From the NCBI GenBank assembly GCA_002269645.1, contig NIVC01002470.1, positions 62,001-126,000 of the forward strand: DNA of 64,000 nt, given 5' to 3'. The notes beneath the pieces are model-generated. The model was not told the DNA's origin. It did no database searches and saw only the letters and a list, made by a program, of their open reading frames with translations. Below are positions 1 through 64,000 of this stretch, one piece after another. Source of the DNA: Macrostomum lignano (taxonomy: Eukaryota). Position 1 is the stretch's first letter. Each line of letters opens with the position of its first letter. The translations under genes were made by a program, and so were the position numbers.

Positions 1-3000
1 CTGCACACCCACTCACCTGTCTATCCATCTACCTGCACACCCACTCACCTGTCTATCCATCTACCTGCACACCCACTCACCTGTCTATCCATCTACCTGC
101 ACACCCACTCACCTGTCTATCCATCTACCTGCACACCCACTCACCTGTCTATCCATCTACCTGCACACCCACTCACCTGTCTATCCATCTACCTGCACAC
201 CCACTCACCTGTCTATCCATCTACCTGCACACCCACTCACCTGTCCATCCATCTACCTGCACACCCACTCACCTGTCTATCCATCTACCTGCACACCCAC
301 TCACCTGTCTATCCATCTACCTGCACACCCACTCACCTGTCTATCCATCTACCTGCACACCCACTCACCTGTCTATCCATCTACCTGCACACCCACTCAC
401 CTGTCCATCCATCTACCTGCACACCCACTCACCTGTCTATCCATCTACCTGCACACCCACTCACCTGTCCATCCATCTACCTGCACACCCACTCACCTGT
501 CTATCCATCTACCTGCACACCCACTCACCTGTCTATCCATCTACCTGCACACCCACTCACCTGTCTATCCATCTACCTGCACACCCACTCACCTGTCTAT
601 CCATCTACCTGCACACCCACTCACCTGTCTATCCATCTACCTGCACACCCACTCACCTGTCTATCCATCTACCTGCACACCCACTCACCTGTCTATCCAT
701 CTACCTGCACACCCACTCACCTGTCTATCCATCTACCTGCACACCCACTCACCTGTCCATCCATCTACCTGCACACCCACTCACCTGTCTATCCATCTAC
801 CTGCACACCCACTCACCTGTCTATCCATCTACCTGCACACCCACTCACCTGTCTATCCATCTACCTGCACACCCACTCACCTGTCCATCCATCTACCTGC
901 ACACCCACTCACCTGTCTATCCATCTACCTGCACACCCACTCACCTGTCCATCCATCTACCTGCACACCCACTCACCTGTCCATCCATCTACCTGCACAC
1001 CCACTCACCTGTCTATCCATCTACCTGCACACCCACTCACCTGTCCATCCATCTACCTGCACACCCACTCACCTGTCTATCCATCTACCTGCACACCCAC
1101 TCACCTGTCTATCCATCTACCTGCACACCCACTCACCTGTCTATCCATCTACCTGCACACCCACTCACCTGTCTATCCATCTACCTGCACACCCACTCAC
1201 CTGTCTATCCATCTACCTGCACACCCACTCACCTGTCTATCCATCTACCTGCACACCCACTCACCTGTCTATCCATCTACCTGCACACCCACTCACCTGT
1301 CTATCCATCTACCTGCACACCCACTCACCTGTCTATCCATCTACCTGCACACCCACTCACCTGTCTATCCATCTACCTGCACACCCACTCACCTGTCTAT
1401 CCATCTACCTGCACACCCACTCACCTGTCTATCCATCTACCTGCACACCCACTCACCTGTCCATCCATCTACCTGCACACCCACTCACCTGTCTATCCAT
1501 CTACCTGCACACCCACTCACCTGTCTATCCATCTACCTGCACACCCACTCACCTGTCTATCCATCTACCTGCACACCCACTCACCTGTCCATCCATCTAC
1601 CTGCACACCCACTCACCTGTCTATCCATCTACCTGCACACCCACTCACCTGTCCATCCATCTACCTGCACACCCACTCACCTGTCTATCCATCTACCTGC
1701 ACACCCACTCACCTGTCTATCCATCTACCTGCACACCCACTCACCTGTCCATCCATCTACCTGCACACCCACTCACCTGTCTATCCATCTACCTGCACAC
1801 CCACTCACCTGTCTATCCATCTACCTGCACACCCACTCACCTGTCTATCCATCTACCTGCACACCCACTCACCTGTCTATCCATCTACCTGCACACCCAC
1901 TCACCTGTCTATCCATCTACCTGCACACCCACTCACCTGTCTATCCATCTACCTGCACACCCACTCACCTGTCTATCCATCTACCTGCACACCCACTCAC
2001 CTGTCTATCCATCTACCTGCACACCCACTCACCTGTCTATCCATCTACCTGCACACCCACTCACCTGTCTATCCATCTACCTGCACACCCACTCACCTGT
2101 CCATCCATCTACCTGCACACCCACTCACCTGTCTATCCATCTACCTGCACACCCACTCACCTGTCCATCCATCTACCTGCACACCCACTCACCTGTCTAT
2201 CCATCTACCTGCACACCCACTCACCTGTCCATCCATCTACCTGCACACCCACTCACCTGTCTATCCATCTACCTGCACACCCACTCACCTGTCTATCCAT
2301 CTACCTGCACACCCACTCACCTGTCTATCCATCTACCTGCACACCCACTCACCTGTCTATCCATCTACCTGCACACCCACTCACCTGTCTATCCATCTAC
2401 CTGCACACCCACTCACCTGTCTATCCATCTACCTGCACACCCACTCACCTGTCTATCCATCTACCTGCACACCCACTCACCTGTCTATCCATCTACCTGC
2501 ACACCCACTCACCTGTCTATCCATCTACCTGCACACCCACTCACCTGTCTATCCATCTACCTGCACACCCACTCACCTGTCCATCCATCTACCTGCACAC
2601 CCACTCACCTGTCCATCCATCTACCTGCACACCCACTCACCTGTCTATCCATCTACCTGCACACCCACTCACCTGTCTATCCATCTACCTGCACACCCAC
2701 TCACCTGTCTATCCATCTACCTGCACACCCACTCACCTGTCTATCCATCTACCTGCACACCCACTCACCTGTCTATCCATCTACCTGCACACCCACTCAC
2801 CTGTCTATCCATCTACCTGCACACCCACTCACCTGTCTATCCATCTACCTGCACACCCACTCACCTGTCCATCCATCTACCTGCACACCCACTCACCTGT
2901 CCATCCATCTACCTGCACACCCACTCACCTGTCTATCCATCTACCTGCACACCCACTCACCTGTCTATCCATCTACCTGCACACCCACTCACCTGTCTAT

Positions 3001-3910
3001 CCATCTACCTGCACACCCACTCACCTGTCTATCCATCTACCTGCACACCCACTCACCTGTCTATCCATCTACCTGCACACCCACTCACCTGTCTATCCAT
3101 CTACCTGCACACCCACTCACCTGTCTATCCACCCGCCTGCACACCCAGCCACCTGTCCATCCACCCACCTGAACACTCAGCCACCTGTCTATCCACCCAC
3201 CTGAACACTCAGCCACCTTTTTATCCACCCGCCTGCACACCCAGCCACCTGTCTATCCACCCACCTACACACCCAGCCACCTGTCTATCCACCCACCTGC
3301 ACACCCAGCCACCTGTCCATCCACCCACCTGAACGCTCAGCCACCTGTCTATCCACCCACCTGCACACCCAGCCACCTGTCTATACACCCACCTACACGC
3401 CCAGCCACCTGTCTATACACCCCCACCTGCACACTCAGCCACCTGTCTATACACCCACCTGCACACTCAGCCACCTGTCTATCCACCCACCTGAACACCC
3501 AGCCACCTGTCCATCCACCCACCTGAACACTCAGCCACCTGTCCATCCACCCACCTGCACGCCCAGCCACCTGTCCGTCCACCCACCTGCACACTCAGCC
3601 ACCTGTCCATCCACCCACCTGAACGCTCAGCCACCTGTCTATCCACCCACCTGCACACCCAGCCACCTGTCTATCCACCCACCTGCACACCCAGCCACCT
3701 GTCCATCCACCCACCTGCACACCCAGCCACCTGTCCATCCACCCACCTGCACACCCAGCCACCTGTCCATCCACCCACCTGAACACTCAGCTACCTGTCC
3801 ATCCACCCACCTGAACGCTCAGCCACCTGTCTATCCACCCACCTGCACACCCAGCCACCTGTCTATCCACTCACCTGTCTATCCACCCACCTGCACACCC
3901 AGCCACCTGC
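1..3910. repeat. 32-bp tandem satellite (CTGCACACCCACTCACCTGTCTATCCATCTAC), nearly invariant over 1-~3125, degenerate over ~3126-3910
   Basis: Direct periodicity of 32 nt. The only recurrent variant in the first ~3.1 kb is CTAT/CCAT. Confidence 0.97.
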
Positions 3911-4942
3911 TCAGCCCATCAATGTACAAGCGCTGGTGCACTTTCAAACCAGTGGTGGCCTCGCACGCTAGCCTTGGAGCTGACGGCATCGCTGAAATTC
4001 CAACTGAATTTATTTTGCATTTTTGGCCGGCAGCGGCGCTGCCATAAATTTGGAGCTAAAATTAGAAAATTATGCGAAGCCGCATTTTATTTGACCAAAA
4101 AAGTCGGCAATTCTGGGAAACTTTCGAGAAAAAAGATAAAATTTGCGGACAATTTTTTGAATTGAAGCAGTTTTTACTGAGCAGCCAACTCAACTGTGCC
4201 CGGCACGGACTCGGAGCTTCCCCGGGCCCGAAATTCAAAAGGCCTGCCCTGCGCCTTTGTAAAATCAATAAGGCGCTCAAAGAGTTTGAACCCCGAGTCC
4301 AAGGGTTGAATTTGATGAAGCAAAAGATAATGGGTGGAATTGCTGGTTTTGTTCCTAATTCTGCGGGATGAGGCAAATATTTGCTGAGCTCTCGGCGCAT
4401 TGTTCTCCTCAGCTTCTTTTTCTGTCCGAGTTGCTTGGGGGGGTGGGTGTTGCTTCAAGCGGGCTCTTCATCATCCAGCAAATGTTGGCAACTGAAAGAG
4501 CGAGTGGCTTTCCAGCCTGAATCGCTCTCTCAATTGCGCTTGGCTCCGCGCCGTTACTTTTTTTGAGCAATGGGTAGCGATGACGCTGGGAGGCTGGGCT
4601 GCCAAAGTCATTGTCTGTGTTGTCAAGCCCCAAAGCGCGAACGCAGACCTGCAGCAGCGCGCCCGTGTTTTCGCACAGTTGTGTCTGTCTGCTTTTTTGA
4701 GAACCGCCATCTGCATCTCAATGAGGGCGAGCGTTCGCAGTGGAATTCGGGGCGCGAGTTTCCTGCTCTGCGCATGCGGGATCACGAATTCTCGGTCACT
4801 TTCGATCGATCGGCAGCTCTGGCCCGGTGCGACTCTGCATTGTGCCGAGGGCCTCATCTCTTCAGATCATTGGGAGACCGACTTTTCCCCGGTTCTTGCA
4901 TTGCACTTTTCGGGCATTTTAATCCCTGACCAGGTGTTTTAA

Positions 4943-5575
4943 TTGTCTATCCACCCACCTGCACACTCAGCCACCTGTCTATCCATCCACCTGCACACCC
5001 ACTCACCTGTCTATCCACCCACCTGGACCCCCACTCACCTGTCTATCCACCCACCTGGACCCCCACTCACCTGTCTATCCACCCACCTGGACCCCCACTC
5101 ACCTGTCTATCAACCCACCTGCACACCCACTCACCTGTCTATCCAGCCACCTGCACCCCACTTACCTGTCTATCCACCCACCTGCACCCCCACTTACCTG
5201 TCTATCCATCCACCTGCACCCCCACTCACCTGTCTATCCACCCACCTGCACCCCCACTCACCTGTCTATCCAGCCACCTGCACACTCAGCCACCTGTCTA
5301 TCCACCCACCTGCACACTCAGGTGAGTGGGTGTGCAGGTGGGTGGATAGACAGGTGGCTGAGTGTGCAGGTGGCTGGATAGACAGGTGAGTGGGGGTGCA
5401 GGTGGGTGGATAGACAGGTGAGTGGGGGTGCAGGTGGATGGATAGACAGGTAAGTGGGGGTGCAGGTGGGTGGATAGACAGGTAAGTGGGGTGCAGGTGG
5501 CTGGATAGACAGGTGAGTGGGTGTGCAGGTGGGTGGATAGACAGGTGGCTGTCTATCCACCCACCTGCTCACCGA
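4943..5575. repeat. Second block of the 32-bp satellite family, with an internal inversion at ~5321-5547
   Basis: C-rich units to 5320, then G-rich reverse-complement units, then C-rich again from ~5548. Confidence 0.93.
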
Positions 5576-5840
5576 CTAACCTATTACTAATTAGGAGGAT
5601 CAATTCAATACTCGAGTTGTTTCAGTGCCAAGTTTAGCATATAAAAAAGCAAAAACTGCAAGAGTCTGAAGCAGAAATTTATCTGTGTGCAAATTCGACT
5701 AATGCGAAACCCGCCGAGACGGCAATGCGTGGCCGGGAGCAATCTTTGATTTTAATTAGTACATAATTATTTGCACAAATATTTTGAGTCTGCCAATGAT
5801 CTCAGCCAGGACTGACATGGCCGGTTCGTCCCGAGGAAAT

Positions 5841-6908
5841 TCACTGCCGGGGCACCGGCACGCAGGTGGACTTGCACTCCCCTACCGCGCACATGTAGCT
5901 GGGGCTGCGGTACTGCGCCATGCAGTCCACGTGGTTGAAGCACTGCACCTCGAAGGCCTCGCAGCCGCCGCCTGAGTTGTAGAGAAACCGCTTGGCCCGC
6001 GGGCCCGCCAGCTCGCCGAGGCCTGTGGGAGGGAGTTGCTTTGGCTTGGATTAATCTGTTTTAAAGTGGGTTGCTAGTCTAGCCTGTGGATTAGGGGGAT
6101 TTGTAGAATTGGATTGCTAGTCTAGCAAATATGTGAATTGATAATGTGGATTCTATTTAATTCCATCCGAGTTCAGCTCAAAGCTTCAGTCCGTACGACT
6201 TGGATCTGTCTATCTGGTTCGAACCCCGTCCCAGCCCGAGTTCGAACCCCCAGCCGTTCCAACCCCCCCCCCAGCCCGAGTTCCAACCCCCTCAGCCCGA
6301 GTTCCAACCCCCCAGCCCGAGTTCCAACCCCCCAGCCCGAGTTCCAACCCCCCCAGCCCGAGTTCCAACCCCCCCCAGCCCGAGTTCCAACCCCCAGCCC
6401 GAGTTCCAACCCCCCCCAGCCCGAGTTCCAACCCCCCCCAGCCCGAGTTCCAACCCCCCCCCCAGCCCGAGTTCCAACCCCCCCCCCAGCCCGAGTTCCA
6501 ACCACCCCCCAGCCCGAGTTCCAACCCCCCAGCCCGAGTTCCAACCCCCCCCAGCCCGAGTTCCAACCCCCCCCAGCCCGAGTTCCAACCCCCCAGCCCG
6601 AGTTCCAACCCCCCCAGCCCGAGTTCCAACCCCCCCCAGCCCGAGTTCCAACCCCCCCCAGCCCGAGTTCCAACCCCCCCCAGCCCGAGTTCCAACCACC
6701 CCCCAGCCCGAGTTCCAACCCCCCCCCAGCCCGAGTTCCAACCCCCCCCCCCAGCCCGAGTTCCAACCACCCCCCAGCCCGAGTTCGAACCCCCCCAGCC
6801 CGAGTTCAAACCCGCGGATCTCGCGACGCGAACGGCGCTGGCCGCGCCTTCCTGCTGAGCTGCCAGCAGCAGGATCAGTAGGGCGATGATGGCGTGGAGA
6901 GGCTGCAT
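5841..6908 (-). CDS. Secreted Cys-rich peptide precursor, 92 aa, left copy (exons 6812..6908, 5841..6022)
   Basis: Phase-1 splice (G|GTTTGA...CACAG|GC) gives MQPLHAIIALLILLLAAQQEGAASAVRVARSAGLGELAGPRAKRFLYNSGGGCEAFEVQCFNHVDCMAQYRSPSYMCAVGECKSTCVPVPRQ*. Hydrophobic signal peptide, RAKR site, 6 Cys, GC3-rich codons. Confidence 0.8.
6225..6810. repeat. Intronic ~21-24 bp minisatellite (CCCAGCCCGAGTTCCAACCCC with variable C-run)
   Basis: Direct tandem periodicity. Fills the intron of the peptide gene. Confidence 0.95.
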
Positions 6909-7688
6909 TGCGCTCGTTTGCTTCTTCTGTTGTTGGCTTTAGTGATGTTGCAGATTCTGCGGAGGTCAGAGGTCAGAATGTAGGGTTGGCGGCAACTCGT
7001 GGGATCGAGGCGGAGTCTTCCCAGCAACCGCCAAAAGGCCACAGAGAGTGCTCGTAGAGTTTCCCCAATATTTCCCCAAACCAAGGCCAGCTTTAAAGAC
7101 TTTGGCTCCCAATTGGCCCCAATTTGAATATTTCAGGAGCCGCGCCGCTGGCCCACAAAAATCCCAGTCTGAATTTTTCATGAACTCTGCGGAGCTGCAG
7201 ACCAACTAGTTGTCCCCAGTGGGAATTCAGGGGATAAATAAGTAACGCTGTCCATTTCAAACGCAAACTCTGCAAAGTGCTCGCCCGGCCGGGCAATCAT
7301 CGTCTTACCGAAGTGTCGCCGTTGCCAGGTGGTGCCGAGGTATCCGAGAGAGACTTGCGGGAAGCGTATTCGAGCTGGGAATGGCCGCTGTCGCTTTTAA
7401 CTTGCTGTCAGGAGCCGGCGGGGTGGCTGACTGGGGGGGGGGGGGCAGCCCAGGCCAATGGTGGAGCGGGTACTGCCAACTTTTTCTATTGGATTTTTTG
7501 GTATTGATCAATATGCAAGTCAAGGTGTGAGATGCTAATTAATGCCATGCAGTCCGAGAGCGAGATTCGAACTCCCGATAGGTCCAGACAGGGTTCTGAG
7601 TGAGATCTCAGAGTCAGGCTGAGCAAGGGGCAAGGGCATCATCCAGTGCTCACACACTCTAGAAGTTCTGTTTAACTATAAAACCATT

Positions 7689-7965
7689 GCATAGCCTAGT
7701 GGTTAAGAGCGTCAGACTCACGACTTGAAGGTTCAGGGGTTCGATTCCCGATCCCCACTGGAACAATTTGTGTCCTTGAGCAAGACACTATACTTAACTC
7801 TGCATTGCTTCAGTTCACCCAGCTGTAAATTGGTTACCAGCATTAGCTAAGGTAGCTGAGGGTGTGACCCGCCAGTCCTTGGACTGAACAGCCGTACGCA
7901 GCCTTCAGATGCACCAATTGGGCCCAGTTGGGCAGGTGTAATCAATTATAATAATTATTATTTTT
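7689..7965 (+). mobile_element. tRNA-derived SINE with CORE-like central domain, left copy
   Basis: A box TAGCCTAGTGG and B box GGTTCGATTCC. Then GTCCTTGAGCAAGACACT..TTAACTC..CTTCAGTTCACCCAGCTGTAAATTGG, which resembles the MIR/CORE consensus as recalled. AT-rich tail. Confidence 0.8.
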
Positions 7966-8689
7966 ACACGAAGTATGAGATTCGCTTCACATTCCTTTCT
8001 TGCTACTCGTCAGTAGGCGATGGGAAGCATGTGAATAAGTACATGTAAGCATATCCCGTGTAAGCAAGTTAAATGTAACAAATGAGATCAGAAAATGCGT
8101 GTTATTTTCGGGGCACAACTGAAACTTCGGAGCACAGCACTGACATCTCCCAGCTTCAATTGGCGCCCCATCAAACAGACCCTGCTGGCTCGCCCCTGGT
8201 GCCACGGCAATTTTGCATGTTAATGCTTCTTTGAAGCGCACAGATCTGGATCACCAATGCAGATAACAACAGAAAACTGCGAACAGCACAAGCCAACCGC
8301 TTTTTTACCCAAGAGATGCCTGCCTGCAAGAAGGGAAAAAAACAGAGAACCCAGAATGTCATTATGCTAATCAATTGAAGCTCGCGAGCGGAACTTTTCC
8401 GACCCCAGTTTAGCGTCGGATTACAGAAAATGTAATTTAAATTTCGGATAGAAATTTGATCGATATCGAAATGGCTCGCTCCCAACTCCCCAACAACAGT
8501 GTGATGATTGTTCCAATATCAAATTGGTTTGCTTCATTGCAACTGAGAATTAGCTTTGGCATTCAGTCTAGACGCTTTGCTTTTGCACTGCTAATTTAAA
8601 AGTGCTTTACCTTCCGAGTTTTTGGTGCGACATCAAAGCGTTCTGAAACTTTTCTGATTCTATTCATTCCAGTGAGAGCTGTCAGGTAA

Positions 8690-9745
8690 ATGGGATCTGT
8701 CAGAGTCAGGTAATGGGGTCTGTCAGTATCAGGCAATGGGAACTGTTAGTGTCAGATAATGGGAACTCTCAGTGTCAGGTAATGGGATCTGCTACTGTCA
8801 GAAGGCGGGATCTGTCAGTGTCAGGTAATGGGATCTGTCAGTGTCAGGAGGCGGAATCTGTCAGTGTCAGGAGGCGGGATCTATCAGTGTCAGGAGGCGG
8901 GATATGTCAGTGTCAGAAGACGGGATCTGTCAGTGTCAGGAGGCGGGATCTGTCAGTGTCAGGTAATGGGATCTGCCAGTGTCAGGAGGCGGGATCTATC
9001 AGTGTCAGAAGGCGGGATCTGTCAGTGCCAGGAGGCAGGATCTATCAGTGTCAGGAGGCGGGATCTGTCAGTGTCAGGAGGCGGGAACTGTCAGTGTTAG
9101 GTAATGGGATCTGTAGGTGTCAGGAGGTGGGATCTTTCAGTGTCAGGTAATGGGATCTGTCAGTGTCAGGTAATGGGATCTGTAGGTGTCAGGAGGTGGG
9201 ATCAGTCAGTGTCAGGTGGGATCTGTCAGTGTCAGGAGGCGGGATCTGCCAGTGTCAGGAGGCGGGATCTGTCAGAGTCAAGTAATGGGATCTGTAGGTG
9301 TCAGGAGGTGGGATCAGTCAGTGTCAGGTGGGATCTGTCAGTGTCTGGAGGCGGGATCTATCAGTGTCAGGAGGCGGGATCTGTCAGTGTCAGGAGGCGG
9401 GATCTATCAGTGTCAGGAGGCGGGATCTATCAGTCAGGAGGCGGGATCTGTCAGTGTCAGGAGGCGGGATCTATCAGTGTCAGGAGGCGGGATCTATCAG
9501 TCAGGAGGCGGGATCTGTCAGTGTCAGGAGGCGGGAACTGTCAGTGTTAGGTAATGGGATCTGTCAGTGTCAGGTAATGGGATCTGTCAGTGTCAGGTAA
9601 TGGGATCTGTCAGAGTCAAGTAATGGTATCTGTCAATGTTAGGGAGCGGGATCAGGCAGTGTCAGGAGGTGGGATCAGGCAGTGTCAGGAGGTGGGATCA
9701 GTCAGTGTCAGGAGGCGGGACCTGCCAGTGTCAGGATGCGGGATT
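8690..9745. repeat. ~23-bp minisatellite (GTCAGGAGGCGGGATCTGTCAGT)
   Basis: Direct periodicity. Source of the repetitive SVSGGGICQCQ ORFs. Confidence 0.95.
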
Positions 9746-10664
9746 TATCAGAGTCAGCTCCTTAACAGTCAGTTCAACGGCAGTGAGAGAAGCCCAGATT
9801 CGAAAGCCAAATATTCAATTAGCGTGATAAGCAGATGGCTGGCACACAAAACCAGCAGCAGGCTGTATAATTATCAATGCTCATCCACAAAAGTTTAAGT
9901 TAGCAACAAGAATTCGTCAGAGAAAAAATGTATAATTACAGCACTTCGTATTTTCATAATTTTTTTTCTTTTGCTAAAAAACGGACTCAAGCGACAGGGG
10001 GGGGCGAGTTTAATTAACACAATGAGCAGCCCAGCGCGTGAAGATAAAAAAATCAAAATGATGAAGAACAGATTGCATGGGACTCACATGCAGCATAGCA
10101 ACTGAAAATCTGCAGTCGACGGCACCAAATGAAAATTCAATTGAAGTGGCGAGGCCCTCCCTGAACTGCTCAACTTTACAGAGTTGCACAAACAACTCGC
10201 AATTCATTAGTGTTATTGTTAAGGACTGCGGACTCGCTTATTTGGGATTTTTAAATCCCTTTTTTTCTTACGCAGAGATTGGACACTACTGCAAGTAGGG
10301 AGAGTTGACTAGTACTATATATAATCTATTTAATTAGTAATTTGCCTGCAGGTATAATAAATAAATAATGATGATAAAATAGAAGAAATAATGACATCAA
10401 CAGTTTGCTTTATACAGATTGGAACATTATAGAATTTTAGAACTGCTGTGCTCATGATTATCATTAAACAGGCGGGCAAGGCACTCGCGGGGATCTGTGC
10501 TAGGCTGGGGATTAGCTTTGGTTAGAAGATGCCCAGTGGGATTAAAGCTACGAGCTCGTAAATCAGCATTCTGTTATAATAGTCAGATTTGGCAGGAAAT
10601 ATTCGAATACACAAGCAGACAGCAAGCCTGTTAATTTCAAATAAGAATTAAATAAGTTTTCGTT

Positions 10665-11083
10665 GATGGGCCACTCAGGCATATTTACTTAGTAAAACAG
10701 CTTTCTACTTTCAGTTCAGTAGCAAGCAAGAATACATAAGCTTTTTTATAAAAATAAAGGCAGCTGAAATGACTTTGATAAGTTTAGAAGCCCAAGCTTG
10801 CAGGCGTAAACAGCTTCCTAATTGGTTCAGCGATAATGTACATTAGCCAGTCCACTGAAATGTACATGGCAGCTTTAGGCTGGAATTCCGAGAATGGCAA
10901 TAAAATTGGGGCGGGACGGGGGGCAGTGTGAAAAGGCGCGGTTGGAGTTTAAGCTGGGGATGGAGGGGGGGGGGGGTTAAGAGCCAATTAATGAGCTTTG
11001 GCTTTAAAAATGCTTCAGTTTAACATACTACTGAACTGAAAGTAGCTTACACGCAAATGTGCTGCGTGGCCCATCTAGTTATT
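10665..11083. mobile_element. MITE-like element A (perfect 18-bp inner TIR CTACTTTCAGTTCAGTAG at 10705..10722 / 11028..11045)
   Basis: Inverted termini extend imperfectly outward (GATGGGCCAC..). Interior is homologous to element B. Confidence 0.65.
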
Positions 11084-11290
11084 CTAGTATTTGTGGTGAT
11101 AACACGACTTTTGGATGACTTTTTTGAGGCTCTTACGATTCTGCAATTCACGTGATGCGCTTGTGTCTCAACAGTCGCCTCACCGTCGTATTGCAGTCGT
11201 TTGAGTCACAAGTCACAAGAGTCGCCCCAGAGCCAGTTCTTGTCACGATAAAGTTATCAACGGGCAAAGGCGACCACAGATGCTATTTTT

Positions 11291-11550
11291 AATAACTAGA
11301 CGCGTCACTTAGGCAAATATATGGGCTTTTACTACTTTCAGTTCAGTAGTAAGGAAGAAGGCAGTTGCAGATGGAAATGACATGTTATTAGTGCATCTGT
11401 CATGTACATCCACTTGGCAGCTTGGGGGAGGGGGTAAGATGACGAAAAAACCTGTGCCGCCCTAAAATACATTAAAATGCTTCTATTTAACTTACTACTG
11501 AACTGAAAGTAGTTTAAACGCAAATGTGCTGAGTGGCCCATCTAGTTATT
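11291..11550. mobile_element. MITE-like element B, same family (TIR core 11332..11349 / 11495..11512)
   Basis: Same 18-bp TIR; outer termini AATAACTAGA...TCTAGTTATT. Shared internal motifs (ATGTACAT, GGCAGCTT, AAAATGCTTC). Confidence 0.65.
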
Positions 11551-11586
11551 TTAGTCACTGTACTCTAATGTAGTGTTAATGAGAGC

Positions 11587-14043
11587 TCACAGCCGGTTGC
11601 CAGGAGCCTGCCTGCCCTGCTGCTGCTGGCTGTACTGTGTCAGCACCTGCTGTAGCGCCTGTACAGACAGCTCGTGCACCGTCTGCGGCCGGCACTGCTC
11701 CTCCAGCCAGGTGATTACGCAGCCGGACAGCTCGGCGAAGCTGCCAGCCGACGTGGACCGGTCGAAGCCGGCGAACAGCTGGTCCATCACGGACTGGAAC
11801 ACGCTGAACTTCACCTGCTCGGGCAGCGGCTGCGACTGCGGCGAAGAGGCGGCCGCAGCCCCGCCAGATGCTCCGGCACTGCTCACAAAGTGCTCATAGT
11901 TCATCTTCATTATCTTCAGCGCCATCACCTGCAGTTGGTAGACAGGTTTAGTTATTAGCTATGATTTATGAGCAACTTGTATTGTATATCACTAAGCAGA
12001 ATCCCTAGATCAAGGCTGGAATGGCACTCATCAGTACTAGAATTGCACTTATCAAGGCTGGAATGGCACTCATCAGTACTAGAATGGCACTCATCAAGGC
12101 TGGAATGGCATTCATCAGTACTAGAATGGCACTCATCAAGGCTGGAATGGCACTCATCAATACTAGAATGGCACTCATCAAGTCTGGAATGGCACTCATC
12201 TAGGCTGGAATGGCACTCATCAGTACTAGAATTGCACTTATCAAGGCTGGAATGGCACTCATCAGTACTAGAATGGCACTCATCAAGGCTGGAATGGCAT
12301 TCATCAGTACTAGAATGGCACTCATCAAGGCTGGAATGGCACTCATCAATACTAGAATGGCACTCATCAAGTCTGGAATGGCACTCATCTAGGCTGGAAT
12401 GGCACTCATCAGTACTAGAATTGCACTTATCAAGGCTGGAATGGCACTCATCAGTACTAGAATGGCACTCATCAAGGCTGGAATGGCATTCATCAGTACT
12501 AGAATGGCACTCATCAAGGCTGGAATGGCACTCATCAATACTAGAATGGCACTCATCAAGGCTGGAATGGCACTCATCAATACTAGAATGGCACTCATCA
12601 ATACTAGAATGGCACTCATCAATACTAGAATGGCACTTATCAAGGCTGGAATGGCACTCATCAGTACTAGAATTGCACTTATCAAGGCTGGAATGGCACT
12701 CATCAGTACTAGAATGGCACTCATCAAGGCTGGAATGGCATTCATCAGTACTAGAATGGCACTCATCAAGGCTGGAATGGCACTCATCAATACTAGAATG
12801 GCACTCATCAAGTCTGGAATGGCACTCATCTAGGCTGGAATGGCACTCATCAATACTAGAATGGCACTCAACAATACTAGAATGGCACTCACCAATACTA
12901 GAATGGCACTTATCAAGGCTGGAATGGCACTCATCAATACTAGAATGGCACTCAACAATACTAGAATGGCACTCATCAATACTAGAATGGCACTCATCAA
13001 TACTAGAATGGCACTTATCAAGGCTGGAATGGCACTCATCAGTACTAGAATGGCACTCATCAGTACTAGAATGGCACTCATCAAGGCTGGAATGGCACTC
13101 ATCAATACTAGAATGGCACTCATCAAGGCTGGAATGGCACTCATCAATACTAGAATGGCACTCATGAAGTCTGGAATGGCACTCATCTAGGCTGGAATGG
13201 CACTCATCAATACTAGAATGGCACTCAACAATACTAGAATGGCACTCATCAATACTAGAATGGCACTCATCAAGGCTGGAATGGCACTCATCAATACTAG
13301 AATGGCACTCATCAATACTAGAATGGCACTCATCAATACTAGAATGGCACTCATCAATACTAGAATGGCACTCATCAATACTAGAATGGCACTCATCAAT
13401 ACTAGAATGGCACTCATCAAGTCTGGAATGGCACTCATCAAGGCTGGAATGGCACTCATCAAAGCTGGAATGGCACTCATCAAGGCTGGAATGGCACTCA
13501 TCAAGGCTGGAATGGCACTCATCAAGGCTAGCACCCTCGCACCTCTTTGTGCAGTTTGTCCAGCTCGCGCTCCTGCAACTCCTTCTGCTTGGCCAGATGC
13601 TCCATGTGCCTGATTGACCTCTGCAAGATGGACGCTTTGCTCAGCGACTTGGCGTTAGTTTCTCCGGATCCGCCACCAGCAGCGGCGGCGCCGCCGGCAG
13701 CCGAGGCGCTGGGCGCGGCGCCAACCAGCTCGTACAGCTTGTCATAGCCCTGCTTGATGGCGTCCCTGCGCTTCTGCTCGGCCTGCGTGTGCAGCTCGCG
13801 CCTCCGGTCCTTCACCAGCGCGGCTGAATCGTGCGAGAAGTCGCCACCACCACCGGCGCCGCCGCTGTTGCTGCTGTCCAGCAGCATGTCCTCCCGGTCG
13901 GAGAGGCTCGGGGACCGATGGCCGCTGCGGCCGCCGCCAGCACTGCCGCCGGAGGCCTGCAGAGCGCGGGATCTGCTGCTGTGCTGACCGCTGACCTGGC
14001 GCTGCATCAAGTTGTTAAAGAGGCTGATTCTTTTGCTCTGCAT
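11587..14043 (-). CDS. MLX: Max-like protein X (bHLH-ZIP), left copy (exons 13543..14043, 11587..11928; start Met tentative)
   Basis: HTQAEQKRRDAIKQGYDKL basic helix, LSKASILQ, KE|VMALKIMKMNYE, and QVKFSVFQ..FAELSGCVITWLEEQCRPQT, matching the Mlx C-terminal domain. GAG|GTGCGA donor, TGCAG acceptor, phase 0. Confidence 0.92.
12008..13530. repeat. 21-bp minisatellite in the Mlx intron with 189-bp higher-order repeat
   Basis: Two alternating monomers (ATGGCACTCATCAAGGCTGGA / ATGGCACTCATCAGTACTAGA). Identical 189-bp blocks at 12011, 12200 and 12389. Confidence 0.95.
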
Positions 14044-16652
14044 GCTACTTACTTTCAGTAGGCAGCTCACAGTTCGCTCATCTTAATTTTATTGTTCCTA
14101 TTTTTTATTTCAAATAAAGTAAAAACAGCTTGGCTTCTGTGAAAAAAGCATCAAAAAGTTAAAAGCCTGACTATTGTTGTCAACTTACATTACTTTAAGA
14201 ATCTCAACCAAAATATAACTTTGATGAATCTTAATATTTGCTAACAATTAATTCTACATTTTGCAATTTTTTATTTCAAACTAAAATTTTAACTACTTTT
14301 TAAAAATAGTTACATACTACTGATATTGTTACAAATAAAAAAAAATCTTAGAATTATTAATAGCAATAATAAACAATCTTTTATTTTAAATTTTATAAGC
14401 ATGTATCTAACAACAAGGGATGTATGCTAATAAAAAACTAAGTTTATTTGCCACAAAGCTTGCCTCTTGTCTTATACTGAGCAAAGTAGACATTGCAAAA
14501 TCTTTTTGCATATATGTTAATTATTGGTTTAGCCTTGAGGTAGAAACTCTAGATGCAAAATATCTTTTGCATCAAAGAAACATAGCATAAGCTTCATTTT
14601 TTACTTTGATTACTAAAAATACTATGCCTTCATAGGTTTTTATGATCCTGTTTGCCTCTATTCAAGATTCTGGCCCTAAATAAGTTAAAATAAGTTATTT
14701 GCCTAGTCTAGCTCACTAAGATTTTTTAATTCTAAAAACTCATAGAGGGGCTGATAGTCATTTTGTCTGCTTCCAGTTTGTCTACCTCTCTTGTCTGCAA
14801 AAATACAATATAGTTAGCAAAGGTAGCAGAAAAAATGACTACATACCCATGGAAGTACTCAAAAGAATTAGTTGCTTATTTAAACACAAAATAAGAGAGC
14901 CATAAACATTGGACTTTAGAGTGTATTTTAGTATTAAAATTTAGTATTAAATTAAATACAGGCATAGTGTTGAAGGATAGATAAGTGCATATAATTTAGG
15001 ATAATTTTTAAAAAGAGACAACTTAAATTTTGTTTAACTTGAAAAAAATCTTTTGTGACAAATAAAGTGGGAGGACAGCTTTTTTATTATTTAGCAAATA
15101 ATTGGATTAACATATAATCTAGCAGATTAGCAGCTGATTTTACCCATAGCAAAATTTTTGTAAATTTAGTTATATAGACTGGTAATTTATTTGATCACCC
15201 TCAAGCTTAAGGCAAAAAGCAAAGCAAATAAACAAAGGAAAAGAGTGGCTGCTGACTGCAAGAGTATATTTATAATTGGTAAGTAAACAAGATAACAACA
15301 AGCTTAATCCAAAAACTAGACCCCTCTTAGGCACAATATAATAAAATATGATTGATAAAATACAAGTATTATGCAGGATTATTAGAATGTCAATACATGT
15401 ACATAGATAAATGGAACTACTTTACAAGAAATAATTCAATATGCAAGAAATACAAATAATACTAGAATAAATACATACAAGGCCACAAACAAACTATAGA
15501 TTCAATTGTAACATTACTACAATAATAATACATATAGAATATTGTTAAAATATAAAAGAATACAAGTATCACTAGCACAGCATGCATACAAGATAAGGAA
15601 ATACAATACTTGTACATATGCTTCTTTGAATTACACTGTCACACTTTGACTTAGAAAAGTTGCAAAAGTTTATAGACTACTTGTTTAATAGATAGAACAT
15701 CTATAAGCTAGATTTGACAGTAAATTATTCCAAGAATCTCAATAATTATAAAATTATTACTATATCAAATAAAATATTATACAATAATCATTCATAGCCT
15801 AGGCATTACGACTAGCTAAAGAGCAAGTGAAATATACAAGACAATTAAAGAAAAGGAATGACAAGATAGACCTATAATATCTAAAAATGTAGCTCAATTG
15901 TGAATATAGAAAATTTCTTTGGCATTTTAAACATTTAAATAAACTTATCCTGATATAATTGTATTGTAACTTTTAAATAGGCCCTAACTAGACAATTCCA
16001 GATTTAATTCCATTGCGCTAGAATCCCCAGAAATGTCACGTCTATCTGTCTTACACGACTTACAGCGACAGACAAGTGTCATTCGAGTGCAAGGGTATAC
16101 ACTCTACTCTATGGCCGACAGATCAATAATTTTTTAATGATTTGAAATTTGAAACATAAAAAGCAATAGGGCCTACATGTAATAGGTTGAAACGCTGAGA
16201 AAATCAAAGCTAGCTTATCGGTTCGTTTCGAAGAAAAGCAGCGGATAAAACAGAAAAGCAATAAAAAGCAAGTAAAACTGTTTGTGCAACTAGCTCATTA
16301 ATAGGAATATTCGAATAAATTTTAGTAAAATACATTTGCACTTTTATGTAAAATCTGTAAGAGAAGTCATCATAAGTGTGGATTTTTGTTTTACAGTTCT
16401 AAAGTGCTATATTTTAAGTTGTCGTTTTCAAGGAAACAGATTTTTAATCCAGGAAATTTTTATCTGTAGGAGTTAGGATCTAGGAAGGAGGAAAAGGCAA
16501 AAGTAGTTTAAAGAGTCTAATCATCTAGACGTGATTTTAAATATAGCTGCTTTATTTTATACCATTATGACTTCAAAGGATGACGAATATGACTATCTTT
16601 TCAAAGGTACATTCTTTATTTTGAAATTATGATATGATTTTTTCCCTTCCTG

Positions 16653-16840
16653 CAGTGGCGTACGCAGAATTTTCCATTGAAGAGGGGCGCCAACAGCCCA
16701 GGGGGAGTATCGTCCATCTGCACCGACAAGTTGCAACAATAAAGGACATTTTTAGGGTTCTATCTGGCTAGTCGCCTCTGGCAAGACCTCCATCAGTCAC
16801 CTCCCTAGGCAATTGGGGGGGGGGGCTGCGTACGCCACCG
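16653..16840. mobile_element. hAT-type MITE in Rab11 intron 1, left copy
   Basis: 15-bp TIR CAGTGGCGTACGCAG / CTGCGTACGCCACCG (1 mismatch). 8-bp TSD CCTTCCTG / CCTTCCTA; 8-bp TSDs are typical of hAT. Confidence 0.8.
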
Positions 16841-17212
16841 CCTTCCTAGCCTATTTGAGTGCTGAATTCTGGTTCATCCATGTCTCGGAATTAAGTTAAC
16901 ATGTTTTCCCTACCCATAACTCATTATCTTTCAATTTGCATTCACCCATTTTTAATGATAATGACTTTTTGTTAGTGAATCCATGCCACCCAAATAGATT
17001 GTGGTGATGTTTGATTTTAGTTCTAAATATGCTACAATTTCATGAGGAAATGAAACTTACCTATATTTTTTCTGATTTTATATTTTTTAAATTCCTTATA
17101 CAATTAACCTTAATAAATATTCTTAACTTTGACCAAACCAATACATATATATAATCCTTTGAAATCCAAAGATTATATATTAATCTACATATTTACTTTT
17201 ATTATTATTAAT

Positions 17213-17214
17213 AC

Positions 17215-17268
<54 letters not shown>

Positions 17269-17731
17269 ACAGATGCTGGCTCAGGGGTCAGCGAAGCACC
17301 CATTGGTGGAAAACAGCTGAGTCCAGCCTAGCTGCAGACTAAGAGGTAAGGCCCAGAGCCTGTAAGTCAGTGAGAAGAGTGTCAGTCAGAGTGGTGCAGC
17401 GCGCCTGGCCCTGGTGGAGTCTCCCACAAGGTGGGCTAAGCAGCAGGTCAGTGAGTGGGGGCCTGGTGCCTTGTGTGTGGGCCCGCAGGCAGTGGCTGAT
17501 CAATATCTGGCGCCGCCTCTGCAAAGTGTGACCAGGGGCAGCATGTGGGTCTAGACTGTCAGCTCAGTGTTGCTCACGTGCTTGGGGAACTAGATGCACA
17601 GGGCATTATGCAGGAGGTGATGATGGCAGGCCTCCAAGCTCGCCTCACGAGTGGCAGTCATGGGGATGGCTTCCAGCCTGTAGGTCAGCACCTGTGGTGG
17701 AAGAGTCAACTGCCTCTTCCACTTGGCAGTT
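17213..17731 (-). mobile_element. 5'-truncated, decayed RTE-clade non-LTR retrotransposon 3' end with (TAA)n tail, left copy
   Basis: [30 protein letters not shown], then after a frameshift [34 protein letters not shown]. Matches the RTE post-RT region as recalled. The tail is the ATT run at ~17213-17267. Confidence 0.78.
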
Positions 17732-18344
17732 GAGATTTTTTATAGAAGTGATAATATAGCAAAAATCATTTCCTTAATAAGTACAAATGCTATTTATCTT
17801 TTCTACTCATTTAATAGCATTTATTATTAAAAATTACAAAACCATAAGTATTATTCTCTAGATCTTTATTGTTGTTTACTTATTTTCAATTGTTACCATT
17901 TTTATATTATTATAAGATTTAATACTGCATATGGGTATTGTGGAATCCCCCTAAATACAAATATCAACTTTCCATTTTAGTTGTCCTGATAGGCGACTCT
18001 GGAGTTGGCAAGTCCAACCTGCTCAGCAGATTCACTCGCAATGAGTTCAACCTGGAGTCCAAGTCCACCATTGGTGTAGAGTTTGCTACCCGCAGCATCC
18101 GGGTTAATGGCAAAGTTGTGAAGAGCCAAATCTGGGACACTGCTGGGCAGGAGAGGTGAATACACAAGTTCTGTGTCAAACGTTTAAGACCTGGCTTCAA
18201 GAGTTGAATATTTGATTTGAAACAACCATAGTCAACGTCATTGTAAGAGAATCAGGTGCAAGGGAATCTGCTTTGCCAGCGGGGCAATGAGTCCCAGCTC
18301 CCAGTTACTGAACAAAATATTTTTAGTGTCAGTTTAGCACCGTT

Positions 18345-19317
18345 TAGTGCCACAGGCAAGAGTTTAGCGCCAAAGACAAGAGTTTAGCGCCACAGGCAAG
18401 AGTTTAGCGCCACAGACAAGAGTTTAGTGCCACAGGCAAGAGTTTAGCGCCACAGACAAGAGTTTAGTGCCACAGGCAAGAGTTTAGCGCCACAGGCAAG
18501 AGTTTAGTAGTGCCACAGGCAAGAGTTTAGTGCCACAGGCAAGAGGCGAGTTTAGAGCCACAGCCAAGAGTTTAGCTCCACAGGCAAGAGTTTAGCGCCA
18601 CAGGCAAGAGTTTAGCGCCACAGGCAAGAGTTTAGCGCCACAGGCAAGAGTTTAGCGCCACAGGCAAGAGTTTAGTGCCACAGGCAAGAGTTTAGCGCCA
18701 AAGTCAAGAGTTTAGCGCCACAGACAAGAGTTTAGCGCCACAGGCAAGAGTTTAGTAGTGCCACAGGCAAGAGTTTAGCGCCACAGCCAAGAGTTTAGCT
18801 CCACAGGCAAGAGTTTAGCGCCACAGGCGAGTTTAGCGCCACAGGCAAGAGTTTAGCTCTACAGGCAAGAGGCGAGTTTAGCGCCACAGCCAAGAGTTTA
18901 GCTCCACAGGCAAGAGTTTAGCGCCACAGCCAAGAGTTTAGCTCCACAGGCAAGAGTTTAGCGCCACAGGCAAGAGTTTAGCGCCACAGGCAAGAGTTTA
19001 GCGCCACAGGCAAGAGTTTAGCTCCACAGGCAAGAGTTTAGTAGTGCCACAGGCAAGAGTTTAGCGCCACAGCCAAGAGTTTAGCTCCACAGGCAAGAGT
19101 TTAGCGCCACAGGCGAGTTTAGCGCCACAGGCAAGAGTTTAGCTCCACAGGCAAGAGTTTAGCGCCACAGGCAAGAGTTTAGCGCCACAGGCAAGAGTTT
19201 AGTGCCACAGGCAAGAGTTTAGCACCACAGGCAAGAGTTTAGCGCCACAGACAAGAGTTTAGCAGCCACAGGCAAGAGTTTAGCGCCACAGACAAAGAGT
19301 TTAGCGCCACAGACAAG
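18345..19317. repeat. 20-bp minisatellite (AGAGTTTAGCGCCACAGGCA) in Rab11 intron 2, left copy
   Basis: Direct periodicity. Variant order mirrors 22257-23228. Confidence 0.95.
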
Positions 19318-19477
19318 ATTTATCTTCTGAATTCCGATTTGTATTCTACATGTTACCATCAACATTTGCTGTTGAAAGTTGTAAGAATTTATTTTCAAGG
19401 TCAGGAATACTTGGCTACGCCACTGGACAGACCTTCGGTTTACCTTTCACAAAGGGAGGTTTTTTCCTGCGATTTCG

Positions 19478-19622
19478 NNNNNNNNNNNNNNNNNNNNNNN
19501 NNNNNNNNNNNNNNNNNNNNNNNNNNNNNNNNNNNNNNNNNNNNNNNNNNNNNNNNNNNNNNNNNNNNNNNNNNNNNNNNNNNNNNNNNNNNNNNNNNNN
19601 NNNNNNNNNNNNNNNNNNNNNN
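19478..19622. other. Assembly gap (145 N)
   Basis: Run of N. Confidence 1.
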
Positions 19623-19702
19623 NGGCTCATCGTCCACAACTAGCCAAGTCAGAGATTTTCACGAGCTTTGCGAAAATAATCTGGCACAGACGGCATCGTC
19701 TT

Positions 19703-22700
19703 CTAGGAGCAGCAAGACTTCTTGGAGCTCTGCGATTGCTGGGCAGCGCCCGCGCCAGGCTGACGGTGGAGCGCTGCTGCGGGGCCCCGTGGCCCGCGTT
19801 GTCATCCCGGAGCTGTCTGGCGCTCGCGATGCGGTAGATGCCTGGTTTGGGGTCATTTGGGGTCAACTGGGGTCATTTTGTGGTCATTTGGGGTCAACTG
19901 GGGTCATTTGGTGGTCAGTTGGGGTCAACTGGGGTCATTTGGTGGTCATTTGGGGTCAACTTGGGTCATTTTGTGGTTATTTGGGGTCAACTGGGGTCAT
20001 TTGGTGGTCAGTTGGGGTCAACTGGGGTCATTTGGTGGTCATTTGGGGTCAACTGGGGTCATTTGGTGGTCATTTGGGGTCAACTGGGGTCATTTGGTGG
20101 TCAGTTGGGGTCAACTGGGGTCATTTGGTGGTCATTTGGGGTCAACTTGGGTCATTTTGTGGTCAGTTGGGGTCAACTGGGGTCATTTGGTGGTCATTTG
20201 GGGTCAACTGGGGTCATTTGGTGGTCATTTGGGGTCAACTGGGGTCATTTGGTGGTCATTTGGGGTCAACTGGGGTCATTTGGTGGTCAGTTGGGGTCAA
20301 CTGGGGTCATTTAGGGGTCGTTTGGGGTCATCTGCTGGCAGCGGATTCTAATGACTTTATAAAGGATTCTAATGACTTTGGGGAAGATTCAAATGACTTT
20401 GGGGAGGATTCTAATGGCTTTATGGAGGATGCTAATGACTTTGGAGAGGATTCTAATGGCTTTATGGAGGATGCTAATGACTTTGGGGGGATTCTAATGG
20501 CTAATGACTACTGAAAAGGTTCTATTTACTGTATATAATCAAAATATTAAAAATTTTATCCCGATATTGACAGCGAATATCCATGGCAACACACCGGATT
20601 CCAATTACAGCCGAGTGGACTCCAAATGACTCAGCAGGACTCAAGCATCCAACAGTCTCACCTGTGAGAATCTGCACAAACGCCTCCTCAACGTTAGTGG
20701 CATCCAGGGCGCTGGTCTCCATAAAGCTGAGGTTGTTCCGCTCGGCGAAGGCTTGCGCCTCGTCGGCCGGGACAGCGCGCAGGTGGCGCAGGTCGCACTT
20801 GTTGCCAACCAGGGCAACCACGGTAGCGGGGTCGGCGTGGTCGCGGAGCTCCCGCAGCCAGCGGTCGCAGCTCTCGAATGTTTCGTGCTTGGCGATGTCG
20901 TACACCAGCAGGGCGCCCACGGCGCCGCGGTAGTAGGCGGAAGTGATGGCGCGGTACCTTGATTGATAGGTGCAAATGGGAGCGCAAACGTTCAACTGGG
21001 TATTTTTTATTCGAGAACCGGATTGTTGGATTTAGGATCTGGATTCTTGGATTTGGGATCTGTATTCTAGGATTTGGGATATGGATTCTTGGATTTGGGA
21101 TCTAGATTCGTGGATTTGGGATCTGGATTCTTGGATTTGGGACCTGGATTCTTGGATTTGGGATCTGGATTTATAGATTTGGGATCTGGATTCTTGGATT
21201 TGGGATCTGGATTCTTGGATTTGGGATCTGGATTCTTGAATTTGGGATCTGGATTCTTGGATTTGGGATCTGGATTCTTGGATTTGGGATCTGGATTCTT
21301 GGATTTGGGATCTGGATTCTTGGATTTGGGATCTGTATTCTAGGATTTGTGATCTGGATTTCTGGATTTGGGATCTGGATTCTAGGATTTGGAATCTGGA
21401 TTCTAGGATTTGGGATCTGGATTCTAGGATTTGGGATCTGGATTTGTGGATTTGGGATCTGGATTCTAGGATTTGTGATCTGGATTTGTGGATTTGGGAT
21501 CTGGATTCTTGGATTCGGAATCTGGATTCTTGGATTTGGGATCTGGATTCTTGGATTCGGAATCTGGATTCTTGGATTTAGGATCTGGATTCTTGACTTC
21601 GGTATGCAAATTATCGGTTCCGTGTCTGCAGTCTGTTTCTGTGTCTGAAGTCTTAGCACTATACAAAATCTGATAGTGCTATCGGTGGACCAGGGAATGC
21701 ATGTACATGTATACTAAAGCTAGAAACTGTCCGTGACTAAAGCTCTTTACTCCACACACCGGCGTCAGCTCAAGCTAGCTCCGGCAAGAAGGCATACCAA
21801 GGCCAAATCAGATTTTTCAAGCCAATTAAGTTGCTAATTATAAAACACTCGAACTTACGGGCCTGCCCTGACTCCCCATCTCTCCAACCTAACTAGCAAA
21901 GCAACAGCAGCGCGCCGAGCGTAGAAAATGCAGATTGCACTGCGCCAACCCGCCTATTTGTCTGGGACACTTGAACAGCTCAACCGGCACCTGCTAGCAC
22001 AGAGCCAATGCACTGGATAGCTGGGCTATACTTGTACCATTGCAAAGCTGTTAATTATAGCCAAGACAGACATTTTCTGATGCGCGAAGGAGATCGAAAT
22101 CGCAGGAAAAAACCTCCCTTTGTGAAAGGTAACCGAAGGTCTGTCCAGTGGCGTAGCCAAGTATTCCCTGACCTTGAAAATAATTCTTACAACTTTCAAC
22201 AGCAAATGTTGATGGTAACATGTAGGAATACAAATTCGGAATTCAGAAGATAAAATCTTGTCTGTGGCGCTAAACTCTTGTCTGTGGCGCTAAACTCTTG
22301 CCTGTGGTGCTAAACTCTTGTCTGTGGCGCTAAACTCTTGCCTGTGGTGCTAAACTCTTGCCTGTGGCACTAAACTCTTGCCTGTGGCGCTAAACTCTTG
22401 CCTGTGGCGCTAAACTCTTGCCTGTGGAGCTAAACTCTTGCCTGTGGCGCTAAACTCGCCTGTGGCGCTAAACTCTTGCCTGTGGAGCTAAACTCTTGGC
22501 TGTGGCGCTAAACTCTTGCCTGTGGCACTACTAAACTCTTGCCTGTGGAGCTAAACTCTTGCCTGTGGCGCTAAACTCTTGCCTGTGGCGCTAAACTCTT
22601 GCCTGTGGCGCTAAACTCTTGCCTGTGGAGCTAAACTCTTGGCTGTGGCGCTAAACTCTTGCCTGTGGAGCTAAACTCTTGGCTGTGGCGCTAAACTCGC

Positions 22701-24305
22701 CTCTTGCCTGTAGAGCTAAACTCTTGCCTGTGGCGCTAAACTCGCCTGTGGCGCTAAACTCTTGCCTGTGGAGCTAAACTCTTGGCTGTGGCGCTAAACT
22801 CTTGCCTGTGGCACTACTAAACTCTTGCCTGTGGCGCTAAACTCTTGTCTGTGGCGCTAAACTCTTGACTTTGGCGCTAAACTCTTGCCTGTGGCACTAA
22901 ACTCTTGCCTGTGGCGCTAAACTCTTGCCTGTGGCGCTAAACTCTTGCCTGTGGCGCTAAACTCTTGCCTGTGGCGCTAAACTCTTGCCTGTGGAGCTAA
23001 ACTCTTGGCTGTGGCTCTAAACTCGCCTCTTGCCTGTGGCACTAAACTCTTGCCTGTGGCACTACTAAACTCTTGCCTGTGGCGCTAAACTCTTGCCTGT
23101 GGCACTAAACTCTTGTCTGTGGCGCTAAACTCTTGCCTGTGGCACTAAACTCTTGTCTGTGGCGCTAAACTCTTGCCTGTGGCGCTAAACTCTTGTCTTT
23201 GGCGCTAAACTCTTGCCTGTGGCACTAAACGGTGCTAAACTGACACTAAAAATATTTTGTTCAGTAACTGGGAGCTGGGACTCATTGCCCCGCTGGCAAA
23301 GCAGATTCCCTTGCACCTGATTCTCTTACAATGACGTTGACTATGGTTGTTTCAAATCAAATATTCAACTCTTGAAGCCAGGTCTTAAACGTTTGACACA
23401 GAACTTGTGTATTCACCTCTCCTGCCCAGCAGTGTCCCAGATTTGGCTCTTCACAACTTTGCCATTAACCCGGATGCTGCGGGTAGCAAACTCTACACCA
23501 ATGGTGGACTTGGACTCCAGGTTGAACTCATTGCGAGTGAATCTGCTGAGCAGGTTGGACTTGCCAACTCCAGAGTCGCCTATCAGGACAACTAAAATGG
23601 AAAGTTGATATTTGTATTTAGGGGGATTCCACAATACCCATATGCAGTATTAAATCTTATAATAATATAAAAATGGTAACAATTGAAAATAAGTAAACAA
23701 CAATAAAGATCTAGAGAATAATACTTATGGTTTTGTAATTTTTAATAATAAATGCTATTAAATGAGTAGAAAAGATAAATAGCATTTTGTACTTATTAAG
23801 GAAATGATTTTTGCTATATTATCACTTCTATAAAAAAATCTCAACTGCCAAGTGGAAGAGGCAGTTGACTCTTCCACCACAGGTGCTGACCTACAGGCTG
23901 GAAGCCATCCCCATGACTGCCACTCGTGAGGCGAGCTTGGAGGCCTGCCATCATCACCTCCTGCATAATGCCCTGTGCATCTAGTTCCCCAAGCACGTGA
24001 GCAACACTGAGCTGACAGTCTAGACCCACATGCTGCCCCTGGTCACACTTTGCAGAGGCGGCGCCAGATATTGATCAGCCACTGCCTGCGGGCCCACACA
24101 CAAGGCACCAGGCCCCCACTCACTGACCTGCTGCTTAGCCCACCTTGTGGGAGACTCCACCAGGGCCAGGCGCGCTGCACCACTCTGACTGACACTCTTC
24201 TCACTGACTTACAGGCTCTGGGCCTTACCTCTTAGTCTGCAGCTAGGCTGGACTCAGCTGTTTTCCACCAATGGGTGCTTCGCTGACCCCTGAGCCAGCA
24301 TCTGT

Positions 24306-24356
<51 letters not shown>

Positions 24357-25003
24357 GTATTAATAATAATAAAAGTAAATATGTAGATTAATATATAATC
24401 TTTGGATTTCAAAGGATTATATATATGTATTGGTTTGGTCAAAGTTAAGAATATTTATTAAGGTTAATTGTATAAGGAATTTAAAAAATATAAAATCAGA
24501 AAAAATATAGGTAAGTTTCATTTCCTCATGAAATTGTAGCATATTTAGAACTAAAATCAAACATCACCACAATCTATTTGGGTGGCATGGATTCACTAAC
24601 AAAAAGTCATTATCATTAAAAATGGGTGAATGCAAATTGAAAGATAATGAGTTATGGGTAGGGAAAACATGTTAACTTAATTCCGAGACATGGATGAACC
24701 AGAATTCAGCACTCAAATAGGCTAGGAAGGCGGTGGCGTACGCAGCCCCCCCCCCATTGCCTAGGGAGGTGACTGATGGAGGTCTTGCCAGAGGCGACTA
24801 GCCAGATAGAACCCTAAAAATGTCCTTTATTGTTGCAACTTGTCGGTGCAGATGGACGATACTCCCCCTGGGCTGTTGGCGCCCCTCTTCAATGGAAAAT
24901 TCTGCGTACGCCACTGCAGGAAGGGAAAAAAATCATATCATAATTTCAAAATAAAGAATGTACCTTTGAAAAGATAGTCATATTCGTCATCCTTTGAAGT
25001 CAT
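19703..25003 (-). CDS. RAB11: Rab11-like GTPase, complete copy (exons 24964..25003, 23417..23591, 20662..20957, 19703..19841) with a 1-nt frameshift in exon 4
   Basis: All G motifs present ([31 protein letters not shown]) plus [23 protein letters not shown]. Splice phases are consistent. The C-terminal SKKSCCS* lies in a shifted frame. Confidence 0.92.
19845..20510. repeat. Rab11 intron 3 minisatellites: ~31-bp GGGGTCAACTGGGGTCATTTGGTGGTCATTT (19845-20330) and 21-bp GATTCTAATGACTTTGGGGAG-like (20345-20510)
   Basis: Direct periodicity. Confidence 0.93.
21025..21600. repeat. 21-bp minisatellite (GGATCTGGATTCTTGGATTTG) in Rab11 intron 2
   Basis: Direct periodicity. Confidence 0.95.
22257..23228. 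repeat. 20-bp minisatellite, right copy
   Basis: Reverse complement of 18345-19317. Confidence 0.95.
23841..24360 (+). mobile_element. RTE-clade LINE fragment, right copy
   Basis: Mirror of 17213-17731; the (TAA)n tail is one unit shorter. Confidence 0.78.
24731..24916. mobile_element. hAT-type MITE, right copy
   Basis: Mirror of 16653-16840. Confidence 0.8.
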
Positions 25004-27527
25004 AATGGTATAAAATAAAGCAGCTATATTTAAAATCACGTCTAGATGATTAGACTCTTTAAACTACTTTTGCCTTTTCCTCCTTCCTAGATCCTAACTC
25101 CTACAGATAAAAAATTTCCTGGATTAAAAATCTGTTTCCTTGAAAACGACAACTTAAAATATAGCACTTTAGAACTGTAAAACAAAAATCCACACTTATG
25201 ATGACTTCTCTTACAGATTTTACATAAAAGTGCAAATGTATTTTACTAAAATTTATTCGAATATTCCTATTAATGAGCTAGTTGCACAAACAGTTTTACT
25301 TGCTTTTTATTGCTTTTCTGTTTTATCCGCTGCTTTTCTTCGAAACGAACCGATAAGCTAGCTTTGATTTTCTCAGCGTTTCAACCTATTACATGTAGGC
25401 CCTATTGCTTTTTATGTTTCAAATTTCAAATCATTAAAAAATTATTGATCTGTCGGCCATAGAGTAGAGTGTATACCCTTGCACTCGAATGACACTTGTC
25501 TGTCGCTGTAAGTCGTGTAAGACAGATAGACGTGACATTTCTGGGGATTCTAGCGCAATGGAATTAAATCTGGAATTGTCTAGTTAGGGCCTATTTAAAA
25601 GTTACAATACAATTATATCAGGATAAGTTTATTTAAATGTTTAAAATGCCAAAGAAATTTTCTATATTCACAATTGAGCTACATTTTTAGATATTATAGG
25701 TCTATCTTGTCATTCCTTTTCTTTAATTGTCTTGTATATTTCACTTGCTCTTTAGCTAGTCGTAATGCCTAGGCTATGAATGATTATTGTATAATATTTT
25801 ATTTGATATAGTAATAATTTTATAATTATTGAGATTCTTGGAATAATTTACTGTCAAATCTAGCTTATAGATGTTCTATCTATTAAACAAGTAGTCTATA
25901 AACTTTTGCAACTTTTCTAAGTCAAAGTGTGACAGTGTAATTCAAAGAAGCATATGTACAAGTATTGTATTTCCTTATCTTGTATGCATGCTGTGCTAGT
26001 GATACTTGTATTCTTTTATATTTTAACAATATTCTATATGTATTATTATTGTAGTAATGTTACAATTGAATCTATAGTTTGTTTGTGGCCTTGTATGTAT
26101 TTATTCTAGTATTATTTGTATTTCTTGCATATTGAATTATTTCTTGTAAAGTAGTTCCATTTATCTATGTACATGTATTGACATTCTAATAATCCTGCAT
26201 AATACTTGTATTTTATCAATCATATTTTATTATATTGTGCCTAAGAGGGGTCTAGTTTTTGGATTAAGCTTGTTGTTATCTTGTTTACTTACCAATTATA
26301 AATATACTCTTGCAGTCAGCAGCCACTCTTTTCCTTTGTTTATTTGCTTTGCTTTTTGCCTTAAGCTTGAGGGTGATCAAATAAATTACCAGTCTATATA
26401 ACTAAATTTACAAAAATTTTGCTATGGGTAAAATCAGCTGCTAATCTGCTAGATTATATGTTAATCCAATTATTTGCTAAATAATAAAAAAGCTGTCCTC
26501 CCACTTTATTTGTCACAAAAGATTTTTTTCAAGTTAAACAAAATTTAAGTTGTCTCTTTTTAAAAATTATCCTAAATTATATGCACTTATCTATCCTTCA
26601 ACACTATGCCTGTATTTAATTTAATACTAAATTTTAATACTAAAATACACTCTAAAGTCCAATGTTTATGGCTCTCTTATTTTGTGTTTAAATAAGCAAC
26701 TAATTCTTTTGAGTACTTCCATGGGTATGTAGTCATTTTTTCTGCTACCTTTGCTAACTATATTGTATTTTTGCAGACAAGAGAGGTAGACAAACTGGAA
26801 GCAGACAAAATGACTATCAGCCCCTCTATGAGTTTTTAGAATTAAAAAATCTTAGTGAGCTAGACTAGGCAAATAACTTATTTTAACTTATTTAGGGCCA
26901 GAATCTTGAATAGAGGCAAACAGGATCATAAAAACCTATGAAGGCATAGTATTTTTAGTAATCAAAGTAAAAAATGAAGCTTATGCTATGTTTCTTTGAT
27001 GCAAAAGATATTTTGCATCTAGAGTTTCTACCTCAAGGCTAAACCAATAATTAACATATATGCAAAAAGATTTTGCAATGTCTACTTTGCTCAGTATAAG
27101 ACAAGAGGCAAGCTTTGTGGCAAATAAACTTAGTTTTTTATTAGCATACATCCCTTGTTGTTAGATACATGCTTATAAAATTTAAAATAAAAGATTGTTT
27201 ATTATTGCTATTAATAATTCTAAGATTTTTTTTTATTTGTAACAATATCAGTAGTATGTAACTATTTTTAAAAAGTAGTTAAAATTTTAGTTTGAAATAA
27301 AAAATTGCAAAATGTAGAATTAATTGTTAGCAAATATTAAGATTCATCAAAGTTATATTTTGGTTGAGATTCTTAAAGTAATGTAAGTTGACAACAATAG
27401 TCAGGCTTTTAACTTTTTGATGCTTTTTTCACAGAAGCCAAGCTGTTTTTACTTTATTTGAAATAAAAAATAGGAACAATAAAATTAAGATGAGCGAACT
27501 GTGAGCTGCCTACTGAAAGTAAGTAGC

Positions 27528-29917
27528 ATGCAGAGCAAAAGAATCAGCCTCTTTAACAACTTGATGCAGCGCCAGGTCAGCGGTCAGCACAGCAGCAGAT
27601 CCCGCGCTCTGCAGGCCTCCGGCGGCAGTGCTGGCGGCGGCCGCAGCGGCCATCGGTCCCCGAGCCTCTCCGACCGGGAGGACATGCTGCTGGACAGCAG
27701 CAACAGCGGCGGCGCCGGTGGTGGTGGCGACTTCTCGCACGATTCAGCCGCGCTGGTGAAGGACCGGAGGCGCGAGCTGCACACGCAGGCCGAGCAGAAG
27801 CGCAGGGACGCCATCAAGCAGGGCTATGACAAGCTGTACGAGCTGGTTGGCGCCGCGCCCAGCGCCTCGGCTGCCGGCGGCGCCGCCGCTGCTGGTGGCG
27901 GATCCGGAGAAACTAACGCCAAGTCGCTGAGCAAAGCGTCCATCTTGCAGAGGTCAATCAGGCACATGGAGCATCTGGCCAAGCAGAAGGAGTTGCAGGA
28001 GCGCGAGCTGGACAAACTGCACAAAGAGGTGCGAGGGTGCTAGCCTTGATGAGTGCCATTCCAGCCTTGATGAGTGCCATTCCAGCCTTGATGAGTGCCA
28101 TTCCAGCTTTGATGAGTGCCATTCCAGCCTTGATGAGTGCCATTCCAGACTTGATGAGTGCCATTCTAGTATTGATGAGTGCCATTCTAGTATTGATGAG
28201 TGCCATTCTAGTATTGATGAGTGCCATTCTAGTATTGATGAGTGCCATTCTAGTATTGATGAGTGCCATTCTAGTATTGATGAGTGCCATTCCAGCCTTG
28301 ATGAGTGCCATTCTAGTATTGATGAGTGCCATTCTAGTATTGTTGAGTGCCATTCTAGTATTGATGAGTGCCATTCCAGCCTAGATGAGTGCCATTCCAG
28401 ACTTCATGAGTGCCATTCTAGTATTGATGAGTGCCATTCCAGCCTTGATGAGTGCCATTCTAGTACTGATGAGTGCCATTCTAGTACTGATGAGTGCCAT
28501 TCCAGCCTTGATAAGTGCCATTCTAGTATTGATGAGTGCCATTCTAGTATTGATGAGTGCCATTCCAGCCTTGATGATTGCCATTCTAGTACTGATGAGT
28601 GCCATTCCAGCCTTGATAAGTGCCATTCTAGTATGATGAGTGCCATTCTAGTTGATAGTGCCATTCTAGTACTGATGAGTGCCATTCCAGCCTAGATGAG
28701 TGCCATTCCAGACTTGATGAGTGCCATTCTAGTATTGATGAGTGCCATTCCAGCCTTGATGAGTGCCATTCTAGTACTGATGAATGCCATTCCAGCCTTG
28801 ATGAGTGCCATTCTAGTACTGATGAGTGCCATTCCAGCCTTGATAAGTGCAATTCTAGTACTGATGAGTGCCATTCCAGCCTTGATAAGTGCCATTCTAG
28901 TATTGATGAGTGCCATTCTAGTATTGATGAGTGCCATTCTAGTATTGATGAGTGCCATTCCAGCCTTGATGAGTGCCATTCTAGTATTGATGAGTGCCAT
29001 TCCAGCCTTGATGAGTGCCATTCTAGTACTGATGAATGCCATTCCAGCCTTGATGAGTGCCATTCCAGCCTTGATAAGTGCAATTCTAGTACTGATGAGT
29101 GCCATTCCAGCCTAGATGAGTGCCATTCCAGACTTGATGAGTGCCATTCTAGTATTGATGAGTGCCATTCCAGCCTTGATGAGTGCCATTCTAGTACTGA
29201 TGAATGCCATTCCAGCCTTGATGAGTGCCATTCTAGTACTGATGAGTGCCATTCCAGCCTTGATAAGTGCAATTCTAGTACTGATGAGTGCCATTCCAGC
29301 CTAGATGAGTGCCATTCCAGACTTGATGAGTGCCATTCTAGTATTGATGAGTGCCATTCCAGCCTTGATGAGTGCCATTCTAGTACTGATGAATGCCATT
29401 CCAGCCTTGATGAGTGCCATTCTAGTACTGATGAGTGCCATTCCAGCCTTGATAAGTGCAATTCTAGTACTGATGAGTGCCATTCCAGCCTTGATCTAGG
29501 GATTCTGCTTAGTGATATACAATACAAGTTGCTCATAAATCATAGCTAATAACTAAACCTGTCTACCAACTGCAGGTGATGGCGCTGAAGATAATGAAGA
29601 TGAACTATGAGCACTTTGTGAGCAGTGCCGGAGCATCTGGCGGGGCTGCGGCCGCCTCTTCGCCGCAGTCGCAGCCGCTGCCCGAGCAGGTGAAGTTCAG
29701 CGTGTTCCAGTCCGTGATGGACCAGCTGTTCGCCGGCTTCGACCGGTCCACGTCGGCTGGCAGCTTCGCCGAGCTGTCCGGCTGCGTAATCACCTGGCTG
29801 GAGGAGCAGTGCCGGCCGCAGACGGTGCACGAGCTGTCTGTACAGGCGCTACAGCAGGTGCTGACACAGTACAGCCAGCAGCAGCAGGGCAGGCAGGCTC
29901 CTGGCAACCGGCTGTGA
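27528..29917 (+). CDS. MLX: Max-like protein X, right copy (exons 27528..28028, 29576..29917; start Met tentative)
   Basis: Translation identical to the left copy. Confidence 0.92.
28041..29495. repeat. 21-bp Mlx intron minisatellite, right copy
   Basis: Mirror of 12008-13530 with some unit gains and losses. Confidence 0.95.
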
Positions 29918-29953
29918 GCTCTCATTAACACTACATTAGAGTACAGTGACTAA

Positions 29954-30213
29954 AATAACTAGATGGGCCACTCAGCACATTTGCGTTTAAACTACTTTCA
30001 GTTCAGTAGTAAGTTAAATAGAAGCATTTTAATGTATTTTAGGGCGGCACAGGTTTTTTCGTCATCTTACCCCCCTCCCCCCAAGCTGCCAAGTGGATGT
30101 ACATGACAGATGCACTAATAACATGTCATTTCCATCTGCAACTGCCTTCTTCCTTACTACTGAACTGAAAGTAGTAAAAGCCCATATATTTGCCTAAGTG
30201 ACGCGTCTAGTTA
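29954..30213. mobile_element. MITE-like element B, right copy
   Basis: TIR cores at 29992..30009 and 30157..30174. Confidence 0.65.
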
Positions 30214-30422
30214 TTAAAAATAGCATCTGTGGTCGCCTTTGCCCGTTGATAACTTTATCGTGACAAGAACTGGCTCTGGGGCGACTCTTGTGACTTGTGA
30301 CTCAAACGACTGCAATACGACGGTGAGGCGACTGTTGAGACACAAGCGCATCACGTGAATTGCAGAATCGTAAGAGCCTCAAAAAAGTCATCCAAAAGTC
30401 GTGTTATCACCACAAATACTAG

Positions 30423-30838
30423 AATAACTAGATGGGCCACGCAGCACATTTGCGTGTAAGCTACTTTCAGTTCAGTAGTATGTTAAACTGAAGCATTTTT
30501 AAAGCCAAAGCTCATTAATTGGCTCTTAACCCCCCTCCATCCCCAGCTTAAACCCTCCAACCGCGCCTTTCCACACTGCCCCCCGTCCCGCCCCAATTTT
30601 ATTGCCATTCTCGGAATTCCAGCCTAAAGCTGCCATGTACATTTCAGTGGACTGGCTAATGTACATTATTGCCGAACCAATTAGCAAGCTGTTTACGCCT
30701 GCAAGCTTGGGCTTCTAAACTTATCAAAGTCATTTCAGCTGCCTTTCTTTTTATAAAATAGCTTATGCATTCTTCTTTGCTACTGAACTGAAAGTAGAAA
30801 GCTGTTTTACTAAGTAAATATGCCTGAGTGGCCCATCA
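30423..30838. mobile_element. MITE-like element A, right copy
   Basis: TIR cores at 30461..30478 and 30780..30797. Confidence 0.65.
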
Positions 30839-31754
30839 ACGAAAAACTTATTAATTCTTATTTGAAATTAACAGGCTTGCTGTCTGCTTGTGCATTCGAA
30901 TATTTCCTGCCAAATCTGACAATGCTGATTTACGAGCTCGTAGCTTCAATCCCACTGGGCATCTTCTAACCAAAGCTAATCCCCGACTAGCACAGATCCC
31001 CGCGAGTGCCTTGCCCGCCTGTTTAATGATAATCATGTGCACAGCAGTTCTAAAATTCTATAATGATCCAATCTGTATATAGCAAACTGTTGATGTCATT
31101 TTTTCTTCTATTTTATCATCATTATTTATTTATTATACCTGCATGCAAATTACTAATTAAATAGATAATATATAGTACTAGTCAACTCTCCCTACTTGCA
31201 GTAGTGTCCAATCTCTGCGTAAGAAAAAAAAGGTTTTAAAAATCCCAAAATAAGCGAGTCCGCAGTCCTTAATAATAACATTAATGAATTGCGAGTTTTT
31301 TGTGCAACTCTGTAAAGTTGAGCAGTCCAGGGAGGGCCTCGCCACTTCAATTGAATTTTCATTTGGTGCCGTCGACTGCAGATTTTCAGTTGCTATGCTG
31401 CATGTAAGTCCCATGCAATCTGTTCTTCATCATTTTGATTTTTTCTATCTTCACGCGCTGGGCTGCTCATTGTGTTAAATAAACTCGCCCCCCTGTCGCT
31501 TGAGTCCGTTTTTTAGCAAAAGGAAAAGAAATTATGAAAATACGAAGTGCTGTAATTATATATTTTTTCTCTCACGAATTCTTGTTGCTAACTTAAACTT
31601 TTGTGGATGAGCATTGATAATTATACAGCCTGCTGCTGGTTTTGTGTGCCAGCCATCTGCTTATCACGCTAATTGAATATTTGGCTTTCGAATCTGGGCT
31701 TCTCTCACTGCCGTTGAACTGACTGTTAAGGAGCTGACTCTGATAAATCCCGCA

Positions 31755-32730
31755 TCCTGACACTGGCAGGTCCCGCCTCCTGACACTGACTGATCCCACC
31801 TCCTGACACTGCCTGATCCCACCTCCTGACACTGCCTGATCCCGCTCCCTAACATTGACAGATACCATTACTTGACTCTGACAGATCCCATTACCTGACA
31901 CTGACAGATCCCATTACCTGACACTGACAGATCCCATTACCTAACACTGACAGTTCCCGCCTCCTGACACTGACAGATCCCGCCTCCTGACTGATAGATC
32001 CCGCCTCCTGACACTGATAGATCCCGCCTCCTGACACTGACAGATCCCGCCTCCTGACACTGATAGATCCCGCCTCCAGACACTGACAGATTCCACCTGA
32101 CACTGACTGATCCCACCTCCTGACACCTACAGATCCCATTACTTGACTCTGACAGATCCCGCCTCCTGACACTGGCAGATCCCGCCTCCTGACACTGACA
32201 GATCCCACCTGACACTGACTGATCCCACCTCCTGACACCTACAGATCCCATTACCTGACACTGACAGATCCCATTACCTGACACTGAAAGATCCCACCTC
32301 CTGACACCTACAGATCCCATTACCTAACACTGACAGTTCCCGCCTCCTGACACTGACAGATCCCGCCTCCTGACACTGATAGATCCTGCCTCCTGGCACT
32401 GACAGATCCCGCCTTCTGACACTGATAGATCCCGCCTCCTGACACTGGCAGATCCCATTACCTGACACTGACAGATCCCGCCTCCTGACACTGACAGATC
32501 CCGTCTTCTGACACTGACATATCCCGCCTCCTGACACTGATAGATCCCGCCTCCTGACACTGACAGATTCCGCCTCCTGACACTGACAGATCCCATTACC
32601 TGACACTGACAGATCCGCCTTCTGACAGTAGCAGATCCCATTACCTGACACTGAGAGTTCCCATTATCTGACACTAACAGTTCCCATTGCCTGATACTGA
32701 CAGACCCCATTACCTGACTCTGACAGATCC
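31755..32730. repeat. ~23-bp minisatellite, right copy
   Basis: Mirror of 8690-9745, shorter. Confidence 0.95.
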
Positions 32731-33459
32731 CATTTACCTGACAGCTCTCACTGGAATGAATAGAATCAGAAAAGTTTCAGAACGCTTTGATGTCGCACCA
32801 AAAACTCGGAAGGTAAAGCACTTTTAAATTAGCAGTGCAAAAGCAAAGCGTCTAGACTGAATGCCAAAGCTAATTCTCAGTTGCAATGAAGCAAACCAAT
32901 TTGATGTTGGAACAATCATCACACTGTTGTTGGGGAGTTGGGAGCGAGCCATTTCGATATCGATCAAATTTCTATCCGAAATTTAAATTACATTTTCTGT
33001 AATCCGACGCTAAACTGGGGTCGGAAAAGTTCCGCTCGCGAGCTTCAATTGATTAGCATAATGACATTCTGGGTTCTCTGTTTTTTTCCCTTCTTGCAGG
33101 CAGGCATCTCTTGGGTAAAAAAGCGGTTGGCTTGTGCTGTTCGCAGTTTTCTGTTGTTATCTGCATTGGTGATCCAGATCTGTGCGCTTCAAAGAAGCAT
33201 TAACATGCAAAATTGCCGTGGCACCAGGGGCGAGCCAGCAGGGTCTGTTTGATGGGGCGCCAATTGAAGCTGGGAGATGTCAGTGCTGTGCTCCGAAGTT
33301 TCAGTTGTGCCCCGAAAATAACACGCATTTTCTGATCTCATTTGTTACATTTAACTTGCTTACACGGGATATGCTTACATGTACTTATTCACATGCTTCC
33401 CATCGCCTACTGACGAGTAGCAAGAAAGGAATGTGAAGCGAATCTCATACTTCGTGTAA

Positions 33460-33733
33460 AAATAATAATAATTATAATTGATTACACCTGCCCAACTGGG
33501 CCCAATTGGTGCATCTGAAGGCTGCGTACGGCTGTTCAGTCCAAGGACTGGCGGGTCACACCCTCAGCTACCTTAGCTAATGCTGGTAACCAATTTACAG
33601 CTGGGTGAACTGAAGCAATGCAGAGTTAAGTATAGTGTCTTGCTCAAGGACACAAATTGTTCCAGTGGGGATCGGGAATCGAACCCTGAACCTTCAAGTC
33701 GTGAGTCTGACGCTCTTAACCACTAGGCTATGC
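33460..33733 (-). mobile_element. tRNA-derived CORE-like SINE, right copy
   Basis: Mirror of 7689-7965. Confidence 0.8.
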
Positions 33734-34506
33734 AATGGTTTTATAGTTAAACAGAACTTCTAGAGTGTGTGAGCACTGGATGATGCCCTTGCCCCTTGCT
33801 CAGCCTGACTCTGAGATCTCACTCAGAACCCTGTCTGGACCTATCGGGAGTTCGAATCTCGCTCTCGGACTGCATGGCATTAATTAGCATCTCACACCTT
33901 GACTTGCATATTGATCAATACCAAAAAATCCAATAGAAAAAGTTGGCAGTACCCGCTCCACCATTGGCCTGGGCTGACCCCCCCCCAGTCAGCCACCCCG
34001 CCGGCTCCTGACAGCAAGTTAAAAGCGACAGCGGCCATTCCCAGCTCGAATACGCTTCCCGCAAGTCTCTCTCGGATACCTCGGCACCACCTGGCAACGG
34101 CGACACTTCGGTAAGACGATGATTGCCTGGGCGAGCACTTTGCAGAGTTTGCGTTTGAAATGGACAGCGTTAGTTATTTATCCCCTGAATTCCCACTGGG
34201 GACAACTAGTTGGTCTGCAGCTCCGCAGAGTTCATGAAAAATTCAGACTGGGATTTTTGTGGGCCAGCGGCGCGGCTCCTGAAATATTCAAATTGGGGCC
34301 AATTGGGAGCCAAAGTCTTTAAAGCTGGCCTTGGTTTGGGGAAATATTGGGGAAACTCTACGAGCACTCTCTGTGGCCTTTTGGCGGTTGCTGGGAAGAC
34401 TCCGCCTCGATCCCACGAGTTGCCGCCAACCCTACATTCTGACCTCTGACCTCCGCAGAATCTGCAACATCACTAAAGCCAACAACAGAAGAAGCAAACG
34501 AGCGCA

Positions 34507-35336
34507 ATGCAGCCTCTCCACGCCATCATCGCCCTACTGATCCTGCTGCTGGCAGCTCAGCAGGAAGGCGCGGCCAGCGCCGTTCGCGTCGCGAGATCCG
34601 CGGGTTTGAACTCGGGCTGGGGGGGTTCGAACTCGGGCTGGGGGGTGGTTGGAACTCGGGCTGGGGGGGGGGTTGGAACTCGGCTGGGGGGGGGGTTGGA
34701 ACTCGGGCTGGGGGGGGTTGGAACTCGGGCTGGGGGGGGGGTTGGAACTCGGGCTGGGGGGTTGGAACTCGGGCTGGGGTGGGTTGGAACTCGGGCTGGG
34801 GGGGTTGGAACTCGGGCTGGGGGGGTTGGAACTAGGGCTGGGGGGTTGGAACTCGGGCTGGGGGGTTGGAACTCGGGCTGAGGGGGTTGGAACTCGGGCT
34901 GGGGGGGGGAGGGTTGGAACGGCTGGGGGGTTCGAACTCGGGCTGGGACGGGGTTCGAACCAGATAGACAGATCCAAGTCGTACGGACTGAAGCTTTGAG
35001 CTGAACTCGGATGGAATTAAATAGAATCCACATTATCAATTCACATATTTGCTAGACTAGCAATCCAATTCTACAAATCCCCCTAATCCACAGGCTAGAC
35101 TAGCAACCCACTTTAAAACAGATTAATCCAAGCCAAAGCAACTCCCTCCCACAGGCCTCGGCGAGCTGGCGGGCCCGCGGGCCAAGCGGTTTCTCTACAA
35201 CTCAGGCGGCGGCTGCGAGGCCTTCGAGGTGCAGTGCTTCAACCACGTGGACTGCATGGCGCAGTACCGCAGCCCCAGCTACATGTGCGCGGTAGGGGAG
35301 TGCAAGTCCACCTGCGTGCCGGTGCCCCGGCAGTGA
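34507..35336 (+). CDS. Secreted Cys-rich peptide precursor, right copy (exons 34507..34603, 35155..35336)
   Basis: Same 92-aa product as the left copy; the intron minisatellite is shorter. Confidence 0.8.
34605..34960. repeat. Intronic G-rich minisatellite of the peptide gene, right copy
   Basis: GTTGGAACTCGGGCTGGGGGG units starting at the donor. Confidence 0.95.
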
Positions 35337-35606
35337 ATTTCCTCGGGACGAACCGGCCATGTCAGTCCTGGCTGAGATCATTGGCAGACTCAAAATATTT
35401 GTGCAAATAATTATGTACTAATTAAAATCAAAGATTGCTCCCGCGATCCACGGCCACGCATTGCCGTCTCGGCGAATTTCGCATTAGTCGAATTTGCACA
35501 CAGATAAATTGCTGCTTAAGACTCTTGCAGTTTTTGCTTTTTTATAAGCTAAACTTGGCACTGAAACAACTCGAGTATTGAATTGATCCTCCTAATTAGT
35601 AATAGG

Positions 35607-36181
35607 TTAGTGGGTGAGCAGGTGGCTGGATAGACAGGTGAGTGGGTGAGCAGGTGGGTGGATAGACAGGTGGCTGGGTGTGTAGGTGGGTGGATAGACA
35701 GGTGAGTGGGTGAGCAGGTGGGTGGATAGACAGGTGAGTGGGTGAGCAGGTGGGTGGATAGACAGGTGACTGGGTGTGCAGGTGGGTGGATGGACAGGTG
35801 ACTGGGTGTGCAGGTGGCTGGATAGACAGGTGACTGGGTGTGCAGGTGGGTGGATAGACAGGTGACTGGGTGTGCAGGTGGGTGGATAGACAGGTGACTG
35901 GGTGTGCAGGTGGCTGGATAGACAGGTGAGTGGGGGTGCAGGTGGGTGGATGGACAGGTGACTGGGTGTGCAGGTGGCTGGATAGACAGGTGACTGGGTG
36001 TGCAGGTGGCTGGATAGACAGGTGAGTGGGTGTGCAGGTGGGTGGATAGACAGGTGAGTGGGGGTCCAGGTGGGTGGATAGACAGGTGAGTGGGGGTCCA
36101 GGTGGGTGGATAGACAGGTGAGTGGGTGTGCAGGTGGATGGATAGACAGGTGGCTGAGTGTGCAGGTGGGTGGATAGACAA
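35607..36181. repeat. 32-bp satellite block, single orientation
   Basis: Mirror of 4943-5575 but without the internal inversion. Confidence 0.93.
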
Positions 36182-37217
36182 TTAAAACACCTGGTCAGGG
36201 ATTAAAATGCCCGAAAAGTGCAATGCAAGAACCGGGGAAAAGTCGGTCTCCCAGTGATCTGAAGAGATGAGGCCCTCGGCACAATGCAGAGTCGCACCGG
36301 GCCAGAGCTGCCGATCGATCGAAAGTGACCGAGAAATCGTGATCCCGCATGCGCAGAGCAGGAAACTCGCGCCCCGAATTCCACTGCGAACGCTCGCCCT
36401 CATTGAGATGCAGATGGCGGTTCTCAAAAAAGCAGACAGACACAACTGTGCGAAAACACGGGCGCTGCTGCAGGTCTGCGTTCGCGCTTTGGGGCTTGAC
36501 AACACAGACAATGACTTTGGCAGCCCAGCCTCCCAGCGTCATCGCTACCCATTGCTCAAAAAAAGTAACGGCGCGGAGCCAAGCGCAATTGAGAGAGCGA
36601 TTCAGGCTGGAAAGCCACTCGCTCTTTCAGTTGCCAACATTTGCTGGATGATGAAGAGCCCGCTTGAAGCAACACCCACCCCCCCCCCCCCAAGCAACTC
36701 GGACAGAAAAAGAAGCTGAGAAGAACAATGCGCCGAGAGCTCAGCAAATATTTGCCTCATCCCGCAGAATTAGGAACAAAACCAGCAATTCCACCCATTA
36801 TCTTTTGCTTCATCAAATTCAACCCTTGGACTCGGGGTTCAAACTCTTTGAGCGCCTTATTGATTTTACAAAGGCGCAGGGCAGGCCTTTTGAATTTCGG
36901 GCCCGGGGAAGCTCCGAGTCCGTGCCGGGCACAGTTGAGTTGGCTGCTCAGTAAAACTGCTTCAATTCAAAAACTATCCGCAAATTTTATCTTTTTTCTC
37001 TCGAAAGTTTCCCAGAATTGCCGACTTTTTTGGTCAAATAAAAAGCGGCTTCGCATAATTTTCTAATTTTAGCTCCAAATTTATGGCAGCGCCGCTGCCG
37101 GCCAAAGATGCAAAATAAATTCAGTTGGAATTTCAGCGATGCCGTCAGCTCCAAGGCTGGCGTGCGAGGCCACGGCTAGTTTGAAAGTGCACCAGCGCTT
37201 GTACATTGATGGGCTGA

Positions 37218-37480
37218 GCAGGTGGCTGAGTGTTCAGGTGGGTGGATGGACAGGTGGCTGAGTGTTTAGGTGGGTGGATAGACAGGTGGTTGGGTGTGTA
37301 GGTGGGTGGATAGACAGGTGGCTGGGTGTGTAGGTGGGTGGATAGACAGGTGGCTGAGTGTGCAGGTGGGTGGATAGACAGGTGGCTGAGTGTTCAGGTG
37401 GGTGGAAGGACAGGTGGCTGAGTGTTCAGGTGGGTGGATGGACAGGTGGCTGAGTGTTCAGGTGGGTGGATAGACAGGTA
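37218..37480. repeat. 32-bp satellite block at the outer end of the right arm
   Basis: GGTGGCTGAGTGTTCAGGTGGGTGGATAGACA units. Confidence 0.92.
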
Positions 37481-37889
37481 CAGGTACATGCAGGTGGAGA
37501 AGTAGACCAAATACGTGCAAGAGAAATGCCAGCAGCCATCAAGAAAGGAAGAGGCACAAGAGACCAGCCATTGTTGCTCTGTTTGCATAAGGCATCAAAT
37601 TTATCGCTTTGATAAAAATATGGGTATAAAACATCAATCTAGAATTAGCAATATATTTGTAGATAGACAGATTTGAGTTAATAATTGAACTGATTGTGGC
37701 GACCGTATAAAAAGTGCAGTAAGCTCAGGGGAAGACAGAAAGCAAGCAATTTTCTCTGTTACATCGGCCTCGTTAAAATTACACAAAGTTTGGCATCGAG
37801 AAAAATTGCAGCATTAAATTCAACAAGGGAAGACGATTGCTGATTGAATTCGATATGCATACAAAGAGATAAGGGTCTCTCGATTTCAA

Positions 37890-39420
37890 GTGGTGTTTTG
37901 GGGTGGGTATTTTTGGGTGAGAGTTTTGGGGTAGGTGTTTTGGGGTAAGAGTTTTGGGGTGAGTGTTTTAGGGTGAGTATTTTAGGGTGAGTGTTTTGGG
38001 GTGAGTGCTTTGGGGTGAGTGTTTTGGGGTGAGTGTTTTAGGGTGAGTGTTTTGAGTGGGTGTTTTGAGGTGGGTGTTTGGGTGGGTGTTTTGGGGTGAG
38101 TGTTTTGGGTGGGTATTTTTGGGTGAGAGTTTTGGGGTGGGTGTTTTGGGGTAAGAGTTTTGGGGTGAGTGTTTTAGGGTGAGTATTTTAGGGTGAGTGT
38201 TTTGGGGTGAGTGCTTTGGGGTGAGTGCTTTGGGGTGAGAGTTTTGGGTGGGTGTTTTGAGTGGGTGTTTTGGGGTGGGTGTTTGGGTGGGTGTTTTGGG
38301 GTGAGTGTTTTGGGTGGGTGTTTTAGGGTGAGTGTTTTGGGGTGAGTGCTTTGGGGTAAGAGTTTTGGGGTGAGTGTTTTAGGGTGAGTGTTTTGGGGTG
38401 AGTGTTTTAGGGTGAGTGTTTTGGGGTGAGTGCTTTGGGGTGAGTGTTTTAGGGCGAGTGTTTTGGGGTGAGTGCTTTGGGGTGAGTGTTTTGGGGTAAG
38501 AGTTTTGGGGTGAGTGTTTTAGGGTGAGTGTTTTGGGGTGAGTGCTTTGGGGTGAGTGTTTTGGGGTGAGTGTTTTGGGGTGAGTGTTTTAGGGTGAGTG
38601 TTTTGGGGTGAGTGTTTTAGGGTGAGTGTTTTGGGGTGAGTGCTTTGGGGTGAGTGTTTTAGGGTGAGTGTTTTGGGGTAAGTGTTTTGGGTGGGTGTTT
38701 TGGGGTGGGTGTTTTAGGGTGAGTGTTTTGGGGTGAGTGTTTTAGGGTGAGTGCTTTGGGTGGGTGTTTTGGGGTGAGTGTTTTGGGGTGGGTGTTTTGG
38801 GGTGAGTGTTTTGGGTGGGTGTTTTAGGGTGTGTTTTGGGGTGAGTGCTTTGGGGTAAGAGTTTTGGGGTGAGTGTTTTAGGGTGAGTGTTTTGGGGTGA
38901 GTGCTTTGGGGTGAGTGTTTTGGGGTGAGTGCTTTGGGGTGAGTGTTTTAGGGTGAGTGTTTTGGGGTAAGAGTTTTGGGGTGAGTGTTTTAGGGTGAGT
39001 GTTTTGGGGTGAGTGTTTTGGGGTGAGTGTTTTGGGTGGGTGCTTTGGGGTGAGTGTTTTAGGGTGAGTGTTTTGGGGTAAGAGTTTTGGGGTGAGTGTT
39101 TTAGGGTGAGTGTTTTGGGGTAAGAGTTTTGGGGTGAGTGTTTTAGGGTGAGTGTTTTGGGGTGAGTGTTTTGGGGTGAGTGTTTTGGGTGGGTGCTTTG
39201 GGGTGAGTGTTTTAGGGTGAGTGTTTTGGGGTAAGAGTTTTGGGGTGAGTGTTTTAGGGTGAGTGTTTTGGGGTGAGTGCTTTGGGGTGAGTGTTTTAGG
39301 GTGAGTGCTTTGGGGTGAGTGTTTTGGGGTGAGTGTTTTGGGGTGAGTGTTTTAGGGTGAGTATTTTGGGGTTGGTGTTTTGGGGTGGTTGTTTCGGGAT
39401 GGGTGTTTTGGGGTTGGTGA
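37890..39420. repeat. 14-15 bp G/T-rich minisatellite (GTGTTTTGGGGTGA)
   Basis: Direct periodicity, about 100 units. Confidence 0.95.
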
Positions 39421-39536
39421 ATCGGGATGGTGATTTGGATGGTACACCTGTTACACCTGAACGGGCATCCTAAATAAACTGCTTAATCAGTTGAGTCGCA
39501 ACAGCCAGTGCCCATGACGTGAGCAGACCGGGCCAC

Positions 39537-40274
39537 TCACTGCCGCCGGGCCGCACCGTTAGGCCGGCCGCCGCTGGTCAGGAATCTTTCCGGCAAGCTG
39601 CGGTGCTGCGGCGCCAGTCCGCCAAAGCCGCCGGGCACGAACCCGCCAATCAGAAGCGGGCTGCGGCCTCTCCAATCGGTAACACCGGCAGCCGAGGCGA
39701 GCGACGCGCCAGACGAGGACGAGGAGGAAAGCAGCTGCTGCAGCTGCGACCGGGGGTGCGGCGGCGGCGACGCAGGCAGCGGAGAGGGCAGGGCGGCCGC
39801 AGCGGCAGCAGCCGACGGGTCCGCCAGCATGAGGCGCGGCAGGCCTTGGGCGGCGCTGGGGGCGGACAGAAAGCGGTCCGGCACCCGCTGGTCAAGCGGG
39901 ACGAGCCACGTGGTGGCGGCGGCGGCGGCCTCGGAGGCCGGCGGCAGCGGGGTCGGGCAGTTTGCCTGCACGGACTTGTCGCAGCAAGCGGCGGCGCCGT
40001 TGACAATTTCAATAGCGGCCGACGGGCGAGAAGGCGAAGAAGGCGACGGAGGCGGCGATTGAGACGGCAGCGACTGCCGAGGCGGCGACTGCGAAGGCGG
40101 ACGCGGCGGGCGGCTGGGCTCGGAGCGCCGCTGCTGCTGGTTCTGCAGATCCTCGGCAGCCCTGAGCGGCCGCAGGACCATCTCGGTCAGCAGGCGGAGA
40201 TCGCGCGGCTTCCAGTCGGCGGCGCTCGATGATCGCGGCGGCGGCGGCGGCGGCGTGGTCGAAGCCGACGTCAT
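39537..40274 (-). CDS. Hypothetical Pro/Ala/Ser-rich protein (>=245 aa), probably a spliced or trans-spliced exon
   Basis: Non-repetitive GC3-rich ORF. It stays open in frame back to an acceptor-like CCTCTCTAG at ~40329. No family recognised. Confidence 0.55.
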   Translation of the reverse strand: MTSASTTPPPPPPRSSSAADWKPRDLRLLTEMVLRPLRAAEDLQNQQQRRSEPSRPPRPPSQSPPRQSLPSQSPPPSPSSPSRPSAAIEIVNGAAACCDKSVQANCPTPLPPASEAAAAATTWLVPLDQRVPDRFLSAPSAAQGLPRLMLADPSAAAAAAALPSPLPASPPPHPRSQLQQLLSSSSSSGASLASAAGVTDWRGRSPLLIGGFVPGGFGGLAPQHRSLPERFLTSGGRPNGAARRQ

Positions 40275-41194
40275 GACGTGCCGACAGTCGTGTCGCGACG
40301 GAGCGTCAGTAAGCGAGCGGAAGATGCACTAGAGAGGTCGGCAGCAGGAAACAGCTACAGAGAGCTTTGGGGCCCCAAAATACGGTCACCCTTGACCCAG
40401 TCATACACTACTTTTTTTGTTTAGTAGCTTATGCGCATTTTATAACAGAGATTTTGATTTTCTTCAAGAACTACAAGGACTACTAAAGTAGATGGACGGG
40501 AAACAACGTTTCTTATAAAATTTTAGAAGGCAGCTTTTTTCCGAAAAAAATACACTACGGAGGTAGGTTTCAGCACAGATTTCAGCATAGATTTCAGCAC
40601 AGTTTTCGTGTTGAAAAAATGGAAACTTCCTATCTCCGTAGTGTATTTTTTCCGTGAAAACCAGCCTACTTAACATTTTCTAAGAAACTTTGAAGAGCTA
40701 ACCTAGGAAAATTCTTTGCCAGTACTGCTATCATATAGTATCCTTGGGCCGTTCTACTAAGGCTTTTTTTCCTAAACTTTGCTGGATGGAAGTAGAAGTC
40801 AAGGCAATATAACGCAGGCTTTGGAATAGACAAAATAGGTGAAAGCAACAGCCCGCATAGCGACAGGCTTTATTGCTATCAATGCACGGTCTTTGTTAAT
40901 AAATAAATCGCATCAGTTGGCCTTCAAGCAAAGAAAACAAACAGCAATGAGAGAGCACAGGATGAACTGAACAAAGTTTAATTCAGTACCGGCCATAATT
41001 AGAATACTAATTATTACAAACAAATGCTCCCTCAATTTAAAAAAAATACAATCAGATAATTTATGACTAACCGGTATACAAACAGCTTAAACTCAAAGAT
41101 TTTGCTGTCACCAGAAGAAATACGCGTACCTGCCAGTGTGATATTTATTTGATATATAAACTCCAAGAAGCTTCTCGAAAATTAGGCAACGGGT

Positions 41195-41745
41195 CGGAGG
41201 ATCTGGAAGAGTAGACTGAGGATCTGGGAGAGTAGACTGAAGATCTGGGAGAGAGTAGACTGAGGATCTGGGAGAGAGTAGACTGCGGATCTGGGAGAGT
41301 AGACTGAGGATCTGGGAGAGTAGACTGAAGATCTGGGAGAGAGTAGACTGCGGATCTGGGAGAGAGTAGACTGAGGATCTGGAAGAGAGTAGACTGAGGA
41401 TCTGGGAGAGTAGACTGAAGATCTGGGAGAGAGTAGACTGAGGATCTGGGAGAGTAGCTTGAGTGATCTGGGAGAGAGTAGCTTGAGTGATCTGGGAGAG
41501 AGTAGACTGGGGATCTGGGAGAGCGGATTGGGGGATCTGGGAGAGAGTAGACTGAGGATCTGGGAGAGTAGCTTGAGTGATCTGGGAGAGAGTAGACTGG
41601 GGATCTGGGAGAGCGGATTGGGGGATCTGGGAGAGAGTAGACTGAGGATCTGGGAGAGAGTAGACTGAGGATCTGGGAGAGCGGATTGGGGGATCTGGGA
41701 GAGAGTAGACTGAGGATCTGGGAGAGTGGATTGGGGATCTGGGAG
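41195..41745. repeat. ~21-23 bp minisatellite (CTGAGGATCTGGGAGAGAGTAGA) directly after the FAN1 stop
   Basis: Direct periodicity. Confidence 0.93.
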
Positions 41746-44700
41746 TCACCCAGCGGCTTGTCCCTCATCTTCTTGCTCCCCTCGCAGTCGCTTCCGCTCC
41801 ATTGCAGCTTCCGCCTGCGCCCCCTCATCCGCCTCCGGCTGTGTCGATTGGTCGGCGGCCGCGGAGAGCCGCAGCCGGCGCCGCAGGAGGCCGCCCTGCT
41901 CGGCGCGCACCACGCAGACCTCGGAGCGGGCGCCCAGGCGCTCAAGCCGGGCGAGCCAGAGGGTCTGCTTGGCGGACAGCTGGTCCCCGGGGCCCTTGAC
42001 CTCGGCGAACAGGCAGCGCCGGCTGGCGGGGCACCACAGCAGCAGGTCGGGCATGCCGGCATGCAGCTGGTCATAGTTCTCCCCCAGCTCGGCCAGAATG
42101 CCGGCCAGGAGGTCCCGGGGCAGGGCCTCAGCCAGGCTGCACAGGTCATCCAGGCTCACCTGCGGGAGTTCGATTTGGATTTTGATGTGGGGATGAAGGA
42201 ACTTGAGGATTTATGGCCTCAGTCAGGTGAGAGTGCAATCACATTAATAGGGATATATGACCTCAAGTGGGAGTAAAATCCCCATAATAGGGATTTATGA
42301 CCTCAGTCAGGTGAGAGTGCAATCCCCATAATAGGGATTTATGACCTCAGTCAGGTGAGACTGCAATCCCCATAATAAGAGTTTACGAAAGTGCCATCCG
42401 GGATGGGTTCTGCGTCCTCACCCGCTCCCCAAGCAGGAGTCCCGGGTCTCTCTCTGCTTCCTGCCGGATCAGCAGCTCCAGCCGGCCGGCCTCCTGAAGC
42501 TCCGCGCTGCGTAGTCGCCGCAGCCCCGCCTCGAGGGCCGCTCGCCGGCCGCCGGCGGCCAGAAACTCGGCTGGATAGCGCAGATCGAGCGGCGCTCGGC
42601 GCTGATAGCGCGATAGAAAAGCGCCAGGCAGCGGCGCGAACAGGGCCTCGCGCTGTAATAAGAAAAATAACGCGTGAAATGGCGCCCCCTCGGCGTGCAG
42701 GCCGCGCGGAAAGGCGCCCCCGTCCAGGGAGTGGTAGTGGTCCAGGGCCACGCGCTCCACGCTGCAGACGACGGCGTCCTCGCCGGCGCCGGCGCCGCTT
42801 TCTAGGAAAACGTTCACCCTGCCTGGCAGGCTGTGCGAGACGGTGGCGCCGTAGATTTCCGCTCGCGCCGGCGGCTCCCGCGGCTGCTCGGCCAGGGCGG
42901 CAGCCACCAGCGGACAGGTGGACGGGACGCCGGTGCGGGCGGCCAAAGAGGCGGCCCGCTGGGCGAGCTCGCGCCGGGCGGCCGGACAGAGGCCCGGCTC
43001 GGCCAGGGCGCGGGAAATGACGCTAAATGCGGCGCTGGGTTCCCGCTGGTGCCGATCGAGCAGCAGCGCAAGGCGGAGGTGGCGCCGGTGGCGAGACCGC
43101 GTCAGCAGCACCTGCGGACAGGTGGGGGGGGGTGGGCTACGGTCTTAGAGGCCTGAACCCGGCGACATTCGGGAACCACATTCGAAATACAGAAACCCTC
43201 TGAAGCCAAACCCGAACACCCTCCGAAACACCTAGTAAAATCCCCAACAAAAACCAACCACAGAAACCCCAACAGAAACCCCAACAGAAACACCACCAAC
43301 AGAAACACCACCAACAGAAACACCACCAACAGAAACACCACCAACAGAAACACCAACAAAAACCCTAACAGAAACCCCAACAGAAACCCCAACAGAAACA
43401 CCAACAGAAACACCAACAAAAACCCTAACAGAAACCCCGACAGAAACCCCAACAGAAACCCCAACAGAAACCCCAACAGAAACCCCAACAGAAACACCAC
43501 CAACAGAAACACCACCAACAGAAACACCACCAACAGAAACACCACCAACAGAAACACCAACAAAAACCCTAACAGAAACCCCAACAGAAACCCCAACAGA
43601 AACACCAACAGAAACACCAACAAAAACCCTAACAGAAACCCCGACAGAAACCCCAACAGAAACCCCAACAGAAACCCCAACAGAAACCTCAACAGAAACC
43701 CTAACAGAAACCCCAACAGAAACCCCGACAGAAACCTCAACAAAAACCCCAACAGAAACCCCAACAGAAACCCCAGCAGAAACCCCAACAGAAACCCCAA
43801 CAGAAACCCCAACAGAAACACCACCAACAGAAACACCACCAACAGAAACACCACCAACAGAAACACCAACAAAAACCCTAACAGAAACCCCAACAGAAAC
43901 CTCAACAGAAACACCAACAGAAACACCAACAAAAACCCTAACAGAAACCCCGACAGAAACCCCAACAGAAACCCCAACAGAAACCCCAACAGAAACCTCA
44001 ACAGAAACCCTAACAGAAACCCCAACAGAAACCCCGACAGAAACCTCAACAAAAACCCCAACAGAAACCCCAACAGAAACCCCAACAGAAACCCCAACAG
44101 AAACACCAACAAAAACCCTAACAGAAACCCCAACAGAAACCTCAACAGAAACACCAACAGAAACACCAACAAAAACCCCAACAGAAACCCCAACAGAAAC
44201 CCCAGCAGAAACCCCAACAGAAACCCCAACAGAAACCCCAACAGAAACCTCAACAGAAACGCCAACAGAAACACCAACAGAAACACCAACAAAAACCCCA
44301 ACAGAAACCTCAACAGAAACGCCAACAGAAACCCTTACAGAAACACCAACAGAAACCCGAACAGAAACCCGAACAGAAACCCGAACAGAAACCCCAACAG
44401 AAACCCGAACAGAAACCCCAACAGACGCCACCACAGCGCACCTGTTGTCCCAGCAGCAGGTTGTACTGCCTGACCGCTTCCGGGTAGCGCCGCAGCCGTT
44501 CTAGTGTCGCCGCCCGAATGTCGGCCGCGCGAAACACGGCGCCCAGCTCGGTGAAGCGCCGCAGGTGCACCGGGACGGACTCGGCCAGGCGGCTAAGGCA
44601 CCCGCCGTCGCTACCGTCGATGGCCCGCTGCAGTCGGCCCGGCCAGCCGGCCTCGGTGAAGGCGTCCTCCAGCTGGAGGAACTGGCGGCGCTGCTGCAGG

Positions 44701-47477
44701 TCGCGAAGCCGGCGCTCGAGCCGCACGGCCTCCAGGTAGGCTAGCAGGGCTGCGGGGTCCGGGTACAGGCTGCGGTAGGCGGTCGCCTTGCCCTGCACCA
44801 GCTCGGCCGGCAGCGGCCCCGGCTCCGCGCCCAGCTCGATGCGGCGCAGGCGGTACAGCAGGTCCTGGGCGAGAGAATTGATGGAGCTGGTTTTTCTACT
44901 GGTATTTTTTGTGGCATCTAGTGAGAACCATTGGGATCTAGTGAGAACCATTGGGATCTAGTGAGAACCATTGGGATCTAGTGAGAACCATTGGGATCTA
45001 GTGAGAACCATTGGGATCTAGTGAGAACCATTGGGATCTAGTGAGAACCATTGGGATCTAGTGAGAACCATTGGGATCTAGTGAGAACCATTGGGATCTA
45101 GTGAGAACCATTGGGATCTAGTGAGAACCATTGGGATCTAGTGAGAACCATTGGGATCTAGTGAGAACCATTGGGATCTAGTGAGAACCATTGGGATCTA
45201 GTGAGAACCATTGGGATCTAGTGAGGACCATTGGGATCTAGTGAGGACCATTGGGATCTAGTGAGGACCATTGGGATCTAGTGAGGACCATTGGGATCTA
45301 GTGAGGACCATTGGGATCTAGTGAGGACCATTGGGATCTAGTGAGGACCATTGGGATCTAGTGAGGACCATTGGGATCTAGTGAGGACCATTGGGATCTA
45401 GTGAGGACCATTGGGATCTAGTGAGGACCATTGGGATCTATCAATAATGGATGAAACACATTGAAAATCGATAGTACCTGTTGTATTGGGAATGAATGCG
45501 ATCAATTGGGAATGAATGGGATCAATTGGGAATGAATGGGATCAATTGGAAATGAATGGGATCAATTGGGAATGAATGGGATCAATTGGGAATGAATGGG
45601 ATCAATTGGAAATGAATGGTATCAACTGGGAATGAATGGGATCAATTGGGAATGAATGGTATCAACTGGGAATGAATGGGATCAATTGGGAATGAATGGT
45701 ATCAACTGGGAATGAATGGGATCAATTGGGAATGAATGGTATCAACTGGGAATGAATGGGATCAATTGGGAATGAATGGTATCAACTGGGAATGAATGGG
45801 ATCAATTGGGAATGAATGGTATCAACTGGGAATGAATGGGATCTATTGGGAATGAATGGTATCAACTGGGAATGAATGGGATCAATTGGGAATGAATGGT
45901 ATCAACTGGGAATGAATGGGATCTATTGGGAATGAATGGTATCAACTGGGAATGAATGGGATCTATTGGGAATGAATGGTATCAACTGGGAATGAATGGG
46001 ATCAATCGGGAATGAATGGGATCAACTGGGAATGAATGGGATCAATCGGGAATGAATGGGATCAACTGGGAATGAATGGGATCAATCGGGAATGAATGGG
46101 ATCAGTTGGGAATGAATGGGATCAATTGGAAATGAATGGGATCAATTGGGAATGAATGGGATCAATCGGGAATGAATGGGATCAGTTGGGAATGAATGAG
46201 ATCAATGGGGAATGAATGGGATCAACTGGGAATGAATGGGATCAATTGGGAATGAATGGTATCAACTGGGAATGAATGGGATCTATTGGGAATGAATGGT
46301 ATCAACTGGGAATGAATGGGATCTATTGGGAATGAATGGTATCAACTGGGAATGAATGGGATCAATCGGGAATGAATGGGATCAACTGGGAATGAATGGG
46401 ATCAATCGGGAATGAATGGGATCAACTGGGAATGAATGGGATCAATCGGGAATGAATGGGATCAGTTGGGAATGAATGGGATCAATTGGAAATGAATGGG
46501 ATCAATTGGGAATGAATGGGATCAATCGGGAATGAATGGGATCAGTTGGGAATGAATGAGATCAATGGGGAATGAATGGGATCAATTGGGAATGAATGAG
46601 ATCTATTGGGAATGAATGGGATCAATTGGGAATGAATGGGATCAATTGGAAATGAATGGGATCAACTGGGAATGAATGGGATCAAATGGGAATGAATGGG
46701 ATCAACTGGAAATGAATGGGATCAATTGGGAATGAATGAGATCAATCAGGAACGAATGGGATCAATTAGGAATGAATGGGGTCAAGTGGAGACCTGTTGC
46801 AAAGTTCTCATGCTGCTCTCAAATCAGTCCACACCTGGAACACGTTAGCGGCCTCCGTATCGTGCAGCTCGATGTGGAACGCCAGAAAGGCGGCCTCCAG
46901 CAGGTCGGCAGCCGCCGGTCGCAGCCGCCACGCCGGCCCGATGGCGGCCAGGACGGCGCGGCGCACCCGGCATGCGGCGGCGGGCCGCGGCGTTGAGCAG
47001 AAAGCCCCGCCAGACAGCGAGTTGGCGCTGGCCCGCAGCAGTGTCCGGGTGAGGCCGTCGCGCCGCCGCCCGGCCCCGACGAGGCTGCTGGCGACGCCGC
47101 CGCCGAGCCGCTTGGCAACGTCGATCAGCTCCGGGCAGCTGCACAGCGACAGCAGCTCAGCGAGCTCCGGCGCCGGCGACGCTTCGGCGAGGCTCTCGAC
47201 CAGGCCGAGCTCGGCGAGACCCGCGGCAGCCAGCTCTGGCGGCGCGCCGAGCTCCGGGTAGCGCAGCCGGCCGGGCCGGTGGAAGCGGCGCGCCCGGCAC
47301 AGCAGGCGGGCCAGCAAGCGCAGCTCCGGCCTCTCCGGCGAAAGCCGAGCCGCGGCGGCCAGCAGGTGGCGCTGCTCAGGCGAGAACAAGAAGGCCAGGT
47401 CGGCGTCCTCCGACACCTGGGGACAGAGGATTGGTGTGGCTTGGTCAGATACTATGTCTGCCTTCCGTCTGCCTTCG

Positions 47478-47534
<57 letters not shown>

Positions 47535-49096
47535 TAGTGTCTGTCTGTCTGTCTTAGTGTCTGTCTGTCTGTCTTAGTGTCTGTCTGTCTGTCTGTCTGT
47601 CCGTCTTAGTGCATTAGTTCTTTAGTTTCATGGTGCCTTAAGGCTTGTGCGACATCAAAGTAACTATGAAACTATATAACTGATGTAAAAAAAGTAATGG
47701 GAATTGATGTACAAGTTCTGTGAAGACACGAGACTTAGCCTGCTTTAGTGATGTTGTTGAAAGATTATTTTAGCTTCCTACTGCCTCAGTGGTTTCATGC
47801 TTTGTCTTAGTATTTTTGTGTCTGTACCTGTCTCCTAGGTCTTGGTGTCTGCCTGCCGCACTATGCAGCTCTCCTATCCATCCTATTCCCCTCCTTTCTC
47901 CTCCCACAACAAAAGCGGGCCGCTTATTGATCAGTGGAGCAGAAGGTGATGAAGTGGGCAGGCATCTCAGTCCGCCATTCAGTTGCAGCGGAAACGGATG
48001 GCGAGGCCACTCCAAACCAACCAAGCCCAAGCAAAAGTTGCTCACACCAGCTTTTAGCCATGTTTAAAGAGATTTTCAAAAAATTACAAAACAGCTCAGA
48101 GCAGTCTCGAACTCGAACTCGCTCTCGAGCCGATATTTATAGATGCATGCGTGAGCCAGCGCTGCAGGGCAGGCACAAATCACAGGCATGCAGATCCATC
48201 AGCACCCGGACTCGTGCGTGTTGCACAAATCGCAGATTGAAAGCTAACTATTTAGCACACACTTCATCCGGCCAGCCAATGACTAAAGGACAATGACTCA
48301 GGGCCAATGACTAAAGGACAATGAGTCAGAGACAATGACTAAAGAACAATGAGTCAGGGCCAATGACTAAAGGACAATGACTGAAGGGCAATGAATAAAG
48401 GACAATGACTAAAGGACAATGACTAAAGGACAATGAGTCAGGGAAAATGACTAAAGGACAATGACTAAAGGACAATGAGTCAGGGAAAATGACTAAAGGA
48501 CAATAACTAAAGGACAATGACTCAGGGCCAATGACTAAAGGACAATGAGTCAGAGACAATGACTAAAGGACAATGAGTCAGGGCCAATGACTAAAGGACG
48601 ATGAGTCAGGGCCAATGACTAAAGGACAATGACTCAGGGCCAATGATTCAGGGACGACTCAGGGCCAATGACTCACCGTGGACACAATGTGAGCAAACCA
48701 CCTGGCATAGTAGGGCTGCTCAACAGCATCCGCCGCCGTGGAGTCCCTCGTCGCTTCGTCATCTTCATCAGCCGCCGCATCCACCTCAGCCTCCGCTTTC
48801 CTCCGCTGCTCAATGCTTCCGCTAGCGAAGTGATCCAGATCGTCGAATTCGAGGCTTCTCTTGCGACGGTTTTCTTTCTGCTTCTGCTGAGGCCGATTCT
48901 TCTTTTGGGAAGCAGACTCTGTCTCTCCACCGCCGCCGCAGCCGGCACTCTTGGGGCCGAAGAAGTCGAACAAGCTGCTCTGCCGGCTGGGCTGCTTCTT
49001 CGGCGGTGACAGGGTGCAGCCAACGATCTGGCAGTCGCTGTCGCTGTCATCTCCGTCGTCAGCTGTTAATACCGGCGGCGCCTTTGATGTCGCCAT
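41746..49096 (-). CDS. FAN1: Fanconi-associated nuclease 1, ~842 aa (exons 48677..49096, 46835..47416, 44442..44864, 42422..43111, 41746..42159)
   Basis: PYYARWF..V|[11 protein letters not shown]; SAP-like [14 protein letters not shown]; [30 protein letters not shown]; VRR-NUC core [27 protein letters not shown]. All GT/AG junctions are in frame. Confidence 0.93.
42185..42380. repeat. ~42-bp repeat (about 3-4 copies) in FAN1 intron 4
   Basis: ATTTATGACCTCAGTCAGGTGAGAGTGCAATCCCCATAATAGGG recurs. Confidence 0.8.
43240..44425. repeat. 12-bp minisatellite (ACAGAAACCCCA) in FAN1 intron 3
   Basis: Direct periodicity. Confidence 0.96.
44920..46785. repeat. Two adjacent 20-bp minisatellites in FAN1 intron 2 (GTGAGAACCATTGGGATCTA, 44920-45440; GGGAATGAATGGGATCAATT, 45490-46785)
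   Basis: Direct periodicity. Both share a TGGGATC core. Confidence 0.96.
47478..47600. repeat. (CTGT)n microsatellite in FAN1 intron 1
   Basis: Direct. Confidence 0.95.
48277..48672. repeat. ~13-14 bp minisatellite (AATGACTAAAGGAC / AATGAGTCAGGGCC) at the FAN1 intron 1 donor
   Basis: Direct periodicity. Confidence 0.92.
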
Positions 49097-49787
49097 GTCT
49101 TGTTTGATGTTTGCCGCCCGAAAAATTGCGCGCAAAAACTATTTTTGTTAGTGTTTTTGCGACGCTGGCGCTAAAGCGACATCAAGCAGAAATGCGATAG
49201 GCGCTCATATAATCAACTACTTTCAGTAGTGTAGATGCCTATCGCTGGACCGATAAACTACCGATAAATAACAAAGCATTGACAAGACGCACAGTGAAAA
49301 TACTGGGGAGTTTATTTAAACATGCTGAACATGCTGGCTAATGCAATTACAACTTCGTATGCATGGGCGGAGACAAAAGCCGAAAAAAACAGCGGAAGCT
49401 GAGAGTTGACAGAAATTTAAGCATTGGAGAATAATAAATATAATAAGCGATCAAAAGCGAGCTCCCATTGTCTGTTGTCAGATAATTCCAAGAGGATTAG
49501 GACAGGTTAAACAAAACGTTGCGGCGGTTAATTGCAATTCGCAATGGGAAGTTTATACCAGTAGGGTGACAATAGAATACCATAGGGCACTGCAATACTT
49601 TCTTAACACCTCGGGAAGACGCGATGTTGCTTTTGCTTTTAGAAGCAATAATTAGATAGACAGATTGTCAGGAAAATGGCACAGGTTGCTATTCAAATTC
49701 TACAAGCAAACTTAGGGAAGCGCTGCACCGCAAACAGCTAAGATAAAAATCAGCCTCTACAATAACGCAAAGCATCGTCCAAATACT

Positions 49788-64000
<14,213 letters not shown>

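Follow-up and report, generated by a model that had tools for sequence, protein, structure and literature searches.

The apparent palindrome on scaffold NIVC01002470.1 of Macrostomum lignano DV1 (assembly Mlig_3_7) is very probably an assembly artefact rather than a biological inverted duplication: two allelic contigs, representing the variants L1 and L2 of the large chromosome MLI1, would have been falsely joined tail-to-tail. That the join is false is the most likely reading of the sequence, and it is likewise most likely that the two contigs, here called A and B, are the L1 and L2 variants of MLI1, as judged from divergence values only. The locus was placed on this scaffold by its best Rab11 match, which is 100% identical (P0002, M. 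lignano). In what follows, the window is the whole stretch of 64,000 nucleotides that was analysed; window position w corresponds to position w+62000 of the record, and negative positions lie to the left of the window. Contig A extends up to window position 19477 and contig B starts at 19624. The coordinates of all features are listed in Table 1.

Table 1. Features of the locus on scaffold NIVC01002470.1, in window positions (RC, reverse complement).
Feature	Position	Strand	Remarks
32-bp satellite, distal in contig A	1..3877	.	TRF: 121 copies, 97%
Left arm	3633..19477	+	last part of Canu contig A; RC alignment to 22095-37479
Peptide gene, A copy	5841..6908	-	exons ~6811-6908 and 5841-6022; splice reconstruction
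Mlx-like bHLH-Zip gene, A copy	11587..14004	-	267 aa; called gene with PF00010
42-bp minisatellite in Mlx-like intron, A copy	12009-13529
Rab11 fragment, A copy	16567..18156	+	exon 1 (16567-16605) and exon 2 (~17980-18156) only; tblastn
Contig A tip	19280..19477	+	alignment vs B, L002, L003
Scaffolding gap, 146 N	19478..19623	.	sole N run in the window; only join of contigs A and B
"Spacer", start of contig B	19624..22094	-	13 bp of repeat-block match, Rab11 3'UTR, exons 4 and 3, rest of intron 2
Rab11 exon 4, B copy	~19703-19841	-	within spacer
Rab11 gene, B copy	19744..25003	-	annotated "partial"; 203 aa, P0002 = PAA57580.1, BOX15_Mlig000656g3
Rab11 exon 3, B copy	~20662-20957	-	within spacer
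Right arm	22095..37479	-	interior of contig B; complete Rab11 5' part, Mlx, peptide gene
Mlx-like gene, B copy	27567..29917	+	267 aa; called gene
Peptide gene, B copy	34507..35336	+	92 aa; protein identical to A copy
B flank	37480..49470	-	14-bp array, 254-aa gene (39537-40301), FAN1 (about 41746-49100); mirrored at -14334..-1903

A first-pass annotation of the window had described reverse-complementary arms around a gapped centre, with distal substitutions between the arms and with a satellite as the outer end of the repeat. All of this was corroborated except for the last point. Over 3911-19477, the left arm aligns to the right arm with 14,696 matches, 265 mismatches, and 768 gap columns (98.23% identity over aligned bases). 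The inner 6.3 kb of the left arm (13195-19477) show no substitutions and a few small indels against their partner, and a distal sample (9991-11504) shows 32 substitutions per 1,494 bp. Both arms carry the gene for a 92-aa Cys-rich peptide, the 267-aa bHLH (Mlx-like) gene, and exons 1-2 of Rab11, in agreement with the duplicated gene content noted before. The distal substitutions also bear out the earlier view of the arms as two separate copies of DNA, not one molecule read twice. Reading of both strands of a single molecule, e.g., after a missed hairpin adapter in a PacBio read, would suit the substitution-free inner arms, but we rejected it, its probability being practically negligible: there are 265 substitutions and array-length differences distally, the centre of symmetry (about 20786) lies away from the gap within an asymmetric spacer of 2.5 kb, and A and B are separate contigs that were linked by the scaffolder.

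The Mlx-like protein matches the Pfam HLH domain (E=7.6e-10) and shows 44% identity to the bHLHZip and C-terminal domain of human MLX; no sequence relative of it was found in PDB. The 92-aa peptide (P0125 = PAA57578.1/PAA57582.1, two sites on NIVC01002470.1) is a predicted secreted Cys-rich precursor with a signal peptide, a KR site, and 6 Cys. Pfam assigned no domain to this peptide or to the 254-aa protein encoded in the B flank. Rab11 also occurs in an intact 217-aa form (P0121) on three other scaffolds.

Mlig_3_7 was built by Canu from PacBio reads (130x), followed by Pilon and then by SSPACE with Illumina/454 paired libraries, and blocks that are redundant at ≥95% identity make up 180 Mb of it. 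The gap in the centre of the repeat, reported before, is confirmed as a single run of N. The inner end of the left arm turned out to be a contig end and not a repeat boundary: its last base directly abuts the gap. The junction between arm and centre is represented in the record by the scaffolder's gap only, and the long-read assembler left both contigs unjoined. Relative to contig B and two further copies of the locus (L002 and L003), all three in mutual agreement here, the tip of contig A shows 7 single-base homopolymer indels and is free of substitutions. No novel junction sequence was found in this tip, which matches Rab11 intron 2 of the other copies to its final base. The first ~250 bp of contig B contain 3 indels and the Rab11 frame is broken there; the first 13 bp match a 9.3-kb repeat block of L002 and not the sequence of L003/L004. 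L002, a third contig located on scaffold NIVC01001670.1, is colinear with both tips and extends past each of them, continuing in Rab11 intron 2 beyond the A tip and in the 9.3-kb repeat block beyond the B tip.

Contig A has the gene order FAN1, 255-aa gene, peptide gene, Mlx, and Rab11 exons 1-2, and it stops in Rab11 intron 2. As the tip is colinear with this intron to the last base, the A copy of Rab11 is evidently shortened by the contig end and not by mutation. The sequence between the arms, in turn, is clearly the remainder, with exons 3-4, of the Rab11 gene on the right-hand side.

At the distal side, an outer boundary within the 32-bp satellite had been proposed, and the alignable block does end there; however, homology restarts beyond. 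The left satellite reaches ~1.3 kb beyond the window (to about -1300) and is followed by a 14-bp array and a gene that are mirrored in contig B. Its counterpart in contig B occupies 37219-37479, so that the satellite measures about 5 kb on the left (about -1300 to 3877) versus 0.26 kb on the right. Past the satellite, where the mirror test was run via the 254/255-aa gene cluster, window positions -4159..-1903 are the reverse complement of 40129..37890, and mirror homology continues to at least window -14334, the reverse complement of 49470, which is the limit of the fetched DNA. The mirrored outer genes to the left of the window are the 255-aa gene and FAN1, reaching at least 14 kb beyond the window edge. 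The B flank, previously treated as single-copy, thus also has a mirror copy, and the inverted homology comprises at least 2 x ~31 kb instead of ~33 kb in total. No hit at E≤1e-30 was obtained in a homology search with the concatenated translation of the FAN1 exons, probably because this alanine-rich query saturated the candidate list. No outer breakpoint at which arm homology ends was found up to window -14334 and 49470. Satellite-mediated breakpoints were rejected, as homology runs on beyond the satellite and only its length differs between the copies; the proposal of a real inverted duplication generated in this way has thereby lost its breakpoint argument.

Outside arrays, the substitution divergence between A and B rises from 0% in the inner part to 0.3-2.1% in the distal arms and 1.4-2.4% beyond them. 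Over at least 30 kb, the range is 0-2.4%, and gene content and gene order agree. For the MLI1 variants L1 and L2, a divergence of 1.39% (k-mers) and 1.91% (paralogous blocks) has been published (Zadesenets et al., 2023, PMC10733133). Per block, 0-2 substitutions separate L002 from A, and likewise from B (3 in about 4.8 kb). In the inner region, L002 matches each arm as closely as the arms match each other, and an arm-to-arm identity above that to the other copies was not seen. At 31 sites that differ between A and B, the distal end of L002 alternates finely between the A and the B allele and has no private allele, as is expected of a consensus from mixed A-type and B-type reads. The clade of L003 and L004 shows a divergence of about 4-5% between Mlx and Rab11, in the intergenic region, and is devoid of the 9.3-kb block common to B and L002. 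It would fit the copy of the S subgenome (small chromosome), which would complete the expected three copies. A pair with 1.4-2.4% divergence in the outer region is thus accompanied by a more diverged third copy, as in an L1/L2 pair. A false join of contigs from S and L (MLI1), or of contigs reflecting residual heterozygosity of the worm pool, appears very unlikely to us. The values between A and B also overlap the S-L range of 1.58-2.41%, and many S/L chimeric scaffolds were detected in the 2023 study (PMC10733133), but L003/L004 is the better candidate for S, given its 4-5% intergenic divergence and the missing 9.3-kb block.

We therefore favour the alternative already raised in the first-pass annotation, haplotype or homeolog contigs placed tail-to-tail: the left arm ends at the gap, the tips are error-rich and lie inside a third contig, and the outer divergence equals that published for L1/L2. 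Contigs A and B would then be two assembled versions of one locus (FAN1 - 254/255-aa gene - peptide - Mlx - Rab11). L1 and L2 would be identical around Mlx-Rab11 and diverge outward, which would create a fork in the long-read assembly. One collapsed contig, L002, would take the identical part together with the downstream DNA. The variant-specific contigs A and B would enter the identical part by a read-length (6.3 and 8.7 kb) and then fade out as low-coverage, error-rich tips. SSPACE would have linked both tips over an estimated 146-bp gap, resulting in opposite orientation and an apparent palindrome, with the extra 2.5 kb of Rab11 reached by contig B and not by A appearing as a spacer.

The orientation of the join argues against an artefact, because, with A and B allelic, proper inward-facing pairs from one molecule would fall on one and the same strand of both contigs and should not support an A(+)-B(+) join. 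A repeat-based explanation is not at hand: no same-strand repeats between the end of contig A and the start of contig B that might have misled the scaffolder were found, and the only repeat from this search, a 229-bp inverted satellite block (5319-5551), is too distant from the tips. As a speculation, a problem with the orientation convention of the 454 8-kb and 20-kb libraries, which are given in the supplement of the assembly paper, would produce exactly the A(+)-B(+) join; SSPACE orientation settings were not found in that supplement.

We consider it unlikely that one MLI1 chromosome carries a real inverted duplication. In that case, DNA broken immediately downstream of Rab11, 13 bp inside the repeat block, would have been repaired by joining to Rab11 intron 2, through fold-back or between homologs. 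The product would be a 2.6-kb loop flanked by two long inverted arms, and the gap would conceal the new junction. Against this possibility we count that the inverted joining of homologous segments at chromosome scale would tend to give dicentric or acentric products. Besides, Canu did not assemble across the supposed junction despite 130x PacBio coverage, with both contigs ending as error-rich tips, and neither tip holds junction sequence, both being contained in L002. The outer arm divergence of 1.4-2.4% resembles that of L1 versus L2 and not that of a recent duplication, and no outer breakpoint was seen out to window -14334 and 49470. Moreover, this reading would make L002 a third haplotype, although L002 lacks private alleles at the sites that distinguish A from B. 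SSPACE, on the other hand, had enough paired links for this orientation with a small positive gap, an orientation that is not predicted by simple allelic mis-mapping of inward-facing pairs, and intrachromosomal MLI1 rearrangements have been proposed (PMC10733133). The specific case of one MLI1 variant that bears both the L1-type and the L2-type FAN1-Mlx-Rab11 segment as a giant inverted duplication is quite unlikely. If true, the fusion of Rab11 intron 2 to the DNA directly downstream of Rab11 would physically record the inter-/intrachromosomal rearrangements by which, as has been proposed, the MLI1 copies stay heterozygous and isolated genetically.

With a false join of allelic contigs as the preferred reading, the sequence data most likely show one locus in its L1 and L2 versions, together with a third, collapsed contig. 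Caution is advised to users of Mlig_3_7, who would find on this scaffold two genes each for Mlx and the peptide as well as an extra, truncated Rab11, and might take the arrangement for a palindrome. This would affect copy-number estimates and the design of knock-outs and transgenes in this model flatworm, as well as any search of polyploid or heterozygous assemblies for palindromes or gene gains. The same check may be suitable for other SSPACE joins of Mlig_3_7.

Real large palindromes with short spacers are found as ampliconic palindromes of sex chromosomes and as fold-back inverted duplications. The locus resembles them in its long inverted arms, its unique centre of 2.6 kb, the very high identity near the centre, and its mirrored genes. 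Unlike in these, the record shows only a scaffolder's gap where sequence should run on into the centre, neither an outer boundary (out to window -14334 and 49470) nor junction sequence was found, the identity between the arms is no higher than that to a copy on another scaffold, and the outer divergence is that of homologous chromosome variants.

A closer parallel is the false "heterotype" duplication, in which both haplotypes are kept and placed on one scaffold; one of its listed hallmarks is that a gap separates the copies there (Ko et al., 2022, PMC9516828; purge_dups, PMC7203741). Here, the copies differ at variant level, they are separated by a gap at contig ends, and the tips are contained in L002, which continues differently. 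As in heterotype duplications, near-identical copies at haplotype-level difference flank a gap on one scaffold of a highly heterozygous genome, and gene models are duplicated or truncated (a second Mlx and peptide gene, half a Rab11). Unlike in these, the copies are inverted and not tandem, and the heterozygosity would be the fixed L1/L2 difference of an inbred line, not ordinary allelic variation.

The three-copy blocks of S, L1, and L2 described for Mlig_3_7, where class L is recognized by a doubling of depth/k-mers between DV1_8 and DV1_10 (Zadesenets et al., 2023, PMC10733133), are matched by two close copies plus the more diverged L003/L004, with divergence in the published range. Unlike in those blocks, both L copies share one scaffold. 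That study measured S/L chimerism only and considered L1/L2 chimerism impossible to assess there (PMC10733133); the locus described here would be a concrete example of the latter.

Self-comparison of the window recovered the long inverted repeat claimed by the first-pass annotation: positions 3633-19477 are the reverse complement of 22095-37479 (record positions on the 171,314 bp scaffold NIVC01002470.1 are window positions plus 62000). Across 3911-19477, the arms align with 14,696 matches, 265 mismatches, and 768 gap columns. The differences are unevenly distributed. The left copy (contig A, ending at 19477) and the right copy (contig B, from 19624) show no substitutions over 13195-19477, and the distal substitutions that had been noted occur beyond it in patches of 0.3-2.1%; every minisatellite of the arms differs in length between A and B. 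Distal substitutions and a gap lying away from the centre rule out that the palindrome is a hairpin or missed-adapter artefact. The inverted repeat is present in the record but most likely absent from the worm.

Features of the arms and of the other assembly copies
Feature	Coordinates	Remark
92-aa secreted Cys-rich peptide gene	window 5841-6908 and 34507-35336	one per arm; same protein P0125, two sites on the scaffold
267-aa Mlx-like bHLH-Zip gene		one in each arm; Pfam HLH match
Rab11 exons 1-2		one set in each arm
"Spacer"	window 19624-22094	remainder of right-hand Rab11: rest of intron 2, exon 3, exon 4, 3'UTR
Near-identical Rab11 tract	window 19637-23230; L003 ~11850-15453; L004 ~3070-6671	
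9.3-kb non-coding block	L002 12754-22028	directly downstream of Rab11
L003/L004 overlap	L003 15282-20309; L004 6500-11524	

The "spacer with a gap" placed between the arms stands only as to the gap, the single N run of the window (146 N, 19478-19623); the remainder belongs to the Rab11 gene of B. The left Rab11 is a half gene because the sequence of A stops there. The Rab11 protein built from the window exons matches P0002 ("BOX15_Mlig000656g3, partial", Macrostomum lignano) at 100% identity; the locus of P0002 is this same scaffold, in assembly GCA_002269645.1 (Mlig_3_7). The 267-aa protein shows 44% identity to what we take to be the human MLX sequence. The 92-aa precursor consists of a signal peptide, a cleavage site (...RAKR), and a 48-aa peptide whose cysteines are spaced C-x6-C-x5-C-x10-C-x4-C-x3-C. 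Among 5.8 billion proteins, no relatives were found outside Macrostomum, and a Pfam search gave no match; its relatives carry UniRef labels of ShKT- or Kunitz-domain proteins. To the right of FAN1 lie exons (51077-63415, minus strand) of a four-domain voltage-gated cation channel-like gene. Tandem arrays cover 43% of the window (TRF score at least 200; units of 4-63 bp, mostly 12-63 bp). Nearly all introns and intergenic regions bear an array of their own kind, with lengths unequal among all copies.

DNA to the left of the window (negative coordinates) was fetched via the peptide gene and the adjacent 254/255-aa gene. Mirror homology restarts past the 32-bp satellite, with -4159 to -1903 being the reverse complement of 40129-37890, and mirrored blocks reach -14334, matching 49470. 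FAN1 (830 vs. 842 aa) and the 255/254-aa gene are mirrored as well, each pointing one way on the left and the other way on the right. On each side, the inverted homology covers no less than about 31 kb; in its outer part, A and B diverge by 1.4-2.4% outside tandem arrays. The proposal that the outer boundary falls inside the satellite, with satellite-mediated breakpoints, thus has to be abandoned: the array is merely longer on the left (about 5 kb, from about -1300 to 3877) than on the right (0.26 kb, 37219-37479), and homology and gene order persist beyond it. Within the left copy, 229 bp of the 32-bp satellite (5319-5551) are inverted relative to their neighbours, forming a local palindrome centred near 5317; the matching array of the right copy (35604-36180) has a single orientation. 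Either an assembly error or a polymorphic small inversion accounts for this block.

There is no continuity between the two sides of the gap, and its flanks look like low-coverage contig tips. Base 19477, the last of the left arm, directly precedes the gap. Compared to the right arm, to L002 (the Rab11-bearing contig at the end of NIVC01001670.1), and to L003 (the end of NIVC01003866.1), the final 200 bp of A have seven single-base homopolymer indels and no substitutions; the tip tracks canonical Rab11 intron 2 to its last base, from where the other copies run on. The first 250 bp of B show three indels against three other copies. Rab11 of B has deletions of 3 bp, 1 bp, and 1 bp within 19700-19800 relative to three other copies, which destroy its C-terminal prenylation motif (...KKSCCS), and it is annotated as "partial" because tip indels break the reading frame. 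We read these deletions as most likely errors of the consensus near the end of a contig and not as marks of a pseudogene. The first 13 bp of B match the start of the 9.3-kb repeated, satellite-bearing block downstream of Rab11 in L002, and differ from the post-Rab11 sequence of L003 and L004 (the start of NIVC01003725.1). L002 contains both gap flanks, colinear through and past each tip. For Mlig_3_7, PacBio reads were assembled with Canu, the contigs were polished with Pilon, and SSPACE linked them through Illumina and 454 paired libraries (assembly paper). Since Canu contigs were joined by SSPACE and both tips are contained in L002, the 146-N gap is a scaffolder's join.

An intact 217-aa Rab11 (P0121) is encoded on three further scaffolds, and copies of the locus fall into two groups, the arms with L002, and L003 with L004. 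L002 differs from the arms by 0-2 substitutions per block in the inner region (3 in about 4.8 kb) and distally by 0.5% and 0.9%. The L003/L004 clade lacks the 9.3-kb block and has diverged by about 4-5% between Mlx and Rab11; its two members are overlapping scaffold ends, 0.2-0.3% apart. At the 31 sites within 30075-31573 where A and B differ, L002 has the A allele 11 times and the B allele 20 times, finely alternating and with no private allele. From its sequence, L002 looks like A-type and B-type reads merged into one consensus, unlike a third haplotype.

The 9.3-kb block, of which contig B has 13 bp before it breaks, is composed of a directly duplicated unit of ~3.2-4.1 kb, repeats of 90 bp and 133 bp, and 2.9 kb of a 52-bp satellite. 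L003 and L004 overlap by about 10 kb in the same orientation at about 99.5-99.8% identity; they are scaffold ends of the presumed S copy that were left redundant and unmerged. In all five assembly copies, L003 and L004 included, exons 3 and 4 of Rab11 and the 3' part of intron 2 are near-identical, with 0-2 substitutions over ~1.1 kb outside arrays, compared to 4-5% in the adjoining Mlx-Rab11 intergenic region; gene conversion between subgenomes may have produced this tract.

Three subgenomes make up the DV1 genome: S, represented by homozygous small chromosomes, and L1 and L2, two non-identical versions of the large chromosome MLI1 (PMC10733133). SNP divergence is 1.39% (k-mers) or 1.91% (paralogous blocks) between L1 and L2, and 1.58% or 2.41%, respectively, between L and S (PMC10733133). 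Mlig_3_7 is mostly three-copy, with variants often collapsed or expanded, L1/L2 above all; S/L chimeric scaffolds make up 36% of assembly length, L1/L2 chimerism being beyond that study's assessment (PMC10733133). By their own account, the assembly authors found redundancy amounting to 180 Mb, in blocks that are at least 95% identical (assembly paper).

An assembly fork is the simplest account of the contig ends, the mirror, the divergence, and the L002 mosaic. L1 and L2 would be equal in sequence around Mlx-Rab11 and collapsed into one contig, L002, spanning that part and downstream DNA. The variant-specific contigs A and B would each pass their last private variant by the length of a read, 6.3 kb for A and 8.7 kb for B, and end as thin tips, which SSPACE would then have joined; the L003/L004 clade would be the S copy. 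We thus infer that A and B are L1/L2 variants and that their join is false. Against this speaks that an inward-facing pair from one molecule hits the same strand of allelic, inverted A and B, leaving the join unsupported; direct repeats able to mislead the scaffolder were not found near the A and B tips. Libraries of 454 paired ends of 8 and 20 kb were used in Mlig_3_7. Such pairs are natively same-strand, and we conjecture that, with mismatched orientation conventions, allelic contigs would be joined tail to tail in just this way.

A real join would physically exemplify the MLI1 rearrangements that have been suggested to keep L1 and L2 heterozygous. We leave this a slight chance because the scaffolder's choice of orientation does not fit an allelic pair. 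However, 130x PacBio data gave no assembly through the join, no junction sequence is present in either tip, the divergence of the arms across at least 30 kb resembles that of homologous chromosome variants, an outer boundary is absent, and L002, which lies on another scaffold, has the inner identity too. The palindrome is thus best classed as not a real feature and most likely as a false duplication by scaffolding. Next to read depth and read pairs, a gap between copies on one scaffold, as seen here, is a published criterion for false heterotype duplication (PMC9516828).

Follow-up and report, generated by a model that had tools for sequence, protein, structure and literature searches.

A split gene of the flatworm Macrostomum lignano for a predicted secreted six-cysteine peptide with WAP-like features

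INTRODUCTION

What is encoded around a G-rich minisatellite in a 64,000-nucleotide stretch of the genome of Macrostomum lignano (contig NIVC01002470.1, positions 62001–126000, assembly GCA_002269645.1; hereafter ‘the window’), and what kind of molecule might the product be? An earlier note, made from the sequence of the window, had read the locus as a hidden, two-exon gene for a furin-processed secreted peptide with three disulfides and a resemblance to the WAP domain, present a second time on the opposite strand. We describe here how that reading fares against the existing annotation, sequence and structure searches, and comparison with additional copies and a paralogue of the gene. The new elements are the scope of a two-member family, the constraint on the exon encoding the mature peptide, and a fold hypothesis (a WAP core with one disulfide fewer, freed by dibasic cleavage) in which an N-terminal loop is the candidate functional surface.

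RESULTS

Gene structure and annotation

A plain open reading frame scan of the plus-strand copy (copy A) yields only a 124-residue read-through ORF and a 35-residue tail fragment, and the ORF track therefore misses the gene, as had been claimed. The coding sequence is recovered by joining 97 nucleotides of exon 1 (34507–34603, plus strand, with the ATG at 34507) to the 182 nucleotides of exon 2 (35155–35336, plus strand, with a TGA stop at 35334–35336), which creates a 279-nucleotide ORF whose translation is a 92-residue precursor (MQPLHAIIALLILLLAAQQEGAASAVRVARSAGLGELAGPRAKR/FLYNSGGGCEAFEVQCFNHVDCMAQYRSPSYMCAVGECKSTCVPVPRQ, followed by the stop). The intervening intron (intron 2) is a phase 1, GT..AG intron, with the donor GCGG/GTTTGA at 34603/34604, candidate in-phase alternative donors at 34625, 34865, 34886 and 34913, and the acceptor CCCACAG/GC at 35154/35155. 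It begins inside a 21/22-nucleotide G-rich minisatellite (34602–34960) that consists of copies of the donor region itself and contains 17 donor-like GGT[TA][TCG]GAAC motifs. Two earlier M. lignano models for this locus, P0002 and P0004, run through 33989/34045–34110 and then to 34461 or 34489; the corresponding acceptors of an intron within the 5′UTR (intron 1) would be ccgcag/aatctg (34460/61) and, alternatively, caacag/aagaag (34488/89). The features of both copies are collected in Table 1.

Two NCBI records, PAA57578.1 and PAA57582.1 (‘hypothetical protein BOX15_Mlig025436g2/g1’), contain the exact 92-residue protein, confirming a flatworm origin for the sequence, and the GenBank CDS ranges of BOX15_Mlig025436g1/g2, converted to window coordinates, are exactly 5841–6908 and 34507–35336. 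Together with the splice sites and the 279-nucleotide frame, these ranges bear out the proposed split of the coding sequence around a minisatellite-bearing intron, and they likewise match the second, minus-strand copy (copy B). A third copy, g3 (PAA49477.1, carrying I12V), is located on a different contig. The annotation of this assembly is a genome-guided transcriptome, for which StringTie, TACO and de novo assemblies supplied the transcripts and TransDecoder the ORFs (PMC5730564). Because that annotation was built solely from RNA-seq transcript assemblies (PMC5730564), each CDS rests on assembled transcripts, and the absence of a spliced transcript, which the earlier note had named as refuting evidence, is very unlikely. 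The same annotation means that the gene was never ‘hidden’: the model is not new and has been in GenBank, annotated from RNA-seq transcripts, as an uncharacterised ‘hypothetical protein’. We conclude that Mlig025436 is a real and transcribed gene of the free-living flatworm M. lignano, comprising one 5′ non-coding and two coding exons and represented by three assembly copies.

Table 1. Coordinates of the features of Mlig025436 copies A and B within the window
Feature	Position	Strand	Basis and remarks
Copy A, 5′ non-coding exon, 3′ part	33989–34110	+	Older gene models P0002 and P0004; donor cttcg/gtaaga at 34110/34111
Copy A, intron 1, within 5′UTR	34111–34460	+	GT at 34111; acceptors deduced from models P0002 and P0004
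Copy A, first coding exon	34461–34603	+	5′UTR 34461–34506; CDS 34507–34603; GenBank CDS start 34507
Copy A, predicted signal peptide	about 34507–34581	+	Hydrophobic core AIIALLILLLAA, then A-S-A; cleavage site by rule only
Copy A, intron 2	34604–35154	+	Phase 1, GT..AG; unique part 34961–35154
Copy A, end of pro-region	35155–35189	+	GLGELAGPRAKR, closing with the putative dibasic convertase site RAKR; translation; KR before FLY kept in paralogue
Copy A, predicted mature 48-residue six-Cys peptide and stop	35190–35336 (peptide 35190–35333)	+	Translation; exon 2 0/182 versus g3; AlphaFold model
Copy A, probable 3′UTR, extent inferred	35337–35440	+	Poly(A) signals AATAAT (35406) and ATTAAA (35421)
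Copy B, CDS part of first coding exon	6812–6908	−	100% identical to copy A
Copy B, intron 2	6023–6811	−	Longer minisatellite (595 nt versus 357 nt in copy A)
Copy B, second coding exon (pro-region end, mature peptide, stop)	5841–6022	−	100% identical to copy A

Constraint on the exon encoding the mature peptide

The observation that copies A and B have identical exons and a differing downstream flank, which the earlier note had stressed, is literally true but says nothing about selection. The unique part of intron 2 (194 of 194 positions), the 5′UTR (46 of 46) and the first ∼105 nucleotides past the stop codon are also identical between the two copies, with divergence beginning at 35442, and the copies are nearly identical throughout, the minisatellite excepted. 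Exon identity between them is therefore uninformative.

Comparison with the g3 copy offers a contrast. Exon 2 displays no differences over its 182 positions, versus 62 differences over 1710 positions (3.6%) of non-repetitive non-coding DNA (Fisher one-sided P = 0.0017). The unique part of intron 2 differs from that of g3 by eight substitutions in 151 aligned sites (5.3%) and a 43-nucleotide indel, and sequence beyond exon 2 differs by 2.9% in the 3′UTR and 5.4% in DNA further downstream. Exon 1 differs twice, by a synonymous substitution and by an Ile/Val exchange within the signal peptide. Since differences are also rather few in the 5′UTR and intron 1 (1–1.6%), the contrast provided by exon 2 is moderate and not overwhelming. 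The comparison nevertheless argues that the mature-peptide exon is under sequence constraint.

A single paralogue within the same species

An exhaustive phmmer search with the 48-residue mature peptide against 1.84 billion representative proteins identified one true relative, M. lignano Mlig004136 (P0007, corresponding to BOX15_Mlig004136g2, 92 residues), which is present as g1–g3 on three contigs. No relative outside M. lignano was found among those representatives, and a profile of the two paralogues, searched against 5.8 billion proteins, retrieved nothing beyond the family itself. Two additional phmmer matches (P0005 and P0006) were rejected as spurious; both are repetitive proteins with four to six matched stretches each.

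The paralogue has the same layout as Mlig025436 (a signal peptide, a short pro-region, KR, and then FLYYSNGNCETFDIRCFSQRDCQMAYGPGYQCVILRCSLSCQLLP...), with all six cysteines aligned and the motif KR/FLYxSxGxCExF in common. Its gene also contains a phase-1 intron at the same position, in a glycine codon of the pro-region, and that intron again harbors a minisatellite, the repeat sequence of which is unrelated. Like Mlig025436, it exists in three assembly copies. The two peptides differ in that one loop of Mlig004136 is a residue shorter, its putative processing site is AAYKR (no furin consensus) with no upstream RVAR, its C-terminal tail is longer (SDRGRIA), and it is slightly basic (pI 7.8). 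Because the architecture is kept across an identity of only 38–43%, we regard the pair as a real protein family which, in the data searched, has two paralogous members and appears to be restricted to this lineage and to one species. Conservation between them is unevenly distributed: excluding cysteines, seven of 11 positions are identical within the first 12 residues of the mature peptide, versus six of 31 in the remainder (P = 0.011).

Neither gene identifier occurs in the supplementary files of PMC5816591, PMC7336406, PMC12896417, PMC5730564 or PMC5977470, and a full-text literature search found no mention of Mlig025436. Literature searches that paired ShK or WAP with Macrostomum or Platyhelminthes also returned nothing relevant.

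Predicted processing of the precursor

The precursor begins with a 12-residue hydrophobic core followed by A-S-A (with Kyte-Doolittle values of up to 3.8), a layout shared by Mlig004136, and the junction KR/FLY is invariant in six of six family sequences (RAKR/F in Mlig025436 and AYKR/F in Mlig004136). The translation and the matching architecture of the paralogue uphold the layout described earlier, that of a predicted secreted prepropeptide with a dibasic processing site; the translated product of copy A also contains RVAR and RAKR, as described, together with the cysteine spacing C-x6-C-x5-C-x10-C-x4-C-x3-C. The term ‘furin-processed’ holds in part. The KR dibasic site is conserved, but the P4 arginine and RVAR are not found in Mlig004136 (AAYKR), and we therefore prefer the conservative reading of a dibasic proprotein-convertase site, for which furin is one possibility among several.

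The product of Mlig025436 would accordingly be described as a convertase-processed secreted mini-protein, with predicted cleavage sites. Signal peptidase would cut after ...GAASA, a site placed solely by the A-x-A rule and the position of the hydrophobic core; a subtilisin-like proprotein convertase would then cut after the conserved Lys-Arg (RAKR/F), releasing a 48-residue, mildly acidic mini-protein of about 5.3 kDa that is presumably held by three disulfides. The predicted mature peptide has a monoisotopic mass, when oxidised, of 5304.2 Da, a pI of 5.5 and a charge of −1.2. The mild acidity counts against the earlier suggestion of an antimicrobial peptide, at least one of the classic cationic type, which we consider unlikely for either paralogue (the pI of Mlig004136 being given above).

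A candidate WAP-like fold

Searches at the level of sequence did not place the peptide in a described family. A Pfam hmmscan (E ≤ 10), run on the precursor and its mature peptide as well as on the longer model P0004, returned no family at all (WAP, ShK and Kunitz included), and neither a PDB sequence search with the peptide nor a PDB profile search with both paralogues yielded a match. An hhalign comparison of the family to a WAP side consisting only of the sequences of SLPI domain 2 and elafin aligned just 12 C-terminal columns (MCAVGECKSTCV versus KCCMGMCGKSCV; P = 0.07). A homologue search with human SLPI domain 2, intended to widen that WAP side, yielded no candidates.

Structure modelling was more suggestive. 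AlphaFold2, provided with two-sequence alignments (so that it may be recalling a cysteine pattern), produced a best model of the Mlig025436 peptide with a pLDDT of 76 (the other four models scoring 50–61), comprising a helix over the residues HVDCMAQY followed by a beta-hairpin. The Mlig004136 peptide, modelled separately and likewise from two sequences, gave five consistent models (pLDDT 73–77) with the same helix-hairpin arrangement. We compared both to 350,542 PDB chains using Foldseek, which returned 19 and 26 matches for the two models from a target set that includes only a handful of WAP chains. The top-ranked match of the Mlig025436 model was SLPI domain 2 (4doq_B; E = 3, probability 0.23), with an rmsd of 2.1 Å over 31 columns and 29% identity, and elafin (6atu_J) appeared at rank 9. 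For the Mlig004136 model, ranks 1–3 were SLPI domain 2, elafin and SLPI domain 2 (probabilities 0.72, 0.63 and 0.44), with omwaprin and R-elafin at ranks 14 and 15; its TM scores versus the top WAP chains were 0.54/0.56 over 40 columns, values that mean little for domains of ∼50 residues. None of the WAP matches of either model is significant (all E-values ≥ 0.8, best probability 0.72, rmsd 1.9–2.7 Å). The identities of these chains (2z7f_I and 4doq_B as SLPI domain 2; 1fle_I and 6atu as elafin) and the sequences compared below were taken from the PDB.

WAP domains display the spacing C3-x5-C4-x5-C5C6-x3-C7-x3-C8, as seen in SLPI domain 2 and elafin. When Cys I–VI of the peptide are mapped to WAP C2, C3, C4, C5, C7 and C8, the C3-x5-C4, x3-C7 and x3-C8 intervals fit those of SLPI and elafin. 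Both paralogues have no cysteine at C1 (none is located upstream of Cys-I), and the C6 position, directly following Cys-IV, is occupied by alanine or valine. The earlier mapping, with C1 absent and C6 replaced by alanine, would on this alignment extend to both paralogues, with valine as the second variant. With C1 and C6 both non-cysteine, exactly the C1–C6 bridge would be missing, and the disulfides predicted by the mapping would be Cys I–V, II–IV and III–VI (WAP C2–C7, C3–C5 and C4–C8).

Several additional properties are shared with SLPI domain 2, elafin and omwaprin (PF00095). The domains are similar in size (about 45–50 residues) and, as is predicted for the Mlig025436 peptide, they are secreted; the C3-x5-C4 loop of the peptide ends, as in elafin, with an aspartate before C4; and its C-terminal segment, C-x-x-G-x-C-x3-C-V-x-P, resembles those of SLPI and elafin. 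Unlike a WAP domain, the peptide contains six rather than eight cysteines and no CC pair, and its C4–C5 loop is 10 residues long (9 in Mlig004136) and predicted to be helical, versus five residues in SLPI domain 2 and elafin. It also differs in its predicted release from a propeptide at KR; a WAP protein does not usually arise by dibasic cleavage of a propeptide.

The claim of WAP likeness thus stands in one respect and falls short in another: WAP domains are the best (if weak) PDB matches for the models of both paralogues, but there is no Pfam match, and the cysteine number, the lack of a CC pair and the C4–C5 loop of 9–10 residues all depart from the family. The WAP (WFDC) domain is defined by eight conserved cysteines and four disulfides within 40–50 residues (PMC11408880), and with six cysteines and three predicted disulfides the Mlig025436 peptide is by that definition not a member, and we refer to it as WAP-like. 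We consider the chances about even that this description, WAP-like and not a WAP domain proper, is the right one. The best fold hypothesis available, on evidence that is modest, is a WAP domain that would have been cut down to three disulfides.

Two other families are named in UniProt. The same mature sequence has been given the automatic names ‘ShKT domain-containing’ (A0A267DLA0) and ‘BPTI/Kunitz inhibitor domain-containing’ (A0A1I8G0A0 and A0A1I8I8A7), and since these contradict each other for an identical sequence we regard both labels as unreliable. A ShKT-domain peptide (a ShK-toxin-like fold with bridges I–VI, II–IV and III–V, acting for example on ion channels) would agree with the first of those names, with a small secreted domain and six cysteines within about 34 residues, as in PF01549, and with a cysteine-bearing segment that begins C-E. 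The last three cysteines are, however, spaced C-x4-C-x3-C, and not C-x3-C-x2-C as is typical of ShKT domains; PF01549 was not matched at E ≤ 10, and no ShK-type chain appears among the 19 and 26 Foldseek matches. We therefore think a ShKT domain very unlikely. A Kunitz/BPTI-type inhibitor domain, for which the two automatic names are the only argument, is extremely improbable: Kunitz domains extend over about 51 residues from first to last cysteine, a span that is only 34 residues here and excludes the label by size, and PF00014 (E ≤ 10) and Kunitz chains are both missing from the corresponding Pfam and Foldseek results. Knottin, CS-alpha/beta and EGF patterns were weighed on spacing only. Some scorpion CS-alpha/beta toxins occur towards the bottom of the Foldseek lists (probability ≤ 0.11), and the peptide lacks the CxxxC and CxC motifs of these toxins.

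Possible roles of the peptide

The primary protease-binding loop of SLPI and elafin runs through C2 and has its P1 residue directly beyond that cysteine, as Leu72 in SLPI and as Ala24 in elafin. The residue immediately following Cys-I is glutamate in both paralogues (CEAF and CETF), and the conserved first 12 residues of the mature peptide (FLYxSxGxCExF) would map onto that loop, placing a glutamate at the P1-equivalent position where SLPI has leucine and elafin alanine. Because conservation between the paralogues is concentrated in these 12 residues, we take the N-terminal loop as the working surface, through which the mature peptide may bind an extracellular partner. We lean towards viewing Mlig025436 as a secreted, convertase-released, WAP-like peptide with an extracellular binding function, most likely that of a WAP-type inhibitor or of a defence factor acting within a secretion. 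A receptor-activating signalling peptide, in which the freshly cut N-terminus would engage a receptor, is a close second role.

The precursor can also be read with no recourse to WAP domains, as an orphan cysteine-rich peptide that serves either in signalling (as neuropeptide or hormone) or in a secretion of the glands or reproductive system, in which case the WAP resemblance would be convergent or an AlphaFold artefact and the weight would fall on the likeness of the precursor to a prohormone and on the N-terminus that is invariant after KR. We judge this reading possible, though on the unlikely side. The order of signal peptide, short pro-region, conserved KR and C-terminal mature peptide is the plan of peptide-hormone and toxin precursors, and KR and the residues following it are kept between the paralogues, with conservation highest at the new N-terminus. 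The mature peptide is not cationic, no homologue was found outside M. lignano among the 1.84 billion representatives, and neither Pfam nor hhalign provides a WAP signal at the level of sequence. The searches (Pfam, and 1.84 and 5.8 billion proteins) equally turned up nothing related by sequence among described families of neuropeptides or toxins. Set against the orphan reading are the WAP domains ranked first among 350,542 PDB chains by both separately modelled paralogues, the C-terminal C-x-x-G-x-C-x3-C-V-P that matches SLPI and elafin, and a Mlig025436 precursor with no amidation signal.

Returning to a WAP-like binding peptide, a more specific proposal, which we advance tentatively and think rather unlikely in its full form, is that Mlig025436 and Mlig004136 constitute a Macrostomum-restricted family in which a WAP domain has been stripped to three disulfides and is deployed as a prohormone-style peptide of 48–52 residues, set free by a convertase. 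The FLYxSxGxCExF loop would be its active surface, and the peptide would be either a canonical-loop inhibitor with an unusual, acidic P1 (Glu), directed for example against glutamyl endopeptidases, or a WAP-derived signalling ligand. If confirmed, the family would represent a compact, naturally minimised WAP scaffold and a candidate for a secreted effector, be it inhibitor or ligand, in an animal that is routinely studied by RNAi, in situ hybridisation and transgenesis. As a lineage-restricted variant of a small secreted domain it is of moderate specialist interest and no surprise.

The inverted second copy

Copies A and B are located in a large inverted duplication, the arms of which (about 3633–19477 and 37479–22095) are collinear and 95–98% identical. 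The minus-strand copy at 5841–6908 might correspond to a true genomic palindrome, or the window might represent one locus, if scaffolding has attached a haplotig or homeologous contig the wrong way round. The position of a 146-N scaffold gap (19478–19623), which coincides exactly with the inner end of the left arm, the redundancy of the assembly (180 Mb in duplicated blocks; PMC5730564) and the location of the three copies of the paralogue on three separate contigs all indicate that the second copy in the window may be such a mis-joined haplotig or homeologue; the identity and collinearity of arms that extend beyond the window agree with this. The arms are, however, set apart by their minisatellite copy numbers and a few indels, and hence are two distinct sequences. 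We place the probability of a mis-join a little short of even.

The inverted duplication also doubles a bHLH gene and runs past the left edge of the window, and tandem repeats make up 43% of the window as a whole.

Minisatellites and the inverted duplication

More than 30 different minisatellite arrays, with periods of 12–42 nt, occupy ∼43% of the 64 kb window; genome-wide, tandem and simple repeats account for 15% of M. lignano DNA (PMC5730564). Several of these arrays are housed within introns of annotated genes.

The window also contains a large inverted duplication with arms that are 95–98% identical and at least ∼16 kb each in the window, and that runs on past its left edge. On its inner side the left arm ends exactly at a 146-N scaffold gap (19478–19623), and the duplication may represent a mis-scaffolded haplotig or homeologue and not a true palindrome. 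Each of its two copies of the peptide gene (Mlig025436) has a copy of a bHLH gene upstream, one per arm, the intron of which contains a 21/42-nt array. The contig carrying the third peptide gene copy, g3, keeps the same gene order as the window (Arf/Ras-like, bHLH, peptide, FAN1-like).

Positions of the duplication arms, repeat arrays and neighbouring genes (window coordinates unless stated)
Feature	Position	Strand	Length
Inverted duplication, left arm	3633–19477
Inverted duplication, right arm	22095–37479
Peptide gene intron minisatellite, copy A	34602–34960		357 nt
Peptide gene intron minisatellite, copy B	6217–6813		595 nt
Peptide gene intron minisatellite, third array-bearing copy (L004, outside the window)	about 10285–10630		345 nt
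bHLH gene (PF00010), annotated, one arm	∼27567–29917	+	267 aa
bHLH gene (PF00010), second copy, other arm	∼11587–14004	-
bHLH intron 21/42-nt arrays	28046–29485; 12009–13529
32-nt repeat arrays	1–3877; 4944–5547; 35604–36180; 37219–37479
Paralogue Mlig004136g2 region (L001, NIVC01001279.1)	5001–7480
Mlig004136g2 intron 20-nt minisatellite (L001)	6218–7298		>1 kb

The repeat unit of the peptide gene's intron minisatellite is the splice-donor region itself, tandemly copied (17 GGT[TA][TCG]GAAC motifs in copy A), and the length of the array varies among the gene copies. Four donor-like sites in copy A (34625, 34865, 34886 and 34913) are in phase with the annotated donor; the use of any one of them would lengthen the pro-region and change nothing else.

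A separate 32-nt repeat (CTGCACACCCACTCACCTGTCTATCCATCTAC and variants) forms its longest array, of 3.9 kb, at the left edge of the window, and shorter arrays immediately downstream of both peptide gene copies. The strand of the repeat switches within one array at 5317/5319, and long spurious ORFs arise from it (for example 35549–36181, 210 aa).

Paralogue and database entries

The intron of Mlig004136g2 spans 2.2 kb, and its minisatellite stops ∼15 nt short of the acceptor. Downstream of this gene, the other strand carries an Mcm10-like gene.

UniProt gives conflicting automatic names to a single mature sequence: ‘ShKT domain-containing’ for A0A267DLA0, and ‘BPTI/Kunitz inhibitor domain-containing’ for the older gene models A0A1I8G0A0 and A0A1I8I8A7. 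In A0A1I8I8A7, exon 1 is in the wrong frame and a 1-nt difference in exon 2 restores it, a discrepancy that is probably an older-assembly error.
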